Origin: a virus | Length of the DNA: 64,000 nt | Strand: one strand, 5' to 3' | Virus record (IMG/VR): IMGVR_UViG_3300030098_001779 | Span: 18,412 to 82,411 of that record | In this document: positions 1-64,000 of the stretch, piece by piece | How positions within the stretch are numbered: the first letter of the stretch is position 1 | Layout of the letters: every line of letters begins with the position of its first letter | Program-made: the position numbers and the translations under genes | The notes under the pieces: model-generated | Told to the model about the DNA's origin: nothing | The model's input: the letters and a program-made list of their open reading frames with translations, nothing else | The model's database searches: none

Positions 1-1
1 A

Positions 2-934
2 ATGAGTTCAGCTCAAAGAGCTCACATTAAAGAACAAATAGATGAAGCTAAAGCTAGACTATCTCCAGATGATACAGAAAAATTAGCTAGAGAGATTCAA
101 GATCATAATGATGAAAAAAAGAAACCTAAGAGTGAACAAGACACATCAAAAACTTTCGGTAGTTCAGATTATGAACAAAATGTTTTAGGTCAGACTCCTA
201 AAAAAGAAGATGAGCCTGAAGAAGATAAAGACTACGAAGGTAAAGATATACCACCAGAAAGAAGAGTATATGGTGATCCTCCTGAAGACACTAATGTAAA
301 AACTTATCAAGGACCAGAAGGTGGCTCTTTTTACGATAGAGATGAAGCTGAATCTAAAGAAACAGGTGATGATAGTGCCACAGGTGCAAAAGGTGAAGAT
401 GGAAAAGCAGTTCCACCACCAGTAAGAGAAGGTGATAAAGTTTCTCAAGATGCTCCAGTAGGTCAAAAAGCTGAACAATGGGGTAAATCTAAAAAAGGAT
501 TTATAGCAAGATTTCTAGAAGCTGAAAAAGCAGGATATGAAGCAGCAAAGAAAGAAGATAAAAAAGGTGACTTAAAAGATATATTTAGGCGTGATATTAA
601 AGATGCAGTTACAGGAAAAAGTTTAGTAGACCAACTAACTTACTCTATAGCTAGATCAAGAGGATATGATAAAAAATCTGCAGAAACTGCAAAACTGTCA
701 AATCAGGTCAGAGCATTAGTGAGAGCTACACAAATAGGTAAAGTAATTGCTAGAAAGACTCCGGGTTTTGAAGCCGAAGCAAGAGTCGCTGCTGGAGCAG
801 AGGCTAGGCAGAATAAAGAAGCCTTAAATAGAGAGATGAAAATAGCTAGACAACGAAGAGATGGACAGCTAGATACTAAACTAGATAAGGGTGAAATAAA
901 AAAACTACAGGATTTTCTAAGAAAGCGAGTATAA
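2..934 (+). CDS. Charged hypothetical protein, probably 5'-truncated; putative internal head protein
   Basis: ORF at window edge; K/E/D-rich low complexity; YQGPEGGSFYD motif; C-terminal IKKLQDFLRK helix. Confidence 0.5.
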   Translation: MSSAQRAHIKEQIDEAKARLSPDDTEKLAREIQDHNDEKKKPKSEQDTSKTFGSSDYEQNVLGQTPKKEDEPEEDKDYEGKDIPPERRVYGDPPEDTNVKTYQGPEGGSFYDRDEAESKETGDDSATGAKGEDGKAVPPPVREGDKVSQDAPVGQKAEQWGKSKKGFIARFLEAEKAGYEAAKKEDKKGDLKDIFRRDIKDAVTGKSLVDQLTYSIARSRGYDKKSAETAKLSNQVRALVRATQIGKVIARKTPGFEAEARVAAGAEARQNKEALNREMKIARQRRDGQLDTKLDKGEIKKLQDFLRKRV

Positions 935-935
935 T
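909..935 (+). promoter_or_regulatory. Putative late-class promoter (AGGAT-N14-AGTATAAT)
   Basis: Weak match to the YGKAA-N14-AGTATAAT motif, just before the 941 start. Confidence 0.35.
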
Positions 936-940
936 AGATT

Positions 941-2443
941 ATGGACATATTAAAACGATGGTTAAAATTAAAAAAAGCACAGAGGGTGAGGAATCCTTGG
1001 GCTGTGGCTACGGCTTTAAATCAAGGTAAACACACAGGTAACTCTGGTACATCTAAAGGTGCTTATGTTGCTGGTATTAATAGAAATGAATGGAACTCAC
1101 CAGAAGGTATGGAATCAGCTGCAGAGAGATCTGCTGAATATCATGGCATGAGTCCTAAAAGAAAAAAAGGTCACAAATACTCTGCAGCTAAAAAACAAAA
1201 TGAAAACAAACCTCTAACAGCAAAACAAAGAGCAGCAACACCTAAAACGACTGCAAAAAAGACTACAGCTAAGAAAACTACTACAGCAAAAACTGAACCT
1301 AAAAAATCTAAATCTAAAAAAACTACTACTCCAAAACCTAAAACTAAAGGAGTATTTTCAGATATTAAAATCGCAGATACAAATAGAGATACTATAGACA
1401 AAGTATATAAAGATATAAAAGATAAAATTAAAGAGTTCGGTTCAGCTTCAAGAGGTACTCCTAATACAGCCGCAAAAAGAAAACAAAAAGCAGATGGTCT
1501 TAAAAAGATAACAGATCAAACAAATCAAGATTTAGCGGACTTAGAAGGAGAAATAAAATTTGATCCTAGTGAGAAAAATATTAAAGCCTTTAAAGATTTA
1601 GCTGGTAAAATAGAAACAGCTGCTGATAAATTTAATTCAGATTTCCCTATACAAAAATCATCTACATCTAGAAAACTACTTAATATACTAAAAGAAAGTG
1701 TAACAGTAGACAATGATCAACTAGAAAAAGACTTTACCAGTGCTTTATATCAAGCTATGAAGAAACATAAAAAAGACTTCGGTGTTCCTACTGGTAATAA
1801 TGAAATATTAAAAGGCGTAAAAAATAAACAAAAACCTGAAGAGGTTAAAAAGATTATGGACTTACCTAATTTTACAAAAGTTAAAAATGCACCTCAAGTA
1901 AAAAAAGGTATTACAGATTCATTACTTGCAATGTTAGCTGGATATAAATTAACACCAAAAGTAAATCCGGGTGAAATGACTCCTGCACAACAAAGACAGT
2001 GGGAGAGAACATTACAAAATCAAATGAGAAGAAAGAATATCGATATAGATAAAGATATTTTCAAACAATTACAAAACTTTTATAAAGACAAATCAGATAC
2101 TTATACAAGAAAGAAACCTGCAAAGAACGGAGTCAAGGTAGAAAAAATTCTTACATCACCTCCGTTTCAAGGAGCAGAGTTTGACCCAGTTTCTCACAGA
2201 TGGAAGAAACCGGGAGAAGTTGCAGCTCAAACTGGAAATGTAAATGTAGGTACTGGTGGTAAAAGAAGGGTTAGAGGTGCTGGTACAGGGGCTGCTCAAC
2301 GATCAGTAGGTGGACATGCTAGAGGTATAAGAAGAGCAGAAAGACTAGGAGTAGCTGCAAGAGGTAAAGCTAAAGGAAAATCCGCTTCAGCTAAAAGATC
2401 AGCTAGAATTAAAGCATTTAAGAAATTAACAAGAAAGAGATAG
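941..2443 (+). CDS. Highly basic hypothetical protein; putative protease-processed internal head or DNA-binding protein
   Basis: Lys/Arg-rich, KKTTA repeats, many hydrophobic-x-K motifs (LKKA, IQKS, ILKE, LEKD, VKKG, IFKQ, VEKI). Confidence 0.5.
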   Translation: MDILKRWLKLKKAQRVRNPWAVATALNQGKHTGNSGTSKGAYVAGINRNEWNSPEGMESAAERSAEYHGMSPKRKKGHKYSAAKKQNENKPLTAKQRAATPKTTAKKTTAKKTTTAKTEPKKSKSKKTTTPKPKTKGVFSDIKIADTNRDTIDKVYKDIKDKIKEFGSASRGTPNTAAKRKQKADGLKKITDQTNQDLADLEGEIKFDPSEKNIKAFKDLAGKIETAADKFNSDFPIQKSSTSRKLLNILKESVTVDNDQLEKDFTSALYQAMKKHKKDFGVPTGNNEILKGVKNKQKPEEVKKIMDLPNFTKVKNAPQVKKGITDSLLAMLAGYKLTPKVNPGEMTPAQQRQWERTLQNQMRRKNIDIDKDIFKQLQNFYKDKSDTYTRKKPAKNGVKVEKILTSPPFQGAEFDPVSHRWKKPGEVAAQTGNVNVGTGGKRRVRGAGTGAAQRSVGGHARGIRRAERLGVAARGKAKGKSASAKRSARIKAFKKLTRKR

Positions 2444-2452
2444 GAGATTACT

Positions 2453-2914
2453 ATGGCTATTAAAAAGAATAAAAAGAAAACTACTGAAAAAGTGGTAGAA
2501 AAAAAGCCGAGATATGCAACTTTGGCTCCGCAAGAAGAGATAGAAGAATCTAGAGAAGCTACACTAAAAGCTAAAAAAGCAGAAGATGCAGCTAAAAAAG
2601 AAGAATCTAAAAGATATGAAACGCGAATATTTATAAAGAAAGAACCTATAGCTAAAAATATTCATGTAGCTACTTATGCTTATCATGAATCTAGCAACCA
2701 ATTGTCTATTACATATGGACAAGATGGAGTAGCTGGAGCAGATATAGAAAATTTATTTATAAGTGACGCTTTAATAATTGATCCTGAAACTAATGCTAAA
2801 TCAATGGTAAGTAGAACTGATAATCCAAAATTATGGATACAAAGTTTATACAAAGCTAACTTAGGTAGACCATACATAGCAGAGGAGGCAGTATCATATT
2901 ATGAAACTGAATAA
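2453..2914 (+). CDS. Hypothetical protein
   Basis: ORF with AGGAG RBS. Confidence 0.6.
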   Translation: MAIKKNKKKTTEKVVEKKPRYATLAPQEEIEESREATLKAKKAEDAAKKEESKRYETRIFIKKEPIAKNIHVATYAYHESSNQLSITYGQDGVAGADIENLFISDALIIDPETNAKSMVSRTDNPKLWIQSLYKANLGRPYIAEEAVSYYETE

Positions 2915-3836
2915 TTTTTTTGAGAAAAGTAAAGTACAAAAAAAGGTAAAACAAGTAATATCGTTCAACAATGAAGCTAAAGAAAACGAATTACAAAATA
3001 CTATCGATTTACTTCATACTGAATTAAAACATTATAAAGGTGTTGAGTCTGCGAATGATCATCTCAGACATACTAACAGCACTTATATGAGGGAAAAATC
3101 AAATTATATAGAAGAAATTGATAAGCAAAATACTGAAATACAAGAATTAAAACTTATTATTAGTGATCTAGAACCGAAAGCAACTGCTGCGGAAGACGCA
3201 ATGAAAAGTTCTAAAAGTCATCAAGATGCTTTAAATCAAGCAAAACATGATTTACAACAAGTAAAAAACAGTAGATTGCAGCAAGATAAAAATATTGATA
3301 TGCTTTCTAAAGAAAGATCTGAATATCAACTTGCATTAAAAAATGTAGAAAAGCAATACGAAATAGAAAAAAGGGCACATAAAGATGTAAATGATAAATA
3401 TCAACATTTACAAAAAGAATACAAAAAGGTGTTCGGTTTTTCAGAAGAAAATAGTAAAATAAATATAGAGGTACAGAAAAAGAATAGGGATTTAGAAAGA
3501 GAACGTAATTTTTTAAGAGATACTTTAGTTGGTATGAAAAAACAACTAGCTCAGAAAGATAAAAATACTATCGATTTAGAAAATTGGGTGACCTCTCTAA
3601 GAGAAACAATCCTAGAAAATGGAGACAAAGATCAAGAATTTACTTATAAAAAGATAAGTGAATTAATTTTTGATCATTATACAAGATACAAGAAAGACTT
3701 AGAAAAGCCTAGATACATGTCGATGGAATCGATAGCTAGAAAGGAAGGGTTTAAAATACCCGGACCTACAGCAGCGAGTAATTATAACAAATTACATCTA
3801 GGTAATGCTAAACCAACATTATTAAAGTTTAAATAA
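2901..3836 (+). CDS. Coiled-coil hypothetical protein
   Basis: Heptad-like K/E/Q/L-rich sequence; GAGGAGG upstream. Confidence 0.6.
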   Translation: MKLNNFFEKSKVQKKVKQVISFNNEAKENELQNTIDLLHTELKHYKGVESANDHLRHTNSTYMREKSNYIEEIDKQNTEIQELKLIISDLEPKATAAEDAMKSSKSHQDALNQAKHDLQQVKNSRLQQDKNIDMLSKERSEYQLALKNVEKQYEIEKRAHKDVNDKYQHLQKEYKKVFGFSEENSKINIEVQKKNRDLERERNFLRDTLVGMKKQLAQKDKNTIDLENWVTSLRETILENGDKDQEFTYKKISELIFDHYTRYKKDLEKPRYMSMESIARKEGFKIPGPTAASNYNKLHLGNAKPTLLKFK

Positions 3837-3846
3837 GGAGAAAACG

Positions 3847-4167
3847 ATGCCAAAACCTTTTCGACAAGAAATCGAATTGCTTCAAAACTATGGTAGTCAC
3901 AAGACGTTTACTTTCACTACGTCTGGTTCCTCTGCTGAAACAGTGGTGGATATTGGATCTAATTTTGAGGAAGTAAATAAAATCTCATTTGTTGTAGAAC
4001 TCGCAGATGCATTTATAGCTTTTGATGAAGATGCGACTACTTCATCTATGCTTATTCCTCAAAACGAGGGATATTTTGATGAAGGAATTTGGATTCAAGA
4101 TAAAATCAGTATTATACGATCTGGTAGCACAAATGCGAGAATCAGAGGTATAGTCTGGGGTAGATAA
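3847..4167 (+). CDS. Small virion structural protein, paralogous to the C-terminal domain of 59411..60439
   Basis: Shared F[IV]AFD...IS[IV]I.SGS...GIV[WF]G pattern; beta-rich. Confidence 0.55.
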   Translation: MPKPFRQEIELLQNYGSHKTFTFTTSGSSAETVVDIGSNFEEVNKISFVVELADAFIAFDEDATTSSMLIPQNEGYFDEGIWIQDKISIIRSGSTNARIRGIVWGR

Positions 4168-4182
4168 ATAGGGAGCAACTAA

Positions 4183-7100
4183 ATGCCAAAAAGTAGAGGG
4201 ATACAAGGTGGACTAACCAGAGGTCGACTATTTGATACTAATATAAAAGCAACTCAGATAGATGAAGATATCTTTTCTGACCAAGAGCTATTGTCTTCTA
4301 TTGCAGGAGATGATTTAGTATTAGTTCTTGACGTATCTGAAACACCAGATAAAGTTAAATATATTACTAAAAGTAATTTCGTTACTGGTATTACTGGAGT
4401 AACAGTCACTGATAACGAATCTACTAATGAAGATAATTTACTTACCTTTGTTGCAGATGCAGCTACATCAACTGGATCTCATGAACTTGAAATGGATGGA
4501 GATCTTACTTATAATCCATCTACAGGTAACCTTTCCGCTACACAATTAACAGGTGCTTTACAAACTGCATCACATCCTAATGTGACTACTCTTGCTGGTG
4601 TAACAGCTATGGGTTCAGTATCAAATGCTCTAACTCTTACTTATAGTGATGCAACTTTATTTCACGATGCAAATAATGCAGACACCTCTTTTACAATGGG
4701 TACAAGTGCTACTGAAGCACTAAAAATAGAAGTATTAAATGGTGGATCTAATAAAACTGCAGAGTCTATTGCCTTTACTTCTACAACAGCATCAGGAACT
4801 GGAGATCACGGTAAGTTTACATTTAGTGTTGATGAAGCAACTGCAATGTTTACAATTGATGATGGTGGAGTAAGTATAGCTGAAAGTGGTGCTTATGAAA
4901 TAAATGGCACAGCAATATTATCAGACTCGTCAGGCACTTTAACATTACAAAATGTAGATGCCTTAGATGCTACAACAGAATCAACTATAGAAGCAGCTCT
5001 AGATACATTATCTAATCTAGCTTCTGCTACAGCCTTGACTACAATAGGTTCAGCAGGAGCTACAACAAATTTTGCAGCTGGTGATGTTACCTTCTTTAAT
5101 CCTGTTAACGATGGTAATCCTACACTTAGTTTAGGATCAGATAGTAATGAAAGATTAAAAATAACATCAACTTATGACTCTGGAGCTCAGACATTAGATA
5201 AAGTTACATTTGAGACTGCTGCCGCTTCAGGTAGTTCAGACAAAGGTAAATATGTATTTAACGTGGATGGTACAGATATATTCGATATTGATGATTCAGG
5301 TATAAATTTAACTTCTGGTAAATCAGTTAGAGTAGCTGGAGCAGCTGTTGTAGGTGGCGTTAATGAGTTTGCAGCTGGAGCGGTAGCAGACGGAGATTCA
5401 TTTATATTTTCAGATGCTAATGATAGCAACGCAACTAAAAAAGATGCTATAGCAGATCTTGCAACATTATTCGCAGGAACAGGATTAACAGCATCTAGCT
5501 CTGTCATATCAGTTGATGCAGCACAATCAGGTATTACATCATTAGGAACATTAACAGGTTTAACTTTAGATGGTGATAAAAACGTAACACCGGGTGATGG
5601 TGCTATGATACATCTTGATACATCTACAATTACAGATAATAATACGTCAGGTTCAGGAACTGCGGCATTATATACACATGTAAGATTTGAGGCACCTACT
5701 TTAGCTGCTTCTAATTCATCTGTAACAACAACTACAGCAAGCACTGTATACATTAGTGGTGCTCCATCAGCAGGAACAAATCAAACTGTATCAAATGGAT
5801 TAGCATTATTCGTGGATGCAGGAAATGTAAGATTTGATGGCGACATTATCATGGGGACTAATACTGCTGGTAATTTATTAATTGCTGATGGTAGTAACTT
5901 TAGTTCAACAGCAGTTGGTGATTTATCCGAAATATCTACAGTTGCATCTGACGATGTGTTACTTGCAGTAGATACATCAGGTGGTGGACTAAAGAGAATT
6001 ACAAGGTCAACACTTGTAGCTGGTCTTGCTACAGGTAGTGAAATATCAAATGTTGTTGAAGATACTTCACCACAACTTGGTGGCGACTTAGATGTAAATG
6101 GTAATGGTCTAGTATCTACTTCAAATGGTAATATAGCACTTACACCAAACGGTTCAGGTGTTGTTAGAATAGATGGCTCTAATGGTATTGACATGGAGTC
6201 AGGAGCTATATCAATTAAAAACTCTGGGGCACAGTCTTATGTAAGATTTTATTGTGAAGTAAGTAATGCACATTATGCCCAATTACAAGCACCAGCACAT
6301 GCAGATTTTGGTGGAAATATAACTTTAACTTTACCTGCAACTACAGATACTCTTGCAGGTTTAGCAGCTACACAAACATTTACAAATAAATCTTTTGGTA
6401 GTGATGTAGATATATTTGAAGATGCAAACAACGCTGATGTAACATTAAGAATGGGTACAAGTGCTACAGAATCTTTAGCTATTTCAGTATTGAATGGTGG
6501 TTCTAATAAGACAGCCGAGTCTGTTACATTTACAACTGCTACAGCATCGGGTACAAGTGATCATGGTAAATTTACATTTAATGTGGACGGCTCAGACATT
6601 TTTGATGTTGATGATTCGGGTATTAACTTAGCATCAGGTAAAACATTTAGAATAAATGGAACTGCTATTTCTTCAGCAGTTATCACTGCATTAAATAATG
6701 CAACTGAAAATGAATTAGTAACTATTGGTAGTACAACTACTGAACTAGATGCAGAAACAGCTTTAACATTTGACGGAACTGATTTAAAATTACTTAAAGA
6801 TGCAAATAATGCGGATGTATCATTCGTATTAGGTACAGCTGATGCAGAATCATTGACAATACAGGTATTAAATGGTGGTTCCAACAAGACTGCAGAAGAG
6901 ATACACTTTAGTACAGCGACTGCATCGGGTACAGCCAATCATGGAAAAATGGTGTTTGATATTGATGGAACTGATCAATTTGAAATTAATGATAGTGGTG
7001 TTACAGTTACAGGCGATTTAACAATTACTGGTGATGATTTATTTATGAACACAAACACAGCAGGACACATTCTTGTTGGTGATGATACAAATTACAATCC

Positions 7101-7917
7101 AGTAGCTGTAAGTGGTGATGTTAGTTTAGCATCAAATGGTGCAGTTACAATAGCAAATGATGCTGTTGAGTCAGGAATGTTAAATGACAATATTATATCT
7201 GGGCAAACTGAAATATCATCAGGTCTAGCAGATGCTGACGAGTTACTATATTCAGATGCTGGAACTCTTAAAAGAGTAGGACTAGACACACTTACAGCTC
7301 ACATACAATCAGGTATTGGTGGTGACATTACAGGCGTAACAGCAGGAGTAGGTTTATCGGGTGGTGGTAGCTCAGGTGCAGTAACACTTACATTAGACTT
7401 ATCTGAATTAAGTTCTGTGACACCAGCATCAGGAGATAGTTTGTCTACATTAGATAGTGATGGAGCAAACGAACAACTTACAACAGTTGACAACCTTGCT
7501 ACGTTATTTGCAGGTGATGGTCTAGCAGCATCTAGTGCTGTATTAGGCATAGACTTAGGCACTAACTCTGGACTTGAAATATCAAGTAATAAATTACAAA
7601 TAGCAAAAGGTATATCGCAACACGATGTACCACAGTTTACATCAGGTGTAGCAGATAATGATTTCTTACGAGTAGATGGCACAGTTATTGAAGGTAGAAG
7701 TGCATCAGAAGTCTTATCCGATATAGGTGGTCAAGCAACATTAACATTTGGTATTTCAAACACCAATGCAGTTAAAATTGATAGTGCCAGTGTAGCTGAT
7801 GATGAATACGCTAGATTTACGGCAAATGGTTTAGAAAGTAGAAGTACAACAGAAGTAGCTTCTGACATAGGAGCTTCTACTAAAGGATTTGCTGTGGCAA
7901 TGGCTATAGCATTATAA
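4183..7917 (+). CDS. Long tail fibre / virion fibre protein
   Basis: 1244 aa, G/S/T/A/D-rich, internal repeats, VVEDTSPQLGGDLDVNG motif, C-terminal KGFAVAMAIAL typical of marine phage fibres. Confidence 0.75.
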   Translation: MPKSRGIQGGLTRGRLFDTNIKATQIDEDIFSDQELLSSIAGDDLVLVLDVSETPDKVKYITKSNFVTGITGVTVTDNESTNEDNLLTFVADAATSTGSHELEMDGDLTYNPSTGNLSATQLTGALQTASHPNVTTLAGVTAMGSVSNALTLTYSDATLFHDANNADTSFTMGTSATEALKIEVLNGGSNKTAESIAFTSTTASGTGDHGKFTFSVDEATAMFTIDDGGVSIAESGAYEINGTAILSDSSGTLTLQNVDALDATTESTIEAALDTLSNLASATALTTIGSAGATTNFAAGDVTFFNPVNDGNPTLSLGSDSNERLKITSTYDSGAQTLDKVTFETAAASGSSDKGKYVFNVDGTDIFDIDDSGINLTSGKSVRVAGAAVVGGVNEFAAGAVADGDSFIFSDANDSNATKKDAIADLATLFAGTGLTASSSVISVDAAQSGITSLGTLTGLTLDGDKNVTPGDGAMIHLDTSTITDNNTSGSGTAALYTHVRFEAPTLAASNSSVTTTTASTVYISGAPSAGTNQTVSNGLALFVDAGNVRFDGDIIMGTNTAGNLLIADGSNFSSTAVGDLSEISTVASDDVLLAVDTSGGGLKRITRSTLVAGLATGSEISNVVEDTSPQLGGDLDVNGNGLVSTSNGNIALTPNGSGVVRIDGSNGIDMESGAISIKNSGAQSYVRFYCEVSNAHYAQLQAPAHADFGGNITLTLPATTDTLAGLAATQTFTNKSFGSDVDIFEDANNADVTLRMGTSATESLAISVLNGGSNKTAESVTFTTATASGTSDHGKFTFNVDGSDIFDVDDSGINLASGKTFRINGTAISSAVITALNNATENELVTIGSTTTELDAETALTFDGTDLKLLKDANNADVSFVLGTADAESLTIQVLNGGSNKTAEEIHFSTATASGTANHGKMVFDIDGTDQFEINDSGVTVTGDLTITGDDLFMNTNTAGHILVGDDTNYNPVAVSGDVSLASNGAVTIANDAVESGMLNDNIISGQTEISSGLADADELLYSDAGTLKRVGLDTLTAHIQSGIGGDITGVTAGVGLSGGGSSGAVTLTLDLSELSSVTPASGDSLSTLDSDGANEQLTTVDNLATLFAGDGLAASSAVLGIDLGTNSGLEISSNKLQIAKGISQHDVPQFTSGVADNDFLRVDGTVIEGRSASEVLSDIGGQATLTFGISNTNAVKIDSASVADDEYARFTANGLESRSTTEVASDIGASTKGFAVAMAIAL

Positions 7918-7923
7918 ATATGA

Positions 7924-7950
7924 CGGAAAAAAGACTAATAATAGTATAAT
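7924..7950 (+). promoter_or_regulatory. Putative late promoter CGGAA-N14-AGTATAAT
   Basis: Intergenic; same spacing at 11491, 16168 and 18406. Confidence 0.6.
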
Positions 7951-7970
7951 ATATATAGGAGACTAAATAA

Positions 7971-8297
7971 ATGGCACAAGATTTTGAAAATAGCATAGCC
8001 AGAGATACTGGCACTTCAGGGGCGACCATCAGAACTGCTAATAGTGATGACGCTATTGTAGGATTACGCCTTGCTAATATCCATACAGCAGCAATTACTG
8101 TAGATGTATTTATTGAACGAAGTAGTGCTAATTATTTTTTAGTTAAAGGTGCCACTATCCCTGCTGGCTCCTCTTTAGAACTTATCGATGGGGGAAGTAA
8201 AATAGTTTTAGTAAGTGGTGATGCATTAAAAGTAGACTGTAACACAGACAATGCGTTAGACGTATGGTGCAGTGTAGTAGACACAATTAGCGAATAG
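7971..8297 (+). CDS. Small virion structural / fibre-associated protein
   Basis: IVGLRLAN...IPAGSSLELIDGGSKIVL..GD pattern common next to marine phage fibre genes. Confidence 0.6.
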   Translation: MAQDFENSIARDTGTSGATIRTANSDDAIVGLRLANIHTAAITVDVFIERSSANYFLVKGATIPAGSSLELIDGGSKIVLVSGDALKVDCNTDNALDVWCSVVDTISE

Positions 8298-8308
8298 GAG
8301 ATTGACAT

Positions 8309-9553
8309 ATGGCATATATTGGAAATCAACCTGCTGAAACACCAGTAAAAGAAATTTTAGAAACCGATATAAAAATTGGTGAAGACGATCAAACTAAAAT
8401 TGACTTTGAAACTGCTAATACAATTAATTTTTATGCTAATAACGCTAAAGAAGTTGTCTTAACAGAGAATAGTCTTACGCCGGGCACAAGTGATGGAACA
8501 GCTCTAGGAACTACAAGTCTTATGTGGTCTGATTTGTTTCTTGCTAGTGGTTCAGTAATAAATTTAAATAATGGTGATGTGACATTAACACATTCTGCTA
8601 ATACATTAACAGTTGCTGGAGGCACATTAGCCACAGCAGCACTAACAGCTTCTACAGGTACTTTCTCAGGAATCTTAAAAACTGACGACACTACAGAAGC
8701 AACATCTACCACTGACGGTTCTTTACAAACAGATGGTGGTTTAAGTGTTGCTAAGGATGCAGTTATGGGAGATGATGTGCTATTATTATCAGACAGTGCC
8801 GTGCTTAAGTTCGGAGCTGACTCTGATACTACACTTACTCATACAGACGGAACTGGTTTGACTTTAAACAGCACCAACAAGTTAACTTTTGGGGATGCTG
8901 CTTCTTTTATTCAACAGTCAAGTGATGGGGTATTAAGAATAGATGGTGAGGCTACTGTAGATATTAATGCATCTACAGCAGTAACAATTAGTAATGATCT
9001 TAAACTAGATAGTGATTCAGCTGTGTTGGGGTTTGGAGCTGATAATGATGCTACAATAACTCACGCAGATGATGCAGGATTAACATTTAATTCTGCCACA
9101 ACATTTTCATCATCAATAAATTTAGCTTTAGATGCCCATCTTGATAGCACACCGGGTGATGAAAAAGTATCTGGTATAACTGCTACATTTCAAGCAGGTG
9201 AAGCATTAGAAAGAGGAGAGTGTGTATATTTTAAAGCATCAGATTCTAAGATGCATAAAGCTGTAGCAACAGCATCAGCAACTTCAAGATGTGTTGCATT
9301 AGCAGCAGAAGATCTTTCAGCAGATGCTAATGGTAAATTTTTACTCTATGGTTTTATAGAAGATAATGGTACTTTCCCAGCATATACAGTTGGAGGCACA
9401 ATATTTACACCAGAAGCAGAAACATCTTCTCAAAATGTACCTGAACAAACAGCTCCAGATAGTGATGGAGATTTTGTTCAAGTATTAGGTTTTGCAGTAA
9501 CAGCAAACAAATTATTTTTTAATCCAAGCAACGATGTAATAGAACACGCATAA
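8309..9553 (+). CDS. Tail fibre protein, cassette 1 gene A
   Basis: MAYIGN.P N-terminus; near-identical in stretches to 11537..12562. Confidence 0.7.
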   Translation: MAYIGNQPAETPVKEILETDIKIGEDDQTKIDFETANTINFYANNAKEVVLTENSLTPGTSDGTALGTTSLMWSDLFLASGSVINLNNGDVTLTHSANTLTVAGGTLATAALTASTGTFSGILKTDDTTEATSTTDGSLQTDGGLSVAKDAVMGDDVLLLSDSAVLKFGADSDTTLTHTDGTGLTLNSTNKLTFGDAASFIQQSSDGVLRIDGEATVDINASTAVTISNDLKLDSDSAVLGFGADNDATITHADDAGLTFNSATTFSSSINLALDAHLDSTPGDEKVSGITATFQAGEALERGECVYFKASDSKMHKAVATASATSRCVALAAEDLSADANGKFLLYGFIEDNGTFPAYTVGGTIFTPEAETSSQNVPEQTAPDSDGDFVQVLGFAVTANKLFFNPSNDVIEHA

Positions 9554-10569
9554 TGGCTAACGAAATAGAAAAAGTAAATGCAAAAGCAATAACCAGCATT
9601 GAAACATTAAACGGTAAAACAGACTCTAATATTGAAAAAATAAATGGTTTAGAGTTTACAGGTTTATCTGCTGGTACTTGGTCTAGTAGTAGTGCTGCAT
9701 TAGGTACTGCTAGAACTAGATTTTATTCTGCACAAGGTTCTACAAGAGCTGCTATGGCAGTAATTGGTGGGCTTAATACAAGTGGATTAACAGGTAGATT
9801 AGCTACTGAAGAAGAATATGATGGCTCTGGAGACTCTATAAGTAGTGGGCAATCTATTGGTATTTCAGGAATGATGGGGGGTGCTGGCTCTGCAACAAGT
9901 GCTGTAGTAGTAGGTGGAACTGATAATGGAAGCTATGTGGGTAAAAGAGACTCTTACGAATTTAGTGGTGGTAGTTGGTCCTCTATAACTAATTTAAGCA
10001 AAGTTGTAGGACAAGGACACTACTGTGGTGGTATTTCTGAAAATGATATTATGATGCTTGGTGGTACAGCTAGTGGTGGTTGTGATTTAGACAATACAAG
10101 GTCAGAATCATGGGATGGTAGTAGTTGGACAGTTGAAACTGCCTTTGCTGGAAGCACCTATGGTCCAGCTTATGGATATGGTGGTGGTGCTGGACATAAT
10201 GACTTTAGAATGGCTTGTGGTTATTATACACAAGGCACAGGTGGTTGTAGTAGAGCAAATGGACAACAAAACTATTCTTATGATGGTTCTTCATGGAGCG
10301 ATGATGGAAATGCAACTACAACTGGTAATAGTGGTTGGGGTGGTGGATCTACAAGCTCTTTTGCGTATTATCACTTTAATGGTAGTGGTGCTGCTACAAC
10401 ATATCTTTTTGATGGTTCTGCTTGGTCAGCAGGAGGTGCAAATAGTAATGATAGATATGCACCTGACCAAAATCACCAAACAACTAATGTAGATACAGCA
10501 TCTTTCGGTGGAGGAACAGGAAGTGGATATAGTGCTGCTTCAACAACAATAAGTTTATATGATAGATAA
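9553..10569 (+). CDS. Kelch-like beta-propeller putative receptor-binding protein, cassette 1 gene B
   Basis: Repeated GG...E.YDGSSW units; N-terminal IEKVN/IETLNG/IEKING repeats. Confidence 0.6.
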   Translation: MANEIEKVNAKAITSIETLNGKTDSNIEKINGLEFTGLSAGTWSSSSAALGTARTRFYSAQGSTRAAMAVIGGLNTSGLTGRLATEEEYDGSGDSISSGQSIGISGMMGGAGSATSAVVVGGTDNGSYVGKRDSYEFSGGSWSSITNLSKVVGQGHYCGGISENDIMMLGGTASGGCDLDNTRSESWDGSSWTVETAFAGSTYGPAYGYGGGAGHNDFRMACGYYTQGTGGCSRANGQQNYSYDGSSWSDDGNATTTGNSGWGGGSTSSFAYYHFNGSGAATTYLFDGSAWSAGGANSNDRYAPDQNHQTTNVDTASFGGGTGSGYSAASTTISLYDR

Positions 10570-10868
10570 TGGCTAAATATTACGAATTTACAAATTTTAC
10601 ATTTACTACAGGGCAATACAATGGTATGAGCCCTGTTATACTTACGCCTACTTTAGTAAGATTAGAAGAAGGTAGAAGTTTAGATAGATGGCTTGCAAAT
10701 AATACAGGCTACACAGAAAAGACCGAAACAGAAGCTAAGGCATTGTGGAAAACTTATGCTGAAGGGCAACTTGATGAAGATACAAGAGCCCCAGAACTTG
10801 ATATTGAACCATCAACACATAGAGTTTTGACTGACTTAGACGGAGCATGGGAGGATATTAATGGATAA
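10569..10868 (+). CDS. Hypothetical protein, cassette 1 gene C
   Basis: W...Y..KT..EA motif shared with 14971..15258. Confidence 0.55.
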   Translation: MAKYYEFTNFTFTTGQYNGMSPVILTPTLVRLEEGRSLDRWLANNTGYTEKTETEAKALWKTYAEGQLDEDTRAPELDIEPSTHRVLTDLDGAWEDING

Positions 10869-11481
10869 TTTTCCAGTATTATCAAAAGAACAAAATAAAG
10901 AGCTTACAGAATTAAAACAAGAATTAAAAGAAACAGTAGAAAAAAACCAGATATATAGAACAGAAATTCAAATGAGATATTCTGTTTTGCAAGATGGTAA
11001 GCAACCAACTAATGCTGCTAAATATTGGCAATGTGTTAGAGAACAAGCTGCGATGTATGACGAACTTACAAGAGATTCTTTTGCATTTAGAAATTTAATG
11101 ATTGATTTAGATGAAGCTAAAGATAAATTAAGTAAAGAATCTAATGAATTTGAAAAACGTAGATTAGAAGTAAAAATAGATGAACTTGAATTTAATAAAA
11201 ATACTATACTTAGAATAGGAAAAGATAGATTTAGAGAAATTAAACTATGGTCAAAATTAAAAAAAGAATTTGATGATGGTAGTTTTGATAGCACAAATGT
11301 ACATGAGTTTGATGTGCAAAAAGAAGCACACCAGATAAGATTAGAAAACAGGGCTGTTACATTAACAAATGGTAGTAATCAAGCAGAAGTTTTAAATGTT
11401 GTTGGACCTTTAGCAACTATGAGTGAAGAACACAAGCATTTATTAGATCCGAAAGAGTTTAAAAAACTTAATAAAAAATAG
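10861..11481 (+). CDS. Coiled-coil protein, cassette 1 gene D (possible fibre assembly factor)
   Basis: YRTE.[QE]MRYSVL.DG..PT.A.KYWQ.VREQ shared with 15251..15874. Confidence 0.65.
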   Translation: MDNFPVLSKEQNKELTELKQELKETVEKNQIYRTEIQMRYSVLQDGKQPTNAAKYWQCVREQAAMYDELTRDSFAFRNLMIDLDEAKDKLSKESNEFEKRRLEVKIDELEFNKNTILRIGKDRFREIKLWSKLKKEFDDGSFDSTNVHEFDVQKEAHQIRLENRAVTLTNGSNQAEVLNVVGPLATMSEEHKHLLDPKEFKKLNKK

Positions 11482-11490
11482 TTAAGTAGT

Positions 11491-11517
11491 CGGAAATCTA
11501 TAAAAAATAAGTATAAT
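11491..11517 (+). promoter_or_regulatory. Putative late promoter CGGAA-N14-AGTATAAT
   Basis: Intergenic, upstream of the second fibre cassette. Confidence 0.6.
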
Positions 11518-11536
11518 AAAACAAGGAGATTTTATT

Positions 11537-12562
11537 ATGGCATATATAGGTAATAAACCACCAGTTGTAGACAATTTAATAACTGATATAAAAATCGGAG
11601 AAGATGACGAAACTAAGATAGATTTCGCAGATGCTAATACTATAAACTTTCATGCGAATAACTCGAAAGAAATGGTATTAGTTGAAAACGCGTTGACTCC
11701 GGGAACAAGCGATGGTATTGCATTAGGTACGACTAGCCTTATGTGGTCCGATCTATTTCTTGCAAGTGGTAGTGTTATAAATTTAAATAACGGTGATGTA
11801 ACACTGACACACTCCGCTAATACCTTGACTGTAGCAGGAGGTACACTTGCGACAGCAGCATTGACTTCAAGCACTATAACTGCGAGTGGTATTATAAAAA
11901 CTGATGATACAACAGAAGCTACCTCTACTACAGATGGATCACTTCAGACAGATGGAGGTTTATCAGTAGTAAAAGACGCAGTATTTGGTGATGATGTCCT
12001 ATTATTGTCTGATAGTGCTGTGCTTAAATTTGGGGCTGATTCAGAAGCAACAATAACTCATGCAGATGACGCTGGATTAACATTTAACTCTACTACAACA
12101 TTTCAAGATGTGGTACTAGCAGATGATAAAACAATTACATTAGCAGATGAAGGTCAATTAATATTTGGGGATACTGCTCCATCAGCAGATCATAAAGCAA
12201 CTGGTGTTGTAGTTTCAATAGCATCAGGTGAGTCAGTAACAGCATTTAACGCTGTATATATTAGAAGCGATGGTGAAGTTGGTCCAGCAGATGCAGATGC
12301 AGCAACAAGTATGCCTGCAATAGGTGTAGCTTTAGAATCAAAGAGTGATGGACAAGCTACTAAAATATTAATATCTGGTGTATTAAGAGATGATACATAT
12401 AACTTTACACCGGGTGCAGATTTATTTATTGGTACAACGGCAGGAGAAATAACTGCAACTGCTCCATCAGGTTCTGGAGATACGGTACAGAAAATTGGAG
12501 TAGCTTTAACAGCAGACTCAATATATGTAAACTTTAATACAACAGAAGTATTATTAGCATAA
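11537..12562 (+). CDS. Tail fibre protein, cassette 2 gene A
   Basis: Paralog of 8309..9553. Confidence 0.7.
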   Translation: MAYIGNKPPVVDNLITDIKIGEDDETKIDFADANTINFHANNSKEMVLVENALTPGTSDGIALGTTSLMWSDLFLASGSVINLNNGDVTLTHSANTLTVAGGTLATAALTSSTITASGIIKTDDTTEATSTTDGSLQTDGGLSVVKDAVFGDDVLLLSDSAVLKFGADSEATITHADDAGLTFNSTTTFQDVVLADDKTITLADEGQLIFGDTAPSADHKATGVVVSIASGESVTAFNAVYIRSDGEVGPADADAATSMPAIGVALESKSDGQATKILISGVLRDDTYNFTPGADLFIGTTAGEITATAPSGSGDTVQKIGVALTADSIYVNFNTTEVLLA

Positions 12563-12571
12563 GGAGAACTT

Positions 12572-14965
12572 ATGGCAGATATAAGTAAAGTAAATGGTGT
12601 TGAAGTCGGCAACATTAGTAAAGTAGATAATGTTGAAACTGGTAATGTAAGTACATTGTTATCAGGTGAGTTTCCTGCACAACAATCAGATCCAGCCAAT
12701 GTTGATATGACATCGGGTGATAATGACCATCCAAATGGCAACACTGCATCAGACCAAACATGGGGTCCAGCATCAACTGTCGCTACGATTAGTGGTACAC
12801 AATATCTTTGTGTTGCTTATGGTGACCAAAACGATGGTGATAAAGCAAAAGTTAGAATTGCAACATGGAATGGTTCTGCATTAAGTTGGGGAGATGAAAC
12901 CACTATACATTCATCAGGTTCTTCTTATGCAAATGGTATATGCTTTGACCCGAACAATAATAGAATTATTGGCAGTTTTATGGTTTCTAATGGTGGTCAA
13001 AATTATAACGACTACCATGCTTACGGAGCAGGTATTGCTACATCAGGTAGTGGGGCTCCAAAATTAGAAAACATAGATGATGTGAGTGATGTATATCACC
13101 CATACGATGATGGTAGTAGCACTAACTATAACCAAACAGGTAAACACGTTGGTAATGTGATTTATGACGATAATGCTGACAGAGGTTTAATGTTTTTTGA
13201 AAAAGGTGGTCCTGATAGTGGTTCAAGTCATGGTGGAGATTATCACGATTTCGTAGTGGCTTCCATAACATTTGATGATGTAAGTAGTAACAATAATATA
13301 ACAGTATCAGATTTGTCAGTTGTAAAAGATGAAGGTGACCACGGATACGCAAGTTATGACCAACTTAGGAATAGAGTTGTTTATTTAACACAAGATGAGT
13401 CAGGAACTTATCAAGCAGAAGCAGGTACGATAACAGGTACAGGTGCTACGCATACAATTGCAAGCCCTACACAATACGCAGACCAAAGCGTAATTAATCA
13501 TGGTAATTTTAGTGGTGGTAGTAGTCTTGCTGGTCATGTATCTGATACTCATATGCAAACTATAGTTTTTGATGATACTAATAATGTACATCATGTTCTT
13601 ATGTGGGATGATGTGGTAAATGACTGGGTAGTAACTAATTTTTCAGTAGGTGCAGATAACAGTATTACATGGGCAACTTCTAATGGTCAACCTCTTAGGT
13701 CAAATGGTTTAATAGATCAATTTGCTGGTGCCATGACACAAGGCGAAACAGACCCAACTAATTTTTCGTATAGTCATGGTGATGGGCAACCATATTTTTC
13801 TTTTGGTTTTGGTTATAGTAGCAAGAGAGGTAGATTAGTAATCACGGGTCCATCATCATCTAACAAAACTAATGTCGTAACAAGAGCAGTAGGTTTGGTA
13901 TATAGTCCCACTACTGGTTATAACTATACTGGTAATTATCACGAAATACTTACAAATTCACAAGGTGGGGGTGGTTATCAAATTTCTACACCGAGTGGTA
14001 GTCATGCAACAGATGAAACATTTTTAAGTGGTGGAGTATTATTTTTTCATTACAGGCAAAATAGTGCTGTAGGTGGTGTTGTATATGGTTATGACCCCGG
14101 AGTAGGTCAAAGAACTGCTAGTGGTGGAATATTTAGTGCTTCAAATTCAGTTTTATCTACTGCAAGAACTAGATGTAATGGTTTTGGCACATCAAGAATC
14201 GCTTGTATAGCTGTTGGTGGTTCTAATACAAGTGGTACATATCTAGCATCAACAGAAGAATATAATGGTAGTGTTATAGTGGCAGGTGGTAATATAGCAA
14301 CTGCAAAAAATCAACCGGGCTCATGTGGCACATTAACTGCTGGTTTTGTACATGGTGGTTGGACAGGTAGTGGAAGTAAAACATCAGAAGAATATGATGG
14401 TTCATCTTTTACAAGTGGTGGAACATCAAGTTCAATAGGTGGTGATGGTAGTCGTGTAGCAGGAACACAAACTGATGCGTTAGGAGCAGGTGGATATATT
14501 AGTGTTTATAGAGATGATGTAGAATCATATAATGGTTCTTCTTGGTCTACAGAAGCAGACTCACCGGCAAATATAAATTATGGTGGCATGGCAGGTACAG
14601 GGCATGAAGATGCTTTTTCTTTTGGGGGATATCCGGGTTCTGTTTCATCTGCGACTTACAAATACAACGGCAGTTCTTGGTCAACATTAAATTCAATGTC
14701 TAATGGTCGTTTCAGTTATCAAGGTGGTGGAACAGGAGAAGACTTTTTACTTTTTGGTGGAGATAGAATAGCTAATAATGATGGAGAAATATGGAATGGT
14801 ACAAGTTGGGCAGCTTCTGCTACAAATGGTCTATCTAGTCATGACTTATATTCAGCTACACCAGATACAGACTGTGGTGGAACATCAGCATTAGTATCTT
14901 TTGGTGGCGGTACTGGTACAGCAACTGGCACTGGACAAAATAAAATAGTACATCACGATAGGTAG
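12572..14965 (+). CDS. Putative receptor-binding protein with two propeller-like regions, cassette 2 gene B
   Basis: ISKVNG N-terminal repeats; YD..N.R.V-type repeats followed by Kelch-like EEY[DN]GS repeats; ends HHDR versus LYDR in the paralog. Confidence 0.6.
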   Translation: MADISKVNGVEVGNISKVDNVETGNVSTLLSGEFPAQQSDPANVDMTSGDNDHPNGNTASDQTWGPASTVATISGTQYLCVAYGDQNDGDKAKVRIATWNGSALSWGDETTIHSSGSSYANGICFDPNNNRIIGSFMVSNGGQNYNDYHAYGAGIATSGSGAPKLENIDDVSDVYHPYDDGSSTNYNQTGKHVGNVIYDDNADRGLMFFEKGGPDSGSSHGGDYHDFVVASITFDDVSSNNNITVSDLSVVKDEGDHGYASYDQLRNRVVYLTQDESGTYQAEAGTITGTGATHTIASPTQYADQSVINHGNFSGGSSLAGHVSDTHMQTIVFDDTNNVHHVLMWDDVVNDWVVTNFSVGADNSITWATSNGQPLRSNGLIDQFAGAMTQGETDPTNFSYSHGDGQPYFSFGFGYSSKRGRLVITGPSSSNKTNVVTRAVGLVYSPTTGYNYTGNYHEILTNSQGGGGYQISTPSGSHATDETFLSGGVLFFHYRQNSAVGGVVYGYDPGVGQRTASGGIFSASNSVLSTARTRCNGFGTSRIACIAVGGSNTSGTYLASTEEYNGSVIVAGGNIATAKNQPGSCGTLTAGFVHGGWTGSGSKTSEEYDGSSFTSGGTSSSIGGDGSRVAGTQTDALGAGGYISVYRDDVESYNGSSWSTEADSPANINYGGMAGTGHEDAFSFGGYPGSVSSATYKYNGSSWSTLNSMSNGRFSYQGGGTGEDFLLFGGDRIANNDGEIWNGTSWAASATNGLSSHDLYSATPDTDCGGTSALVSFGGGTGTATGTGQNKIVHHDR

Positions 14966-14970
14966 GAATT

Positions 14971-15258
14971 ATGATTTATTTTTATGCACAACCATTAGAA
15001 AATTACAAACACACAGATGCAAAAAGATTTAAACTTACAGGATATCCGGGTGGTATATATAAAGCAATAGATAACGCTGATCATGGTGGTGGCATAGAAC
15101 ATTGCACAGAATGGGTAGAAAAGTATGGCTACACAATTAAAACAAAAGCAGAAGCACAAGAATTAGTAAATGCTGGTATAATAACCTTAAATAACTTAAT
15201 GTCAGATGAAACATTAGGTGGGCAAACACCAGTACAAGGAGGGATAACACTTGAATAA
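14971..15258 (+). CDS. Hypothetical protein, cassette 2 gene C
   Basis: WVEKYGYTIKTKAEAQ resembles WLANNTGYTEKTETEAK of 10569..10868. Confidence 0.55.
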   Translation: MIYFYAQPLENYKHTDAKRFKLTGYPGGIYKAIDNADHGGGIEHCTEWVEKYGYTIKTKAEAQELVNAGIITLNNLMSDETLGGQTPVQGGITLE

Positions 15259-15874
15259 TTTTCCAATGTTAAAAAAAGAAGATAATAAATTCTTAAAAGA
15301 ATTAAAAGCAGAATTAGAAGATACGCATAACAAAGCACAGTTGTATAGAACTGAAACTGAAATGCGTTACTCTGTGCTTAATGACGGTAGATTTCCTACA
15401 AAGGCAAGCAAATATTGGCAAGCTGTAAGAGAACAAAATGTATTTTATACTAATCTTAGAATGGAAGCGTATCAATACAGAAAACTTTTAGTTGAAATAA
15501 AAAAACTAGAGAGAAGTATTGAAAAAGAAAGAGATAATTTAGAATTAGAATTACTAGAAATAGAATTAGAAGAAAAATTGTGGGATAAAGATGAAAGAGA
15601 AAGAATGGGTGCTGACAGAGTGAGAGAAATAGAACACTGGTCTAGAATAAAAAAAGAACTAGATGATGGCACATTTGATACACAAAATGTTGATACTCAT
15701 CAAAAAGAATCTCTTAAATTACAATTACAAGAAAGAGCTAAAAACTTGACACCGGGTAGTAGTCAAGGTGAAATGATAAATGTACTTGGTCCACTAAAAA
15801 CAATAGATGAAGACTTCAAAAAACAAATTGAAGCACAAGAAAAGGCGATGTTAAATGGCAAAAATAATAGTTAG
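15251..15874 (+). CDS. Coiled-coil protein, cassette 2 gene D
   Basis: Paralog of 10861..11481; TTG start. Confidence 0.65.
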   Translation: MNNFPMLKKEDNKFLKELKAELEDTHNKAQLYRTETEMRYSVLNDGRFPTKASKYWQAVREQNVFYTNLRMEAYQYRKLLVEIKKLERSIEKERDNLELELLEIELEEKLWDKDERERMGADRVREIEHWSRIKKELDDGTFDTQNVDTHQKESLKLQLQERAKNLTPGSSQGEMINVLGPLKTIDEDFKKQIEAQEKAMLNGKNNS

Positions 15875-16157
15875 AAATTCAGATAATAAAGTTCAAGTCC
15901 TTGTTCCTAATAGTTCAGATGTGACATTAACAGATACAGAATGTACTTATGTTAAATCGAATGGCATAAAAACTACTGCTATTGATATAAATAGTACAAC
16001 ACATACTCTAATTGAAGATGTAACAGAACCGACTAAATTTCATGCTAATTGTTTTACATATATTGATGGAACTTGGACAATACTTACTGATGCAGTAACA
16101 AGTATGAATAAAGGTAGAGCCTTATATGATATACCTGAATTAGAAGTAGAACTTTAG
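15855..16157 (+). CDS. Possible tail fibre assembly protein
   Basis: EDVTEP..F...FTY.DGTW pattern; position after fibre genes. Confidence 0.45.
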   Translation: MAKIIVRNSDNKVQVLVPNSSDVTLTDTECTYVKSNGIKTTAIDINSTTHTLIEDVTEPTKFHANCFTYIDGTWTILTDAVTSMNKGRALYDIPELEVEL

Positions 16158-16167
16158 AATAAACGGT

Positions 16168-16194
16168 TGTAAATCTGTATAAATTTAGTATAAT
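16168..16194 (+). promoter_or_regulatory. Putative late promoter TGTAA-N14-AGTATAAT
   Basis: Motif match in an intergenic region. Confidence 0.55.
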
Positions 16195-16206
16195 AATAAG
16201 AGGGAC

Positions 16207-16236
16207 TTGACTTGGCTAGGTCAATTATGTTATAAT
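16207..16236 (+). promoter_or_regulatory. Sigma70-type promoter TTGACT-N18-TATAAT with TTGAC-N8-GTCAA palindrome
   Basis: ttgacttggctaggtcaattatgttataat. Confidence 0.75.
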
Positions 16237-16252
16237 ACTCTTAGGAGGAGTA

Positions 16253-16618
16253 ATGAAAAAGCTATACAGTAAATGGTCTGGAGAAGAATATCAAGTTCCA
16301 GAGCTAACATATAAAGTTCATTTTAAAAGAACTAAAACAGTAGAAGCAAAAATAAGAAGATATGAAAAGAATAATACTGCTTATTTTTTAACTACAAATG
16401 CTTTAGAAGATAAAAAAATAAAATGGATTGCAAAAGGTAAACATTTTACGCATGAAGGTCTAGATGAAAGAGTTTTTGGTAAAAACGAAGAACTTTTTAT
16501 AGATGGATCTGGATGGGTAAGTCAAAATGGTAAACATTTAATATATGGGAGAACTAAAAAACCCATACATATTAAAAATTTAGTTCCAGAATTATGGACT
16601 ATAAAGAGAAGAAAATAG
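16253..16618 (+). CDS. Hypothetical protein
   Basis: Strong AGGAGG RBS after the promoter. Confidence 0.65.
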   Translation: MKKLYSKWSGEEYQVPELTYKVHFKRTKTVEAKIRRYEKNNTAYFLTTNALEDKKIKWIAKGKHFTHEGLDERVFGKNEELFIDGSGWVSQNGKHLIYGRTKKPIHIKNLVPELWTIKRRK

Positions 16619-16626
16619 GAGGACAT

Positions 16627-16857
16627 ATGTCAGAAATAGATATACAAGGTGATTTAACTTTATTAGAAGCAGAGTTAAAGGCACTAACAGAACAATTGCA
16701 GAAACTAGAAGAACAAAGAGTGCAATTAATAACTAAATTACAACAGTTACAGGGAGCAGCAGCTTATTTAAGAGGTAAACAAGAACCTACACCTGATCAA
16801 ACTGTAGCAGAAGCGTTAGAAGAGAAGAAGGAAGAAGAATCAACTGATAACGAATAG
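16627..16857 (+). CDS. Small coiled-coil protein (likely start 16627 rather than 16594)
   Basis: AGGAGG RBS directly before ATG 16627; leucine heptads. Confidence 0.6.
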   Translation: MSEIDIQGDLTLLEAELKALTEQLQKLEEQRVQLITKLQQLQGAAAYLRGKQEPTPDQTVAEALEEKKEEESTDNE

Positions 16858-16866
16858 GAGGGCTAA

Positions 16867-17985
16867 ATGCCATCTACTGTAGAACAATATTTTGATAAAG
16901 TGGAAGTATTTGATGGTAGCTCATTTACAGATAGAACACTAGAGGCACAGTCACCAGCTGGTACAGCATTTGCTATACTAGAGGGAACTGACGACTTCTT
17001 ATATCTAGGAGATGCCTCTAAATTTGATATGGCATTATTTGATATTGCTACAGCTGGTAGTTTAGGAACTCTTAAATATGAATACTTTAATGGATCTGCT
17101 TTCCAAGAATTTATACCCATGTCTGGAACATACCAAAATGATCCTGACGATAATGAAAGCACATCATATGGATTTGGTGAAGATGGAGCAGAACTATTTC
17201 CTGTAAACAGATTAGGAAATTGGGCTGAAACAACTATAAATGGAGAGTCTGCTTTTTGGATTAGAATTAGTAGTCCTACCAGCACATCAACGGCACCTAC
17301 CATAAAGAGTATTAAAAAGCGTGGATTACAAGCATATTGTACTACAGCAGATGTATTTCAACTATTACAGTTAGGAAATGTCATAGGTGGAGATAATTTT
17401 ACTTCATCTACAACACCTAGCCTATCTGCAGTAGAAAACTACATCCACGAAGCCCAAGCTAAAATAGATTACTATACTAGAAAGTCATGGAGACCTAATA
17501 TAGCTTATCAAGAGTACCATGAATTTAACGTAAATGGTTTTAAATTAGATAGGCTTGATCCATATAAATTAGTAAAGCTACAAATTTGGAATGGTGCATC
17601 TTATGATACTAAAGATCAAGGTAGAACTCAAGACTTTTTCTTAGTACCAAATACAGGAATGGTTCAGTTTTCTAGATATTTTTTACTTCCTGCAAGATTT
17701 ACTTCATATAATGCTCCAGTCTTTAGATTTGGAGGAGGTGAATTTACTATGCCTATAAAGGTTACTTATTTTTATGGTCGAGATATAACAACAGACGGTA
17801 GAGATGGAGCTTTAGTAACAGATTTAACTAAAAAATTAGCAGCTATTGATGTTCTTAGACATGCTGACTACGGTGGAGTATCAGTAAGTGGTATGGACAG
17901 AGTGCAAATAGCTCAAAAAATTGATGCATATACTGCAGAAACAGCAGAGCTTCTAGATTCTCTCCGAGCATTTGAGGTATTTTAA
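16867..17985 (+). CDS. Head-tail connector/adaptor with an extra N-terminal domain
   Basis: YCTTADV...YIHEAQAKIDYY...IKVTYFYG adaptor-like pattern; position before tail genes. Confidence 0.65.
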   Translation: MPSTVEQYFDKVEVFDGSSFTDRTLEAQSPAGTAFAILEGTDDFLYLGDASKFDMALFDIATAGSLGTLKYEYFNGSAFQEFIPMSGTYQNDPDDNESTSYGFGEDGAELFPVNRLGNWAETTINGESAFWIRISSPTSTSTAPTIKSIKKRGLQAYCTTADVFQLLQLGNVIGGDNFTSSTTPSLSAVENYIHEAQAKIDYYTRKSWRPNIAYQEYHEFNVNGFKLDRLDPYKLVKLQIWNGASYDTKDQGRTQDFFLVPNTGMVQFSRYFLLPARFTSYNAPVFRFGGGEFTMPIKVTYFYGRDITTDGRDGALVTDLTKKLAAIDVLRHADYGGVSVSGMDRVQIAQKIDAYTAETAELLDSLRAFEVF

Positions 17986-18419
17986 TGTCTAATGAACCAA
18001 TGGCAGCTAAAGAATTTATTGATGAATTAAATTCTCAGTGGAATTCAAGTAATGTAACTGAACCTAATTACATCGTAGTTACTGGTGCTAATGAACAAAT
18101 AAGATATGATCTAAATAAAGGTGATTATATTATTGCTAGACCGGGAACTCAACAAGAAATTCCAATAGGTAACTACAAATATGCTGATAGAATATATGAA
18201 GTTGATTTAGAAGTCTATACAAATAATAGTAGACAGAGATTATATAACTTAATGAAAGAAATAAGAAGAATTTGCCATGTCAGAAGACATAGTTTAACTA
18301 ATTTTCAAAGAATTACATTTCAAAACTTTAGAGAAGATATGGATGAAAATGTAAATGTTTGGAGTGCAACTATAGACATAGAGCTAGTAAATAGTGCTAT
18401 TCTGTTGGAAAGTTCGTAA
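17985..18419 (+). CDS. Tail terminator / completion protein
   Basis: Size, position before the tail tube gene, V.LEVYT...R.RL..L..EIRRI pattern. Confidence 0.5.
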   Translation: MSNEPMAAKEFIDELNSQWNSSNVTEPNYIVVTGANEQIRYDLNKGDYIIARPGTQQEIPIGNYKYADRIYEVDLEVYTNNSRQRLYNLMKEIRRICHVRRHSLTNFQRITFQNFREDMDENVNVWSATIDIELVNSAILLESS

Positions 18420-18432
18420 AATTTAGTATAAT
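18406..18432 (+). promoter_or_regulatory. Putative late promoter TGGAA-N14-AGTATAAT
   Basis: Directly upstream of the major tail gene. Confidence 0.6.
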
Positions 18433-18449
18433 AATATAAGGAGAACAAT

Positions 18450-20204
18450 ATGGCTATACTACGAAGTGATCAATCACAAGTGACATTTGCGGCTGAAGCT
18501 GCCCAAGGAGGAGATCCTGAGTTAAATTCAGGTACTCGTCATACGGGTGGTTTTAATGGGTTAATCAACGACAGTAATGATTTACCTGCAGGAAGCACAC
18601 AAATCACCTACGATAATGGAACTAACACTCTATATGTAGGGGATTTTATTAGAATTGGTAATGTAAATGCAGGAAGTAGTGAGTCTAGCAGTGATGCTGA
18701 CACATCTACAGCTACTGAATATGAAATAAGAAGAGTAGTTCACTTTACAGGAACTACTGCAGGTATTATATTTTTAGATAGACCAACAGCTTTTTTTCAT
18801 GCAAATAACGAAATTATAATAAATATAGAATCTACAGCTAGTACAGGATCTGTAAGTTATATTACAGACGTACCGGGAGTGTATGAAGCAGTTAGCGTGC
18901 CTGATATGGCACCTACTATAGAGCCTAGATACTTCTTAGGCACTACTGCAAAGAGACAACCTGCTGAATTTTATGCTGGACAACAATCATTTTCAGGGGG
19001 TATATCAGATATGGTTTTACTTAACGCAAATCCTTTAAGATTTCCGATAGGTAAAATGACAACTGTACCATCGTCTGTAGCATCTGATACTATTTTACTA
19101 GATGGAGCTGTTAAAAAAGGTGATATTTTTATTGATTGTGATGGAAGTGATGTGGGTAACTTAGCAGTAAACGATTATATCCAAATTACAGATGATTCTG
19201 GAGGCACAGATACTTCAGAAGTTAGACAGATAATTGCAGAACCCGGAACTGATATATTTAGATTAGATAAACCATTAAGGTTTGATCATGCAGATAATAC
19301 TCAAGTTCATGAAGTTTCAGGTGGAGCTTCTCCTACAGGGCATTTTACACATACTATTACTCCTACAAATGACTTAGACACAATCTCTATGCATGTGCAT
19401 ATGAGAGATAGTGGTGAAACTGCAGCAAATGACTTCAATAGAAGATTCTTTGGAGGAATGGTAGACTCAGCTACTATATCTGCAGATGAAGGTGGACTGT
19501 TAGCTTTTGGATGGGATACTATAAACTTCTTAGGTATGACACACAACCAAGCTGATCAAGCTACTGTAGGTAATAATATATACGCTGATGGTGGGGGTTC
19601 AGAAGATGCTGGTATGCCTAAGTATTCTATAATGAATAGTATTACATCTAGTGATATAAACTTCCCTTCAAATAATCCATATTATTTTTCACAAGGATCT
19701 ATCTCATTATTCGGACAAGAAATTGCTAGAATAAGAAGTTTTAACATTAATATTTCTAACTCAACAGAACCTAGATACTATATATCAGGCAGACATGGTA
19801 GAAACAGAGGACCGAATGAAATTAGAGAGGGAAGAAAAGCATATACCATGAGCTGTACATTAGCTCTACCAGATACAACTTCTGCATCAGCAAACACATT
19901 TACTGGTACTACAGGTGCATTAGAAATATTCAAACAGTTGCTTCTTGAAGGTAACTACGGTGATGCAGCTGGAGCCAAAGGTTTCGCGGTGCAAGTAGTA
20001 TTTACAAGAGGAAGTAACGACTCAATAACCATTGATATTCCGGGAGATGGCTCTGCAGGAACTGGTATAAACAATCAAGGAGCATTTATAACAGGTGCTC
20101 CACACAATATTACAGGAGATGGATCTGCGATGCAAGTAGATGTAGATATGATTTTCAGAGATTTGAAAATTACTGTTCTAGATTCTACTCCATCTTATGC
20201 ATAA
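18450..20204 (+). CDS. Major tail tube protein with inserted repeated beta-domains
   Basis: F.G.MVDSATISA, FSQGSI, IRSFNINISN..EPRYY tube-like motifs; precedes the chaperone and tape measure. Confidence 0.65.
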   Translation: MAILRSDQSQVTFAAEAAQGGDPELNSGTRHTGGFNGLINDSNDLPAGSTQITYDNGTNTLYVGDFIRIGNVNAGSSESSSDADTSTATEYEIRRVVHFTGTTAGIIFLDRPTAFFHANNEIIINIESTASTGSVSYITDVPGVYEAVSVPDMAPTIEPRYFLGTTAKRQPAEFYAGQQSFSGGISDMVLLNANPLRFPIGKMTTVPSSVASDTILLDGAVKKGDIFIDCDGSDVGNLAVNDYIQITDDSGGTDTSEVRQIIAEPGTDIFRLDKPLRFDHADNTQVHEVSGGASPTGHFTHTITPTNDLDTISMHVHMRDSGETAANDFNRRFFGGMVDSATISADEGGLLAFGWDTINFLGMTHNQADQATVGNNIYADGGGSEDAGMPKYSIMNSITSSDINFPSNNPYYFSQGSISLFGQEIARIRSFNINISNSTEPRYYISGRHGRNRGPNEIREGRKAYTMSCTLALPDTTSASANTFTGTTGALEIFKQLLLEGNYGDAAGAKGFAVQVVFTRGSNDSITIDIPGDGSAGTGINNQGAFITGAPHNITGDGSAMQVDVDMIFRDLKITVLDSTPSYA

Positions 20205-20231
20205 GAAATAAAGTAAAGATAAGGAGGACAT

Positions 20232-20576
20232 ATGGGTTTCGATTTAGCAAAATATCAAATCAAATCTGATCCTAGTGAAGTAACAGTTGATATCCCTGAA
20301 ACAGGAGATAGCTTTGAAGTGACTGTAAAACCTTTAAGCTGGAGCAAACAGAATCAACTTCTGTCTAATTCAGTTATTATAGGTAAAAATGGAGTCACAA
20401 GTTTTGATGGAGATGCTTATGTTAAAGCATATCTAAAAGAATATATAGTAAAAGCTCCATGGGGACCAACAAATGAAGCCTTTCTAGTATCTATTGATTC
20501 TAGATTAGGTAAAGCACTAGAAAATTTAGTACCAAAAGTTGATGAATTAGATACTGATGAATTAAAAAAAGCGTAG
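20232..20576 (+). CDS. Tail assembly chaperone (gpG-like)
   Basis: Between tube and tape measure; ends in slippery TTA AAA AAA GCG TAG. Confidence 0.75.
   Translation: MGFDLAKYQIKSDPSEVTVDIPETGDSFEVTVKPLSWSKQNQLLSNSVIIGKNGVTSFDGDAYVKAYLKEYIVKAPWGPTNEAFLVSIDSRLGKALENLVPKVDELDTDELKKA
20564..20570 (+). other. Programmed -1 ribosomal frameshift site A AAA AAA
   Basis: The -1 frame (AGC GTA GAT GCC TTT TTG...) is open and continuous with the 20585..20821 ORF. Confidence 0.8.
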
Positions 20577-20821
20577 ATGCCTTTTTGAAGGGGCATGATT
20601 CTGATCTACAAAGTGAGGAAAAAGTAATTTTAGGTTATTGGTCTCTCACTATCAGATTGCTTCAATTAGGCATACCTTGGGATTTTATCCAAGAGTTAAG
20701 TTTACCACAAGTTATAATGGTAACAACGCTTGCGGCTTCTATGCTCGAAGTTGAGAAAGAAAAAAACGTAAATGTTGATGCTGCTTATTCAGGAATGGCA
20801 GCCTATTATGGAGGAATGTAA
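20570..20821 (+). CDS. Tail assembly chaperone frameshift extension (gpT-like)
   Basis: No RBS for TTG 20585; LG..W..I..LS motif; reached by -1 shift from the 20232 ORF. Confidence 0.7.
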   Translation, partial: SVDAFLKGHDSDLQSEEKVILGYWSLTIRLLQLGIPWDFIQELSLPQVIMVTTLAASMLEVEKEKNVNVDAAYSGMAAYYGGM

Positions 20822-20824
20822 CCT

Positions 20825-22006
20825 ATGACCATGGAAAGGGGTGCCGGTAGACTCGGCAGAATTAGAAGAGCGGCTTCAGTTGCGGCTGCAAGTCCGGGTA
20901 GAACTGCGTTAAGAGCAGGAGCTATTGGTGGAAACATAGCTACATTCGGAGCTTCAGGATTTCTTGGTAAAACCTTAATGGGTATTAAGAAAGATATTTC
21001 TAGTCCTAATGGTGGTTTCTTTAAAACTCTTAGTAAAAATAAAGCGTTTTTAGGTATTAACTTTGGAGTAGGTTCACTACTAAAGCAATCACAGGTATTT
21101 ACTGGTATTATAGGATCAATATTACAGATAATTGGTGCAATGGTGGATGCATTTATAGCTCCATTTATAGTCCCATTGTTTGTACCTTTAGCTAAAAAAG
21201 CAGGATCATTCATTCCTAAAATTCAAAAATATTCTCAACAACTAGCAGAAAAATGGGTTCCTAGAATTCAAGAAGCCTTTCAAAATTTAACTGGTGGAAA
21301 AGGACCATTTTTAGAAAGATTAAAAGAATTTATATTTGGTTTCTTAGATGGAGTACCTGAATTCTTAAATGATGTATTCGCTGGAATGGGTTTTGACGAA
21401 TTTGGAGCATCAGTTGAAAGATATTCTCAGATGGTTGCAAATGTATTTAAAGCTCTATATAATATTATTTTTGATTTGATAATACCGGGCTTTGATAAAA
21501 TAGGTGTTTTAATTGGAAATGTAATAGGTGGATTTAATGATTTAGGAAATGCTTTTGAATATGTTATTGCTTTAACTAGAGAAGCATTTGGAAAATTTCA
21601 ATTAGGTATAGAAAATTTATTAGATATAGTAAAATTAGGTAGAATGAGTGATACTGAAGAAGCTATGTTACAATCAGATATAGAAAGATTCGGAGCTACT
21701 AGAGACGAAATAGGAACTGCAATGTCCTTATCTAGACAAATTAGAAACATGGAATTTACTGATGAAGCAAATGCAGCAATGAAGAATAGATATGGTATAG
21801 ATGCTAGAACTGTACATTCAGGTGAAACTAGAGGATTACTGCAAGAAGGATTTACTCAAAGTGAAATACAAAATATGATTCAGGCTTTATTCATGGATAC
21901 GATGAAAACTGGTGGTAATGTTAACTTTAAATTCGGACAAGAAGGTGGTATGTTTAATAACTTTGGATCATTAATGTCAGCAGGATTTAGTAGTAACGGA
22001 AAATAA
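20825..22006 (+). CDS. Tape measure protein (short)
   Basis: Follows the G/GT pair; Ala/Gly-rich helical sequence with hydrophobic segments and spaced Phe residues. Confidence 0.6.
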   Translation: MTMERGAGRLGRIRRAASVAAASPGRTALRAGAIGGNIATFGASGFLGKTLMGIKKDISSPNGGFFKTLSKNKAFLGINFGVGSLLKQSQVFTGIIGSILQIIGAMVDAFIAPFIVPLFVPLAKKAGSFIPKIQKYSQQLAEKWVPRIQEAFQNLTGGKGPFLERLKEFIFGFLDGVPEFLNDVFAGMGFDEFGASVERYSQMVANVFKALYNIIFDLIIPGFDKIGVLIGNVIGGFNDLGNAFEYVIALTREAFGKFQLGIENLLDIVKLGRMSDTEEAMLQSDIERFGATRDEIGTAMSLSRQIRNMEFTDEANAAMKNRYGIDARTVHSGETRGLLQEGFTQSEIQNMIQALFMDTMKTGGNVNFKFGQEGGMFNNFGSLMSAGFSSNGK

Positions 22007-22018
22007 ATAAGGAGAATT

Positions 22019-22564
22019 ATGGCAGAAGGAACACTATCAATACTATTAAGAAACGGAACACATGCCGCAGCTACGAAAAGATTAGCTTTGAAATGTGATA
22101 ATATTAGTATTCAATTAGGTAGAACACCTATTCAGGTTCCTATTCCCACAACCACGCCACAGTTAATTGACTTAGGTACTATTAGACCTACAATTTCTTG
22201 TGCTGGATTGGTTGATACTGTAGGTGGAGATACTACAAATACATCAGATACAGCTGAAGTAAGAGGAATGGCTAGTTTTAGTTACAATGATGGATCTAGC
22301 AGTCAGACTTATTTTATACCATATAAAAATTATTTAGAACAATTCATATGTGAAGAACTATATTCTTCAGATAAACTCGTACAAGTACAGATAGGTGATC
22401 CTAGTGTAGGTATTGGTAGTTCAGCTAATGGTTTTTCAACTGGTGGATCTATTTATGAATGTGCTGTACAAAGTTGTAACTTTACATTAGTGCCGGGATT
22501 TGAAGATAGATATCAATTTGCATTACAATTCGTAGCAAAAACTGCAAATCATGTGTTTGACTAG
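22019..22564 (+). CDS. Putative distal tail protein
   Basis: Position after tape measure; IDLG...PTI...G and RY.F.LQFV pattern. Confidence 0.45.
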   Translation: MAEGTLSILLRNGTHAAATKRLALKCDNISIQLGRTPIQVPIPTTTPQLIDLGTIRPTISCAGLVDTVGGDTTNTSDTAEVRGMASFSYNDGSSSQTYFIPYKNYLEQFICEELYSSDKLVQVQIGDPSVGIGSSANGFSTGGSIYECAVQSCNFTLVPGFEDRYQFALQFVAKTANHVFD

Positions 22565-22572
22565 GAGAAAAG

Positions 22573-25500
22573 ATGGCAAAATTAGCAGAGCTTTATTACT
22601 GGACAGGAGATAATCCTAACCACAATATTACAGATCAATGGAAGAGAGCAGAAACAGCACAATCTGGAAATGCTCTTAACTATGTTGAATTTACCCATGA
22701 ATTAGGTAATCCTGCAGAGGCATATATTACTTTACTCAATCCAGTCCCTAACCCTTTCTCAGGAACACTAGATAAGAAAACTGGTCCACTAAATATTTTA
22801 ACAGCTTCTGAAGATGATGGCACAGCAAGTGCTGTATTTGCAGATTTACAAAGAGTATATTTAAGAGATCCTGAAACAAAAATTATATTAATAGCAGGGC
22901 GAATATATGATATTGAAAACGATTTTAATAAAATGCAAGGACATACAGTAAATCTTAGAGTAAAAGATGAACTAGAAATGTTAAGAGGTGTATATACCAA
23001 AGATTTAAATGAATTTTCTATAACAGGTGGTAGTACAAAAAGATCAGATGTAATTAAAACATCTCTTATTGGTAATGCTGCATTTAATACACCTGCCGCA
23101 TTAGGACTATCTAATAAAGTAGATACATCAGATTCTAATAGATTCAATGATTCTTTAAGAACTTACCCTACTAATTATGTTGGAAGTATAGATTCAAAAA
23201 AATCCAACTCTAATTTACTAGGTATGATTGCAGAATTAGCTCAAGAAGATCCTAATGATAGTACAAGCACAACTATTGCAGATAATTTTGGATATGATTA
23301 CTATATTGACCATAACTTCCAATCTGTAGACAATAGTGGAGCAGATACAACAACCCCACCAACACCACATTTAAATTATTTTCCAAGAGGAACAAGACCA
23401 AATTCAAATGTATCAAGTTTTGGTTTAACAGTTGAGTTTCCTACAACAGGAACTTTTGCTGAAACAGGGCAGAAAGTGGCAATGTTAGATGACTTTGACT
23501 TTGAACGCCCTAAAAATGAAATATTTACAGATTGTACTTTAGATGGAATTAAAAATAAAGAGGGTGAATTTACTAAAAACTTTGAAGTTATTAATGTTTC
23601 AAGTATAAGTGGTACATTTACATGGTCAGAAAAAGAATTTTCAAACGAAATAGATAGAACAAAAGTTGCTGGTACTTCAGCTGCGGAGACTTTAAATTTA
23701 TTAAATGCAGATGGTTCTGGTACTCCTACACCAGTAGCAACAGTTCAATATCAAAGTAAAACAAGTGGAAGTGGATATTTATTAATATCTGATTTGCTTG
23801 CTGCTTTTCCTTCAGGCACTACACAGGTCATGTTAAAAGGAGCTTCAAGTAATACAACTTGTTTATTTACTCCTAGCACAGATAGACCTAGAGAACAATT
23901 AGGTGTAAAAAGAACTTTTAGAACTAAATATGGATTGGAAACTGATGTAGATAACATTAGAAAAAAGATAGCTGGTAAACTTTCTAGATCAGGAGCAAGT
24001 GGAACAGATATCCTAAGAGGAAGTTTTGCTTTTCCAAGGATGCCATATTTTTTTAAAGATGTAACACCAACTAGCAGTAGTAGCACTGTTTGTAATATGT
24101 CAATTAATCCAGAGTCTTTTGGGTTTGAAAAAGGTATGACAATAGGTACATTAGATTCATCAGGCAATATAGAAGATTTTAGCTATGCCTCAAACACTTC
24201 AAGTAGTTCTATTACTACTACAGGAATATCTGATACTTCTGGAAGTGCTGGATCTTTCTCTGGTTCTACCACAGCAAGATTTTTTGTGCCTGTAAGAGCA
24301 GGAGATATGATATTTGTATCAAATCCAACTGAAAGTGTAACCAGTAATATGTTAGTTACTAAACTTGAGTTCAGACAAGGAGCAGGTTTAGGACATAGTA
24401 CAAGAGTAGAGGTAGTAGGTAAAGATGCAGCTGTTGGTGGCAAGGTGCCTAAGATAACTGTATCTAATGTTGATAATGGTGCAGGTACAGAAGGAACTAG
24501 AGTAGCAAGAGGAACATTTAATTTTAGTTTTCCAGATGATGGTTCAAATAATTCAGTAAAATTTACACCTAATGCATCTAATAAACACGATCAAATTGAC
24601 GTAAGTGCAGGTATATTACTATTTGATAATGGTGAAAAATTTGCTATAAGTGCTCATACTTTAACTTTAGGTACACTTTTTGACCCTGATAATCCTGCTT
24701 CAACAACATTTAATATATATTTTGACCCTGACGCATCTGAAACACAATTTCAAATAGTATTACAGAATGGTTTTGATGCAGTTTCAGATCATAATACAAC
24801 CCTCATAGGTTGGGCAAGAGCTGATGAAGATCCTGCTGGTATAGTTGAATTTTTAATAGGTATAAATCCAGATGGTCAAAGTATTGGACTGTCTACAGAA
24901 ATACATAGCCCGAAAAACTCTGTATCTGTAGACTCAGGTGGATTAACAATAAGAGAGGGTGATGAGACAGATTCTTTCTTAAACTTTACTAAATTAGTTA
25001 GCACCACTGATACTAATGTTTTAAAAATGTTCGTAGCTGATGCTTCTACATTTAATGGTAACACAGCAACAGGAGGTTCAGGTACACCAACTGTAAACAT
25101 GCAAATGTTTCTCGCTAATAGTAATTCAACTATGACTATTGGTAGTCTCGGTAACTTTGTTCTAAGACCTCATGCAAATGATGCTGTATTAGGAACATCT
25201 AGCAGAGGTTGGAACACCATATATACTCAAAATTTATATTCTACTTCAGGTGATTTACAGCTAAAAAGTGGAGTAAGTTCTGCTAGTGGGGTTACTTTTG
25301 GAGATGGAAGCACTGGTGGTATTATAACTATAGGGACTGAAAATTCTTCTCAAAGCACAAGTGGTTTAAGTGAAGGTGGTAAAATCTATGCTAAAACTGA
25401 TAGTAAATTATATTTTAGAGCTCACGGCGATGGCACTGAGTATGATCTAACTGGCGGAGGAGGTGGTGGATCAACTGCATTAGATGATATTACAGCAGGT

Positions 25501-26550
25501 GATGCCGAATCTACACTAGCTACAACAGCAGGTAATATAATAATAGATGCACAGGGCACTGACACTGATGTGATTATTAAAGTGGATGATGCTGATACAT
25601 CAGTCGATGCAGTTACATTTGATGGTAGTAATGCAGGAACAGCTTCATTTAATAATAGAGTAAGAGCTGCTGATGGTAGTGCTAGTTCCCCTACATTTAG
25701 TTTTACTGGGGATACAGATACGGGTATGTATAAATACGCTGCAAATGCACCCGGTTTTTCTACTCAAGGAAGTTTAGTTGCATATTTTGATGATGATTAT
25801 TTCTATGTAAAAGATGGACTTGTTGCTATAGATGACACTAATACATTCATAAATTGGGGAGTAGACTCGACTTTTGGTTTAGCGGATTCAATATACTTTG
25901 TTACAGGTGGCACTACGAATACAGTACACTACAATGGTTATGTATTTGCAGCTGAGGGTTTTATACCTTCTCTCACTGACACAGATACTTATGTAGATAA
26001 TGGTGGGGCAAATGTTTTAAGAATAATAGCAGGTAATGCTACTGCAGCAGAATTCACAAATGATGGTTCAGACAATATGGAAGTGGGTATAGCTGGAATA
26101 CATAGCAATAGCTATAATTTAATAGTTAGAGGAAGTGCTGCTAAAACAGCTGGAGGCACTACATGGGTAGATGCATCTGATGATAGAATAAAAACTGACG
26201 TGTTATCGCTTACAGGTGCAACTGAAACATTAAAAAAATTAAATCCAATATCTTTTAAGTATACAGATGAGTGGAGAACTGCAACAAAGAATAAATCTCA
26301 CACTATGCATGGTTTCTTAGCAAGTGATTATGAGAATACTTTTCCAGATTTTACAGATGTCACTGATTTAAAATTAGTTAAAACAGCCGATGATACTTAC
26401 AAAACAAAAAGTAAAAGTGAAGAAGTGGGAGATGACGAAACTATAATGTATGAGGATGTTAAATTTATTGATACTACCTCATTAGTGCCGCATTTAGTTG
26501 CATCAATAAAAGAATTAGAAGATAGAATAACTAAACTAGAAGGAGAATAA
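22573..26550 (+). CDS. Tail tip / central fibre protein with C-terminal intramolecular chaperone (peptidase S74-like)
   Basis: N-terminal hub-like region; C-terminal SDDRIKT...LKKLNPISFKY...HGFLA...LVASIKEL. Confidence 0.75.
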   Translation: MAKLAELYYWTGDNPNHNITDQWKRAETAQSGNALNYVEFTHELGNPAEAYITLLNPVPNPFSGTLDKKTGPLNILTASEDDGTASAVFADLQRVYLRDPETKIILIAGRIYDIENDFNKMQGHTVNLRVKDELEMLRGVYTKDLNEFSITGGSTKRSDVIKTSLIGNAAFNTPAALGLSNKVDTSDSNRFNDSLRTYPTNYVGSIDSKKSNSNLLGMIAELAQEDPNDSTSTTIADNFGYDYYIDHNFQSVDNSGADTTTPPTPHLNYFPRGTRPNSNVSSFGLTVEFPTTGTFAETGQKVAMLDDFDFERPKNEIFTDCTLDGIKNKEGEFTKNFEVINVSSISGTFTWSEKEFSNEIDRTKVAGTSAAETLNLLNADGSGTPTPVATVQYQSKTSGSGYLLISDLLAAFPSGTTQVMLKGASSNTTCLFTPSTDRPREQLGVKRTFRTKYGLETDVDNIRKKIAGKLSRSGASGTDILRGSFAFPRMPYFFKDVTPTSSSSTVCNMSINPESFGFEKGMTIGTLDSSGNIEDFSYASNTSSSSITTTGISDTSGSAGSFSGSTTARFFVPVRAGDMIFVSNPTESVTSNMLVTKLEFRQGAGLGHSTRVEVVGKDAAVGGKVPKITVSNVDNGAGTEGTRVARGTFNFSFPDDGSNNSVKFTPNASNKHDQIDVSAGILLFDNGEKFAISAHTLTLGTLFDPDNPASTTFNIYFDPDASETQFQIVLQNGFDAVSDHNTTLIGWARADEDPAGIVEFLIGINPDGQSIGLSTEIHSPKNSVSVDSGGLTIREGDETDSFLNFTKLVSTTDTNVLKMFVADASTFNGNTATGGSGTPTVNMQMFLANSNSTMTIGSLGNFVLRPHANDAVLGTSSRGWNTIYTQNLYSTSGDLQLKSGVSSASGVTFGDGSTGGIITIGTENSSQSTSGLSEGGKIYAKTDSKLYFRAHGDGTEYDLTGGGGGGSTALDDITAGDAESTLATTAGNIIIDAQGTDTDVIIKVDDADTSVDAVTFDGSNAGTASFNNRVRAADGSASSPTFSFTGDTDTGMYKYAANAPGFSTQGSLVAYFDDDYFYVKDGLVAIDDTNTFINWGVDSTFGLADSIYFVTGGTTNTVHYNGYVFAAEGFIPSLTDTDTYVDNGGANVLRIIAGNATAAEFTNDGSDNMEVGIAGIHSNSYNLIVRGSAAKTAGGTTWVDASDDRIKTDVLSLTGATETLKKLNPISFKYTDEWRTATKNKSHTMHGFLASDYENTFPDFTDVTDLKLVKTADDTYKTKSKSEEVGDDETIMYEDVKFIDTTSLVPHLVASIKELEDRITKLEGE

Positions 26551-26551
26551 T

Positions 26552-26749
26552 ATGCCAGATATAACAGTAAGTTTTACAGATGCTCAATGGACTAGAATAG
26601 TAGCAGCAACATCTCACATAAAGGGACCATCAATAACAGATAATCCGGGAGATGTAACTGTAGATTATTTTTCTACGTTGTGGAAACAAATGGTTTCTAA
26701 TAAAGTAAAAGAATATGAAAAGCAGCAAGCATCAGTTGATGACTTCTAA
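26552..26749 (+). CDS. Small hypothetical protein
   Basis: AGGAG RBS. Confidence 0.55.
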   Translation: MPDITVSFTDAQWTRIVAATSHIKGPSITDNPGDVTVDYFSTLWKQMVSNKVKEYEKQQASVDDF

Positions 26750-27011
26750 ATTTAATAAAGAAAAAGCTCTAAAAAGTTTAGATGTATTATTTGATATATT
26801 TAAAGATATATCTACAAATGCTGACGAAGTTTTTAAAAAGAGATGTCCTTATAAAAATGCAAAGTCTAGATGTACTGCTAAATTTGAATGTAAAAATCAA
26901 TATAATATTAAGAAATTTGGAGAAAGCCCTGTTTGTACAGGATCAGATTTACTTGATTACAGACCAGCGTGGATACCAGATAAAAGATTAAATTCTAATA
27001 ATGAGACTTGA
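26715..27011 (+). CDS. Cys-containing hypothetical protein (start may be ATG 26739)
   Basis: RCPYKN...RCTA.F.C.NQ...CTGSD.LDYR.AW motif. Confidence 0.5.
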   Translation: MKSSKHQLMTSKFNKEKALKSLDVLFDIFKDISTNADEVFKKRCPYKNAKSRCTAKFECKNQYNIKKFGESPVCTGSDLLDYRPAWIPDKRLNSNNET

Positions 27012-27381
27012 TACTAAAGTAATTAAATATAGGAATCAAAACCCTTTTATGTCAACACGTCAGATTGCAAGAGAGGTTGGAGCTTCTGTAAGTTGGGTGC
27101 ATAACATATTAAAAACAGCTAACTTACCTACAAACCCACCTAAGAAGAAAAAGATTACTTATATCTGCCCAGAATGTAAACAACTTGTTAATGCTAGACG
27201 TAAATTCTGTAGTGAAAAATGTAAATACAACTATAGAAATCCTTTACTTACTTGTCATTATTGCCACGCAAAGTTCAGAAGATCTAGGTCAAGAGTAATA
27301 GCAGCCATAAAAAGAGGCTGTGATCACATATATTGTGACCAAAAATGTACAAATAGAGCAAAAAGAGACAAAATTACTTGA
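27001..27381 (+). CDS. HTH plus zinc-ribbon DNA-binding protein
   Basis: MSTRQIAREVGASVSWVHNIL HTH; CPEC, FCSEKC, CHYC and YCDQKC motifs. Confidence 0.65.
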   Translation: MRLDTKVIKYRNQNPFMSTRQIAREVGASVSWVHNILKTANLPTNPPKKKKITYICPECKQLVNARRKFCSEKCKYNYRNPLLTCHYCHAKFRRSRSRVIAAIKRGCDHIYCDQKCTNRAKRDKIT

Positions 27382-27407
27382 CACGCCTACCCCAAATATG
27401 ATATAAT
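27378..27407 (+). promoter_or_regulatory. Sigma70-type promoter TTGACA-N18-TATAAT (extended -10)
   Basis: Perfect consensus boxes with TGn before the -10. Confidence 0.8.
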
Positions 27408-27413
27408 TAATAA

Positions 27414-27595
27414 TGTATTAAGGAATAAAGTTATTATTCTGAAGTCGCCCTTGACTACAACTGAGAGTATCAGGGGCAAGAGAGAGAAACTCAGAACTCT
27501 CTCTAAGACATAGTGCGAATTAATAACATTTATTCCATTAATACAATGATACGGATGGGGAGATGCAGATAAATCATTGGATTACTGCACTCCCC
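27414..27595 (+). ncRNA. Structured non-coding RNA or leader: long bulged stem, three-way junction with kissing loops, plus a 3' hairpin
   Basis: Pairings read by eye: 27414-21/27538-45, 27422-29/27529-36, 27430-36/27521-27, 27447-54/27470-77, 27479-86/27497-504, 27557-62/27590-95, 27564-68/27585-89; loop CTGAG complementary to loop CTCAG. Confidence 0.75.
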
Positions 27596-27624
27596 TCTCT
27601 ATAAATTAATTATTAGGAGGAGAT

Positions 27625-28035
27625 ATGACAATAGCAACGAAAACAGCTGACCCTTTTGACATTTTTGCAGACTTTTTTAGTGATAAGTGGGTGGGTTCAA
27701 CAATCCACAAGTATCCATTGGATGTAATTGAATCAGATACAGGGTATGAAGTCAAAATTTCACTACCGGGTGTAGAAAAGGGTAACCTTTCTGTAACCTT
27801 AGATAAAGACACTTTAATAATAGAAGCAACAACTTCTGAAACTAAGAGTGATAAGAACAAATATTTATACAGAGGTATAAAGACAGGTTCTTATAAAAAA
27901 CATATTTCAGTAAAAGATTATGGTGTAGATTCTAAGAAGATTAGCTCTAGCTACAAAAATGGAATCTTAACTATAACTTTACCTAAACATAAAGAAGCTA
28001 AACCTCAAACAATACAAGTAGCCATGGAGAGTTAG
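27625..28035 (+). CDS. hsp20: Small heat shock protein (Hsp20/alpha-crystallin family)
   Basis: YPLDVIE...LPGV.K..L.V...YLYRGI...SSSYKNGILTITLPK. Confidence 0.92.
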   Translation: MTIATKTADPFDIFADFFSDKWVGSTIHKYPLDVIESDTGYEVKISLPGVEKGNLSVTLDKDTLIIEATTSETKSDKNKYLYRGIKTGSYKKHISVKDYGVDSKKISSSYKNGILTITLPKHKEAKPQTIQVAMES

Positions 28036-28038
28036 CAA

Positions 28039-28572
28039 ATGGAGATAAACGATGAATTGATTAGGCAATGGGAACCTAAGATTCATAAAATGCTCCAAAC
28101 ATCGTATGTAGTAGGGTATGATCGAGAAGATTTAGCACAAGAACTTAGAATCGCTATTATGAAAGCGGCTAAGGCATATAAAGCAGACAGAGGTAGCATC
28201 TTTCATACCTACTTACATACCACGATGGTAAACACGATCAGAACTTTAATCAGTAAGGCACAGAAAAAGCCTATGACTGTAAGCTATGATGAAACATTTT
28301 TAGACTATGAATCTGATTTTTTACCTGATTTTATAGCAAAAGCTATTGGATATGAGGAAGAATGGGAATTACTAGAACTAAAAGATGAATTATCAAAGTT
28401 TAATTTATCTGAACGTGAGAAAAGATTTGTTGAGTTAAGATTAGAAGGTTGGACTATGGATGAGATATCTGATGATATTGAGAAATCTGCATACAGAGTG
28501 CGTCAAAATCTTAGAACAAAGGTAGAGAAGATATTTTATGGTCAAGAGAACAAAGAAGAAGAGTCAATATAA
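28039..28572 (+). CDS. Phage RNA polymerase sigma factor (sigma70 family, regions 2 and 4)
   Basis: DREDLAQELRIAIMKA...Y...RGS.FHTY (region 2); LSEREKRFVELRLEGWTMDEIS (region 4). Confidence 0.8.
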   Translation: MEINDELIRQWEPKIHKMLQTSYVVGYDREDLAQELRIAIMKAAKAYKADRGSIFHTYLHTTMVNTIRTLISKAQKKPMTVSYDETFLDYESDFLPDFIAKAIGYEEEWELLELKDELSKFNLSEREKRFVELRLEGWTMDEISDDIEKSAYRVRQNLRTKVEKIFYGQENKEEESI

Positions 28573-28969
28573 TTCAAACGATTTATTTAAAGAATTTGAA
28601 GCGTTATATTCTAAGCAACATAAAAAAGAATATAAGGCTAGAAACTTTATTGGTAATGAAATGAAGTCTTTAAAAAATCTTTTGGAGAAATATTCTGTAT
28701 ATGAGATACTATCAGCAATGTATAATTGCATAATTAGAAATCCTGATAGTATTTCTGTTAACTATTTTGCAAATGGTATTAAGTATTATCTAACAGACTA
28801 CGATCCGCAATTGTATTGGTCTGTTGTATCCTCTCCAGATCCTAGTATGAAAAAGAAGTGGAGAGCTTTTACTATTTTAAATTCTAAATGGTTACCTACT
28901 GCGACAGATAAGAAAAGATTAAAAGCACTAGAAGAGCAATTACAAGGAGCTATAAATGAAGAGAAGTAG
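28538..28969 (+). CDS. Hypothetical protein (replication region)
   Basis: ORF only. Confidence 0.55.
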   Translation: MVKRTKKKSQYNSNDLFKEFEALYSKQHKKEYKARNFIGNEMKSLKNLLEKYSVYEILSAMYNCIIRNPDSISVNYFANGIKYYLTDYDPQLYWSVVSSPDPSMKKKWRAFTILNSKWLPTATDKKRLKALEEQLQGAINEEK

Positions 28970-29192
28970 AAAAGGGGGGTTGACACGGACCCACACAAAA
29001 GTGTATAATAATAATATAAATAATATATATAGAGTTATAAGTATACATAACAAAACTAAACATATAACTATTATTGGAACATATGATTGTATTAATGCAG
29101 CTAAATTAATGGCAGATGATCTAGCTAATAAAGATGTTAAGTGTTATGTACATGGAGATGATAGTAGAGTTTTACACATAGCAGGAGAGTAG
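28956..29192 (+). CDS. Hypothetical protein
   Basis: AGGAG RBS; contains an internal promoter. Confidence 0.5.
   Translation: MKRSRKGGLTRTHTKVYNNNINNIYRVISIHNKTKHITIIGTYDCINAAKLMADDLANKDVKCYVHGDDSRVLHIAGE
28980..29009 (+). promoter_or_regulatory. Sigma70-type promoter TTGACA-N18-TATAAT upstream of the helicase
   Basis: Perfect boxes inside the 28956 ORF. Confidence 0.65.
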
Positions 29193-29193
29193 A

Positions 29194-30447
29194 ATGGAAA
29201 GTTATGAATACATAGAGTCTGGGATATTACTTAACTTAAATGATAAGGAATCTCTCAAAAAATTTAAACACTCAGCAAAAGATTTTGCTAAACACGGGGA
29301 AGCATTTAAATTCATAAATAAACATTTTGATGATTATGGTACATTTCCATCATCAGATACTTTAGTAGAAAATTATCCTACAATAGATATTACTGCTAAC
29401 AGTCTTAACTTAGATTATGCAATAGATTCTTTCAAGAACCAAGTATTATTTAGGACTATTGTGTCAGCATTTCAATCCAACAAAGAGTTATTGAAAGAAG
29501 ATGCTAAAAAAGCCTTATCACATATACAATCTAACTTAAATGATATTGAAGTTGTATATGATGAAGATGTAGTAGCCTATGATACTTTGGCAGAAGATAG
29601 ATATTCAGAATGGCAAGAAAAAAGTAAGAAGAGAAAAATGGGAGAAGGTATGATGGGTATTCCTACTCCTTTCAAGTCACTAAATAAAACAGGGGTTGGA
29701 TGGATGCCGGGAGAACTTATAGCAATGTTTGCAAGACCTACAGTAGGTAAGACATGGATGTGTATCCAAGTTGCTGCAACTGCAATGATGCATGGACATA
29801 AGACATTGTTAATCTCTACTGAGATGCCTACAAGTGCTATTAGTTTAAGAGCTGATGTAGTGTTAGCTAAGATGATGGGATATAATTTCTCACACTCTGC
29901 TCTTAGAACAGGTAGACCGATAGACGAAGATAAATATAAAGAGTTTTTACAAAAACTAAATGGTAGACCACTATTAATATGTGATCACATACAAGGAGAA
30001 AGTAGCATCTCACTAGAAAGTATTGCTAGTTTGATTAGAAAACACTCTCCTGAGTTGGTTGTATTAGATGGTATATACTTAGTTTCATCAGGCGATGGTA
30101 GAAAAGCAATGTGGGAGCAATCTCATTCATTGTTTTATGGTATGAAAACTCTAGCTCTTAGCACTAATACTCCTGTATTCGTATCAACACAAGCGACTAG
30201 GGAAGCTGCAAATATGTTTGAGCCACCTAGAGCAGATCAAGTAGCCTTTGGAGATGCGTTAATTCGTTCTGCAGATGTTGCTATGGCAATGTGTAGAGTA
30301 GAGGATGAAGAAGATAAGAGATTAATTCAATACCAAAAATACAGAGATGGGGTTCTCGGATCAGATATCTCTATAATGGACTGGAAAGTCGATACAGGAC
30401 ATATAGAAGAGACTGAGGAAGACATTTTTAACAACGGAGACTTTTAA
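29194..30447 (+). CDS. dnaB: DnaB-like replicative helicase (SF4)
   Basis: GIPTPF..LN..GW.PGEL...ARPTVGKT Walker A, STEM, VVLDG Walker B, KYRDG. Confidence 0.9.
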   Translation: MESYEYIESGILLNLNDKESLKKFKHSAKDFAKHGEAFKFINKHFDDYGTFPSSDTLVENYPTIDITANSLNLDYAIDSFKNQVLFRTIVSAFQSNKELLKEDAKKALSHIQSNLNDIEVVYDEDVVAYDTLAEDRYSEWQEKSKKRKMGEGMMGIPTPFKSLNKTGVGWMPGELIAMFARPTVGKTWMCIQVAATAMMHGHKTLLISTEMPTSAISLRADVVLAKMMGYNFSHSALRTGRPIDEDKYKEFLQKLNGRPLLICDHIQGESSISLESIASLIRKHSPELVVLDGIYLVSSGDGRKAMWEQSHSLFYGMKTLALSTNTPVFVSTQATREAANMFEPPRADQVAFGDALIRSADVAMAMCRVEDEEDKRLIQYQKYRDGVLGSDISIMDWKVDTGHIEETEEDIFNNGDF

Positions 30448-30456
30448 GGAGGCGAT

Positions 30457-30648
30457 ATGAAAGTTCTAGGAATGATCATGAAATATTACAGTCTTTTCAA
30501 TAAGTATTCAGATGTGATACCTGAAGTGGTACAACTTGTAGATACTGCAGTAAAAGCAGTAGAAGATAAGAAAATCACTAAGGCAGAACAGAGTGCTTTG
30601 ATGAAAGAGTATTGGAACGTGATTAATAAAATAAAAGAGGCTAAATAA
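30457..30648 (+). CDS. Hypothetical protein
   Basis: AGGAGG RBS. Confidence 0.55.
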   Translation: MKVLGMIMKYYSLFNKYSDVIPEVVQLVDTAVKAVEDKKITKAEQSALMKEYWNVINKIKEAK

Positions 30649-31511
30649 TGGTAAATTGGGCACAGTTACTATTAGAAAATGGAATAGACGTACCTAGTGA
30701 GCATGAAGAATTCTCAATTAGGTGTCCTTTCCACAATGATAGTGTAGCTTCGTGTTCAATAAATACTGAGAAAGGCGTATGGATTTGTTTTGCAGGTTGT
30801 GGAGCAGGTTCATTAGAGAGTTTCTTAAAAAGATACTTAAGATCTGATGCTATTGATATAACAAAGTTATTGCTTGAAAGCCAAGCTAACTTTAGTGTTG
30901 ACATATTTGATGATCTAGAGGAGACTATCAAAGGTAGACCTGAGTATTTTATGGAAGCTGATACATCTAGATTCCCAATATGGGCATATGATAGAGGTTT
31001 TACAGAAGAAACTTTGAAGAAGTGGGGATGTGGAAGCACAGAGTATAATGATTTAGTTATACCAATACATGATATAGATGATAGACTTGTAGGATCTGTT
31101 ACTAGAAGGACAAATGCAGTCCCAAAGTATATGTATTCTAAAGGTTTACAGAAGTCTAGAGTCATGTTTGGAGCTAATAAATTAGAAGGACATCATAAAT
31201 ACATTTGTATTACTGAAGGTTCTTTAGATACTATGTGGCTAACACAAAATGGATATCCAAGTGTTGCAATTTTAGGGGCAACCATGTCCAAAGCACAATT
31301 GGATATACTGCGATCATTACAAACAGAGGAATATATCTTATGTTTTGATAATGATGCAGCAGGACAAAAGGCGATATCAAGAGCAATGCTTGACATATCG
31401 ACCAGTTTTATGGTATCATATATAAAGATGCCAAAGAAATATAAGGATGTACAAGATGTACGTTCCGAGGCATTACTCAAAGAAGTAATAGCAAAACGAC
31501 ATTATTGGTAA
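30648..31511 (+). CDS. DNA primase (CHC2 zinc finger + TOPRIM)
   Basis: CPFH...C...C; ITEG.LD; FDNDAAG; KD. Confidence 0.9.
   Translation: MVNWAQLLLENGIDVPSEHEEFSIRCPFHNDSVASCSINTEKGVWICFAGCGAGSLESFLKRYLRSDAIDITKLLLESQANFSVDIFDDLEETIKGRPEYFMEADTSRFPIWAYDRGFTEETLKKWGCGSTEYNDLVIPIHDIDDRLVGSVTRRTNAVPKYMYSKGLQKSRVMFGANKLEGHHKYICITEGSLDTMWLTQNGYPSVAILGATMSKAQLDILRSLQTEEYILCFDNDAAGQKAISRAMLDISTSFMVSYIKMPKKYKDVQDVRSEALLKEVIAKRHYW
31390..31419 (+). promoter_or_regulatory. Sigma70-type promoter TTGACA-N18-TATCAT upstream of SSB
   Basis: Inside the primase 3' end; TGn extended -10. Confidence 0.55.
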
Positions 31512-31524
31512 AGGAGGATTTACT

Positions 31525-32211
31525 ATGTCAGGAATAGCAAAAATTTTGCAAAAACGTGAAGCACTACTAAATCCATCAGAAAATCAATCTCTAGGAAAAG
31601 AGATTTGGTTCAAAGATGGAGATCAAGCATTTCTTACTCCAATTGCTTCAGGAGAAGAAGGGGATGCACTATTAGATGAAATCTATCTGTATACATACAG
31701 GTCAGGAAACCGATGGATTAACTTACTATCAGATGATTCAGTAGACACAAGCTCTGTACCATCTGATTCTAGACCATCACACAAGTTTGCTTTTTGGGCA
31801 TATGTCCATGAAATCTATCACTCTGAAAAGAAAATGGATGATTGGGAGGAAATAGAAGGTCCAGCAGGCAAGAAAATGTATAAGCAAACTGTTAACGATT
31901 TCAAAGTTGTACCTTTAGGCTTCGGAAGAAGTGACTACATTTGGAACCAACTTGTAGATGTCTACAATGATTGGGGTAAATTAGACAAAGGTGTAATTAG
32001 AATTAAAAGAACAGGTGCAGGTATGTATGACACCTCATACACTATCGCAGCTACAACTAGAGATACAGTTGTACCTGAAGATAGAAAAGCTGAAATTAGC
32101 GAATTACCATCTATCAAAGATTACTACATGGATAGATATGGTAACGCACCTGAAGGCGATAACGAAGTTGCTACATTTAGCACTGATGATACAGAGGATG
32201 ACTTATTTTAA
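31525..32211 (+). CDS. Single-stranded DNA-binding protein
   Basis: IRIKRTGAG..DTSY motif, acidic tail ending DDLF, replication context. Confidence 0.7.
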   Translation: MSGIAKILQKREALLNPSENQSLGKEIWFKDGDQAFLTPIASGEEGDALLDEIYLYTYRSGNRWINLLSDDSVDTSSVPSDSRPSHKFAFWAYVHEIYHSEKKMDDWEEIEGPAGKKMYKQTVNDFKVVPLGFGRSDYIWNQLVDVYNDWGKLDKGVIRIKRTGAGMYDTSYTIAATTRDTVVPEDRKAEISELPSIKDYYMDRYGNAPEGDNEVATFSTDDTEDDLF

Positions 32212-34182
32212 ATGATAATCAAAGATCAAAATACATTTAATGAGATACTTCCTACGCTGGATAATCATTCAGTTGTGGTGGATGTAGAGACAAATGGTTT
32301 TGATTCCTATGGTATACATCAAATATGTGGAATCGGAATCGGATTTGGTAACAACTCAGACTCGTACTACTTCCCTTTCCGACACCAGCATGTAGGAACT
32401 AACCTTCCTAGCGAGTGTTTGGCAGCCTTAATTGCGTGGCTCAATAAATCCAAACACCTTGTTGGTTATAATATCAAATTTGATCTCCGATTCCTCGAGA
32501 AAGAAGGTTTAGTGGTAAAAGATAAAGAATTAGTAGATGTACTTACTATGGTAAGGCTAACAGAACCATCTACTGTTAAAGATCTAGATCTTACTAACAC
32601 TATAAAAAGAAGCTATGGAGAAAGTCATGCTAGTTATGATATAGAAACTAAGAAACTCTTAAGGTCTAATAAGTGGCATAAGGACTTCTCTATGGCTCCT
32701 GTAGACGTTTTAGGACCTTACTGTGAGAAAGATGTCATCTATACAGCTAAACTGTACAATGACAGGGCGAAATTGATTAAAGAATCAAATCAAAATGACA
32801 TTTGGAAGATGCAGATACAATTAACTAAGGTATTATATGCTATGGAAGGGCGTGGCATAAAGATAAATAACACTTATGTTAAAGAAACTATGACTCAAAT
32901 AGAAGATCGGAAGTCTGAGATAGAAAGTAGAGTCATAAATCTTGCAGGTAAGGAATTTAATCTGAATAGTACGCAACAATTAGGCGAGATACTCAACGAA
33001 AGAGGTATAACATCGCCTGAGAAGACTGCAAAAGGGCAACAATCATGGAATGAGGCAGCGTTAGTACAAATAAATGATCCTATCGCAGGATATGTAAGAC
33101 AATATAGAGCTTTAGAGAAGTTAAGGTCTACATATTTAGAGCCTTTTCTAGAATTAGATGAATTACATACTACTTTTTGCAATTGGGGTACATTGACAGG
33201 CAGATTGTCGTCTAGAAATCCTAATTTACAGAATATTCCTAGAAATCATTTCAATTTAGTTGACAAACAGCTATCTGAAGCCGATAAACAGGAGCTAAAG
33301 GGTAGAATTAACGCTACACTAGCAGCGAAAGGGCAAACAAGTAGAGTAGAAGGACTAAGTGATGAGGTGTTAAACACTTGGACATTCGTTGGGAACGAAT
33401 CTTTTGATAAATCTCAAGAGGGACAGATAGCAATTAGAAATATATTTGTACCTAGAGAAGATTATTCACTTATATCTTTTGACTATTCACAAATGGAAGT
33501 TAGAGTATTCCTAAGCTATCTACAAAACGAAGAAGTAAATCAAATGCTTACAAAGTCTAACGTAGATTTTCATGGAGAAGCTGCAAAACTTGCATTTAAT
33601 GTTACAGAAGATGACGATACATTTAAGATGTTTAGACAAACTGCTAAAAGTATTACCTTTGGAACTATATATGGTATAGGTAATCAGAAGTTAGGTATAC
33701 AATTAGGTGTACCATCACAAGAAGCGGCAGATTATAAGAAAAGATATTTTGATGGGATCAAAGGGTCTAGAGAGTTCTTCAATGCAGTAGTTAGAAAAGT
33801 AGAATTATTAGGACAGATTAAAAATAAATATGGTAGAGTATATAAAATACCTAAGAATTTAGGTTACAAAGGTATAAATTATCTAGTACAAGGCACAAGT
33901 GCTGATATTCTTAACGAAAGAATGATAGAAGTACATGGTTTATTAGAAAATTTTAAGAGTAATCTATTATTACAAGTGCATGATGAAATAATATGTGAGA
34001 TACATAAGGATGAAATAGAGCTATTACCAAACTTAATTAGAGATGTGTTAGTAGAGAATACTCTACGCATACCTTTAGAAGTTGACATAGAGTTATGTGA
34101 GCCATCATGGGCAGTAAAGAAAGATTATGCATATACATTATATCATGAAAAAGAATTAGTAAATAGTATAGATTGGAGCTAA
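32212..34182 (+). CDS. polA: DNA polymerase, family A (3'-5' exonuclease + polymerase)
   Basis: DVET, YNIKFD, YCEKD exonuclease motifs; TGRLSS.NPNLQNIP, DYSQMEVR, R..AK...FG.IYG, QVHDE. Confidence 0.95.
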   Translation: MIIKDQNTFNEILPTLDNHSVVVDVETNGFDSYGIHQICGIGIGFGNNSDSYYFPFRHQHVGTNLPSECLAALIAWLNKSKHLVGYNIKFDLRFLEKEGLVVKDKELVDVLTMVRLTEPSTVKDLDLTNTIKRSYGESHASYDIETKKLLRSNKWHKDFSMAPVDVLGPYCEKDVIYTAKLYNDRAKLIKESNQNDIWKMQIQLTKVLYAMEGRGIKINNTYVKETMTQIEDRKSEIESRVINLAGKEFNLNSTQQLGEILNERGITSPEKTAKGQQSWNEAALVQINDPIAGYVRQYRALEKLRSTYLEPFLELDELHTTFCNWGTLTGRLSSRNPNLQNIPRNHFNLVDKQLSEADKQELKGRINATLAAKGQTSRVEGLSDEVLNTWTFVGNESFDKSQEGQIAIRNIFVPREDYSLISFDYSQMEVRVFLSYLQNEEVNQMLTKSNVDFHGEAAKLAFNVTEDDDTFKMFRQTAKSITFGTIYGIGNQKLGIQLGVPSQEAADYKKRYFDGIKGSREFFNAVVRKVELLGQIKNKYGRVYKIPKNLGYKGINYLVQGTSADILNERMIEVHGLLENFKSNLLLQVHDEIICEIHKDEIELLPNLIRDVLVENTLRIPLEVDIELCEPSWAVKKDYAYTLYHEKELVNSIDWS

Positions 34183-34183
34183 C

Positions 34184-34360
34184 ATGGATGTTAAATTAAA
34201 GAAAGGCGAAACATTTGAAAAGATGTTAAGACGCTTTAGTAAGAAAGTACAAAAAGATGAGTTGATAGATACTTATAGGAAGAAGCAAGTCTTTGAACCT
34301 AAAAGTATAAAGCGACAACAACAAAAAGCAAACAAATTAAGAAAAAGTAGGGAATCATGA
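34184..34360 (+). CDS. rpsU: Ribosomal protein bS21 (not in the supplied ORF track)
   Basis: MDVKLKKGETFEKMLRRFSKKVQKDELIDTYRKKQVFEPKSIKRQQQKANKLRKSRES (58 aa); GGAG RBS; ATGA overlap with the next gene. Confidence 0.88.
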   Translation: MDVKLKKGETFEKMLRRFSKKVQKDELIDTYRKKQVFEPKSIKRQQQKANKLRKSRES

Positions 34361-34680
34361 ATCTACACGATAAATTAACTGAATACTTAGAGCCGAGTGA
34401 AGAATCGGTTATGTTATATGATGAGTATGAAGATGCTTTTATTGGACTAGGATATAAACAATTTAGAGGTCCAGTAGCAGTTTATGATGCATCAAAGTGC
34501 ATAGACATACTAACAGAACAATTTAAAGAAGATCCTGATTACGATGGAGATGAAATGGATGCTTTAGAAATGGCAGTGGAGTATTTTGATTACAATACAA
34601 TGGGTGCGTGGTATGGAGAAGATACACCAGTCTTTGTAACAGCTACTTTAGAAGAAATAGAAAATAACGTAGGAGAATAA
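34357..34680 (+). CDS. Conserved phage hypothetical protein
   Basis: D.YEDAFIG...VAVYD..KCI...AVEYFDYN..GAW.GE.TP.F. Confidence 0.65.
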   Translation: MNLHDKLTEYLEPSEESVMLYDEYEDAFIGLGYKQFRGPVAVYDASKCIDILTEQFKEDPDYDGDEMDALEMAVEYFDYNTMGAWYGEDTPVFVTATLEEIENNVGE

Positions 34681-34681
34681 T

Positions 34682-35062
34682 ATGACAGCAGGATGGATAA
34701 ACCCAAAAGCTCCTTATGATTTTACACAAGGAGAATGGGAAGATTATAAGAAGAACTACCCAAATTTATCTTGGGGAGAATATAAACAAATGAAAGAATG
34801 GGATGTAGAAAACAGAATGGCAAAAGTGCCTAATAAAAAATATAGCTTTATAGAAGCATACAATAATCCAATTGATCCTGACCATTACTATTTTGAAATA
34901 GAACCATGGGACTTTATACATGCAAATAAACTTGACTTTGCACAGGGTAATGTGATAAAATATATATGTAGGTATAAAAATAAGAATGGTATTGAAGACC
35001 TCAAGAAAGCAAAACAATATATAGAAATGTTAATTGAGAAGGAGCTAAATGGCAAGACGTAA
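34682..35062 (+). CDS. DUF3310-type protein
   Basis: P.HY...IEP.DFI...F..GNVIKY..RY..KNG.EDLKKA..Y. Confidence 0.8.
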   Translation: MTAGWINPKAPYDFTQGEWEDYKKNYPNLSWGEYKQMKEWDVENRMAKVPNKKYSFIEAYNNPIDPDHYYFEIEPWDFIHANKLDFAQGNVIKYICRYKNKNGIEDLKKAKQYIEMLIEKELNGKT

Positions 35063-35186
35063 TTGGAGAAAATGCTACGACTGTGGCATAAAGATAAATG
35101 TAAAGAAACAAGCAAAGTCTGGACACGATTATGATTGTACAGCTTGCTACTTAAAAGAGAGAAGGAGAGCTAGAAGAGATGGCTAA
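35049..35186 (+). CDS. Small zinc-ribbon protein (not in the ORF track)
   Basis: MARRNWRKCYDCGIKINVKKQAKSGHDYDCTACYLKERRRARRDG; two CxxC; AGGAG RBS; fills the gap with overlaps at both ends. Confidence 0.6.
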   Translation: MARRNWRKCYDCGIKINVKKQAKSGHDYDCTACYLKERRRARRDG

Positions 35187-35400
35187 AATAGGCGTAAAAT
35201 TAGGATTCACTTATAGAGTAGGAGACCTAAACAACAATCAATATGGAAGAATAGATCTAGATATACATGATATAGACACTGATCTTCCTTTAGATGAACA
35301 ACTCACTAAATCAAAAGAATATGCTGATAAGATATTTGAATCTGTAAAAGATCAAGTAGATACAAACTTAGATAAGATTTTGGAGGAAACTAATGAGTGA
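35179..35400 (+). CDS. Hypothetical protein
   Basis: KIGVKLGFT..VG....Y.RID pattern. Confidence 0.6.
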   Translation: MAKIGVKLGFTYRVGDLNNNQYGRIDLDIHDIDTDLPLDEQLTKSKEYADKIFESVKDQVDTNLDKILEETNE

Positions 35401-35641
35401 GATGACTAGAGCACAAGTTTTAGAAGATGTTCTAAAAGAACGAGAAAGACAGGACTCCATGTATGGCGACCAGACTAAACATTCAGATATGTATTGGAAT
35501 GTGATTGCCACAGAAGAAAATGGAGAGGTAGCTAGAGCAATATGGGAAGAAGATGATGGACACATGTATGAAGAAATTATACAAGCATGTTCTGTTTACT
35601 TTGCATGGGCAGAAGCTATAAGAGCTAGAGGTGATAAATGA
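35393..35641 (+). CDS. MazG-like nucleotide pyrophosphohydrolase
   Basis: ERERQD...G.Q...W..I..EE.GEVA...EE.IQ. Confidence 0.65.
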   Translation: MSEMTRAQVLEDVLKERERQDSMYGDQTKHSDMYWNVIATEENGEVARAIWEEDDGHMYEEIIQACSVYFAWAEAIRARGDK

Positions 35642-36579
35642 AAGATACAGCAGAAAAAGCAATACAAGATTTACTAAAAGACAAGAATCTTAACTTAACT
35701 ATGGGCGACAGTAACGTATTTGACTATGGTAGAATACCTTTTGGTATACCAGCATTAGATACTTTAACAGGTGGTGGCATACCAAAGAAAAGAATGACCT
35801 TAATATATGGTCCGACTAACGTAGGTAAGTCATACTTATCATCTCAGATAGTTGCACAAGTACAGAAACAAGGTGGTAGAGCAGCTTGGATAGATACAGA
35901 ACTATCATGGGATGCTGATTGGATGGCTAAATGTGGTATAGATGCAAGTAAAGTAGTAGTAGGGCAACCATCAAGTGGTGAACAAGCTATGGATTCTATA
36001 AAAGCATTAGCTACATCAGGTGAGTTTGATGTAATTGTATTAGATAGTATAGCAGGTTTAGTTCCTGCTCAGAATATGGATGAAGACTTTTCGTTTAGTC
36101 CTATGGCATGGCAAGCGAGATTTGTTAACTCATCATTACCAAGACTATTACCTAGTCTCCACAATGGTACAGCTTTAGTATGCATCAATCAAGTAAGAGC
36201 TAGTATGGGACCTGTCGCATTAGAAAACATGCCGGGTGGTAAAGCTCAAACTTACTTTGCTCATTTCTTACTAGAAGTTAGAAGAAACGGGTGGATTGAA
36301 GAATCTGGTGAGAAAGTTGGCTTTGATATGCAAGTAAGACTAAGAAAGACTAAAGTAGGTGGACAAAACTGGAAGTCTGCTGCAGTTCCTTTCAGAGTTG
36401 ATGGTGGTATAGATATACTAGAAAGCTACATAAGAGAAGCTATTGAACAAGGATTCATCAAAAAGGCAGGAGCATGGTATACATATGAAGATGTCAAAGC
36501 TCAAGGTATGAATGGTCTTAAACAGATCTTTATAGATACACCTGAGTTAGAGGAGCAACTTATAAATGACATTTCCTAG
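35638..36579 (+). CDS. recA: RecA-like recombinase
   Basis: GIPALD...GGGIPK...IYGPTNVGKS, IDTE, IVLDSIAGL, INQVR, PGG.A, GAWY. Confidence 0.9.
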   Translation: MKDTAEKAIQDLLKDKNLNLTMGDSNVFDYGRIPFGIPALDTLTGGGIPKKRMTLIYGPTNVGKSYLSSQIVAQVQKQGGRAAWIDTELSWDADWMAKCGIDASKVVVGQPSSGEQAMDSIKALATSGEFDVIVLDSIAGLVPAQNMDEDFSFSPMAWQARFVNSSLPRLLPSLHNGTALVCINQVRASMGPVALENMPGGKAQTYFAHFLLEVRRNGWIEESGEKVGFDMQVRLRKTKVGGQNWKSAAVPFRVDGGIDILESYIREAIEQGFIKKAGAWYTYEDVKAQGMNGLKQIFIDTPELEEQLINDIS

Positions 36580-36874
36580 AGATTATACTGAACAAGAAAT
36601 GAAGGTAGCAGAAGTTCTAGATACAACAGGACTCAGATATGAAACTCAAGCTCCATTTGGTAAATATACTGTAGACTTCTATATAGCAGAAATAGATACA
36701 GTTGTTGAAGCAGATGGAGTCATGGGGCATTTAAGAAAAAAAGATAGGCAAAGAGATGCTGATTTAAAAGAAATGGGTGTAGAACATATTATTCATATTA
36801 GGTCAACTACTAAAAGTAATATCAAGGAGGAAGTATGGCAGGCATTAAACAGCTTGGAAAAAAAGCAAACGTAA
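36566..36874 (+). CDS. DUF559/Vsr-like endonuclease
   Basis: Q.PFGKY.VDFY....VVEADG..GH...D..RD..L...G. Confidence 0.75.
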   Translation: MTFPRDYTEQEMKVAEVLDTTGLRYETQAPFGKYTVDFYIAEIDTVVEADGVMGHLRKKDRQRDADLKEMGVEHIIHIRSTTKSNIKEEVWQALNSLEKKQT

Positions 36875-37512
36875 GAGGTGTACAAGATAGATGGTTATTA
36901 AAAGCTATAGATCAACATCTTACTAAAAAGCAAAGTCCTCCAAGAAAAGGTGTATTCTTTCCATCATCGGTTTCCAATCCTTGTGATAGATTTGTCTTCA
37001 TGGCATATAATGGACTATTAGAATCTTCTACAATAGATGGTACTTTGGCTAGAATATTCGATAATGGTGGATTCCTAGAGGACCGAATAAATAAATACTT
37101 TACAAATATGGGTATATTAGAAGGTAGAGAAATATCTTTGAAAAGCACTATGCCACCAATATCAGGTCGTATGGACTTTTTAATTAGACATGAAAAATAT
37201 GGGCAAGTGCCTGTAGAATTAAAGTCTATAAATGCTAGAGGCTTTGAGAGTTTAAAAGAAGCTAAACCTGAGCATGTTTTACAATTACATACTTACATGA
37301 ACTTATGGAATGATAATAACAAATCAACACCTGTAACACATGGAATTGTATTGTATGAAAATAAAAATGATCAGAAACTAAAAGCATTTTTAGAAGAACT
37401 TAGTCCCAAAATTTGGGATGATATATTAACTAGACTACTTAATATAATGGGCATGGCGACCATACCTGAGAAATGTACAGGAAATAAGTGGTGTAAATGT
37501 AAGGAGGTTTAA
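36835..37512 (+). CDS. Cas4-like PD-(D/E)XK exonuclease
   Basis: PS...PCDR; ISGRMD; VELKS; H..QL..Y; YENKN; C-terminal Cys cluster. Confidence 0.8.
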   Translation: MAGIKQLGKKANVRGVQDRWLLKAIDQHLTKKQSPPRKGVFFPSSVSNPCDRFVFMAYNGLLESSTIDGTLARIFDNGGFLEDRINKYFTNMGILEGREISLKSTMPPISGRMDFLIRHEKYGQVPVELKSINARGFESLKEAKPEHVLQLHTYMNLWNDNNKSTPVTHGIVLYENKNDQKLKAFLEELSPKIWDDILTRLLNIMGMATIPEKCTGNKWCKCKEV

Positions 37513-38009
37513 TGGAAGACGAGAAATGGACTCCAATAAAAGCTCTAGGAAGAGCTAGAAAATCGATTAGTGAATTAGCTATTAATGAATTAGTGATTGA
37601 CAAATCTGATAAACCTGAATTAATGTTTTCACAAGTATACAACGCTAACAATGAAAAGTTAGAAGAATTTTTAGTGATGTATAGTGGATATAAAGCATAC
37701 TTAGAAACGGAGATTGCAAAAAGAGAATCAGAAAGAAATGCTTTAGAAGCAGCTTTTGAAGAAGGTTACTCTAAAGCAATGTATACTTTGTATCAAGAAA
37801 GAGAAAACGAAGGTAAAAAGAAACCTGTAAAGGATGAAATTAGAGGTGAGATCTTTAGTAAATATCCGGGACTTGAAAACAGGAGAAAAGAAATAATAGA
37901 GAAAGAGATAGCTGTAAAAGAACTATCAGGACTATTGAACACATATACAACTGCATATAACACTATAAGTAGAATTGTAGCTCTACGAACATATGGGGGT
38001 GAGAAATGA
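37512..38009 (+). CDS. Helical hypothetical protein (possible recombination mediator)
   Basis: Coiled-coil; sits in the recombination cluster. Confidence 0.45.
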   Translation: MEDEKWTPIKALGRARKSISELAINELVIDKSDKPELMFSQVYNANNEKLEEFLVMYSGYKAYLETEIAKRESERNALEAAFEEGYSKAMYTLYQERENEGKKKPVKDEIRGEIFSKYPGLENRRKEIIEKEIAVKELSGLLNTYTTAYNTISRIVALRTYGGEK

Positions 38010-38473
38010 TACTCGGATTAGACTGTTCATCAAGAGCAATACATGGTGCTGTTGTTGATGAACATGAAAACTTAGTAATGCAATTTAGGACAGAGAAACC
38101 TGACAATAAAGCTGAATTTAATACTAGATTCTTAAATATTGTTGATAATTTTGCAAAGATATTAAGTAAAATAAATATAGAAAAGGCTTTTGTAGAAGCT
38201 GCGATTTATATACAAAACCCAAAATCCACGATTGAAATAGCTAGGGTTGTAGGTGGTGTTCAAATAACATGTCATAAAAATCGCGTACCTTGTCAATTAG
38301 TAGATAATACAAAGTGGAAAAAAGAAATAGTAGGCAAAGGCAACTGCTCTAAAACACAAATTATGGAATTTGCTGTAGATAAATGGGGAGATGTCTTTTT
38401 AGAACAAGATTATGCTGATGCAGCATGTATTGCATTATATGGATTAAAGGAGAGCAGAGATGGGGATTCCTAA
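38006..38473 (+). CDS. RuvC-like Holliday junction resolvase
   Basis: ILGLD.S, VE, WKK..VG.GN..K, DYADA.CIA. Confidence 0.85.
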   Translation: MILGLDCSSRAIHGAVVDEHENLVMQFRTEKPDNKAEFNTRFLNIVDNFAKILSKINIEKAFVEAAIYIQNPKSTIEIARVVGGVQITCHKNRVPCQLVDNTKWKKEIVGKGNCSKTQIMEFAVDKWGDVFLEQDYADAACIALYGLKESRDGDS

Positions 38474-38960
38474 AGGATATAAGAAAACTAGCGATGATAT
38501 GAAATTTTACTATTCATCACCTAGAAAGCAAAAGAAGACTAAACCTAAAGACAGTTTACCTAAAGGTATGACTGCAAAAGAATTTAAAGAGAAATACGCC
38601 AAAGTAGTTTGGTGTGATTATTATTCTTGTATACATAATGAATCTCCTGAAGGAGCAAGTAGAAAAATAGGAACTATATTAGAAAATCCTAACTATGAAC
38701 CTCTTGGAACTAAAGATGAATCTTGGAGAGGTATATGTAATAAGAAAGAAATAGGTATAAGATTCAAAACTATAACAGGATCAGGTAACTTAAAACACAA
38801 AGTTCCAGAGTGTTTCAATGCCGCATCTAATAAAACAGGTAGAGTTGATATGAGTAAATTTTTACAAGGTGGCTCTGCAATAGGTGGTAGCATAGAATCA
38901 CAAAGTGGTGATCAAGGTTATACAAACTATTCATTTGGTTCTAAATGGGAGGGTAAATAA
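38460..38960 (+). CDS. Hypothetical protein with Cys motif
   Basis: WCDYYSCIHN...C...C. Confidence 0.55.
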   Translation: MGIPKGYKKTSDDMKFYYSSPRKQKKTKPKDSLPKGMTAKEFKEKYAKVVWCDYYSCIHNESPEGASRKIGTILENPNYEPLGTKDESWRGICNKKEIGIRFKTITGSGNLKHKVPECFNAASNKTGRVDMSKFLQGGSAIGGSIESQSGDQGYTNYSFGSKWEGK

Positions 38961-39463
38961 TGCCTAAAAACTATCCTGAAGAAGTAAAATTAGCTGCTCT
39001 TGAATTATTTTTAGACAATAAAACAGGGGAACAAATAGCTACAATTGTAAATCAAGAGTTTGATCTTGAATTAAAAGCTCCAACTATATATGCTTGGGCT
39101 AAAAAGTATGATTGGAAAGGTGAAAATGCTTCTATGACAACAAAAGCAAAAGAGATAGTTAAAGAGAAACAAAGTCAAAGAATAGCTAGACTACAAAATG
39201 AACATCTAGATTCTTATGAAAAGATGAGAAAGAAAGCTGAATCTGAACTAGAATTTTTAGATTTTGAAAGAGCTTTTGAAGCAGTTAAAGCTATGGATAT
39301 TGGTATACAAGGTGAAAGAAAAACCATGGAAGGTATGGTAAACTTACAGTTTGTACAAGATGTTCTAAGTGTATTAGTAGAAGAAATTACAGATCCAGAC
39401 GTAATAACAAAAGTTGCAAATAGATTGCGAAGATTAGTTGCGGAGCGAGACGACATTGAATAA
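38960..39463 (+). CDS. Terminase small subunit (HTH)
   Basis: Y.EEVK..A..LF...IA...TIY.W.KKY.W; directly upstream of TerL. Confidence 0.7.
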   Translation: MPKNYPEEVKLAALELFLDNKTGEQIATIVNQEFDLELKAPTIYAWAKKYDWKGENASMTTKAKEIVKEKQSQRIARLQNEHLDSYEKMRKKAESELEFLDFERAFEAVKAMDIGIQGERKTMEGMVNLQFVQDVLSVLVEEITDPDVITKVANRLRRLVAERDDIE

Positions 39464-41105
39464 GAAAGATGAATTAGTTACATTTGATGATGCCTTTAGT
39501 AAATTAGCTGAAGGTATTACTACAGGTAATACATCATATCAAGTTGGTAGTTTCTATGAGTTTCTTAGAGATACATGGTCACAAAGTTTTGATAATCCTG
39601 AATACTTTAATGCTTGGCATGTTGGTGTTCTTGCCGATGATATTGAAGATTGTCTAGAAAAAGGTCTAAATTATGTAGCAGTGTTACCACGTTTTCATTT
39701 TAAATCTACTATTTTAGGGCATGCTTTCAGTGTTTGGAGACTATTGAAAGCTAAAAGAGACATGTCTATACTTTATTTATCTTATAGTGATGGTATGGCA
39801 AGATATCATTTACAAGAAATAAATAAAACAATAAATAGAAATCCACAATTGTTGGATATGATGGACAACCGATCTCCAAAAGCAGATTACTCATTTAGAT
39901 ACCATGTAAATAAAAAACCAGTAGAAATCATGCATGGTGGATTATTCTCTTTCAAAAGAGGTATGCATGTTAATGGTGCTTTAATTGCTGATGACGTATT
40001 GAGAGATCCTGAAAACCCTCTTAACACAGGTCAGATAACTAAGGTTGAAGATCATTTTATGACAGAAAGTTTATTCATCCCACTAAAAGGTGTACCTGTA
40101 ATTGTACTAGGTACTCCAATGATGCCGGGAGACTTACTGAGTAATTTACAAAAAGATGACAGATTTAAATCAAGAGTGTTGCCAGCGTTAGATCCAACAC
40201 CAGATAGAAGAGTATTGATGCCAGAACTATACAGTGAGAAGTGGCTACTAGATCAACAAAAAGCAAGACCTAAGTCGTTTGCTTCAGAGTTTTTGCTAGT
40301 ACCTCACTTCGCAACTGAAGCGTACTTTAGTGAAGATGACATTGTAAAATGTGAAGATGAAACACTAAAAAGCTATTCTGCACATCAAACTTTTAAAACT
40401 GAAGCAGGTGACCAATTGTTTGCAGGATTTGATGTAGGTAAAAAGAGACACCCATCTCATCTGGTTATATTTAGAAGAAGGGGTGATAAGATAGAACAAG
40501 TACATCAATCTTGGTTAGATGGATGGAGCTATTCAGATCAGATACAATATTTGAATGAAATAGCTGAAAATTACAACTTAGAGAAAGGTTACATAGATAA
40601 TACAAGAGGGGAACTAGAAGATAGAGGACTAGATCATGTCTGGCACTCTATGACATTCTCACAGAAAAGTAAACGAACTATGGCTCAGATTTTTGAAGAA
40701 TATGTATATTCTGATAATCTAACCTTAATAAAAGATGAAAGACAGAAACAACAAATATTATCTGTTAGTAATGACCTTAAAGCACCAGAGACTCCGATGG
40801 GGCATGGAGATGCGTTCTTCTCAATAGCTATGGCATTACAAGCAGCTTACGAAACAACCCTTTACAGATACGAAAGTTTAGGTAGTGCTACTGATTGGCT
40901 AGAGGCAGTATCACCTGAAGAAAAAAATACTGTAAAAGAACAAACTAAGTTACCTGACCTGTCAAAATGGACAGGAAATGAGTATAATAATAAGACAGAT
41001 AAAATACAAAAAGCCCCGAACCCAAACTGCGATGAGATGGTTTGTATGCCGAGCTTTTGGGTAGAAGAAAGAAATTTATGCCTGTACTGTGGGTACAGAG
41101 GATAG
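39438..41105 (+). CDS. terL: Terminase large subunit
   Basis: PRFHFKST Walker A variant, RG.H...LIADD Walker B, GTP motif III, GFDVG and HGDAF nuclease motifs. Confidence 0.9.
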   Translation: MRSETTLNKKDELVTFDDAFSKLAEGITTGNTSYQVGSFYEFLRDTWSQSFDNPEYFNAWHVGVLADDIEDCLEKGLNYVAVLPRFHFKSTILGHAFSVWRLLKAKRDMSILYLSYSDGMARYHLQEINKTINRNPQLLDMMDNRSPKADYSFRYHVNKKPVEIMHGGLFSFKRGMHVNGALIADDVLRDPENPLNTGQITKVEDHFMTESLFIPLKGVPVIVLGTPMMPGDLLSNLQKDDRFKSRVLPALDPTPDRRVLMPELYSEKWLLDQQKARPKSFASEFLLVPHFATEAYFSEDDIVKCEDETLKSYSAHQTFKTEAGDQLFAGFDVGKKRHPSHLVIFRRRGDKIEQVHQSWLDGWSYSDQIQYLNEIAENYNLEKGYIDNTRGELEDRGLDHVWHSMTFSQKSKRTMAQIFEEYVYSDNLTLIKDERQKQQILSVSNDLKAPETPMGHGDAFFSIAMALQAAYETTLYRYESLGSATDWLEAVSPEEKNTVKEQTKLPDLSKWTGNEYNNKTDKIQKAPNPNCDEMVCMPSFWVEERNLCLYCGYRG

Positions 41106-42996
41106 GAAGGAGATCACATTGGTCACGCAATTAACACAACAAGCAGAAACAGTTGCATCAAGTCGATACTATTTAAAGGACGAAAACAACGAAGTTATTG
41201 AAACAGCAGATGATATGTTTGAACGAGTAGGTCAAGCAATCGCAAAAGTAGACATGGAACTCTATGGTAAGTTAGCTGCTGAAGCAGCACTAACAGCTGT
41301 AGATTTTACAGACATGATGAAGAAATTAAAATTTGTACCTAACTCTCCTACTTTAATGAACGCAGGGACTGAACAAGGAACTTTATCAGCATGTTTTGTA
41401 TTACCTCTAAAAGATAGCATGGAAGATATTATGAAGACTGCTCATGATATAGCCATGGTACAAAAGTTTGGGGGAGGAACAGGATTTGCTCTTAGTGAAT
41501 TAAGACCAAGAGGTGACCGAATAAAAACAACTCACGGTATTGCATGTGGTCCAATACAAGTATTACAAACACTATCTAGGGTATCATCTATGATTACCCA
41601 AGGTGGTAAAAGAGATGGTGCTAATATGGCAGTGATGTCAGTATACCATCCAGATATATTAGAATTTATTGACTGTAAAAAAGTTGAAGGTGAAATACAT
41701 AACTTTAACATATCAGTAGGGGTAGATGCAGACTTTATGAAAGCAGTACAAGCTAATCTTAAATACCCATTAATCAATCCAAAGAGTAAACAAGTAGTGG
41801 GTGAGTTAAATGCTAGAGAAGTATTTGATAAAATAGTATATGGAGCTTGGAGAAATGGTGAACCGGGCATGATATTCTTAGACAATGTAAACAAAGATAA
41901 TCATGTAAAAGCAGAATATGGCGAAATGATTGCTACAAACCCTTGTGGTGAACAACCTTTACTAGGAAATGAGTCATGTAATTTAGGTTCTATTAATTTA
42001 GCAAAGTTTTTTCATGAAGATTACAATGATGTTGATTGGAGAGAACTAGAAAAAACTGTTAAAAGTGCTGTACATTTCTTAGATAATGTGATAGATGCTA
42101 ACAAATATGCAACCCCTGAGATAGAAAAAATGACTAAATCTACAAGAAAAATAGGTTTAGGCGTAATGGGATTCGCAGATTTGCTAATTCAGCTAAAAAT
42201 TAAGTATAATAGTATAGAAGGGCGTAAATTAGGTAAAGATATTATGTCCTTTATAAGAGACAAAGCTGATGCAGAGTCTAAAAAAATAGCTAATGAAAGA
42301 GGTACTTTTCCTGCATGGAACGAAAGTGACTATGGAGAAGATGAAAAATACAGAAATGCTTGTAGATTAACAGTAGCTCCAACAGGAACTATCTCTATGT
42401 TAGCAGATACTTCTAGTGGTATAGAGCCTACATTTGCTCTAGCTTGGAAAAAGTCAAACATACTAGAAGGACAGACTTTGTATTATGTAAATAAATACTT
42501 TGAGGCAGATGCTAAAAGACATAACTTCTATTCAGAAGATTTGATGGAGCATTTATCTCAAGGCGGTTCTTTACAAACAAGAGAAGATGTGCCACCATGG
42601 GCGAAGGATATATACATCACTGCTCCTGAGATATCTGCTGAGGATCATGTAGAGATGCAAGCAGCTTTCCAAGAGGATTGTGATTCAGGTATATCAAAAA
42701 CAATTAACTTCCCTAATGAGGCAACTATCGCTGATGTTGAAGCTGCTTATGTACATGCTTGGAAGCTAGGTTGTAAAGGTATTACAGTCTACAGAGCTGG
42801 TAGCAGACAGATTGAAGTCTTGGTAAAAGGAACTGAAGAAAAAGAAGAAAACGATAGTACAGAACAAATGAGTTTCTTTGATATGGTTGAGACACCAGAA
42901 TCAACACCTGAGTGTTGTGAGTCTCCTAACATAGTTATGGAGTCTGGCTGTGAAACTTGTAAAGTCTGTGGATGGAGTATGTGCCATGTCGCTTAA
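41089..42996 (+). CDS. nrdJ: Ribonucleotide reductase class II, adenosylcobalamin-dependent (likely start TTG 41119)
   Basis: [52 protein letters not shown]-terminal C..CG.S.C; no small subunit nearby. Confidence 0.9.
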
Positions 42997-43219
42997 TAGA
43001 ACCTTTAGTATTTTTACTAATATAATAGAGAAAGCAAAAAAGAAAAAATCATCAGTTAATCAAGCTGGTAATTACACTAAACCTGCTATGAGAAAAAGGC
43101 AGTTCGCTGCTATCAAAGCTGGTAGTAAAGGTGGTGCTCCCGGACAATGGTCTGCTAGGAAAGCACAATTACTTGCACAAAGATATAAGAAAGCTGGTGG
43201 AGGATATAGGAAGAAATAA
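42950..43219 (+). CDS. Basic phage protein, DUF5872-like N-terminal part (likely start 42986)
   Basis: NYTKP..R....AGSKGG.PGQWSARKAQLLA..YKKAGGGY. Confidence 0.65.
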   Translation: MKLVKSVDGVCAMSLNRTFSIFTNIIEKAKKKKSSVNQAGNYTKPAMRKRQFAAIKAGSKGGAPGQWSARKAQLLAQRYKKAGGGYRKK

Positions 43220-43494
43220 TGGCTAAGACTGAAGGACAAAGATCTCTTAGCAGATGGACTGATCAAGATTGGGATTACGTTACTGCTAGAGATAAAAAGA
43301 AACCTAAAAGTAAAAGAGGTAGATATTTACCTAAAAAAGTACGTCAAGGTCTAACTGCGTCACAGAAAGCTGCTACTAATCGTAAGAAACGAAAAGCTGG
43401 TGGTGTAGGTAGTCGTGCTAAATATTCAAAAAAAGTAGCAAGTAGAGTTGGAGCAATTAGCAAACTCTTAAATTATGTAAAAGGACTCAGATAA
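43219..43494 (+). CDS. Basic phage protein, DUF5872-like C-terminal part
   Basis: Q.SL..WT.QDW...GRYLPKK...L...KAATNR.KR. Confidence 0.65.
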   Translation: MAKTEGQRSLSRWTDQDWDYVTARDKKKPKSKRGRYLPKKVRQGLTASQKAATNRKKRKAGGVGSRAKYSKKVASRVGAISKLLNYVKGLR

Positions 43495-43497
43495 TAC

Positions 43498-43527
43498 TTG
43501 ACAAAGCTACGTCAAATATGATATAAT
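43498..43527 (+). promoter_or_regulatory. Sigma70-type promoter TTGACA-N18-TATAAT with TTGAC-N8-GTCAA palindrome
   Basis: ttgacaaagctacgtcaaatatgatataat. Confidence 0.8.
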
Positions 43528-43558
43528 AGAGTAAAGTATAGAAAACAGGAGGTCAATT

Positions 43559-44011
43559 ATGGCTATTGGAAGTTTACTAAGAGACAGAGATATACAGTAT
43601 GTTGCAATCAAAGATGATGCAACTAAAACATGGAGAATATTAGATACATGGAGCCCAGCATTAAAGGATTTTGATTCTGAAGATGATATTCCAGATGATA
43701 GTGCTGCAGTATCTATTATAACAGAAGCTGCATTTATTGCATTGATTAAGGAAGCAACTCGTTTAGGTGTGTTAGAAAATGCTTCTTTAGGCGGTGGCGA
43801 AGTAAATGATGAAGATTTACTTGCATTAGAGCGTGAAAATCAAGAATTACACGAAAAACTGTCGAAAATGGAGCAAAATGTAGTAAAATATAAAGAGGAA
43901 CCAAAAAAACCTCAATACTCAGAAAATTATGCGATAAAGGATAGAGCTATTCAAGCTATTATAAATCTTGCAGGTATGGCTGATGTAGAAAAAATAAGTG
44001 AGGATAAATAA
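43559..44011 (+). CDS. Hypothetical protein
   Basis: AGGAGG RBS. Confidence 0.65.
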   Translation: MAIGSLLRDRDIQYVAIKDDATKTWRILDTWSPALKDFDSEDDIPDDSAAVSIITEAAFIALIKEATRLGVLENASLGGGEVNDEDLLALERENQELHEKLSKMEQNVVKYKEEPKKPQYSENYAIKDRAIQAIINLAGMADVEKISEDK

Positions 44012-44013
44012 TT

Positions 44014-45675
44014 ATGGCAAAACTATCAGAATTTCTTCCAGATGTTCCAGAGGTTGCTAAAACAATTGCTAGTTTAAACGAACAAATTAACATGTTGCAG
44101 TTGTCAAAAGCAGCAGGTGATACCGGACAAGCTCCGACTATCGGTCTTGATCATGTTGTAAACACATGGGTCAGACATCAGATGGCATATCGTCAACAAC
44201 TTGTAATGGATTTACAGACTATTACTTATTCTGTACAAGAAATACGAGGTCCGTTGACACATATCACAGGTGAAGTATTTAGACGTGGTATGAAGATAAA
44301 GCCTAAAGTAAAAGATCCTGATAAATCACAATTAGTAAGATTTAGTAAGTTCCTCACTGATTCAAACGTATTTGACCAAAGTCTTGAAGAAGTTTTAAGA
44401 CAATTTCACTATGATTTAAACTCTATTGATGATGCCTTTTTATATTTAGCAAAAGAATATGAAGAACTACCTAATGGTAAACTAGGTGCAAAAGTAAAAG
44501 AAATCAGAAGGTTGAACCCTGCATTAGTAGAATTTGACTTAGATGCAGCAGGTTTACCTAAAAATGCACATTTCTTATGTCCTATAGACAGGACTGATGT
44601 CGCTGAAGAACCGGGTACGTCTAAAAAAGGTTACAAGAGAATACCTGCAATGTATAAGTATTACCACAGAAACCAACACATGTACTTAGCAGATTCAGAA
44701 GTAATACATCTATCTAAGTTCTCACCATCTGAAACTTATGGATGGTCACCTATATTAACAGTATTTGAAAAAGCCTTAACACTTATAGGTATGGATAAAA
44801 ACTTATACCGATACTTCTTTGAAAGAAAGATGCCTGCTTCTATGATCATGGTAACTACTGATGATCCTGAAAGTTTAAGAAGGGAAAGAGCACATATAGC
44901 GGCTCAAACAAGACTTGACCCTAACTTTATACCTATGGTAGCAGTATCATCAAGAAACAATAGAGGTAGAGTTGACATGGTAAGATTGTTCCACACATTA
45001 CAAGAGATGGATTACTTACCAGTAAAACAAGAAATAAGAGAAAGAATTGCATCTATGTGGGGAGTATCTCCTACATGGCAAGGAACACCTGAAGCATTTG
45101 GTGGAATGTCAGCAACTACACAAAACTTAACAGTGATGAGTAGAGTGGTAGAATCAGATCAAAGACTATTCCATGAAAAAGTATTCCCAGAATTGTTAAA
45201 AGCGTTTGGTGTAACTGATTATGAAATAGAATTACCTAGACCTGAAGAAAAAGCAGATGCAACTATAATCTCTCACACTCAACAAAAAGTAGCTATGGCA
45301 AGTCAATTAAGTCAATTAGGATTCACTGTTGAATTAAAAGAGAAAAATGAAACTGACATGCTAGAGATTGACTTCGTAATAAGTGGTGAACCAGTTCCAA
45401 CTGCTAAGATGCAAGGTGAACAACAAGCTATGCAGTTAGAACAACAGCAACAACAGATTGAACAAGCTAAACAACAAGCTGAAATGGCTCAGATGCAAGC
45501 AGTTCTTCAAGAAGAATCTGAAGAGCCTACAGGCGAAGATGATGTTGAAAAGATGGAGAAAGGATATCCATTTAAAAACCTAGATGATTTCTTAGACTAT
45601 GATCCTGAAGAAAAATCAGAAGATGATGAGTATTCTCATATCGAAGAAGTCGATGATGAAGAACATGATGACTAG
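44014..45675 (+). CDS. Portal protein
   Basis: D....DDAFL, EVIH...YGWSPI, N..YFF....P, QEMDY....IA..WGV.P portal motifs; Q/E-rich tail. Confidence 0.85.
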   Translation: MAKLSEFLPDVPEVAKTIASLNEQINMLQLSKAAGDTGQAPTIGLDHVVNTWVRHQMAYRQQLVMDLQTITYSVQEIRGPLTHITGEVFRRGMKIKPKVKDPDKSQLVRFSKFLTDSNVFDQSLEEVLRQFHYDLNSIDDAFLYLAKEYEELPNGKLGAKVKEIRRLNPALVEFDLDAAGLPKNAHFLCPIDRTDVAEEPGTSKKGYKRIPAMYKYYHRNQHMYLADSEVIHLSKFSPSETYGWSPILTVFEKALTLIGMDKNLYRYFFERKMPASMIMVTTDDPESLRRERAHIAAQTRLDPNFIPMVAVSSRNNRGRVDMVRLFHTLQEMDYLPVKQEIRERIASMWGVSPTWQGTPEAFGGMSATTQNLTVMSRVVESDQRLFHEKVFPELLKAFGVTDYEIELPRPEEKADATIISHTQQKVAMASQLSQLGFTVELKEKNETDMLEIDFVISGEPVPTAKMQGEQQAMQLEQQQQQIEQAKQQAEMAQMQAVLQEESEEPTGEDDVEKMEKGYPFKNLDDFLDYDPEEKSEDDEYSHIEEVDDEEHDD

Positions 45676-45683
45676 GAGATAAG

Positions 45684-48600
45684 ATGACTTGGTTTGAAAA
45701 ACAAGGTAGAGAAGGTCTAGTTCCCAAGAAAATTACTGAAACTGTACGCCCAAAGCAAGGTCAAACTTACGAAAGACTAACTACAGTTTATGTAAAACCT
45801 GAAGTCCCTGAGTTCGTTAATGATTGGTTAAAGAACTTTGATTCGCAGGTTCCTGTATATTTAGTAGGTGGTTCTGTAAGAGACAGCATATTAGGTAAGG
45901 CTCCAAAAGATATAGATGTAATTACATTTAAACCTAAAGAAGATATAGAGACTAGATTAAAAACGTCTGATACTAAATTTTATCAAGGTGGTAAAAACTT
46001 ACCTAATTTAGTTACAGCTAATTTAGGCAATAATCAACTTATAGATATTATTAGTGTAGATGGTGATATAGAAAGTGAATTAGTTAGAAGAGATTTTACT
46101 ATAAATGCTATGGCACAAAGACCAGATGGTGAAATAATAGATCCTTTTGGTGGTAGAGAAGACTTAAAAAATGGTGTTTTAAAATCTCCAAAAGGTGATA
46201 GTGATAAAGTTTTTAGTGAAGACCCTATTAGAATGTTAAGAGCAGCTAGATTTATAGGAGATTTAAATCTTAAACCAGATAATTCATTAACAGATAGTTT
46301 GAAAAAACAAAAAGACTTACTAGCTGATATGCCGAAAGAAAGAATAGGTATGGAATTTGGTAGGATTATATACTCTAAAGATCCAGTATCTGCGTTAAAA
46401 TTCTTAAAAGAAAACGACTTATTAAAATATATTGATCCAGCTTTACAAAGAACAGTAGGTTTTGTACAAAATTTAGAGGGACATGATTATGATACTTGGA
46501 ATCATACACTAAAATCATTAGAGCATCATATAACTAAAGACAAAGATAAACCTGATCTAGCAACTAGACTAGGTATATTATATCACAATGTGGGAAAACC
46601 TCCTGCGTCAAATTCAAATAATAGTGATTTTAAAAACTATGAAAACATAGGAGCTCAGATTGTAGAGGAAAGTTTAAATAACTTACGTTTTCCATCTGAT
46701 ATAGTAGATGTTGTTAGAAAATTAGTTCAACATCACACATCACCTAGAACTGCAAAAACAGAAGGTGATCATAGAAGAGTACAACTTAAATTAAGAGAGA
46801 ACCTAAATAAACTTAACTTCGTAGCAACTGCTCATGAGGTAGGTAAAGAAGGTAATATAAATGCTGATACTGATCATATCGTATCTTTCCAAGACAGAAT
46901 TGATAAGCTAGATCCAATAGATGTTGAAAATGATAGAGTAAATTTATCTCCTCTAACTGGTAAAGAAATCATGGATGAGTTAGATATTGTGCCTAATAGA
47001 AAAGGTGGTGGTGAAAGAATAGGTAAGATAAAAGACTTTTTAAATCAACTTGTAATTGAAGGCGAGTTAAAACAATCAGATAAAAAAGGAGCTATCAACA
47101 GAGCTAGACAATATCATTCTACATTTACTCAAAAATCTAATAACGTATTAAAGAGCTGGTTAAATATCTTGAAGGCTGAAAAAGATGATGGTTTAAAATT
47201 TGATGCTGATAATAACATAAGTTGGGAAGTTGATAAAGTAGCTCATAGAGAAGCAATAGAAAAGAAACAAAGTGAATTATTTGATGGTAAAAGAAGAAAT
47301 TTAAAATTAGTCCCAAAAAAACTTAGAGATAAAAATGGTAAGGAAGTTACACGATGGTGTAGACCGGGTTGGGAAAATGTACCTCAATCTGAAGGTGGTA
47401 TGGTTACAGATCCTAACTCTATGTATTTCGGAAAGTTTCCCATATCCTCTCATGGACATGATCCTTTAGATCCTAAGTTTAGAGAAAAAAAAGTTAGATT
47501 ACCTCATGTAAATGATGATTTTGATAAACATAAAAACTTTACAGGACATACAGATGAAGAACTAGAACGTGCAAAAAAAGATGGTAATGCGTATAAATCG
47601 GTGCCAGCTAATGTTCATGAACTACATATAAGCCACGATCCGTTTGCTGAATTTCAACATAAAGCTAAAAATAAAGAGAAAGGTACTTTAAGTAGAACTC
47701 AAGGTCCGGGTTATACACATCCAGAAATTAAAGCATTAAAAGATGATCAAAAAGAATATAGAATAAAAGCATTAAGAAAACAGATGCCTTTATTAAATAA
47801 AGAGTTAGAGACTCAATATAACAGTGATAAACCTGATGTAAGAGCTTTAATGACAGGTATTATGATGGAAACAGGGCTTAGGATAGGAAATCCTGATGAT
47901 ACATTTAAGAGCATAAAAGACGCTAAAAAAGCAGAATCATATGCAACTTCTACATTTAAAAAGAAACATATATCAGTAACAGATGATACAATTAAATATA
48001 ATTTTCCGGGCAAAATGAAGACTATACAGTCTGGAACTATAAAAAATGCTGGATTAGCAAAAGGTTTAGAAACTATTTTAAAAAATAAAGAAGAAGATGA
48101 TTTTGTGTTTGAACAGAATGGTAAGTTTTATGATGAAGGTGCTGTTCAAAAATATCATAATGCAGTTATGAAAGTTAAACAGGGTTATGTAATTAAAAAT
48201 CATAGTTTTAGACATTCAAAAGCAACTAACATGACTATTAAAAACATTAGTGACTTTGTGTCTAAAGCAAAAGGTAGTCTAGGTTTTATAAAAACAGAAG
48301 GAGATTTTCAAGATTTTCAGAAACGAATGGCTACTGATGCAGCAAAACAATTAAATCATCCAGATAATAAGGCAGAGTTTTGGGATACAACTATGACTTT
48401 AGATTCGTACATCCTTCCAAATGTGTTTGGATATACTAAAGAAGGTAAGTATGTCTTATTAAAAGATGAGGTAGATAAAGAAAATACTCAACTTTCTTCT
48501 GACTATCAAAATAAAATGCAAGAATTAACAGGATCTAAGAAGTATAATAAAGTAGCTATACAAACTGTACAACTAGATAAAGCATATGATGGTAGAGAAT

Positions 48601-49001
48601 TTGATCCTACTAGAAAAAAAGAGAAAGACTTAGATACATATGGTGAAAACAGGAAAGATAAAGCCGAAGATAGAGACTTAGGATTAGACAAGATACCTCC
48701 ACATATGAGACCAAGACCTAAATATTACGAAGCTAAATTTGCAAAAACATGGATAGAGGATTTAGCTGATAAAGGTTATCAGTCTCCTATGGTAAAAAGT
48801 TCCAATGGTGATGGAACTAAGATATGGTTTATAGATGGAGGAATAGATTATGTAGCAGATGTTGGAGCAACTGGAGTAAGGCATGTTGAGAAGGCAACTT
48901 TTAGACCACTAGCATCTAATGCAACTAATACAATAAGTTATGATCCAACAGGTAATAACATGAGGGAGCCTGATGATAATGAGGAGGAACTCTATGAGTG
49001 A
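45684..49001 (+). CDS. Fusion: class II tRNA nucleotidyltransferase (probably CC-adding, degenerate HD domain) + type IB DNA topoisomerase + C-terminal domain
   Basis: VGGSVRD, DIDV, RRDFTINAMA, DPFGG.EDL, EDPIRMLRAARF, ERI..E; then ETGLRIGN, YATST..KKH, FPGK, HSFRH, LNH, SYI. Confidence 0.85.
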   Translation: MTWFEKQGREGLVPKKITETVRPKQGQTYERLTTVYVKPEVPEFVNDWLKNFDSQVPVYLVGGSVRDSILGKAPKDIDVITFKPKEDIETRLKTSDTKFYQGGKNLPNLVTANLGNNQLIDIISVDGDIESELVRRDFTINAMAQRPDGEIIDPFGGREDLKNGVLKSPKGDSDKVFSEDPIRMLRAARFIGDLNLKPDNSLTDSLKKQKDLLADMPKERIGMEFGRIIYSKDPVSALKFLKENDLLKYIDPALQRTVGFVQNLEGHDYDTWNHTLKSLEHHITKDKDKPDLATRLGILYHNVGKPPASNSNNSDFKNYENIGAQIVEESLNNLRFPSDIVDVVRKLVQHHTSPRTAKTEGDHRRVQLKLRENLNKLNFVATAHEVGKEGNINADTDHIVSFQDRIDKLDPIDVENDRVNLSPLTGKEIMDELDIVPNRKGGGERIGKIKDFLNQLVIEGELKQSDKKGAINRARQYHSTFTQKSNNVLKSWLNILKAEKDDGLKFDADNNISWEVDKVAHREAIEKKQSELFDGKRRNLKLVPKKLRDKNGKEVTRWCRPGWENVPQSEGGMVTDPNSMYFGKFPISSHGHDPLDPKFREKKVRLPHVNDDFDKHKNFTGHTDEELERAKKDGNAYKSVPANVHELHISHDPFAEFQHKAKNKEKGTLSRTQGPGYTHPEIKALKDDQKEYRIKALRKQMPLLNKELETQYNSDKPDVRALMTGIMMETGLRIGNPDDTFKSIKDAKKAESYATSTFKKKHISVTDDTIKYNFPGKMKTIQSGTIKNAGLAKGLETILKNKEEDDFVFEQNGKFYDEGAVQKYHNAVMKVKQGYVIKNHSFRHSKATNMTIKNISDFVSKAKGSLGFIKTEGDFQDFQKRMATDAAKQLNHPDNKAEFWDTTMTLDSYILPNVFGYTKEGKYVLLKDEVDKENTQLSSDYQNKMQELTGSKKYNKVAIQTVQLDKAYDGREFDPTRKKEKDLDTYGENRKDKAEDRDLGLDKIPPHMRPRPKYYEAKFAKTWIEDLADKGYQSPMVKSSNGDGTKIWFIDGGIDYVADVGATGVRHVEKATFRPLASNATNTISYDPTGNNMREPDDNEEELYE

Positions 49002-50265
49002 TAATATGTACTTAAATATACTTAAACAAAAGTATAAAGGTAAAAGAATTAAAAGTCCAAAAGGTGGATTAACAGCTGCTGGGCGTAAATATTTTAAAAG
49101 AAAAGAAGGTGCTAATCTCAAACCGGGTGTAAAAGGAAAAGCAAATACACCTGAAAAGAAAAGAAGGAAAGGTAGCTTTCTTACTAGATTCTATACTAAC
49201 CCTAGAGGTCCAATGAAGGATAAGAAAGGGCGACCAACAAGATTAGCTTTGGCAGCTAGAGCTTGGGGTGAAGCTGCACCTAGTACAAGACAACAAGCTC
49301 AAAAACTAGCAGCTAAAGGTAGAAGAATGTTGGATAGATATCAAGCATCTAAAAAAACTAAAAAAGCCATATTTAAAGAAGGTGGTGGAGCTGGTGGCGG
49401 CGGTGGAGCTGCTACTTCAGGAGGTTTTGGAAGTGGTGGTGGAACTGTATTCACATCTACTAACTCAGGTATTTTTACTCCTACTTATGGTGGCGGAGGC
49501 TATAAAAGAAGAAAGAATCATATTAGAGAGATAAAAAGAAAGAAGGATAAAAGAAGTGGTATAGAAAGATTATCTAGATTTCTTAGAGAATATACCCCTG
49601 AAAAGAAATCTATAAATGCTACAAAAGAACTAACAGAATTAATTAAATCTGTGACTAAATCACAATATCCTGCTGGTAGAGGGTATGGTGGTAATTTAGG
49701 CATGAAAGTTTTAGATTGGAAAAAACCTAATACAGATGAAGAACCTCCTAAAGTTTCTGAATTTAAAGGAAAAAAACAAGATGAAGATAATAATGATGCA
49801 GTTATTGAGCAGAATTATATGGAACAAAAGATCAAAAATTTAAAGGATGAATCTAGAAAAGAAGGTAGAGATCAAGCTACTGAAGATGAAGTTGTATCTG
49901 CTGCGAATCCGGGATTAGTTACGTTAAAATCTTATTCAAGTGGTGCAACAAGTAGTTTATCACCTACAATGAGAGAGACTAATCCATACAAACGTAGTGG
50001 AGATAAAGATAAAGTTGATGACAATCCAGAAATAGCGAAAGATAAATTAACAGATCTTATAGATAAATTTCTAGATATAGAAAAATATAGTGGTTATAGT
50101 GCCGCAACTACACAAACTACTCTACCAGAAAGAGAGATTCTAGAAGATAAAAAACAAGAGATACAAGTTTTAGATGATGACGATGTAGAGGATCAGGAAG
50201 TCCAACCTCCTAAAGGTCAGAAAAAAACTTATTCAACCGGAGACGGTGGTGGATATAGCATGTAA
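48973..50265 (+). CDS. Basic/acidic low-complexity protein with DUF6321-like N-terminus (likely start 48994); putative internal head protein
   Basis: K.PKGGLTAAGRKYFKRKEGANLKPGV...RRKGSFL.RF; Gly-rich segment; hydrophobic-x-K motifs. Confidence 0.6.
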   Translation: MIMRRNSMSDNMYLNILKQKYKGKRIKSPKGGLTAAGRKYFKRKEGANLKPGVKGKANTPEKKRRKGSFLTRFYTNPRGPMKDKKGRPTRLALAARAWGEAAPSTRQQAQKLAAKGRRMLDRYQASKKTKKAIFKEGGGAGGGGGAATSGGFGSGGGTVFTSTNSGIFTPTYGGGGYKRRKNHIREIKRKKDKRSGIERLSRFLREYTPEKKSINATKELTELIKSVTKSQYPAGRGYGGNLGMKVLDWKKPNTDEEPPKVSEFKGKKQDEDNNDAVIEQNYMEQKIKNLKDESRKEGRDQATEDEVVSAANPGLVTLKSYSSGATSSLSPTMRETNPYKRSGDKDKVDDNPEIAKDKLTDLIDKFLDIEKYSGYSAATTQTTLPEREILEDKKQEIQVLDDDDVEDQEVQPPKGQKKTYSTGDGGGYSM

Positions 50266-50459
50266 TGAATAAAGGTAGATTTATTTATACGCCAAAAGTC
50301 GGGGCGTTAGATAGTAAAGGTGACATACACTTTGACTACGAAATAGACGACAAACAAATAAAAGTTTATGCTACAAAGTATAATCTACAGACACATACAT
50401 TTACAAGAGTAGATGAACCTATTTTTGTAAAAGAGCTAAAGGGGGAGCAAGATGTCTAA
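50265..50459 (+). CDS. Hypothetical protein
   Basis: TAATG coupling to the upstream gene. Confidence 0.5.
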   Translation: MNKGRFIYTPKVGALDSKGDIHFDYEIDDKQIKVYATKYNLQTHTFTRVDEPIFVKELKGEQDV

Positions 50460-51597
50460 ACTTTTTAAATCAATACTATTACTAGCGATGCTACCACTCC
50501 TATTTTTAGGATGTAATAGTGTAGAGGAAACACAAGAATCAAAAATTGGAATGATTCTAGTAGGTCCAAAAAACGATAAGGGTTGGTCACAAGCCCACTA
50601 CGAAGGTGGTGAATATGCGGCATCTAAATTAGGTGGTGAGATGATCACAGTGGATATGGTAAATCCTGCTGACTCACCAGATTTAACAATACCTTCTATC
50701 GCTGAAGATATGATATCACAAGGTGCAACTATCATATTTGCAACATCAGATGATATGAAAGATGGTATATTAGAAGCTGCTGAGAAGTATCCAGACACTG
50801 ATTTCGTCTGGTCTACAGGTGATAGTGCTTTAGTCGTAGGTAGAGATTACCGAAGCGAATTAAAGAATGTATCTAATGTGATGGGTAAAATGGAATATGG
50901 ACAAATGATAGCAGGATGTGCTGCAGCAATTAAATCTAAAACTGGTAAGATAGGATTCTTAGGACCATTAGTCAATGATGAAACAAGAAGATTAGCAAAC
51001 GCTACTTACTTAGGAGCAAAGCATTGTGCCGAAGGAGACATAGAATTTGATATAACTTGGATTGGTTTCTGGTTTCACATACCGGGTATGACTTTAGATC
51101 CTACACAAGTAGTTAATGACTTCTATGATTCAGGTAAAGATGTTGTGATCTCACACATTGATACTACAGAAGCAGTGGTTGTTACTGGTCAAAGAGCAGA
51201 GAAAGGTGAGGATATTTGGGTAGTTCCTTATGACTATAAAGGAGCTTGTGAACAGGCACCTACAAGATGTTTGGGAGTAAACTACTTTAACTGGGGACCT
51301 GAATATTTAAGTCTAGCTCAAAAAAGTAGGGATGGAGAGTTTACTAATGAGTGGCTATGGATAGGTCCATATTGGAAAGACTTGGAGTCCTCTATGGTAG
51401 GATGGAACTATGGAGAAGGATTAGATGCTGTAGAAAAAGGTAGAGTATCTAACTTTATAGAACAACTAAAACTAGGATTAAATCTATTTACAGGACCACT
51501 TAACTTTGAAGATGGCTCAGTATACTTAGAAGATGGAGAGATTGCATCAGATATTGACATCTGGTACACTCCACAATTACTAGAAGGTATGAAATAG
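50452..51597 (+). CDS. BMP-family (PnrA/Med-like) ABC transporter substrate-binding lipoprotein
   Basis: Signal peptide with FLGC lipobox; VGP.ND.GWSQAH.EG; SKTGKIGFLG; NA..LGA; WIG.W; FNWGP.Y; F.GP. Confidence 0.85.
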   Translation: MSKLFKSILLLAMLPLLFLGCNSVEETQESKIGMILVGPKNDKGWSQAHYEGGEYAASKLGGEMITVDMVNPADSPDLTIPSIAEDMISQGATIIFATSDDMKDGILEAAEKYPDTDFVWSTGDSALVVGRDYRSELKNVSNVMGKMEYGQMIAGCAAAIKSKTGKIGFLGPLVNDETRRLANATYLGAKHCAEGDIEFDITWIGFWFHIPGMTLDPTQVVNDFYDSGKDVVISHIDTTEAVVVTGQRAEKGEDIWVVPYDYKGACEQAPTRCLGVNYFNWGPEYLSLAQKSRDGEFTNEWLWIGPYWKDLESSMVGWNYGEGLDAVEKGRVSNFIEQLKLGLNLFTGPLNFEDGSVYLEDGEIASDIDIWYTPQLLEGMK

Positions 51598-51599
51598 AC

Positions 51600-51629
51600 T
51601 TGACACAGCTAGGTCAAATATGATAAAAT
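51600..51629 (+). promoter_or_regulatory. Sigma70-type promoter TTGACA-N18-TAAAAT with TTGAC-N8-GTCAA palindrome
   Basis: ttgacacagctaggtcaaatatgataaaat. Confidence 0.75.
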
Positions 51630-51937
51630 ATAATAAGAACACTGGAAATGTGTGTGATAAATGCAACGGATTCATGCGTTTTGATGAAGATAATGATTTG
51701 AAATGCATGAATTGCGGAAGAACAATTATTTTAAGGAAAGCAAGGAGCAAACATGTGGAACAAAGGCGAAACAAAAATTCCAACTCAAGCACAGAACGAG
51801 TTGATAAAACGGAGACAAGCGGGAGCAACGTGGACAAGTCTATCGGAGTGGCTAAAAGCGACATACGGGATAGATATACACCGAACCAACATTCAAAGAT
51901 GGTACGACAAAGAGGTTTATTTAGATCAAGAAAATGA
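51620..51937 (+). CDS. Zinc-ribbon protein overlapping the next gene (true start probably near 51650, after the promoter)
   Basis: CDKC...CMNCG. Confidence 0.5.
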   Translation: MIKYNKNTGNVCDKCNGFMRFDEDNDLKCMNCGRTIILRKARSKHVEQRRNKNSNSSTERVDKTETSGSNVDKSIGVAKSDIRDRYTPNQHSKMVRQRGLFRSRK

Positions 51938-53123
51938 AATGATTGATCCTGATTTAGATCCTAACTACCACGTTAAGATGGGTAAAAAAGCTGAGACTTA
52001 TAAAGCAGAAGCTAAATATTTTAAGAAACTATATGAGACTACAATTAAAGATCAAGCTAAACAAGAGATCTTTGAAGAGTCTATAATGAAGTTAGCACCT
52101 GCATTTAGTAAAGCAAAAAAAGTTAAAATCCGAAAGCCTTCAGGTAAAAGAACTGGTGACAGTGTTCAAAGTATGATTGCTCCTTTAACTGACACCCATG
52201 TTGGAGATAGAGTTGAAAGTGATCAGATGTCAGGTTTGAATCACTACAATATTGATATCTTCAACAGAAGGCTTTATGGATGGGCGAATCAAGTATTAAG
52301 TTTAGCTGAAATGAGAAGAAATACTTCTGAGGTAGGCGAACTTGTAGTTCCAATGCTAGGTGATATGATCAGTGGAGACATACACGAAGAACTAGCTAGG
52401 ACAAATGTAGATAACTGCATGGGACAAATGATCAGAGGAGCTAATCTTATTGCTCAATCATTAATGTTCCTTGCTCCACACTTTGATAAAGTAAGAGTAC
52501 CATGTGTTGTAGGTAACCATGGAAGAATGACTAGGAAACCCCCGATGAAAGATAAGCATCAAGATTGGGATTACATGTTGTATCAATGGATTGCTGCATT
52601 TTGCAGGAACCAAAAGAACATAGAGTTCCATATTCCAAAGACATTCTCTACTACTATTGAAGTTGCTAACAGGCAAATACTACTAACACATGGAGACTTC
52701 ATTAATGGAGCAGGTAGTGGTACTGCTATAACAAAAGGTATACTAAACATGAGGAATGTTCTTCAATTTAGAAGAGGATTAGAGGATGAGATTAGGAATC
52801 TTGATATGACAGAAGGTATAAGCCTTCTAGATGAATCAGGAATGTCTACATACTTTGACTCAGTTTTGATGGGACACTTCCATAGGATAGATGAAATCGA
52901 TATCGGAACAGGTAACATACATATATGTGGTTGCATGAAGGGTGGAGATGAGTTTGCAATGCAGAGAGTACAGGCAATTAATAAGCCAAGACAGCTAGTA
53001 TTGTATTACCACCCAAAATATGGGGAAATTGGGAAAGAAATCATCTATTTAAACAGATATGATGGGGTAAATAGTGAATTTAATGACATTTTACCGGAAG
53101 TTTGGAGCCAAAACTTAGTATAA
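51753..53123 (+). CDS. Calcineurin-like metallophosphoesterase with N-terminal HTH
   Basis: DTHVG, GDMISG, GNHGR, THGD, GHFH; N-terminal ATWTSLSEWL...IHRTNIQRW. Confidence 0.85.
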   Translation: MWNKGETKIPTQAQNELIKRRQAGATWTSLSEWLKATYGIDIHRTNIQRWYDKEVYLDQENEMIDPDLDPNYHVKMGKKAETYKAEAKYFKKLYETTIKDQAKQEIFEESIMKLAPAFSKAKKVKIRKPSGKRTGDSVQSMIAPLTDTHVGDRVESDQMSGLNHYNIDIFNRRLYGWANQVLSLAEMRRNTSEVGELVVPMLGDMISGDIHEELARTNVDNCMGQMIRGANLIAQSLMFLAPHFDKVRVPCVVGNHGRMTRKPPMKDKHQDWDYMLYQWIAAFCRNQKNIEFHIPKTFSTTIEVANRQILLTHGDFINGAGSGTAITKGILNMRNVLQFRRGLEDEIRNLDMTEGISLLDESGMSTYFDSVLMGHFHRIDEIDIGTGNIHICGCMKGGDEFAMQRVQAINKPRQLVLYYHPKYGEIGKEIIYLNRYDGVNSEFNDILPEVWSQNLV

Positions 53124-53124
53124 T
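53095..53124 (+). promoter_or_regulatory. Putative late promoter CGGAA-N17-AGTATAAT
   Basis: Upstream of the membrane-gene cluster. Confidence 0.45.
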
Positions 53125-53267
53125 AATATAGAGAATCTACATTTATTAAAGGAGATTAAATGAAGATATGTCAAAAATTAATATTATAAAAATAGCATTT
53201 TTTATATCTATAGTATTATCTATTATGCTAGTTGTAGGAGAATACACTAGCTAGGGGGAAGAATAAG

Positions 53268-54626
53268 ATGAAAATTAGAATACCAAAGCCAAAGATCAAA
53301 TTACCTAGCTTTAGATTGCCAAAACCTAAAGTAAAAGTACCGAGTGTTGTACAAAAAACAGCAAGTGCGACACTAATGACGTTTACTTTCTTGGCAATAC
53401 TGTTAGGAGTAACAGGAATAACACTAACTACAGTTAATCCTGTGAATTTATGGTGGGATATCGCACCAATACAGATAGCATACTTTAATTATGTTATCAC
53501 ATATACTGCAGTAATGAATTACTTAGAGTTCTTGCAGACATGGTATTGGTATTCTGTAGGTATATCAACAGGACTTGTAGTCGCAGGACTAGCTGTACAT
53601 ATTAGAAGTTTAAAACAACTATTTAATATACTAAAAGCTACTCCTATGGCTATATTAAAGTCACCCCTTTACATTTATCAAGATGTAAAAGCGTTTAGAG
53701 ATTGGCTATTTAACAAAATAGAATATTTAAATGGAGAATCAGCTAAGTGGAGAAGGTTCTTCAAAGTAATGAAGTCACCATATTCTCTGTTAAGAGGTAT
53801 GGGATTAAATCCACAAATGGCGGTTGGTCTATTAGTCGCAGGTGGTACAGCTACAACAGCAGTTGCAGTAAATGAGATCGTAGTAGAAAGAAGTTTTGCT
53901 AACGGATCACCGGGTATTTACGCAGCTCCATCTGAATATCCAAGCGAAACATTAGAGAAAGAAATGGCGTGGAGAAAAGATAATCCAGACGACAACACGT
54001 TAAGGATTGTACTTGGAACTACACCAGTAGAAGAAATAAACATCTCTAACGTATCAATTGGTACTGCATATACAGGTTCAACATTACCATCAGGTAAAGC
54101 TGAAGCCATTTTGATTGAGGGGAAAGCAGGAACAACAGCAAGACTAGAGATAGGACAGCTATTGTTTGAAAGAAATACATGTAAGACATTAACATTATCA
54201 GATGTAAATGCCCACAAGATCATAGTTAAAGAAAATATTGCTGATGGATTAAGTATATCACAGACTCTTACAAGTACATTAAGAAACTTAAGAGTATCAG
54301 GTGGTAACTTTATGGCAGATCTACTACAGACTGAAGGTGGTACTTATGACCGAATTTGGTTGGACACTGGTAGTTTAACAAATACTAACGCTAAGATTAA
54401 CAAGTTAGTTCTAAGTAACATAGTATCATCAGGTGGTACATGTGTAATTAGACAAGCTGATATCGGTGAGTTAACAATTCAATTCTCACAGATTGGACAT
54501 GACAGTAACTTAGCAACAAAGGAATTTACTATACAATCTAGCACACTAGCTAGCATATGGGAAGTTAACAATAACTATGAAGTATTGTTATCAGAACCTA
54601 GCCCACCGGGAGGCGTTAGCCCATAG
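53268..54626 (+). CDS. Membrane protein with extracellular beta-rich domain
   Basis: Several hydrophobic segments in the N-terminal half; beta-strand-rich C-terminal half. Confidence 0.6.
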   Translation: MKIRIPKPKIKLPSFRLPKPKVKVPSVVQKTASATLMTFTFLAILLGVTGITLTTVNPVNLWWDIAPIQIAYFNYVITYTAVMNYLEFLQTWYWYSVGISTGLVVAGLAVHIRSLKQLFNILKATPMAILKSPLYIYQDVKAFRDWLFNKIEYLNGESAKWRRFFKVMKSPYSLLRGMGLNPQMAVGLLVAGGTATTAVAVNEIVVERSFANGSPGIYAAPSEYPSETLEKEMAWRKDNPDDNTLRIVLGTTPVEEINISNVSIGTAYTGSTLPSGKAEAILIEGKAGTTARLEIGQLLFERNTCKTLTLSDVNAHKIIVKENIADGLSISQTLTSTLRNLRVSGGNFMADLLQTEGGTYDRIWLDTGSLTNTNAKINKLVLSNIVSSGGTCVIRQADIGELTIQFSQIGHDSNLATKEFTIQSSTLASIWEVNNNYEVLLSEPSPPGGVSP

Positions 54627-54632
54627 AAAACA

Positions 54633-54869
54633 ATGGATATAAAAGTAGGTAAAAACAAATATCAAGTAACTTTACCCATTGTTTTGACTTTTGGTGCTAT
54701 AATTGTGTCGGCAATAAGTTGGTTTACTATGCTTCAAGTTAACATAGCAACCATGCAATCTGAGATAGATAACTTAAATGTTATTATATTAAATCAAGAA
54801 GATAAAGTCCAAGCGTGTTTAGATGTAGTAGATGATTATTACGAATTAAAACGCAGGATTGAAAATTAA
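54633..54869 (+). CDS. Small TM + coiled-coil protein
   Basis: One hydrophobic segment, then heptads. Confidence 0.55.
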   Translation: MDIKVGKNKYQVTLPIVLTFGAIIVSAISWFTMLQVNIATMQSEIDNLNVIILNQEDKVQACLDVVDDYYELKRRIEN

Positions 54870-54890
54870 CAAAACGGAGGAACTTAACTA

Positions 54891-55043
54891 ATGATGGGAA
54901 AACTTAGACCACAAATTTTTCTAGCCATTATAGTGTTAGGTATACTTAGTGCAGTGGGGGTATGGCAAGGCTACACGGAGATCGCCACAGGTTGCACAGG
55001 TGGAATTATAGCACTAGGTATGAAAGTATTAGAATCAGAATAG
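54891..55043 (+). CDS. Two-TM holin-like protein (not in the ORF track)
   Basis: MMGKLRPQIFLAIIVLGILSAVGVWQGYTEIATGCTGGIIALGMKVLESE; GGAGG RBS. Confidence 0.6.
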   Translation: MMGKLRPQIFLAIIVLGILSAVGVWQGYTEIATGCTGGIIALGMKVLESE

Positions 55044-55056
55044 AAAGGAGATTCGC

Positions 55057-55230
55057 ATGACAAGTAAAGATATAGCAAAAGGAATAGTAAAGAGTTTACC
55101 AGCATTAGGGGCACTTGCATTTGGTGTAGGAGCAACTATGGCTGTATTCAAAAGAGATGCACTAGAGGATAAAGTGTATGATAAATTAACTGCTAGACAA
55201 ATCATAAAAGAAGATATACCTTTACAGTGA
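55057..55230 (+). CDS. Small membrane protein (not in the ORF track)
   Basis: MTSKDIAKGIVKSLPALGALAFGVGATMAVFKRDALEDKVYDKLTARQIIKEDIPLQ; AAGGAG RBS. Confidence 0.6.
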   Translation: MTSKDIAKGIVKSLPALGALAFGVGATMAVFKRDALEDKVYDKLTARQIIKEDIPLQ

Positions 55231-55481
55231 TACGCTTTTATTATCTAGCATTTTTCTTATTTCTATTAATCGCAATTTCAGTAGGCTGGGACGAAAATAA
55301 CGTAAAGTCTGATCTAGAATCTATTAATCAAAACATGGATAAACTAGAGGCAAAAATCGAAAAACTTAGGAAAGATCTACAATCAGAGGGTATATTACCT
55401 TATGACGAAGAAGAAGATTATTGGAAATTATACAATGAGTCTGAAAATCCCTGCATAGAAAGCGTTAAGAAATGTATATAA
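55227..55481 (+). CDS. TM + coiled-coil protein
   Basis: N-terminal hydrophobic helix; GTGA overlap. Confidence 0.55.
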   Translation: MIRFYYLAFFLFLLIAISVGWDENNVKSDLESINQNMDKLEAKIEKLRKDLQSEGILPYDEEEDYWKLYNESENPCIESVKKCI

Positions 55482-55519
55482 AATAGAAAAATTTACCATA
55501 AAAAGAGGTATAATAATTC

Positions 55520-56134
55520 ATGGAAGACGAAATTCTAGAGATAGTTCAAGAACTGGGAGAAGAAGTATTTGAAGAATCTCAAAGACTATGCCCAGAAGGT
55601 TCTGGTTGGCTAAAACGTAGTGGTCAATTAATACCTAATATGGGCGGCTTTGAAATTATATATGAAGCTCCTCATGCTAGATTAATACATGATGGTAAAG
55701 AGCAAGAAGATCAGTATTATGAAATGAAAGTAAAAGAATTTCAAAGAAGAAATAGAAATAGAAAAGGAGCTTTATCTTTCGTAATAGATACGAAAGGAAT
55801 ACAGACAGGTAATCCTGAAAGGCAAAAGCCTAGACAAGGAACATATAGTGATCTAAAGTCACTTTTAAATATAAAGAAACAATCTAATACACATAAAGTA
55901 AAAGCACATACAAAGAAATACTTTGGGCGTAGACCAAGATTAAATACGGAAACTGGTAAGTGGAGCATTGTAAACACTACAGCAAAAGCTCCCGAACCTT
56001 TTATTGATGATGCTTATAGCAAAGTAATAAGAAGAAAAAAGTATAGAGATATTAGTAGAGACTTAGGAATCACCTTTCCAAAGAAGTTGGGAAGGGGAAG
56101 ACAGGAGATTCTAAGAAGATTTTTATCGATTTAA
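55520..56134 (+). CDS. HK97 gp10-like neck / tail-completion protein
   Basis: SQ.LCP..SG.LKRSG...I.Y.APHA..IHDG...PF...A. Confidence 0.6.
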   Translation: MEDEILEIVQELGEEVFEESQRLCPEGSGWLKRSGQLIPNMGGFEIIYEAPHARLIHDGKEQEDQYYEMKVKEFQRRNRNRKGALSFVIDTKGIQTGNPERQKPRQGTYSDLKSLLNIKKQSNTHKVKAHTKKYFGRRPRLNTETGKWSIVNTTAKAPEPFIDDAYSKVIRRKKYRDISRDLGITFPKKLGRGRQEILRRFLSI

Positions 56135-56145
56135 AGGAGGCTAAA

Positions 56146-56361
56146 ATGGTAGACGTAAGTAAAGTTACAGCTGAACAAGAATACATTATTGCCAGACATT
56201 CTAGGATGATTGGTAAAGTATTAGATTTAGTTGAAGCATCTATGCCAGAGGGAAACCAACTCGAAAAGCTAAAGAAACTAATTCAAGTTCCACTATATGA
56301 CTACAGGAATGAGATGTTGAAGATGGCTAATGGTGAACTCGTAGAAGATTCAAATGAATAA
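56146..56361 (+). CDS. Hypothetical protein
   Basis: AGGAGG RBS. Confidence 0.6.
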   Translation: MVDVSKVTAEQEYIIARHSRMIGKVLDLVEASMPEGNQLEKLKKLIQVPLYDYRNEMLKMANGELVEDSNE

Positions 56362-56395
56362 ATTATAAATTATTTTATAATATTCGTAATATTTA

Positions 56396-56425
56396 TGTAA
56401 AAAATGCCTTTATTTATAGTATAAT
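56396..56425 (+). promoter_or_regulatory. Putative late promoter TGTAA-N17-AGTATAAT for the scaffold/capsid operon
   Basis: Motif in an AT-rich intergenic region. Confidence 0.5.
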
Positions 56426-56570
56426 ATTACAGGATAGGCGAATAGTGCCTATTTTTATATTATAATTCTATAGAGGTCGGGGGTGGCTAAGACCAACCTT
56501 GAGAATTAATAAACTTTTAACTTAATTTTTAGTCTGGAATGAGACTGGAAAGGACATAGGAGGTCGAAAG

Positions 56571-57488
56571 ATGTCAGAAGAATTCACAAATTTAGAGAAT
56601 CACATGCAAGGTACTAACCTAGCATTATCTGCAGTAGCAGAAGTTCTCGCTAAAATGGACGAAAGACTCACAAAAGAAGAAGAAGACGACAGAATGGAAG
56701 AAGAAGAGAAGGCTTTAGAAGCTGAAAAATCAGAATTAGTAAAAGCAGTCGCATCTGAAGTGGTATCAATGATCAAAGCCGAAGGCGGAGAGAACCCACT
56801 AGGAATGGATGTTGACGGAGCTAAAGAAAGGAAAGCTAAAACAATAACGCAACCTCAATTTGATGATGCTCAAAATGCAGCTAACCCGACTACTAACATC
56901 GAAGATCAACAAGCTACAATACAGGCTGCTGATATGGAAGATGACGATGACAAAGAGAAAGCTATGACTAGAGCTATGCGAAAAGATCATGTACCGGGAC
57001 ACGACTCGGATGATGACAAAGAGAAAGCTATGAAAGAAAAAGCTATGAAAGCTGCTGGTATGACCAGAAAAGCTGATGAAGATGACGATGACAACGGGTC
57101 TGATGAAAAACCTGTTGACAAAGTTTCTATGAAAGCAGATGAAGATGACGAAGATGATGACGGAATGAAGGCAATGAGAAAAGAACTCGATGCTTTGAGA
57201 AAAACTGTTGCAGCTTACGAAGCTAACATGGAGAAAGCCGTTGAAGAACAGTCTGAAGCAAGACTGCGAAAGATGGGCTTTAGAGAAGAGAATGGTTTAC
57301 AAAGACCAGCTCTACTTAACCAAGACGCGTTAGGAACAGATGGAACTACTCCAATTGTAAAAGGTAACGCAACAAGTGGTGATGTGGTAGAAGACCTAAG
57401 TGGTTTGTCTTACAAACAACTAAGGGACTTACAACACAAGATAGATCAAGGTGACACTTCAGGTGTGCCAAGAGAACTACTTGGATAA
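56571..57488 (+). CDS. Capsid scaffolding protein
   Basis: Acidic, helical, directly upstream of the major capsid gene; many x-x-KA sites. Confidence 0.7.
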   Translation: MSEEFTNLENHMQGTNLALSAVAEVLAKMDERLTKEEEDDRMEEEEKALEAEKSELVKAVASEVVSMIKAEGGENPLGMDVDGAKERKAKTITQPQFDDAQNAANPTTNIEDQQATIQAADMEDDDDKEKAMTRAMRKDHVPGHDSDDDKEKAMKEKAMKAAGMTRKADEDDDDNGSDEKPVDKVSMKADEDDEDDDGMKAMRKELDALRKTVAAYEANMEKAVEEQSEARLRKMGFREENGLQRPALLNQDALGTDGTTPIVKGNATSGDVVEDLSGLSYKQLRDLQHKIDQGDTSGVPRELLG

Positions 57489-57526
57489 TAATAAATAATT
57501 TTTGAAAGAACGAGGAGAAATTAATT

Positions 57527-58894
57527 ATGGCTACAAATCCATCATTATCTGAGTATATTGCTCAGTCTCAAAGAGGTCTATACTCGTCTGTATTCGGACC
57601 AGAATACTTACAGAAACAGACTTACTTTACAGTGGACACTGCCACAGGTATTTTTAACACTACCTATGGTAGAAAAGTTTGGCATGCATTAAACAACCAA
57701 ACTCGTTTCTTCAATGCAATCCCAAGAACTGTTTGGGGTAACACAGCTGGTTGGAGAATCAGGACAGACAGAGGTAGTGGAAGATCACGACCTGTGACTG
57801 AGACTGGTGCTCTACCTACAGTTGATGTTTCAGACATCGCAAACGTAGCTAGTTTACCTAGAATCGTTTCAACTACTTTCGGTGCTTCAGTGAAATCAGT
57901 ATTCACTGCACAATTAGAAGGTGGTGTTGGTGATGTTCTTGCATTGGAAAACGAAAACGCACAGCTCGACCACGTTAAAGAAATGAACGAAGAGCTATTA
58001 GCAGGATCAGGATATGTTGTATCCGCTGGTTCAACTACTTCAGGTACTGTACCAGCATCAGTTGCTAAGAACATTAAGGTAGGTGACAAGATTGCTTACT
58101 TCGATACATCTGCAAACGACTACATTGACACATCTGGACTAACAGTTTCAGCAGTAAACACATCTACGGGTGCTATTACTCACGGAACTGCATCGCAAAC
58201 TATTGCTGACGGTGACGGTCTTATCGTTGTAGAAAGAGCAGGACTAACGTCTATTGATGACGTAGTACAATTTGATGGTGCACCAGTAGGTGGATCATTC
58301 GACACAAACGCAAACTTCGCAGCAAACGGTGGAGTAAGGGCGTATGACTTAACATTCGGTGACAGACCTTCCGGACAATGGAACGCTGCTGCTACAGTTA
58401 AGCACAACAGTGGAGTAGGTAGGGAACTATCTCTAAACTTAATTGATGACTGTATTCAATCAGTAAGAAACAATGGTGGAGAACCAAAACTAATCGTTAT
58501 GGGACACGACCAATACTTCAAGCTAGAAAGATTACTACAATCACAACAGAGATACTTAGGACAGGAAGAGTACCAAGTTGGTGTAGGTTCTGAAAGAACT
58601 TTCCCGGGTACAAGAACTGGTCTAGTTCTCGCTACTTACCAAGGTATTCCAATTCTACCAGATGCTGACACACCAAAAGGTGTAGCAACAGATGACTCAG
58701 TATTGGGTTCAAACGTATATGTTTTGGACACAGACTACCTTGAAATAGCTGTGGCACAACCAACACAGTATATAGAAAACAGAGACTACTTCGCAGCTAA
58801 TGCTCTAGTAGTAAGAGGTTTACTATACACTATGGCAGAAATGCGATGTCACAACTTCTTCACACAAGCTAAGATTACTGACTTAAACGCGTAG
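57527..58894 (+). CDS. Major capsid protein (HK97 fold)
   Basis: YGRKVW..LN, GWR.R, E.G.LP, GG.PK.I, Y.GIPI.P, VY.LDTDYL; high-expression codon bias; followed by a terminator. Confidence 0.85.
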   Translation: MATNPSLSEYIAQSQRGLYSSVFGPEYLQKQTYFTVDTATGIFNTTYGRKVWHALNNQTRFFNAIPRTVWGNTAGWRIRTDRGSGRSRPVTETGALPTVDVSDIANVASLPRIVSTTFGASVKSVFTAQLEGGVGDVLALENENAQLDHVKEMNEELLAGSGYVVSAGSTTSGTVPASVAKNIKVGDKIAYFDTSANDYIDTSGLTVSAVNTSTGAITHGTASQTIADGDGLIVVERAGLTSIDDVVQFDGAPVGGSFDTNANFAANGGVRAYDLTFGDRPSGQWNAAATVKHNSGVGRELSLNLIDDCIQSVRNNGGEPKLIVMGHDQYFKLERLLQSQQRYLGQEEYQVGVGSERTFPGTRTGLVLATYQGIPILPDADTPKGVATDDSVLGSNVYVLDTDYLEIAVAQPTQYIENRDYFAANALVVRGLLYTMAEMRCHNFFTQAKITDLNA

Positions 58895-58917
58895 TCTAAC
58901 TTGGAAAGAACATTTTG

Positions 58918-58950
58918 ATGGGTTGGGGAGCTAGTCTCCCCACCCATTTT
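58918..58950 (+). terminator. Intrinsic terminator after the major capsid gene
   Basis: ATGGG-T-TGGGGAG/CTCCCCA-CCCAT stem followed by T-run. Confidence 0.75.
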
Positions 58951-58970
58951 ATAAAAGGAGAAATTAAATT

Positions 58971-59294
58971 ATGGCAATTACAATCACAAATCCCGGATCA
59001 TCCTCTCCTGTAGTTGGTGTTCCCGGAAACGTAAAGTATGTAATTAAAGATATTACTTTCGATGACTCTTATCCAACTGGTGGTGAAGGACTTTCTGCTA
59101 CTCAATTAGGATTAGAGGAAGTATACATTGTTCTTATTTCACAAAAGTCTGACGGTTATGTAGTACAATATGACTACAGTAACGAAAAGTTAGAGATTTA
59201 TGAAGCAGGTGCAGATGGTGCTGCATTAGACGAACTCGGTGACACAGCAGATGCTAGTGGTATCGGAATCAGACTAATCGCTTACGGAAAATAA
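58971..59294 (+). CDS. Head decoration / minor capsid protein
   Basis: ITFD.SYPTGGE.L....LGL...GYV..YD....KL..Y; directly after the capsid gene. Confidence 0.65.
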   Translation: MAITITNPGSSSPVVGVPGNVKYVIKDITFDDSYPTGGEGLSATQLGLEEVYIVLISQKSDGYVVQYDYSNEKLEIYEAGADGAALDELGDTADASGIGIRLIAYGK

Positions 59295-59410
59295 ATAATA
59301 TATAAAGAGCTGCCTATATTATATTTGGTGGTATCATCATATAGTTATAAGCTATATGGGCAGCTTCTTAGATATCCTGATAGATTAGGATAGATTTAAA
59401 GGAGAATTAA

Positions 59411-60439
59411 ATGGCAGGATTCACAAACAGCTACTCAAATTCATGGGAATGGAAAGAGTGGAATACTGATCCCAGCACTCGTACCTCAGTTGCACCACTA
59501 GATAGATATGTGGCTCTTAGTGGGTCAGTAGGAACAACAGCCGCAGATGCAGTAAATATTTACGCTGGTCCATATTATAATTTGGATCAAGGAAACACAT
59601 CTGCTAACTTAGAATTAGCTACGACTGGTTCACCGGGAATAAATAGAATATTAAATCCATCAATAGAGAACTCAACTATAACAGAATTTACAGCAGATGG
59701 ATCAGCTATATCAAGAACAACTGGAGCACCTTTCTTAGGGTCAGCAGAACTAACAGTAAACCCAGCGAACTCTGCAGCCAAAGAAGGTTTTTATGTAACT
59801 ACAGATTCTATAGGAGCAGGAGCAGCGGGTGATACATCAGGAAACACCCCGACTTATATTATAGCATCTGGAATGGTAAGAGGAGCATCAGCATCAGGAG
59901 ATGCAGTAATGCAGATTACAGATTCAAGTGGGACTGTATTAGCTACAGGTACAGCAGTTAGTTTAACAACTAGCTACCAAACAATAAAGGTAGCTTATAA
60001 TATACCAGCTGGAACTACACCAGCAACATACAGAGTTAAATGGTGTTCAAGTACGCAACACAACATTAACATGTTATTTGATGCACTTATGTATGACATT
60101 AGACATGATTCACATGTACCAGATTACATAGATGGAAACCTAGCAGGTGGTAATACTTATGAATGGGAAGGCACAGTAGACCTTTCTAGGTCAAGACATA
60201 TCTCACCTATAGGTGTAATAAGACACGTTAAGATTAAAAACACACATGGTTCACAGAATCTGTTCGTTGCATTTGATGCTACAGCAGAAGCCTCTGCTAC
60301 TTGTTTAAAATTAGCGGCAGGTGAATCATTTGAGACAAGCCACCCAATAGATTTTAGGAAGAATATTTCAGTGATCGGTAGTGGCTCATCAACAACTTTT
60401 GAAGGAATAGTATTTGGAATACATACTCCAATAGGATAA
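59411..60439 (+). CDS. Virion structural protein with carbohydrate-binding-like insert
   Basis: N.ILNPS.E...YIDG...YEW.GT...S.S pattern; C-terminus paralogous to 3847..4167. Confidence 0.55.
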   Translation: MAGFTNSYSNSWEWKEWNTDPSTRTSVAPLDRYVALSGSVGTTAADAVNIYAGPYYNLDQGNTSANLELATTGSPGINRILNPSIENSTITEFTADGSAISRTTGAPFLGSAELTVNPANSAAKEGFYVTTDSIGAGAAGDTSGNTPTYIIASGMVRGASASGDAVMQITDSSGTVLATGTAVSLTTSYQTIKVAYNIPAGTTPATYRVKWCSSTQHNINMLFDALMYDIRHDSHVPDYIDGNLAGGNTYEWEGTVDLSRSRHISPIGVIRHVKIKNTHGSQNLFVAFDATAEASATCLKLAAGESFETSHPIDFRKNISVIGSGSSTTFEGIVFGIHTPIG

Positions 60440-60443
60440 AATT

Positions 60444-61703
60444 ATGACTACAATGACTGCAGAAAAAATAGTAAATACTAACAGAGACATGTTTCAGAGT
60501 GTTTCTGAGGATGCAACCATCTCTTTATTGGAAAAGGCAGAAGGTGGGAAAGTAACAGTTAAGGACATCACTAATGCATTAGATGAATTTAAAAGACTGT
60601 ATAAAGCTGGAATAGCATCACCTGCAGAAATTATGACATTACACCGAGCTTTCCCAGATAATGAAGTTTATCAAAAGGAAGCAAGGAAGCTGGAAAAACG
60701 AGAAATCGAACCAGTAGTATTAGGAGGTCCCGCCTCTGTTGAATTAGTAGACAGAGAGGGACACCTGATCACAACAGATGCTCTAGGAAGGGCATTTGAA
60801 AACTACATGAAAAGTTTTAGAACTAGGAACGCTATGGTTCTACACTCTGATGTCCAAGTAGGTTGGGCTTTACCAGCTTACATCAATAAGTCTGGACAGA
60901 TATTTAAGAGTGGTGTAAATGAAAATGGTCTATTCTTTATTACTGAAATGAGAAATGATACAAAGATCTCTGACAGAGTAAAGGAACAGATAAACGAAGG
61001 AAAGCTAAAGTCTTATTCTATTGCTGGATCAGCAACTAAGATGCAGAATATGACTAAAGGCTTACAATCTTACATGCAAGTAGATGACTTGGAACTCGCT
61101 GAAGTAACAGTATGTGAAAAGGGAGTGAATCAAGGAGCATCTTTTGACTTATTAAAATCAGAACAACCAGCACAGAAATCATGTGCTGATGGAAGCTGTC
61201 TAACAAAGTCAGCTCCTGAACCAAGAGAGGAAATTAATATGGTATGGAAATCAAATGGAAACGTAGACTTCACCCAGACTTTCTTTAATTGGCTTTCAAA
61301 AGAGAATGGGAAAGCAACTGATCCTTTAGTAGGAGATAAAATGTTTGCTGTTCTTGAAAACTTCAGAGGAAGGGAAAAGGAACACCACAACCAGTTAGAT
61401 AGACAAGGCTTTCCAAAGGAACTAGATCCTGAATTTGCTAGAGTAACACCAGTAATGGAAAACCCTAAATACTTTCCATGGGTTGTAGGAGAAGCAGGTT
61501 CTAAACTTGGACCAAAGAGGTATCAAGGCGGATCGCTACCAGTAACAAAAGCCTTCTTAGAGTGGATGGAAAAGAGAGATAAAGGAGATGCCTTTGCTAT
61601 CGCTACTGCTCAAGCTAAAAAGGAAGGCTTCAAAGACTTTTCTGAAGGAAGCGAAGGAAGGGAAAAAAGGAACGAACTAGCTGAAAAATTAAAGGAAAGC
61701 TAG
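60444..61703 (+). CDS. Prohead maturation protease (HK97/XkdF-like) with long extensions
   Basis: G.ASVELVDREG..I, MVLH...VG, I..G.LKSYSIAG, L.L.EVTVCE.G.N..A.F. Confidence 0.85.
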   Translation: MTTMTAEKIVNTNRDMFQSVSEDATISLLEKAEGGKVTVKDITNALDEFKRLYKAGIASPAEIMTLHRAFPDNEVYQKEARKLEKREIEPVVLGGPASVELVDREGHLITTDALGRAFENYMKSFRTRNAMVLHSDVQVGWALPAYINKSGQIFKSGVNENGLFFITEMRNDTKISDRVKEQINEGKLKSYSIAGSATKMQNMTKGLQSYMQVDDLELAEVTVCEKGVNQGASFDLLKSEQPAQKSCADGSCLTKSAPEPREEINMVWKSNGNVDFTQTFFNWLSKENGKATDPLVGDKMFAVLENFRGREKEHHNQLDRQGFPKELDPEFARVTPVMENPKYFPWVVGEAGSKLGPKRYQGGSLPVTKAFLEWMEKRDKGDAFAIATAQAKKEGFKDFSEGSEGREKRNELAEKLKES

Positions 61704-61711
61704 GAAAGGAG

Positions 61712-61888
61712 ATGTCATCTTACTACGACATCTTAAAAACTCTTTTTCTTAAAGATGGAGCAGAAACTGTTATCTATGAAATCAAAACGAATAAAAGGAA
61801 ACCAAGAACTACTGGGAAGAAGAATATAGGGATTGGAAGGGGAAGCTATTCCAGAGGAAACAAGAGAACACGCTATGGCACTTATTAA
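61712..61888 (+). CDS. Small basic protein (not in the ORF track)
   Basis: MSSYYDILKTLFLKDGAETVIYEIKTNKRKPRTTGKKNIGIGRGSYSRGNKRTRYGTY; AAAGGAG just upstream. Confidence 0.45.
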   Translation: MSSYYDILKTLFLKDGAETVIYEIKTNKRKPRTTGKKNIGIGRGSYSRGNKRTRYGTY

Positions 61889-62045
61889 GAAAACAAAGAA
61901 GTGGGGAACTCACCCTACACAAATAACTAAGTATGATATCCAAAAACAAATAAGGGAAAGGGAGTCAAAGGAAAGCTCTCTTGATATTTTTAATGGGAAA
62001 CCGATAGGAAAGGAAGCGAAAAATGAAACCGACAAACTGTCATGA
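61833..62045 (+). CDS. Hypothetical protein (start may be ATG 61875)
   Basis: ORF only. Confidence 0.4.
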   Translation: MEGEAIPEETREHAMALIKKTKKWGTHPTQITKYDIQKQIRERESKESSLDIFNGKPIGKEAKNETDKLS

Positions 62046-62163
62046 TGAAGAAAAATGTTGCCAAGATGAAGATGTCAGTTGCGACCAAGATGAATGTACT
62101 TGTGAAAATGATGAGGAGATAGAAAAAGGTTGTTGTGGTGGTGAGTGTGGTTGCCAAGATTAG
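62023..62163 (+). CDS. Cys/acidic-rich metallothionein-like peptide (not in the ORF track)
   Basis: MKPTNCHDEEKCCQDEDVSCDQDECTCENDEEIEKGCCGGECGCQD; 10 Cys in 46 aa. Confidence 0.55.
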   Translation: MKPTNCHDEEKCCQDEDVSCDQDECTCENDEEIEKGCCGGECGCQD

Positions 62164-62193
62164 ATTAATAATAAACTAATCAAGGAGATATTT

Positions 62194-62331
62194 GTGAGAG
62201 TTAATATACTACAAATTATTTGGGAAGTGTTGACTGAATTTATTACTGGAATAATAGAAACAGTCGTAGACTTAATACTAGGAATACTAGGAAAGGTCAA
62301 GTGGATAATAAAGAAGATCCTACCCTTTTAG
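62194..62331 (+). CDS. Amphipathic helical peptide (not in the ORF track)
   Basis: GTG start with AAGGAG RBS; MRVNILQIIWEVLTEFITGIIETVVDLILGILGKVKWIIKKILPF. Confidence 0.6.
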   Translation: MRVNILQIIWEVLTEFITGIIETVVDLILGILGKVKWIIKKILPF

Positions 62332-62345
62332 AACTTTCAAACTTG

Positions 62346-62376
62346 TCCCCTACTGTAAAAGGTAGGGGATTTTTTT
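62346..62376 (+). terminator. Intrinsic terminator ending the late region
   Basis: TCCCCTAC/GTAGGGGA stem followed by T7. Confidence 0.85.
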
Positions 62377-62381
62377 ATTGC

Positions 62382-62411
62382 TTGACATGGCTATATTCAA
62401 TTTGCTATAAT
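62382..62411 (+). promoter_or_regulatory. Early sigma70-type promoter TTGACA-N18-TATAAT
   Basis: Perfect boxes with TGn; right after the terminator. Confidence 0.8.
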
Positions 62412-62445
62412 TCACTTATAAGATATAAATTAGTATAGGAGATTT

Positions 62446-62841
62446 ATGCAAACTTTTATGCCATACGCTGACATAGATAAAAGTGTCAGATGTTTAGATT
62501 ACAGAAGATTAGGTAAGCAAAGAGTAGAAGCTATGCAAACTTACAATCAGATTACAAAAGGTAAAGGTGGATATCCACACCACCCTGTAAATAGAATGTG
62601 GGAAGATTATCCTGATGCGTTAGCATACTATCACAACACTTGTATAGATGAGTGGATAGATAGAGGATACAATAACACTATGAAACATATTCCACATATC
62701 ATGAATTTTGATATGCCCGATTGGATCGGAGATGAGAAAGTCCATGCTTCTCACAGATCAAATCTTTTAAGAAAAGACTATGGCTTTTATAGTCAATATG
62801 GTTGGGGAGAACAATTAGACATGGACTATCATTGGATTTGA
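62446..62841 (+). CDS. Pyrimidine-dimer DNA glycosylase-like protein (endonuclease V / MSMEG_6728 family)
   Basis: MQTF.PY...LD.RRLGKQRVEA.Q...HP...MW...EW..RGY...P.W.G...HASHRSNLLRKD..FY. Confidence 0.8.
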   Translation: MQTFMPYADIDKSVRCLDYRRLGKQRVEAMQTYNQITKGKGGYPHHPVNRMWEDYPDALAYYHNTCIDEWIDRGYNNTMKHIPHIMNFDMPDWIGDEKVHASHRSNLLRKDYGFYSQYGWGEQLDMDYHWI

Positions 62842-62867
62842 CATGGCTAATTCATTTATGATAGACT
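62838..62867 (+). promoter_or_regulatory. Early sigma70-type promoter TTGACA-N18-TAGACT
   Basis: Shares TTGACATGGCTA and a downstream AGATATA..AAATTAGTA with the 62382 promoter. Confidence 0.7.
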
Positions 62868-62904
62868 GTATTAGAGATATACAAATTAGTAAAGCGAGGT
62901 TTTA

Positions 62905-62994
62905 TTGAATTTTAGTAATCCACTTTCAGCATTATTTTGGATAATGTTTTTAGGTTTAATAGCAAGTGCAACAGAAGGGTGTATGATAATATGA
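62905..62994 (+). CDS. Small TM peptide (not in the ORF track)
   Basis: TTG start after GAGG; MNFSNPLSALFWIMFLGLIASATEGCMII. Confidence 0.4.
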   Translation: MNFSNPLSALFWIMFLGLIASATEGCMII

Positions 62995-63071
62995 CAAAGA
63001 CAGAAATATACATGAAGATATTAGTTTACTTATCCATATTTGGATTAGTGATTGGAGTAATTAGATTATGA
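62991..63071 (+). CDS. Small TM peptide (not in the ORF track)
   Basis: MTKTEIYMKILVYLSIFGLVIGVIRL; ATGA overlaps at both ends. Confidence 0.45.
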   Translation: MTKTEIYMKILVYLSIFGLVIGVIRL

Positions 63072-63574
63072 GTTTACAACAAGAAGAACGAATGTATCTA
63101 TCAAAGGACTCTCAAATTTTAATGAGTGATGTTTTAGATGCAAGAGAATGTTACTTTTTTAAGATGGGTGGCGATAGTGATTATCATGAATACAATTTAA
63201 CAGATAGAGCCTATGGAGATATCATTACATTTAAGAATGTATTTGAGATGTGGGTAAATTCATCTGATAGTAATTGGCATCTTGGTAGCCACAAAGACGA
63301 TTGGTTTAGTGGGGACTTTAGTGAGAGCCATATTGAATATGAGAACCATCATCTAGTTGATGAGATTGGCGAAACATATGCTGATACTAGAGTCAATTCT
63401 GACTTTTGGTTGACAATGGATTTTAATATGATAAGTGGTGCTAATGGGCAAGTTGGATTTCATACTATGCCTGTAACTGCAAAATTCTTCATGCCTGATA
63501 TCTTGTGTAGAACAAATGATTGGATCAAAGTAATAGAAGAAAGTTTATATGATTGGTGGTATGAGAATGACTAA
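63068..63574 (+). CDS. Acidic hypothetical early protein
   Basis: GGAG RBS; ORF. Confidence 0.6.
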   Translation: MSLQQEERMYLSKDSQILMSDVLDARECYFFKMGGDSDYHEYNLTDRAYGDIITFKNVFEMWVNSSDSNWHLGSHKDDWFSGDFSESHIEYENHHLVDEIGETYADTRVNSDFWLTMDFNMISGANGQVGFHTMPVTAKFFMPDILCRTNDWIKVIEESLYDWWYEND

Positions 63575-63752
63575 ACATAAAACTAACTTAATATGTACAA
63601 TATGTAATAGTACAGATCTATCTTATAAAGTATGGGTAGATAAGAACTTTGAAATGGAGAATGATAGTATTTGGTGCGATACAGATGTGTGGTGTGAGAA
63701 GTGTGGAGAACTTATGACATATAGTAATTTGAAAGAGGTAGAGAATGTTTAA
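63549..63752 (+). CDS. Zinc-ribbon early protein
   Basis: CTIC.S...WCEKC. Confidence 0.55.
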   Translation: MIGGMRMTKHKTNLICTICNSTDLSYKVWVDKNFEMENDSIWCDTDVWCEKCGELMTYSNLKEVENV

Positions 63753-63975
63753 GAAGATATTAAGTCAATGGACTGAACCTACATCAACAAAGCAGTATCA
63801 GTTTTATCGTGATGGTATAACTGATGCTTTGCTTCATGGTCGTAGAGATGAGAAGAAATTAGATGAGTTCTTCTTTAGCCATTTTTATAAAAGAGGTTAT
63901 GACTTTGGTATGTGGTTGTGGAATGAACAAGATGAAGATGCTAAAGATGAGAAAGATTATGGAGATAGAATATGA
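63745..63975 (+). CDS. Hypothetical early protein
   Basis: GAGG RBS; FY.DGI.DA...FYKRGYDFG. Confidence 0.55.
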   Translation: MFKKILSQWTEPTSTKQYQFYRDGITDALLHGRRDEKKLDEFFFSHFYKRGYDFGMWLWNEQDEDAKDEKDYGDRI

Positions 63976-64000
63976 ATGAAGTAGAGAAAGCAGAGAAATT

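Follow-up and report, generated by a model that had tools for sequence, protein, structure and literature searches.

A structured 5' leader RNA with a three-way junction and complementary loops in an uncultured marine phage

Gene neighbourhood, promoter and transcription of the leader

We analysed a window of 64,000 nucleotides from an IMG/VR virus record of 82,411 bp, estimated to be complete, in which all large open reading frames were found on the + strand. The RNA locus described here was located between the end of the tail-fibre block and an operon (the hsp20-sigma-replication operon) that encodes Hsp20, a sigma factor, a DnaB-like helicase, primase, PolA and RecA, with ribonucleotide reductase as well. 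The first gene of this operon, hsp20, spans 27625..28035 (+ strand; PF00011, 2.2e-19; phrog_432) and is followed by the gene for the sigma factor (28039..28572, + strand; regions 2 and 4), after which come the genes for the DnaB-like helicase, primase, PolA and RecA. The phage polymerase was less than 28% identical to that of any cultured phage. Searching the genome with Pfam Terminase_6N gave no match, and a PHROGs search then found a large terminase at 39438-41102 (phrog_38, 3.8e-26). A sharp mosaic boundary was observed at about 27000, downstream of which related contigs (L129, L130, L133 and L136) were 99% identical to the window and upstream of which they could not be aligned. In L136 and the L256 group, a different small zinc-ribbon gene was found to replace the 126-aa HTH/Cys-rich ORF that occupies 27001-27381 of the window.

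A promoter of the form TTGACA-18-TGaTATAAT was identified at 27378..27407 (+ strand), with a match at 12 of 12 positions and an extended -10 TG. The stop codon of the 126-aa ORF falls inside the -35 hexamer of this promoter, which was kept in all relatives, those with a short leader included. Its -10 element ends at 27407 and the long helix of the RNA begins at 27414, in agreement with a first-pass annotation of the sequence that had placed a perfect promoter about 7 nt before the helix. Seven promoters on the + strand of the window (at 16207, 27378, 28980, 34932, 43498, 51600 and 62382), which precede structural and replication genes, were observed to have a common extended consensus, roughly TTGACnnnGCTAnnnCAAATATGATAWAAT. 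This similarity points to one promoter class used genome-wide, which may be read by the host sigma-70 or by the sigma factor of the phage itself. The remaining six promoters of the class had short, unstructured leaders in the window, and a long structured leader was detected only after the promoter at 27378.

Evidence that the leader is transcribed came from two metatranscriptome contigs identical to the window, found in two marine runs (X15 and X16) of the same study. These contigs covered 27415-27619 (depth of 17.6) and 27425-27620 (depth of 10.4) and spanned both structural domains of the leader (domains I and II, described below) as one piece. The 5' edge of the RNA agrees with the predicted start and coincides with the first base of the long helix or lies 1 nt away from it, with the proviso that contigs cannot prove ends. 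The 3' stop at 27619/27620 may be a real end or an assembly break beside a strain SNP at 27622. No RNA contig covered the approximately 900 nt upstream (26591-27409) in the two metatranscriptome runs, and this upstream silence speaks against carry-over of DNA. At the end of hsp20 and in the sigma factor gene, contig depth was about 5.5-5.8, compared to which the leader contig was 2 to 3 times deeper; RNA contigs over 27621-27946 were not detected, a gap of a type that proves nothing in contig data. The proposal that a structured RNA is made on the + strand from the promoter at 27378..27407 was supported, with the contigs starting at 27415 and 27425 and none found upstream.

Predicted fold of the leader and its natural variants

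The first approximately 130 bases of the transcript (domain I, 27414..27545, + strand) were predicted by RNAfold to form a 5'-terminal three-way-junction RNA, the same structure being returned as the minimum free energy (MFE) and the centroid fold. At its base is a long helix of 26 bp, in which 27414-27439 is paired with 27517-27545 and single-base bulges (U27520, A27528 and A27537) occur on the 3' strand only. This helix leads through an internal loop of 4 x 7 nt (UGAA at 27440-43 versus AUAGUGC at 27510-16) to a 3-bp junction helix (GUC at 27444-46 with GAC at 27507-09), from which hairpin 1 (27447-27477; loop AACUGAGA at 27459..27466) and hairpin 2 (27479-27504; loop AAACUCAGAA at 27487..27496) extend, with one A between the two. 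The strands of the junction contain 0, 1 and 2 unpaired nt. All of the helices, bulges, hairpins, internal loop and junction that had been described in the first-pass annotation of 27414-27545 were reproduced by the sequence and the MFE fold. The MFE of domain I was -47 kcal/mol compared to -22.4 +/- 3.1 kcal/mol for 200 dinucleotide shuffles (z = -7.9), none of which folded as well. Furthermore, the fold of the + strand was better than that of the - strand by 1.7 to 6.8 kcal/mol in four of four natural variants. The G.U pairs of the + strand become C.A mismatches on the other strand, and both features indicate RNA rather than a DNA element.

Four sequence variants of domain I, all from the same locus in one clade, were compared. 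Of the cells in paired columns of this comparison, 97.9% were paired across the four variants, with slid-register controls falling to 38-48%. Three compensatory pairs were identified, including A-U to U-A and G-C to A-U in the long helix and C-G to A-U in the junction helix, along with changes of U.G to U-A and of A-U to G.U and one extra pair in hairpin 2 that arose by the gain of one base on each strand. The one-sided bulges were at the same positions in all variants. The internal loop was the most variable of the unpaired parts, with UGAA or UGGA on one side and AUAGUGC, AUAGUAU, AUAAUAA or AUCAUAA on the other. The covariation of the helices, which had been put forward in the first pass as a check on the structure, was therefore found in the form of three compensatory pairs and wobble-compatible changes, with the fold kept in four variants. 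As judged from these variants, the fold of domain I is shown to be held by selection at the RNA level, but the double changes all trace to one split between variant types. Paired changes in long inverted repeats can also come from template switching in DNA.

The loops of hairpins 1 and 2 carry CUGAG (27461-65) and CUCAG (27490-94), respectively, which are perfectly complementary as first described. The duplex between them would include five Watson-Crick pairs (-6.8 kcal/mol). By a post hoc test, at least five contiguous Watson-Crick pairs would arise by chance with a probability of 0.027 when random loops are drawn at genome composition and of 0.0004 when these two loops are themselves shuffled. 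Both loops were invariant in four of four variants, with the L075 type having one extra U at the 3' edge of loop 2, and no loop variants were found by scans of viral contigs, metagenomes and species-representative genomes. Targets in the phage genome with complementarity to either loop were at most 7 nt in length, which is at chance level. The simplest reading of the invariant complementary loops would be an internal kissing contact that compacts the fold.

Domain I is followed by domain II, a long irregular hairpin at 27549..27602 (+ strand; AUA-C-GGA-U-GGGGAG-A-UGCAG ... CUGCA-CUCCCC-UCU-C-UAU). A separate hairpin after an 11-nt linker had been noted in this region, which is better described as the longer irregular hairpin of 27549-27602, with most of the supposed linker taken up into it. 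Among the variants, three pairs of domain II had compensatory or wobble changes, and the domain was retained in two contigs (L136 and L137) that are devoid of the core of domain I. An AU-rich single-stranded spacer with the Shine-Dalgarno sequence AGGAGGAGA (27615-27623) occupies 27603..27624 (+ strand) and is directly followed by the ATG of hsp20 at 27625. The Shine-Dalgarno sequence was unpaired in the MFE and centroid folds, with no evident alternative pairing of more than 4 bp. A terminator was not found after domain I or domain II on the + strand.

Distribution, core loss and relation to known families

The distribution of the element was determined by pattern scans and Hsp20-based searches of viral contigs, metagenomes and species-representative genomes. 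Among the viral contigs (2.9 million) and metagenome records (241 million) scanned, the element was confined to one locus in one clade of uncultured marine phage contigs, and it was present as a single copy in the 82-kb genome. Four patterns used to scan the viral contigs gave mostly coding or random matches, and the real ones were from the same locus in close relatives. Scanning of the metagenomes added three copies of variant types that were already known (L273, L280 and L304), the other matches being unrelated. The element was absent from the species-representative genomes scanned, where five chance matches were all rejected by covariance model R1, and blastn analysis of 50,697 phage records yielded no relevant match. 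A widespread viral coding motif, …AEYQGREVKLGKPMQGDVKKFKVYVKNP…, was also matched by the search pattern in dozens of unrelated contigs (e.g., L004, L008, L010 and L022) and is not connected to the RNA.

The Hsp20-based searches included relatives of 61-69% identity (P0002-P0004). Where Hsp20 was 62-63% identical, the same promoter was found to precede a leader of just some 60 nt, in which a single small hairpin lies near +3. The Hsp20 relative P0004 (129 aa) was identical to the window protein in its C-terminal 50 residues and unrelated in its N-terminal half, and may be a chimera or an assembly artefact.

In contigs L136 and L137, which are from different metagenomes, the 108-nt core of domain I (approximately 27427..27531, + strand) was found to be gone. 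These contigs retain the promoter, domain II, hsp20 and, of the long helix, the 8-bp base around GGAATTCT. By cmsearch, positions 609-637 of L136 were aligned to model positions 1-137 with 108 positions skipped. The core has inverted ends of its own and is flanked on each side by AT. A tree of the 1.4 kb downstream placed L136/L137 as sister to a core-bearing contig within the core-bearing clade (support of 90/93), and this nested position favours loss of the core over insertion. As the core has been lost in a circulating sister lineage, it is not essential. Irrespective of leader type, every relative had a hairpin no more than about 3 nt away from the predicted 5' end, including an 8-bp hairpin at +1 in L136/L137. 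This 5'-proximal hairpin is the sole feature common to all three leader types; thus, the three-way junction appears to be an optional elaboration. With the core missing, the sequence around the transcription start of L136 (609-637), which is the same in L137, contains a 25-bp near-palindrome, TGTATTAAGGAATTCTATTAATACA, that could double as an operator.

Sequence divergence of domain I was out of step with that of its flanks. Domain I of the window differed from that of L129 at 15 of 134 positions, compared to 16 of 1475 positions downstream (p = 3e-9), and L133 and L134 were identical in domain I with differences at 163 of 1490 positions of the flanks (p = 6e-7). Based on this discordance, domain I appears to be a cassette of two main alleles that is exchanged between co-circulating lineages, and the invariant basal arms are likely to be the crossover sites.

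No Rfam family was detected at the gathering threshold by a scan of the window or by a permissive local scan, consistent with the original impression that the RNA is novel. The best local match was to Ocean-VII (RF03092), at 19.5 bits compared to a threshold of 53.5 (local E = 0.002), and the rest was noise. The element and Ocean-VII have in common GAGUAUCAGGG, 3 nt, a hairpin with an AGAG stem, and AGAC, and both are found in marine phage contigs shortly 3' of TTGACA/TATAAT promoters; a submotif common to the two is possible. True members of Ocean-VII, by contrast, scored 57.8 to 69.4 bits, were without the long helix or the pairing of hairpin 1 and were not detected by R1. Membership in Ocean-VII was rejected, with the upstream CUGAUGUC of L067 not kept in L109/L121 and no partner for GAGUAUCAGGG found there. 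The true RF03092 matches were observed to make up only the 3'-terminal 41 nt of a conserved RNA, about 200 nt in length (L067:8476-8755, - strand; L109:171-450, - strand; L121:4806-5085, + strand), which in L109 and L121 starts just after a TTGACA/TATAAT promoter. The Ocean-VII model of Rfam thus seems to capture a larger phage RNA in truncated form. A hammerhead-like core, CUGAAGUC, was also considered and rejected on the basis of a misfit at positions 6 and 9 and the lack of an Rfam match. The element is a leader RNA that is expressed and under structural constraint, and it represents a new sequence family of very narrow range.

Candidate functions of the leader

Our preferred reading, which is held tentatively and at somewhat less than even confidence, is that the element is part of a structured leader at the 5' end of the operon transcript, which it protects or helps to process in cis, and that this leader accumulates as an RNA of about 205 nt. 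Domain I would be the 5'-terminal part of an approximately 210-nt leader of the hsp20-sigma-replication operon and would act in cis, its base-paired 5' end serving as a shield of the transcript against 5'-end-dependent decay. An unusually stable cap would be provided by the compact three-way junction, which may be locked through the 5-bp contact between the loops. This cap would persist as a discrete leader RNA of about 205 nt, and the two helices of a size suited to RNase III (26 bp and about 20 bp) may be processing sites at which the leader is split from the message. The core would elaborate a simpler ancestral 5' hairpin and would have been swapped as a cassette between co-circulating phages. 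Stem-loops that stabilise bacterial and phage mRNAs at their 5' ends are known as ompA-type hairpins. The element is similar to these in its position in an operon leader and in having a helix that begins at the first or second transcribed base, but it is far larger and branched, and its invariant complementary loops would be superfluous in a stabiliser. Indeed, a simple hairpin would be enough for 5' protection, and the invariant loops and elaborate junction are not explained by a protective role.

A trans-acting phage ncRNA is an alternative that we consider unlikely. Domain I would here be released and would self-associate into pRNA-like rings or dimers through its complementary loops, or would occupy a host or phage protein, such as an immunity sensor, a nuclease or RNA polymerase, in the manner of a decoy or sponge. 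In favour of this reading, neither loop varies, compared to differences at 15 of 134 positions elsewhere, complementarity over 5 bp would seldom arise between the loops by chance (0.027 to 0.0004), contig depth is 2 to 3 times higher over the leader than downstream, and a mobile cassette with two allelic types fits a part in a specific interaction. On the other hand, no terminator follows either domain and the RNA contigs cross both unbroken, no loop target of more than 7 nt is present in the phage genome, and the core is dispensable in L136/L137. The more specific proposal that loops of freed domain I pair between molecules into closed dimers or rings that act in trans, for instance by decoying a host factor of immunity or RNA decay, is given a low probability. 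A packaging form is disfavoured by the large terminase and the lack of a match to the pRNA model, and the doubt expressed in the first-pass annotation that a packaging role would suit a terminase phage was well placed. The pRNA-like layout proposed there is right as a description, as phi29 pRNA similarly has a bulged end-to-end helix, a three-way junction, mutually complementary loops and an extra 3' hairpin domain. Membership in the pRNA family was, however, not upheld, since the RF00044 covariance model matched nowhere in the 82-kb record at E <= 10 and did not appear in the local scan, and since PolA-type replication genes and a large terminase are present. Unlike phi29 pRNA, the element belongs to an mRNA leader and is dispensable in a sister lineage. 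The phage itself, with its large terminase, primase, PolA and DnaB-like helicase, is not phi29-like, as phages of the phi29 type are protein-primed and have no terminase.

RNase III processing hairpins are known from phage operon leaders, such as T7 R0.3 and the lambda N leader, and an RNase III processing or autoregulatory site of this type is a rather improbable reading of the element. Cleavage of the 26-bp helix would remove the 5' triphosphate end and set the stability or translation of hsp20/sigma. The location in the leader of a replication operon, the length of the helix (more than two turns) and the conserved positions of its one-sided bulges in all variants are in keeping with such a site, which overlaps with the protective cis-acting leader; the long imperfect helix resembles those of T7 R0.3 and the lambda N leader, but the branched top does not, and the hairpins and loops are left without a role. 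A feature that acts at the DNA level is a still weaker candidate. This could be a palindromic operator at +1 (TGTATTAA...TTAATACA) split by a remnant of a MITE/Correia-like inverted repeat, or a transcription-primed replication origin. Correia-type elements are miniature inverted-repeat elements of Neisseria that are transcribed into mRNA leaders, and they are comparable in length (100-150 nt), in terminal inverted repeats (about 26 bp), in forming a long RNA hairpin in the 5' UTR and in a patchy occurrence among close relatives. The 25-bp near-palindrome that the arms form at the transcription start of L136/L137, with GGAATTCT in its middle, the inverted ends and AT flanks of the core, the terminal inverted repeats with a presence that varies between relatives, the cassette-like history and the adjoining replication genes are likewise compatible with such a feature. 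Unlike Correia elements, however, the element is single copy and at one locus in every collection searched, with one genomic context throughout the viral contigs and metagenome records. Moreover, the G.U pairs and strand asymmetry indicate RNA, the GC skew gave no inflection and hence no origin signal at the RNA locus, and the tree favours loss of the core over its gain in L136/L137.

Processive antitermination of the HK022 put type, in which two adjacent hairpins stay on the polymerase through a long operon, is by analogy conceivable but very improbable. The two hairpins are one base apart and come right after a strong promoter, behind which a very long series of genes lies on the same strand; yet a simple scan found 8 terminator-like sites downstream compared to 7.9 expected from shuffles, only 2 of these on the + strand, and relatives run the same operon without the element. 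Least probable of all is a riboswitch or RNA thermometer for the translation of hsp20, although the element is in the 5' UTR of a heat-shock gene and its three-way junction with possible loop-loop docking recalls purine riboswitch aptamers. The riboswitch option raised in the first pass is made unlikely by a near-empty junction (strands of 0, 1 and 2 nt) and a variable internal loop, with no conserved unpaired ligand pocket. Furthermore, the Shine-Dalgarno sequence is free in the predicted MFE and centroid folds, no terminator is present on the + strand, and no Rfam riboswitch was matched at E <= 10.

A role is known for few of the structured RNAs that phages encode, and such RNAs have scarcely been looked for in uncultured marine phages. 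The support for this element is unusual for an environmental sequence and includes a precise promoter, compensatory changes, RNA from seawater, a natural deletion allele and module exchange. Its general importance is limited by its narrow distribution and its dispensability. If the loops were to pair in trans, the alleles of the cassette would be specificity variants and the element a candidate self-assembling RNA. As a cis-acting leader, the reading that we prefer, the element is a well-defined candidate for how phages may tune the stability or processing of an operon transcript.

Follow-up and report, generated by a model that had tools for sequence, protein, structure and literature searches.

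A portal-derived C-terminal domain behind exchangeable enzymes and candidate lysine cut sites in the head genes of an uncultured marine phage

Gene content of the head region

The window analysed here is a stretch of 64,000 nucleotides (positions 18,412 to 82,411) from the IMG/VR record IMGVR_UViG_3300030098_001779, which represents an uncultured marine phage of 82 kb with a GC content of 33–39%. The genes considered all lie on the plus strand and are listed below in window coordinates, with an arrow marking a candidate cut.

941..2443, +: very basic protein of 500 aa (pI 10.3), with a leader ending in LKK↓A (K12, 974-976) and an internal LLNILKE (1670-1696)
42986..43219, +: small basic protein of phrog_17747, with a 16-aa hydrophobic leader (42986-43033) ending in IEK↓A
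43219..43494, +: basic protein of 91 aa (phrog_14910), with a weak tag candidate in its C-terminal helix (43456-43485)
44014..45675, +: portal core, a weak match to PF04860, shorter than the portals of most relatives
45684..49001, +: candidate cargo protein of 1105 aa, with Pfam, PHROGs and PDB profile matches
48973..50265, +: basic modular protein, with a leader ending in ILK↓Q (K18, 49024-49026) and a DUF6321 domain (49051-49266)
56571..57488, +: scaffold-like acidic protein, its putative role drawn from position and composition
57527..58894, +: major capsid protein (MCP) of the SU10 type, with a PF17236 match (E = 7.7e-11) beginning at aa 47
60444..61703, +: prohead protease, with an S78 domain at aa ~75-238 (60666-61157) and a 180-aa tail
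61712..61888, +: basic protein of 58 aa (pI 10.2) directly after the protease, with the N-terminal YYDILK↓TLFLK↓D

Domain architecture of the 1105-aa protein

The product of the gene at 45684 is divided into the following modules.

aa 1-497 (45684-47174), +: CCA-adding/HD enzyme (PF01743, 1.8e-18; PF12627; PF01966)
aa 488-498 (47145-47177), +: 'tag' helix, ending at the border site K497 (47172-47174)
between this helix and the following enzyme: hypervariable linker
aa ~680-925 (47721-48458), +: topoisomerase IB (TopoIB), from PDB profile matches
K966 (48579-48581), +: border site, LDK↓A
aa 967-1105 (48582-48998), +: portal C-terminal domain, from homology to the C-termini of intact portals

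A profile search matched the N-terminal part to CCA-adding enzymes in the PDB (E = 1.7e-31). By sequence, this part is a member of the class II CCA-adding enzyme/poly(A) polymerase superfamily, comprising a head domain together with RNA-binding and HD regions, with CCA addition, as against CC or A, being a prediction. The TopoIB module matched 6z01 (1.4e-6), 2f4q, 2h7f and 1a41 in the same type of search; its R-K-R-H-Y pentad (R733, K777, R843, H892 and Y909) is invariant, and relatives of the module reach the Pfam Topoisom_I threshold. Residues L489, K490, W492, L493, L496 and K497 of the 'tag' helix are likewise invariant. Among conserved sites of the form hydrophobic-x-Lys (φ-x-K), K497 and K966 alone fall on conservation borders of the protein, and both coincide with domain borders. 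An LVPKK repeat before each enzyme domain, seen as an exact 5-mer, was set aside as it was not significant by local alignment. The AlphaFold model of the full-length protein had a mean pLDDT of 46.5 and was therefore unfit for fold searches, and the model of the C-terminal domain (pLDDT 82–91 over its core) returned nothing informative in such searches (Foldseek E ≥ 0.065; VIA Z ≤ 5.3). A literature search on links between portals and TopoIB gave nothing usable.

A detached portal domain with exchangeable partners

The last ~140 aa of the 1105-aa protein are homologous to the C-termini of intact portals (31–45% identity), and on this basis we identify them as the portal's own C-terminal domain (C-domain), an assignment that is new. 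Among related contigs, portal core and C-domain form a single ORF of 650–673 aa in 43 loci. In the phage studied here, the cargo gene directly follows the portal core, and the portal stop codon TAG overlaps the AGGAG ribosome-binding site that belongs to the cargo ORF. The cargo protein is thus not covalently joined to the portal core, so that binding of the C-domain to portal or capsid is an assumption.

Split portal forms are found at no fewer than three positions in the portal tree, and the domains that precede the same C-domain in them are CCA+TopoIB, TopoIB+CCA or TopoIB alone. One further candidate for an independent split (locus L079) was rejected because it resembles a frameshifted intact portal. 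TopoIB invariably occupies the post-portal slot, on either of two conserved modules. A φ-x-K-[AS] site stands directly upstream of the C-domain in intact portals and in all cargo forms except one, and truncated portal ORFs still carry it at their end; in our portal ORF the linker site K516 (45559-45561, MEK↓G) persists and is followed by an acidic, non-conserved tail. No other part of the fusion is as well conserved as the C-domain, and several lineages have retained it downstream of different cargos, a pattern that speaks for a selected function.

The prohead protease and its candidate cut site

The product of the gene at 60444 is placed by sequence in Peptidase S78, the family of the HK97-type prohead serine protease: it matches PF04586 above the curated threshold (22.7 bits, cut-off 21; E = 1.2e-4; aa 158-238) and phrog_23555, 'head maturation protease' (E = 4.2e-13), and residues H107, H134, S135, S190, S192 and S196, among which lie candidates for the catalytic His and Ser, are invariant in 19 orthologues. 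A sequence search of the PDB yielded no match for this protein. Two putative self-cleavage sites are conserved, K31 (60534-60536, LEK↓A) and K238 (61155-61157, LLK↓S). The tail carries two conserved F-x-x-x-F-x-x-[WFY] helices (61263-61304 and 61539-61577), which are each other's reciprocal best hits, and could plausibly act in docking.

Several sites where a small residue comes after hydrophobic-x-Lys show strict conservation, namely K30 in the MCP, K32 in the portal, K31 and K238 in the protease, K58 and K264 in the scaffold, and K497 and K966 in the 1105-aa protein. In MCP, portal, scaffold and protease these candidate sites are invariant in orthologues down to 40–67% identity, and MCP, portal and protease each keep one ~30 residues from the N-terminus. 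The MCP site (57614-57616, YLQK↓Q) is retained in all 17 orthologues, down to 67% identity, and is the sole φ-x-K-[AQSGT] match in a protein poor in Lys (2.6%). Portal K32 (44107-44109, LSK↓A) is retained in 65 orthologues. Both scaffold sites (56742-56744 and 57360-57362) are present in each of the 25 orthologues, the most distant of them at 40% identity, within poorly conserved flanks. The protease therefore likely cuts after hydrophobic-x-Lys when Ala, Ser, Gly or Gln follows. Weighing against this reading, the φ-x-K motif is short and common (~1 per 100 aa, replication enzymes included), and a conserved Lys in a helix can have structural reasons. A literature search found no paper that states the cleavage specificity of S78 proteases.

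Leaders of the small basic proteins

Short, putative N-terminal propeptides ending in the candidate protease motif are present in the products of the genes at 42986, 48973, 941 and 61712. The remaining candidates differ in form, the tag of the 1105-aa protein being internal and the 43219 helix C-terminal.

The 42986 leader is retained down to 52% identity. In its homologue HTVC033P gp42, the first residue is the one after the proposed cut, and about 50 of the 65 members of this phrog_17747-type family in IMG/VR begin without the leader. Among long contigs with a leaderless copy, 16 of 17 are without S78, as are all four isolates with such a copy that were checked; the exception is a 173-kb genome that has both a leaderless copy and S78. 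The second family behaves similarly: the T7-like homologues HTVC168P gp31 and S-TIP37 gp27 of the 48973 protein, encoded between the scaffold and MCP genes, start just past the proposed cut. Homologues of both proteins in the absence of S78 thus begin at the predicted mature N-terminus, which supports the view that the two leaders are removable add-ons; the association of leader and protease counts as one evolutionary gain per family. Downstream of its leader, the 48973 protein has a DUF6321 domain (PF19846, E = 1e-29) and a conserved C-terminal half (aa ~158-370, 49444-50082), which relatives combine with TopoIB, PAP2 or HNH domains.

The 61712 leader is retained at 67% identity. For the 941 protein, neither a pattern search of IMG/VR nor the cultured phages yielded a relative, and the only one found (contig G001, 59% identity) keeps the N-terminal 27 aa and the internal copy, with W7 replaced by L and a 2-aa insertion. 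The C-terminal helix of the 43219 protein is confined to close relatives and is gone at 50% identity; in locus L065 this protein is fused to the 42986 protein.

Evaluation of a shared tag

The earlier note had proposed that one short amphipathic helix ending in Lys recurs on many otherwise unrelated proteins as a loading tag. The peptides that it quoted are all present in frame: at aa 488-498 of the 1105-aa protein, the N-terminus of the 42950/42986 ORF, the C-terminus of the 43219 protein, aa 12-19 of the 48973 protein, aa 4-15 of the 61712 protein, aa 3-13 and 244-252 of the 941 protein, and aa 276-287 and 367-378 in the protease tail. Recurrence beyond chance, in contrast, was borne out by none of seven unbiased tests, which included k-mers, 11-mers, recurrence, cross-retrieval, N-terminal k-mers and density. 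Exact sharing of 4- to 6-mers found LNILK in three proteins, whereas shuffles yield 2.7 such 5-mers. An all-against-all BLOSUM scan of 11-mers gave 46 pairs scoring ≥35 against 48–72 in shuffles, and the best tag pair scored 35 against a shuffle maximum of 41–45. Recurrence scans (8-mers; 5- and 6-mers with one mismatch) placed low-complexity words on top and the tag among the unexceptional ones; LLNILK with at most one mismatch occurs in five head or late proteins, a count equalled by 25% of shuffles and by the words ELIDEL and ALEDKK. In cross-retrieval, two pairs were reciprocal best hits, one made up of the two helices of the protease tail and the other of the 941 N-terminus and aa 488 of the 1105-aa protein; elsewhere the ranks ran from 2nd to past 4000th, most of them lying in the tens to thousands. 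Recurrence of N-terminal 4-mers, exact or in a reduced alphabet, was at chance level. The one pattern that stands out is [DN]ILK, chosen post hoc, which occurs seven times against 1.2 expected, six of them in late or head proteins. A longer candidate module, 'helix + basic + xP[WYF]A[VIL]ATA', common to the protease tail and the start of the 941 protein, was rejected, with local alignment scores of 30–40 falling below the shuffled 95th percentile of 45; its five-residue core is confined to these two proteins.

Enrichment relative to replication proteins was not seen either, the loose motif being equally dense in PolA, DnaB and NrdJ (Fisher p = 0.20), an outcome that the earlier note had itself named as contradicting its tag. 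Of 121 proteins, 39, among them PolA and RecA, begin with a hydrophobic-Lys leader. The Lys is not conserved in three instances, namely the 43219 C-terminus, the internal 'LTELIKS' of the 48973 protein and the first protease tail helix, and a look-alike in the membrane protein encoded at 53268 is lost in orthologues. The claim of a single loading signal on all the listed proteins is thus not sustained. By sequence, the better instances appear to share only a helix end that supplies the candidate hydrophobic-x-Lys cut site, with no single recognisable motif. The sites described as belonging to known substrates are strictly conserved in relatives, a comparative rather than experimental standing, and cleavage after Lys is retained as a prediction from invariant sites, from domain borders and from the position upstream of the portal C-domain. 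A short amphipathic 'tag' picked out by eye in an AT-rich proteome is no evidence alone; the weight is carried by conservation at domain borders and by leaderless homologues.

Comparison with known systems

S78 proteases are active inside proheads, and the HK97 capsid protein gp5 is cut after Lys103 (K103↓S104), in agreement with the Lys cut predicted here for a protease of the same Pfam family (Peptidase_S78) as HK97 gp4. The two systems differ in that our protease gene follows the MCP gene and encodes a 180-aa tail with two repeated helices; HK97 is not known to have a separate scaffold or an enzyme cargo, both of which are predicted for the phage described here.

In T4, 10-residue capsid-targeting propeptides (CTS) on the basic internal proteins IPI-III and Alt are removed by the prohead protease gp21 (PMC9026906). 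The leaders described here resemble them in being short, putative N-terminal propeptides of small basic proteins whose genes lie within or close to the head module, and in ending in the protease's own candidate cut motif, which protease, capsid protein and scaffold also carry. They differ in that the T4 enzyme is an S77 protease that cuts after Glu ([LI]-x-E), as opposed to S78 and a predicted Lys, and in that T4 CTSs are nearly identical to each other, whereas the present leaders are no more alike than shuffled or random windows and their targeting is putative.

Polyvalent proteins and predicted effector domains fused to portal or MuF proteins (Iyer et al. 2017, PMC5512222) offer a second parallel: a multi-enzyme protein beside the portal gene, joined to a portal-derived domain, with predicted packaging and delivery and with domains that are swapped among relatives, here as TopoIB/CCA orders and as TopoIB, PAP2 or HNH on the C-terminal half of the 48973 protein. 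Unlike those systems, the candidate cargo here is fused only to a detached portal C-terminus of ~140 aa, is a polypeptide separate from the portal core, consists of a CCA-adding enzyme and TopoIB, and has protease-type sites flanking each module; 'topoisomerase' occurs once in that article. The Dar antirestriction proteins of P1 and the virion RNA polymerase of N4 (PMC9024508, PMC13434306) are likewise large enzymes packaged in the capsid and delivered at infection, which is a prediction in our case, but they are other enzymes that use other routes of incorporation. A portal C-domain with exchangeable enzymes is accordingly a variant of the known CTS and portal/MuF-fused effector themes.

Interpretation

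From the observed sequences, conservation and architectures we infer cleavage, packaging and ejection in a model that we hold to have about an even chance of being correct: the S78 protease would cut at hydrophobic-x-Lys sites, and enzymes fused to the portal domain as well as leader-bearing basic proteins would be loaded, cut and ejected with the DNA. The portal C-terminus would face the capsid interior, and the C-domain is still covalently part of the portal in most relatives; large enzymes would enter the prohead because they are fused to this portal-derived domain. Cuts at K497 and K966 would then free the enzymes, which would exit with the DNA. The leaders of the 42986 and 48973 proteins, and probably those of the 941 and 61712 proteins, would behave like the T4 targeting propeptides. 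Comparative evidence suggests that the C-domain route for large enzymes is better supported than the tag.

A universal tag, in which one amphipathic Lys-ending helix loads each of the listed proteins and is then cut off by the protease, would account for the two reciprocal pairs, the [DN]ILK excess, the LLNILK-like words in head and late proteins and the add-on nature of the leaders. We nevertheless consider it quite improbable, as every unbiased test was at chance, the tags fail to retrieve one another, the motif is as dense in replication enzymes and opens about a third of all proteins, and the instances are scattered over N-termini, C-termini and internal positions, some with an unconserved Lys and one look-alike absent from its membrane-protein orthologues. 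Those same statistics, the low GC content and the equal recurrence of ELIDEL and ALEDKK are what would be expected if chance and composition were sufficient, that is, if these were ordinary amphipathic helix ends of an AT-rich phage whose proteome is rich in Lys, Ile, Leu and Asn, with no common role and with conserved Lys residues that are structural. This account is unlikely in our estimate, since it leaves unexplained why φ-x-K sites before small residues fall exactly on domain and conservation borders, why leaders lie precisely before the natural N-termini of two unrelated basic domains, and why MCP, portal and protease alike keep a site at the same distance from the N-terminus.

The cleavage sites could also be real and the enzymes not cargo, the 1105-aa protein being a cytoplasmic polyprotein, its C-domain a leftover of insertion, and the leaders serving, for example, to keep nucleic-acid-binding domains inactive until processing. 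Separate translation of the cargo ORF, a C-domain fold without known portal-binding precedent, and the ability of CCA-adding enzymes and TopoIB to act in the cytoplasm late in infection are consistent with this possibility; the prohead activity of S78 proteases, the selected function suggested by a C-domain that is best conserved and kept behind different cargos, and the confinement of TopoIB to the slot behind the portal, where it sits on either of two conserved modules, speak against it, and we judge its probability to be low. An extension of the loading model, tentative and on balance doubtful, would make the portal C-domain a detachable dock, a universal anchor that loads TopoIB and CCA enzymes onto the inner face of the portal, from which Lys cuts would free them as the first proteins out with the DNA; they could then mend the 3' ends of tRNAs and relax the genome as it enters.

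If the model of loading, cutting and ejection is true, an abundant group of uncultured marine phages would send a topoisomerase and a tRNA-repair enzyme into the host along with the phage DNA, and the 140-aa portal domain with its three-residue cut site would constitute a compact natural handle for cargo loading. The Glu-specific T4/phiKZ systems would gain a counterpart that is Lys-specific and S78-based, and the status of the post-portal slot as a hot spot of enzyme swapping would be explained.

Genome organization and the head module

The source contig spans 82.4 kb, of which the window covers bases 18412–82411. Its ends overlap by ~200 bp in slightly different copies (G000:C1 1–210 versus 82200–82411), a repeat compatible with a complete genome that is circularly permuted or terminally redundant. 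GC content is 33–39%, and all plausible genes of the window lie on the + strand. Gene layout was assigned from Pfam and PHROGs, and ORFs are named by their start position in the window.

Gene layout of the window (all + strand)
18450, tube-like protein; 22573, fibre with S74 chaperone: late/tail block
29194, DnaB; 32212, PolA; 35638, RecA: replication block
39438, TerL; 41089, class II RNR
42986 and 43219, two small basic ORFs: start of the head module
44014, portal
45684, 1105-aa PolyA_pol/HD protein
48973, basic DUF6321 protein
Bmp lipoprotein, exonuclease and membrane proteins
55520, minor head protein
56571, acidic scaffold-like protein
57527, SU10-type major capsid protein (MCP)
60444, S78 protease
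61712, 58-aa basic ORF: end of the head module

Among cultured viruses, the MCP matches only haloarchaeal tailed viruses, at 27–32% identity, so cultured relatives are remote; marine relatives in IMG/VR number in the hundreds.

Conserved lysine sites and the S78 protease

Aligned orthologues from 98 related contigs were surveyed for hydrophobic-x-Lys (φ-x-K) sites whose Lys and P3 positions are each conserved in ≥90% of sequences.

Conserved candidate sites (arrow, proposed cut after Lys)
MCP, K30, LQK↓Q
Portal, K32, LSK↓A/S
Protease, K31, LEK↓A
Protease, K238, LLK↓S
Scaffold, K58, LVK↓A/S
Scaffold, K264, IVK↓G/A/S

These sites persist to 40–67% identity, with a small residue after Lys and poorly conserved flanks. 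The peptides that the earlier note listed as known protease substrates match this hydrophobic-x-Lys-small set exactly, as candidate sites marked by conservation rather than experimentally known ones. The protease itself exceeds the PF04586 threshold and has invariant His and Ser residues; taken with the conserved sites, these features favour a Lys-directed S78 maturation protease, which would be the most economical reading of the sequences. HK97 gp5 is cut after Lys103. The MCP (57527–58894) contains 2.6% Lys, compared with ~6–19% in the other tabulated head and replication proteins, and its single φ-x-K-[AQSGT] match is K30, a composition that would be consistent with protease-sensitive sites having been selected against in the mature shell. 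The helices of the protease tail share a conserved F-x-x-x-F-x-x-[WFY] pattern and resemble docking helices more than they do cut sites, and the Lys of the first is not kept in orthologues.

Recurrence of the proposed tag

The earlier note proposed that a short amphipathic helix ending in Lys recurs on many proteins as a capsid-loading tag. All the peptides it quoted are real and were found in frame at their places, but one shared, recognizable motif does not rise above chance, because tests independent of that peptide list were null and the sole remaining signal is post hoc.

Exact 5-mers present in at least three proteins numbered 10, versus 2.7 in shuffles, with tail-fibre paralogues supplying most of them; LNILK is one of the 10 and unremarkable alone. 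An all-against-all comparison of 11-mers (BLOSUM62) gave 46 pairs scoring ≥35, versus 48–72 in eight shuffles, and the top-scoring tag pair, made up of the 941 N-terminus and 45684 aa 488, reached 35, the shuffle maxima being 41–45. Seed recurrence scans were topped by poly-Gly and poly-Asp/Glu words; LNILK with one mismatch reached seven neighbour proteins, the top seeds 12. As a 6-mer with one mismatch, LLNILK tied for the top at five proteins, a count also reached by a quarter of shuffles and likewise by ELIDEL, ALEDKK and AKKAES. Cross-retrieval over 24,429 windows returned reciprocal best hits in two pairs only, the 941 N-terminus with 45684 aa 488 and the two protease tail helices, the remaining tags ranking anywhere from 2nd to >4000th, with most ranks falling between the tens and the thousands.

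Nor was the motif demonstrably rarer in a control set built on the replication proteins named for this purpose in the earlier note: per 100 aa, the cargo/head set has 1.22 φ-x-K-[AQSGT] matches versus 0.89 in PolA, DnaB, NrdJ, RecA, TerL and exonuclease (Fisher p = 0.20), and the amphipathic-plus-Lys pattern 8 versus 2 times (p = 0.20), although that pattern was derived from the instances themselves. N-terminal φ-φ-(x)-K is found in 39 of 121 proteins, PolA, RecA and exonuclease included, and N-terminal windows held no 4-mer recurring above the level of randomly placed windows. What is left is [DN]ILK, a post hoc pattern observed seven times versus 1.2 expected, with 6/7 in late/head proteins, which loosens to φ-φ-K among orthologues.

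For both tag classes, the closest look-alikes are LFNILKA and KAFRDWLFNK (aa 114–124 at 53607–53639; aa 140–150 at 53685–53717), absent from the earlier note's list; they lie in a 452-aa protein (53268–54626) with two hydrophobic, membrane-type segments. Orthologues keep only K-A-x-P, and the product may be either an ejection protein that inserts into membranes or a lysis-cluster member. A five-residue core, [WYF]-A-[VIL]-[AC]-T, has only two copies in the proteome, both ~10 residues past a tag-like helix: NPWAVATA at the 941 N-terminus (956–1021) and DAFAIATA in the protease tail (61578–61601; SPYALATA in relative L097). Alignment statistics give this resemblance no significance.

An enzyme fusion with a portal-derived domain

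A profile of seven 45684 orthologues matches solved CCA-adding enzymes (E = 1.7e-31) and type IB topoisomerases (TopoIB; 6z01 at 1.4e-6, with further hits to the enzymes of Deinococcus, variola and vaccinia), with invariant TopoIB pentad positions. Residues ~979–1102 are matched by the last ~100 residues of 650–673-aa portal ORFs in diverged relatives, the portal C-terminal domain (C-domain). The AGGAG ribosome-binding site of 45684 overlaps the portal stop codon; having its own site, the cargo ORF is therefore a polypeptide separate from the portal. The C-domain core was modelled as one helix and a four-stranded meander (pLDDT 82–91), for which structure searches returned no informative match; the full-length model was poor.

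Only two conserved φ-x-K sites of 45684 fall on a conservation step: K497, where both the tag helix and the conserved CCA module end, and K966, at the C-domain start. The peptide at 47145, quoted as a loading tag, is thus best read as a helix whose end would supply a cut site at the module border (K497). It is not needed for loading because 45684 carries the portal-derived domain, which would serve as carrier of the enzymes in place of the tag helix.

Near the C-domain end, K1070 (48891–48893) lies in [VI]-x-K-A-x-F, invariant in 24/24 aligned sequences, with a variable, acidic tail behind it; this may be either an additional cut site or just a beta-strand. Each enzyme domain is preceded by an exact LVPKK repeat (45714–45731 and 47304–47321), not significant by local alignment; related LPPNA[VI]YS..E.PP segments stand ahead of domains in L054, L055 and L035.

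Portal C-domain architectures among related loci
Intact portal, core and C-domain in a single ORF: 43 loci
Core, then CCA + TopoIB + C-domain (window type): 9 loci
Core, then TopoIB + CCA + C-domain (order reversed): L055/L057
Core, then TopoIB + C-domain: L061, L045 group
Core, then 692-aa cargo + C-domain: L046

In the portal-core tree, the window type forms one clade (support 100/100) and the other cargo-bearing forms are scattered among intact-portal lineages, well-supported branches forcing at least three architecture changes. L079, considered as an independent split, was rejected since it resembles a frameshifted intact portal. A φ-x-K-[A/S] site immediately precedes the C-domain in intact portals and every cargo form but L061, which reads EAISS; truncated portal ORFs keep the motif at their end, followed by a non-conserved acidic tail. 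The 1172-aa post-portal protein of L055 (11692–15207) comprises TopoIB, a CCA-adding enzyme with HD and the C-domain, with an amphipathic helix ending LSK↓T at the TopoIB/CCA junction.

TopoIB also occurs on the C-half conserved in the 48973 family (49444–50082 in the window), a second carrier-like module.

Partners of the 48973-family C-half
L035:11922–13997, TopoIB
L028:12874–14511, PAP2 phosphatase
L080:10632–12863, PAP2 phosphatase and HNH
L054:2152–4578, domain with HExxH motif

Leaders on small basic proteins

The 42986 family (phrog_17747) and DUF6321 are each represented among cultured marine podophages. HTVC033P gp42 starts MAKSKSTVNKAGNY, where window 42986 reads ...NIIEK↓AKKKKSSVNQAGNY; HTVC168P gp31 and S-TIP37 gp27, encoded between scaffold and capsid genes, start MPAKKYQSPSGGL and MGKHKSRKGGL, where window 48973 reads YLNILK↓QKYKGKRIKSPKGGL. 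The four isolate genomes searched gave no S78 match. In a broader sample from IMG/VR, ~50 of the 65 members that could be classified have the leaderless start, and S78 is absent from 16 of 17 long contigs with a leaderless copy. The sole exception, G012 (IMGVR_UViG_3300021958_000023; locus L135, 173-kb genome), combines a leaderless 42986-family member with an S78 protease lying within a 918-aa open frame.

These comparisons suggest that, in two unrelated families, the window lineage gained a hydrophobic leader that terminates in the cut motif and sits immediately before the natural N-terminus; with one gain per family, the evidence is suggestive, not statistical. In this respect the leaders of 42986 and 48973 behave like T4-type propeptides (PMC9026906). 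Weaker instances are 941 (leader shared with the one relative, where it has a Trp substitution and a 2-aa insertion), 61712 (kept at 67% identity), the 43219 C-terminal helix and LTELIKS of 48973 (Lys not kept in orthologues of either) and the first protease tail helix. At L065:9025–9507, the 42986 and 43219 homologues are fused in one 161-aa ORF that lacks the 43219 C-terminal helix.

Relation to known systems

Of the interpretation in the earlier note, cleavage after Lys and removable leaders in the head module appear plausible, and the common loading tag is unsupported. Packaging and ejection of the head cargo are predicted from sequences. The arrangement resembles T4 CTS/gp21 processing and the portal/MuF-fused effectors predicted by Iyer et al. 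(PMC5512222). It differs in protease family and residue specificity, in leaders without mutual similarity, in a carrier that is a detached portal C-terminal domain and in a cargo of CCA-adding enzyme and TopoIB. Rather than a wholly new kind of system, the locus varies known themes, those of T4-type propeptides and portal-fused effectors.

Follow-up and report, generated by a model that had tools for sequence, protein, structure and literature searches.

A phage gene joining a CCA-type tRNA nucleotidyltransferase and a topoisomerase IB to a portal-type C-terminal module

Why would a phage encode a tRNA nucleotidyltransferase and a type IB topoisomerase (TopoIB) in one polypeptide directly behind its portal gene, and where would such a protein act? 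This question is raised by a 64,000-nucleotide stretch, here called the window, of an 82.4-kb viral genome (IMG/VR record IMGVR_UViG_3300030098_001779; CheckV 100% complete). The gene is a single uninterrupted open reading frame of 1105 codons without internal stop, which starts 8 nt downstream of the TAG stop of the portal gene (45673-45675), confirming the position assigned to it by an earlier sequence-only reading. Its product is one three-module protein (Table 1).

The joining of these modules could in principle be artificial, if a sequencing error had hidden a stop codon in the linker. This was ruled out by full-length relatives with conserved synteny on at least 10 independent metagenome contigs (57-89% identity), and by a 3147-nt contig from an independent study that covers 46281-49427 with 7 differences and bridges both module junctions. 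The first linker, TQKSNNVLKSWLNILKA, was confirmed at residues 482-498. A leader motif at the N-terminus occurs in exactly two copies genome-wide, both inside this protein (tag HMM).

Table 1. Features of the three-module gene and its neighbours (window coordinates; aa, residues of the 1105-aa protein).
Feature	Position	Strand	Evidence and remarks
Portal gene (553 aa)	44014..45675	+	phrog_18178 2.4e-31; Pfam Phage_portal 2.5e-07
Shine-Dalgarno AGGAGA	45674..45679	+	Read directly; overlaps portal stop codon, 4 nt upstream of ATG 45684
Whole gene	45684..49001	+	CCA-type nucleotidyltransferase, TopoIB and portal-type C-terminal module
N-terminal leader (aa 9-42, GLVPKK...TVYVKP)	45708..45809	+	Near-invariant among relatives (alignment)
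Class II nucleotidyltransferase head domain (aa 58-166)	45855..46181	+	Pfam PF01743 67.5 bits (cutoff 23); alignment to PDB 6ibp, 1miv
RNA-binding neck/body segment of CCA/poly(A) enzymes (aa 199-254)	46278..46445	+	Pfam PF12627 33.2 bits (cutoff 22)
HD-like domain (aa 289-371)	46548..46796	+	Pfam HD 23 bits (cutoff 22); degenerate dyad H301-N302 (LYHNVGKP)
Junction 1 (aa 482-498, ...NNVLKSWLNILKA)	47127..47177	+	Conserved; left edge of swappable cassette
TopoIB cassette (aa 499-965)	47178..48578	+	Helix and LVPKK hairpin, His-rich variable segment, TopoIB N-domain, catalytic domain
Second leader hairpin copy (aa 538-566, LKLVPKKLRDKNGKEVTRWCRP)	47295..47381	+	Tag HMM; beta-hairpin at model residues 45-61
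Catalytic R733 codon	47880..47882	+	Aligned with Deinococcus TopIB R137 (...RVG); invariant
Catalytic K777 codon (FPGK)	48012..48014	+	Aligned with FKGK (Deinococcus), FVGK (variola); invariant
Catalytic R843 codon (HSFRH)	48210..48212	+	Aligned with DFRTW (Deinococcus), DLRTY (variola); invariant
H892 codon (LNH)	48357..48359	+	Aligned with LGN (Deinococcus), VGH (variola); invariant in 7 relatives
Nucleophile Y909 codon (SYI)	48408..48410	+	Aligned with SYI (Deinococcus); invariant in 7 relatives
C-terminal module (aa 966-1105)	48579..48998	+	phmmer, alignment, portal fusions; homologous to C-terminal domain of related portals
Downstream gene (430 aa)	48973..50265	+	Overlap 29 nt; very basic DUF6321 N-terminus (Pfam DUF6321 1e-29)

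Residues 1-498 are assigned by sequence to the class II tRNA nucleotidyltransferases, closest to CCA-adding enzymes. This part of the sequence-only reading was borne out by Pfam PolyA_pol (1.8e-18) and PolyA_pol_RNAbd (4.3e-08) and by CCA-adding enzymes in the PDB (3e-28). The head domain contains motif A (GGSVRD...DID) and motif B (RRDFTINA, aa 135-142), and motif D (EDPIRMLR, aa 179-186) lies just beyond it; all three match PDB 6ibp and 1miv position by position and are invariant among relatives. The head, neck and body are those of known class II CCA enzymes (phrog_2244; PDB 6ibp and 1miv; E. coli Cca, which has an HD domain), with the same GGxVRD...DxD, RRD and EDxxR signatures. The window protein differs from them in its fusion to TopoIB and a portal-type module and in its HD-like domain, where alignment of this protein and 6 close relatives shows His-Asn in place of the His-Asp metal dyad. 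The dyad is present elsewhere, as LLHDVGKP in distant fusions (P0011, P0014, P0066 and P0040) and as SHDLGKP in P0072. Among NCBIfam models, CCA tRNA nucleotidyltransferase ranked best (5.4e-49, against 2e-29 for PcnB), and the equivalog cutoffs were missed (best TIGR02692, 167 bits against a cutoff of 438.8). Addition of CCA, rather than of A, CC or poly(A), is therefore only the inferred specificity. No tRNA genes were found in the 82.4-kb genome, which leaves host tRNA 3' ends as the expected substrate. Stand-alone homologues of this module are common in large phages.

The second enzyme is less evident from the window sequence alone, which gave weak matches (PDB E about 0.2; Pfam Phage_integrase 2e-4, 21.4 bits, cutoff 27.1) and no match to the TopoIB family PF01028 at E<=1 in the Pfam scan. 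PF01028 is detected in relatives (1e-7 in P0007/P0008; 39.5 bits in P0011 and 53.5 bits in P0014, cutoff 23.7), and a profile built from relatives matched TopoIB structures at 5e-7 to 2e-4, reaching 1e-48 when extended. The AF2 model of the cassette (pLDDT 89.6, pTM 0.84) retrieved only TopoIB among its best 21 Foldseek matches in the PDB (E 8e-11 to 9e-8, 250-346 aligned columns). By profile, predicted fold and alignment, residues 499-965 are identified as a compact TopoIB of the bacterial/poxvirus type with an intact R-K-R-H-Y active site, for which relaxation activity is predicted; such enzymes need neither ATP nor Mg to relax DNA. The five catalytic positions had been named in the sequence-only reading, and every motif it quoted stands where it placed it: GLRIG at 731 (R733), FPGK at 774 (K777), HSFRH at 840 (R843), LNH at 890 (H892) and SYI at 908 (Y909). 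All five columns are invariant in 7 relatives; across 34 sequences no change occurs at R, K and R, and Y is conserved in at least 90%. Both enzyme domains of the window protein therefore retain their catalytic residues in alignment.

The nearest characterized enzymes, TopIB of Deinococcus radiodurans (2f4q/3m4a) and of variola/vaccinia virus (2h7f/1a41), fall in the same two-domain size class, with an aligned R-K-R-H/N-Y pentad and Foldseek E of 8e-11 to 6e-10. The window domain shares only 12-18% identity with them, is embedded in a larger protein and carries an additional N-terminal extension of ~140 aa, comprising the hairpin leader and the His-rich segment. Its H-to-Y spacing is 17 residues instead of 9, and His840 occupies the R-3 position, like the HxxR of tyrosine recombinases. 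A tyrosine recombinase or telomere resolvase was nevertheless rejected, since the best recombinase in Foldseek (E 3e-3) was more than 10^4-fold weaker than TopoIB, Phage_integrase remained below its cutoff and no recombinase was matched at E<0.1 with the family profile.

A third module, overlooked in the sequence-only reading, follows the two enzymes. Residues 966-1105 are identified by homology as a detached portal C-terminal domain, consisting of a charged helical lead-in, a folded core (aa ~1020-1074, nt 48741-48905; one helix and four strands, AF2 pLDDT 85-92) and an acidic tail; its fold gave no significant structural match. Its phmmer matches comprise many proteins of 85-215 aa and the C-termini of larger proteins, where it is always C-terminal. 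The module lies within the portal ORF at about 50 of 70 IMG/VR loci, and also in L110 and L121. At the remaining loci it stands alone as a small gene or closes a TopoIB or CCA/TopoIB protein, nearly always directly after a core-only portal. The window portal likewise consists of the core alone, its end formed by a Q/E-rich linker and an acidic tail, and the module HMM found no copy in it, unlike in most related portals.

Comparison of this locus in relatives for swapped cargo, a check proposed in the sequence-only reading, was positive and revealed different cargo forms in the same post-portal slot. The series runs from a portal carrying the module with an empty site, through a portal followed by a small module gene and a portal followed by TopoIB-module, to the window arrangement of portal followed by CCA-TopoIB-module, and further to portal followed by TopoIB-CCA-module and to a portal carrying the module followed by TopoIB-CCA. 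At the empty site (L121) a homologue of the DUF6321 gene stands directly after the portal-module gene. TopoIB with the module and without CCA is the commonest cargo form (9 loci, 7 protein clusters), and a CCA enzyme lacking TopoIB is rarely seen (one cluster, P0072). Moreover, nucleotide identity of the TopoIB part drops to 42-62% against L006 and 54-90% against L001, only between about 47100 and 48600, with flanks that are mostly 93-100% identical between phages. The TopoIB part is thus a sharply bounded cassette exchanged as a unit between near-identical phages, as expected if the gene takes part in an arms race.

The C-termini of portals point into the capsid, so the module would bring the enzymes into the procapsid. 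That the tail module is a portal C-terminal domain suggests that the enzymes travel inside the capsid. In the reading we prefer, the enzymes occupy an insertion hot spot that separates portal core from portal C-terminal domain; the C-terminal module would take them into the procapsid, to the portal or its vicinity, and they would enter the host together with the DNA as a small 'polyvalent'-type cargo protein, the nucleotidyltransferase acting on host tRNA 3' ends. We infer capsid loading, ejection and substrates, and give a three-module cargo protein, loaded via the portal-type module and ejected with DNA, about an even chance.

The genomic neighbourhood may also be read differently. TerL (39438-41105) lies upstream of the portal gene, and the head-gene cluster also holds genes for a ribonucleotide reductase (RNR) large subunit, a PnrA-like protein and an SbcD-like nuclease, so that position alone is weak evidence for a virion role. 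The protein could thus be made late and stay in the cytoplasm, its enzymes, ordinary metabolic or counter-defence functions, having been inserted by recombination into the 3' part of the portal gene and the module being kept in trans for the portal or head or for an unrelated reason. Besides the non-structural genes in the cluster, this would agree with L110, where a TopoIB-CCA protein lacks the module, which remains on the portal, indicating that module and cargo are not always attached. It would also agree with cultured phages, as TopoIB occurs in about 15 of 50,697 GenBank phage records, all of jumbo phages and all as stand-alone genes. Those of PaBG (gp84), Lu11, Rhizobium RHph_N46 and Xanthomonas PhiXhv are of the PF01028 type, as is P0042, a canonical relative of the window domain; each is unfused and about 560-606 aa long, and in PaBG the gene is surrounded by DNA-metabolism genes and does not follow the portal. 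Among these jumbo-phage enzymes the window C half matches only those of the five Rhizobium phages. Nevertheless, a module that needs the portal for its function would bring fused partners along, purifying selection on it is strong wherever it occurs, and the enzyme genes occupy one single slot in all relatives. A purely cytoplasmic protein is considered unlikely.

Another explanation accepts the portal context and assigns TopoIB to phage DNA, as an ATP-independent swivel at the portal that relieves twist during packaging or ejection and is not directed at the host, the CCA enzyme being a later addition. The predominance of the TopoIB-module form over CCA without TopoIB, the link of enzyme to portal context through the module and the cofactor-free action of the TopoIB family are in line with it, but it leaves unexplained why TopoIB is recurrently paired with CCA, 2H and LigD-PE and why the cassette is hypervariable between phages with near-identical portals. 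We regard the swivel as improbable.

It is similarly improbable that the protein is a polyprotein, as the sequence-only reading had proposed, with the head protease cutting at Lys-containing junctions and freeing the CCA and TopoIB enzymes inside the capsid. Conserved L-x-K-A motifs (ILKA, 495-498; LDKA, 964-967) do lie exactly at both module boundaries, which are also the recombination boundaries, many free-standing module proteins begin with LLKA-like motifs, and a head-maturation-protease-like gene is present at 60444-61703. The K sites listed earlier exist as strings, but cleavage there is not supported, as three of the five later ones (FAKT, MVKS and VEKA) lie within the C-terminal module, and only ILKA and LDKA coincide with boundaries; MVKS and VEKA fall in the folded core, and FAKT just before it, in an indel missing from some relatives. 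The motif is short, the protein contains 11.6% Lys and the protease has no known cleavage specificity. Although the pattern occurs 10 times against 4.3 +/- 2.0 in shuffled sequences of the same lysine-rich protein, it was built post hoc from the examples in the sequence-only reading, so the excess is not evidence. Helix ends, or homology on which cassette exchange relies, could explain the conserved junctions equally well.

The pairing of the two enzymes raises the question whether the TopoIB-like domain works jointly with the CCA enzyme on RNA, for instance by resealing or processing tRNA ends (2',3'-cyclic phosphate and 5'-OH) through transesterification. TopoIB and CCA co-occur in both orders in independent architectures, and giant phage proteins headed by TopoIB relatives also contain 2H, LigD 3'-phosphoesterase (LigD-PE) and CCA domains, the first two being of RNA/DNA end-healing type, as well as ART-PolyVal, weakly and below the Pfam cutoff. 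The HD end-healing dyad has been lost in the window clade, and vaccinia TopoIB is capable of cleaving at ribonucleotides and of joining RNA 5'-OH ends. However, fold, N-terminal DNA-clamp domain and pentad all match an ordinary DNA TopoIB, RNA-specific features were not found, and TopoIB also occupies the slot without any RNA enzyme. An RNA-directed role of this kind is very improbable.

Vaccinia TopoIB is carried in virions and helps early transcription, and we know of no other link of TopoIB to virions so far than that in poxviruses. The nearest concept to the window protein is that of polyvalent proteins (Iyer, Burroughs, Anand, de Souza, Aravind 2017, PMC5512222), which include effector domains joined to portal or MuF with predicted packaging and injection. 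Such proteins unite several unrelated enzymatic domains in one polypeptide encoded beside portal or terminase, and here the CCA nucleotidyltransferase and TopoIB share one polypeptide beside the TerL and portal genes. The window protein differs in having two enzymes only and in using a portal-type C-terminal module as anchor instead of MuF; a MuF-type head protein, named in the sequence-only reading as a frequent occupant of this slot, was not found, as neither Pfam (scanned to E<=1) nor PHROGs gave a Phage_Mu_F (PF04233) match. The explicit series from empty to filled site is a further difference. The main text of PMC5512222 mentions neither TopoIB nor CCA-adding enzymes, and no description of a CCA-TopoIB fusion was found in the literature searched. 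The earlier remark that none is described thus holds for that literature, with the reservation that the JGI automatic name of a relative lists both activities.

A broader and more tentative extension, possible but doubtful, is that the portal C-terminal domain is a general detachable cargo adaptor and the core-domain linker an insertion hot spot, filled by TopoIB first and then by CCA, peptidase and others, with cargo loaded at the portal and injected. The recurrent, order-independent pairing of TopoIB and CCA would then reflect a joint early function, possibly including an RNA-directed TopoIB: a 'first-aid kit' with little need of cofactors that counters host nucleases acting on tRNA and on the entering DNA.

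Throughout a clade of abundant marine phages, a single post-portal slot holds a TopoIB, usually accompanied by a tRNA 3'-end enzyme. The natural series at this slot (empty, TopoIB only, both orders, module left on the portal) supplies ready-made genetic controls. If the module is a loading adaptor, it would provide a simple testable rule for capsid enzyme loading and a handle for loading foreign proteins. The pairing of TopoIB with the CCA-type enzyme hints at a role of tRNA 3'-end damage and DNA topology during the first minutes of infection.

The gene that follows the portal gene encodes two enzymes and a third module in one stop-free frame of 1105 aa, as seen in the ORF listing and its translation. 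The portal assignment of the upstream gene was confirmed by phrog_18178 (2.4e-31) and Pfam Phage_portal (2.5e-07). An AGGAGA Shine-Dalgarno sequence overlaps the TAG stop of the portal gene, and the ATG of the fusion gene follows 4 nt further. The sequence-only reading had named a sequencing error hiding a stop in the linker among the things that would refute a fusion of tRNA nucleotidyltransferase and TopoIB. With residues 500-1105 as query, six full-length relatives were recovered; they are 1081-1144 aa long and share 41-74% identity with that half. IMG/VR contains 21 loci, full length in 10, all of them syntenic (TerL, RNR, small genes, portal, fusion gene, DUF6321 gene etc.). In addition, both junctions are bridged by a contig that another study obtained independently; it covers 46281-49427 and shows 7 differences. 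This excludes both a hidden stop and a chimeric assembly. Contigs from a metatranscriptome run cover 46059-47207 at 90-99% identity; they are not counted as expression because DNA carry-over is possible. Sequencing runs sharing just 0.36-0.47 or so of the words of the stretch were left out of the evidence.

Features of the fusion gene and its surroundings (window coordinates)
Position	Feature	Details
41089-42996	metabolic gene amid head genes	
44014-45675	portal gene	core only
45430-45672	acidic tail ending the portal	...EEVDDEEHDD
45684-49001 (+)	fusion gene	aa 1-498, 499-965 and 966-1105
45708-45809	leader, copy 1, ~30 aa, ahead of the first enzyme module	G-LVPKK...G...T.[YW].[KR]P
47295-47381	leader, copy 2, ahead of the second enzyme module	same motif; beta-hairpin in the model
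~47450-47650	His/Asp-rich stretch before the TopoIB N-domain (aa ~590-655)	invariant H608, D611, H616, H648, D652
48960-48998	acidic tail ending the detached module	...DDNEEELYE
48973-50265	next gene, 29-nt overlap with the fusion gene	extremely basic DUF6321 start (KYKGKRIKSPKGG...)
50452-51597	metabolic gene amid head genes	
51753-53123	metabolic gene amid head genes	

The sequence comes from a tailed phage found in marine metagenomes; its record of 82,411 bp is rated complete by CheckV. GC content of the window is about 35%, and the + strand carries nearly all long ORFs, among them all the annotated genes. The genome has genes for a family A DNA polymerase and a DnaB-like helicase, for the tail tube and the major head protein, and one resembling a head protease. 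The gene for the RNR large subunit lies between terminase and portal; further on, after the post-portal genes and ahead of the major head protein, come a homologue of PnrA/Bmp-like nucleoside-binding lipoproteins and an SbcD-like nuclease. The DUF6321 gene differs in length (291-436 aa) and sequence among relatives. No GenBank phage matched the locus in Megablast, so none is close at the DNA level. The only GenBank-phage relatives of the portal are the haloarchaeal tailed viruses HCTV-5 and HVTV-1, at 25-26% identity. The related locus L121 (contig CAYVWD010000055.1, 87 kb) was placed by binning in a 'Candidatus Nitrosopelagicus' MAG, and a relative of 3.9 kb in an alphaproteobacterial one. 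A Magrovirus or other archaeal virus was considered and set aside because of the family A DNA polymerase, the DnaB-like helicase and the strong Shine-Dalgarno sites, features that point to a bacterial host.

The assignment of the N-terminal module as a class II nucleotidyltransferase held up. Pfam gave the PolyA_pol head (1.8e-18), PolyA_pol_RNAbd (4.3e-08) and HD (1e-4), PHROG 2244 'tRNA nucleotidyltransferase' matched at 3.5e-49, and CCA-adding enzymes in the PDB (3e-28) aligned residue for residue over GGSVRD...DID, RRDFTINA, DPFGG and EDPIRMLR. CCA-adding is the best reading of its specificity, since the CCA models of NCBIfam (5.4e-49) rank above PcnB (2e-29), yet no NCBIfam equivalog cutoff is reached. 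In this clade the dyad of the HD domain reads H301-N302, while more distant fusion proteins keep HD; the side activity that E. coli-type Cca has on cyclic phosphates and as a phosphatase has probably been lost. Class II CCA enzymes restore tRNA 3' ends. ARAGORN found no tRNA genes anywhere in the genome, and the N-terminal enzyme cannot serve the maturation of phage tRNAs. That the whole protein acts simply as a late enzyme of the cytoplasm is considered rather unlikely. The metagenomic protein P0072 (965 aa) carries the third module together with CCA/HD and a zincin-like N-terminus (weak ATLF and Peptidase_M90 matches) and is the sole architecture seen with CCA and without TopoIB.

For the middle module, the window sequence by itself gave weak matches: Phage_integrase stayed below its cutoff with 2e-4, and TopIB structures came up at E ~0.2. 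A profile of 7 relatives reached four TopoIB structures at 5e-7 to 2e-4 with no recombinase below 0.1, and PF01028 was passed by two close relatives and several distant ones. Exhaustive phmmer against 1.8 billion representatives linked residues 680-825 to about 100 PF01028 proteins, and the extended profile matched Deinococcus TopIB at 1e-48. The motif strings on which the TopoIB call had first been made are all in place, and R733, K777, R843, H892 and Y909 fall in the catalytic columns of the extended profile. The first 21 PDB matches of the AF2 model (pLDDT 89.6, pTM 0.84) are TopoIB only, across both TopoIB domains. On these combined grounds the module is assigned as a small bacterial/poxvirus-type TopoIB. 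It has an additional N-terminal extension of some 140 aa, and its H-to-Y spacing is longer. A TopoIB directed at RNA appears very improbable. The His/Asp-rich stretch may bind metal, and TopoIB-only relatives have a motif akin to it, 'VPHPEHG'. In two jumbo-phage contigs of 162 kb and 206 kb (L103, IMGVR_UViG_3300042731_004037, 7866-15770, and L104), proteins of 2634 aa and 1290 aa start with the same TopoIB family, and in a 2589-aa form Pfam adds CCA/HD, 2H (Acb1-like) and LigD 3'-phosphoesterase domains.

Residues 960-1102 form an independent family (phmmer and a family alignment), a third module that the sequence-only reading did not recognise. This family comprises many proteins of 85-215 aa and the extreme C-terminus of larger ones, with the conserved core TW..L..KGF..P.IKE..DG..MWF...G.DYVA.L...GV..VEKATF followed by an acidic tail. 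Pfam and PHROGs hold no family for it. AF2 folds only aa ~1020-1074 confidently, as one helix and a four-stranded sheet. Foldseek against the PDB (best E 0.057; top weak rows CdiA-CT, RelE and HigB-type small RNase folds), VIA-align wide (Z <=5.4) and BFVD (best E 0.057) gave nothing significant, so a BECR/PBECR label was not given; ESM Atlas returned just low-overlap subtilase fragments, taken as chance. Three larger carriers are portals of the same PHROG as that of the window. In a survey of the module, 80 of 235 module-bearing IMG/VR loci were inspected, with tallies over 70 loci. In about 50 of these 70, the portal measures 640-700 aa and its final ~130 aa are the module; in 4-5, a core-only portal is followed at once by the module as a small gene of its own; and in 9, the module closes a TopoIB protein of ~560 aa encoded immediately behind the portal. 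At three loci (L106, L107 and L109) the portal is followed by TopoIB-CCA-module, with the enzyme order reversed, and at L110 a portal with the module precedes TopoIB-CCA without it. At L121, syntenic with the window, the DUF6321 homologue directly follows the portal-module gene, leaving an empty site free of enzymes. Because of this series, and because the window's own portal has no module, the enzymes are placed at an insertion point within the Q/E-rich linker between portal core and C-terminal domain. A strongly acidic tail closes the core-only portal, and another closes the detached module; fused portals have one, at the module end. Complex prediction for the window portal with the module scored 0.00 and is given no weight either way. 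TopoIB requires neither ATP nor metal, and the enzyme could act beside the portal as a swivel on phage DNA, which we regard as unlikely.

Comparison of relatives for swapped cargo, as had been proposed, was positive, both in the portal and enzyme series and in replacement of the TopoIB stretch. The window and locus L001 are identical in nucleotide sequence over most of 43200-51450, except 94-96% around 45900-46350 and 98-99% in a few later bins, whereas identity falls to 54-90% over ~47100-48600. Against locus L006, this stretch reaches 42-62%, with flanks mostly at 93-100%. The boundaries coincide with two conserved junctions, ...NILKA (aa 498) and LDKA (aa 964-967). No other part of the cassette varies as much as the His/Asp-rich stretch (17-55% identity, aa 561-640 bin). 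In a contig from a 2024 marine run, 47236-47628 is replaced by another stretch; the reading frame is kept, the replacement being 18 nt shorter. Since the low-identity stretch is sharply bounded and the portal is conserved (65-92% identity across these phages), the TopoIB module is, at the sequence level, a mobile unit that diversifies fast within a conserved frame. An HMM of the LVPKK leader found only two copies in the genome, both inside the 1105-aa protein, and none in reversed-order, giant or more distant cargo relatives; the idea of a genome-wide address tag was dropped.

The K-site strings formerly taken as cut sites of a polyprotein are present as quoted, but the three later ones fall inside the C-terminal module, and two of these belong to its folded core. 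Processing at two L-x-K-A junctions, for which the conservation of these motifs at module boundaries is the sole support, would be a sub-case of packaged cargo and is judged improbable.

The nearest concept is that of polyvalent proteins (Iyer et al., 2017; PMC5512222). Effector domains joined to portal or MuF are there taken to be packaged and then injected, and neither TopoIB nor CCA enzymes are named in the main text. Searches for TopoIB with phage and CCA or virion gave nothing relevant, and no paper on such a fusion was found, in line with the sequence-only reading; a JGI automatic name lists both activities for one relative. In cultured phages, TopoIB occurs in only ~15 jumbo-phage records, as a stand-alone gene, which in PaBG lies among DNA-metabolism genes. 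New here are the tail, which is the portal's own C-terminal domain, the empty-to-filled series and the sharp cassette boundaries.

To our knowledge, the C-terminus points towards the capsid interior in all solved portal structures, and vaccinia packages its TopoIB. The detached portal domain would carry both enzymes into the procapsid, and both would enter the cell together with the DNA. Such a packaged cargo, loaded by a portal domain and delivered with the genome, is a proposal that we hold about evenly balanced between right and wrong.
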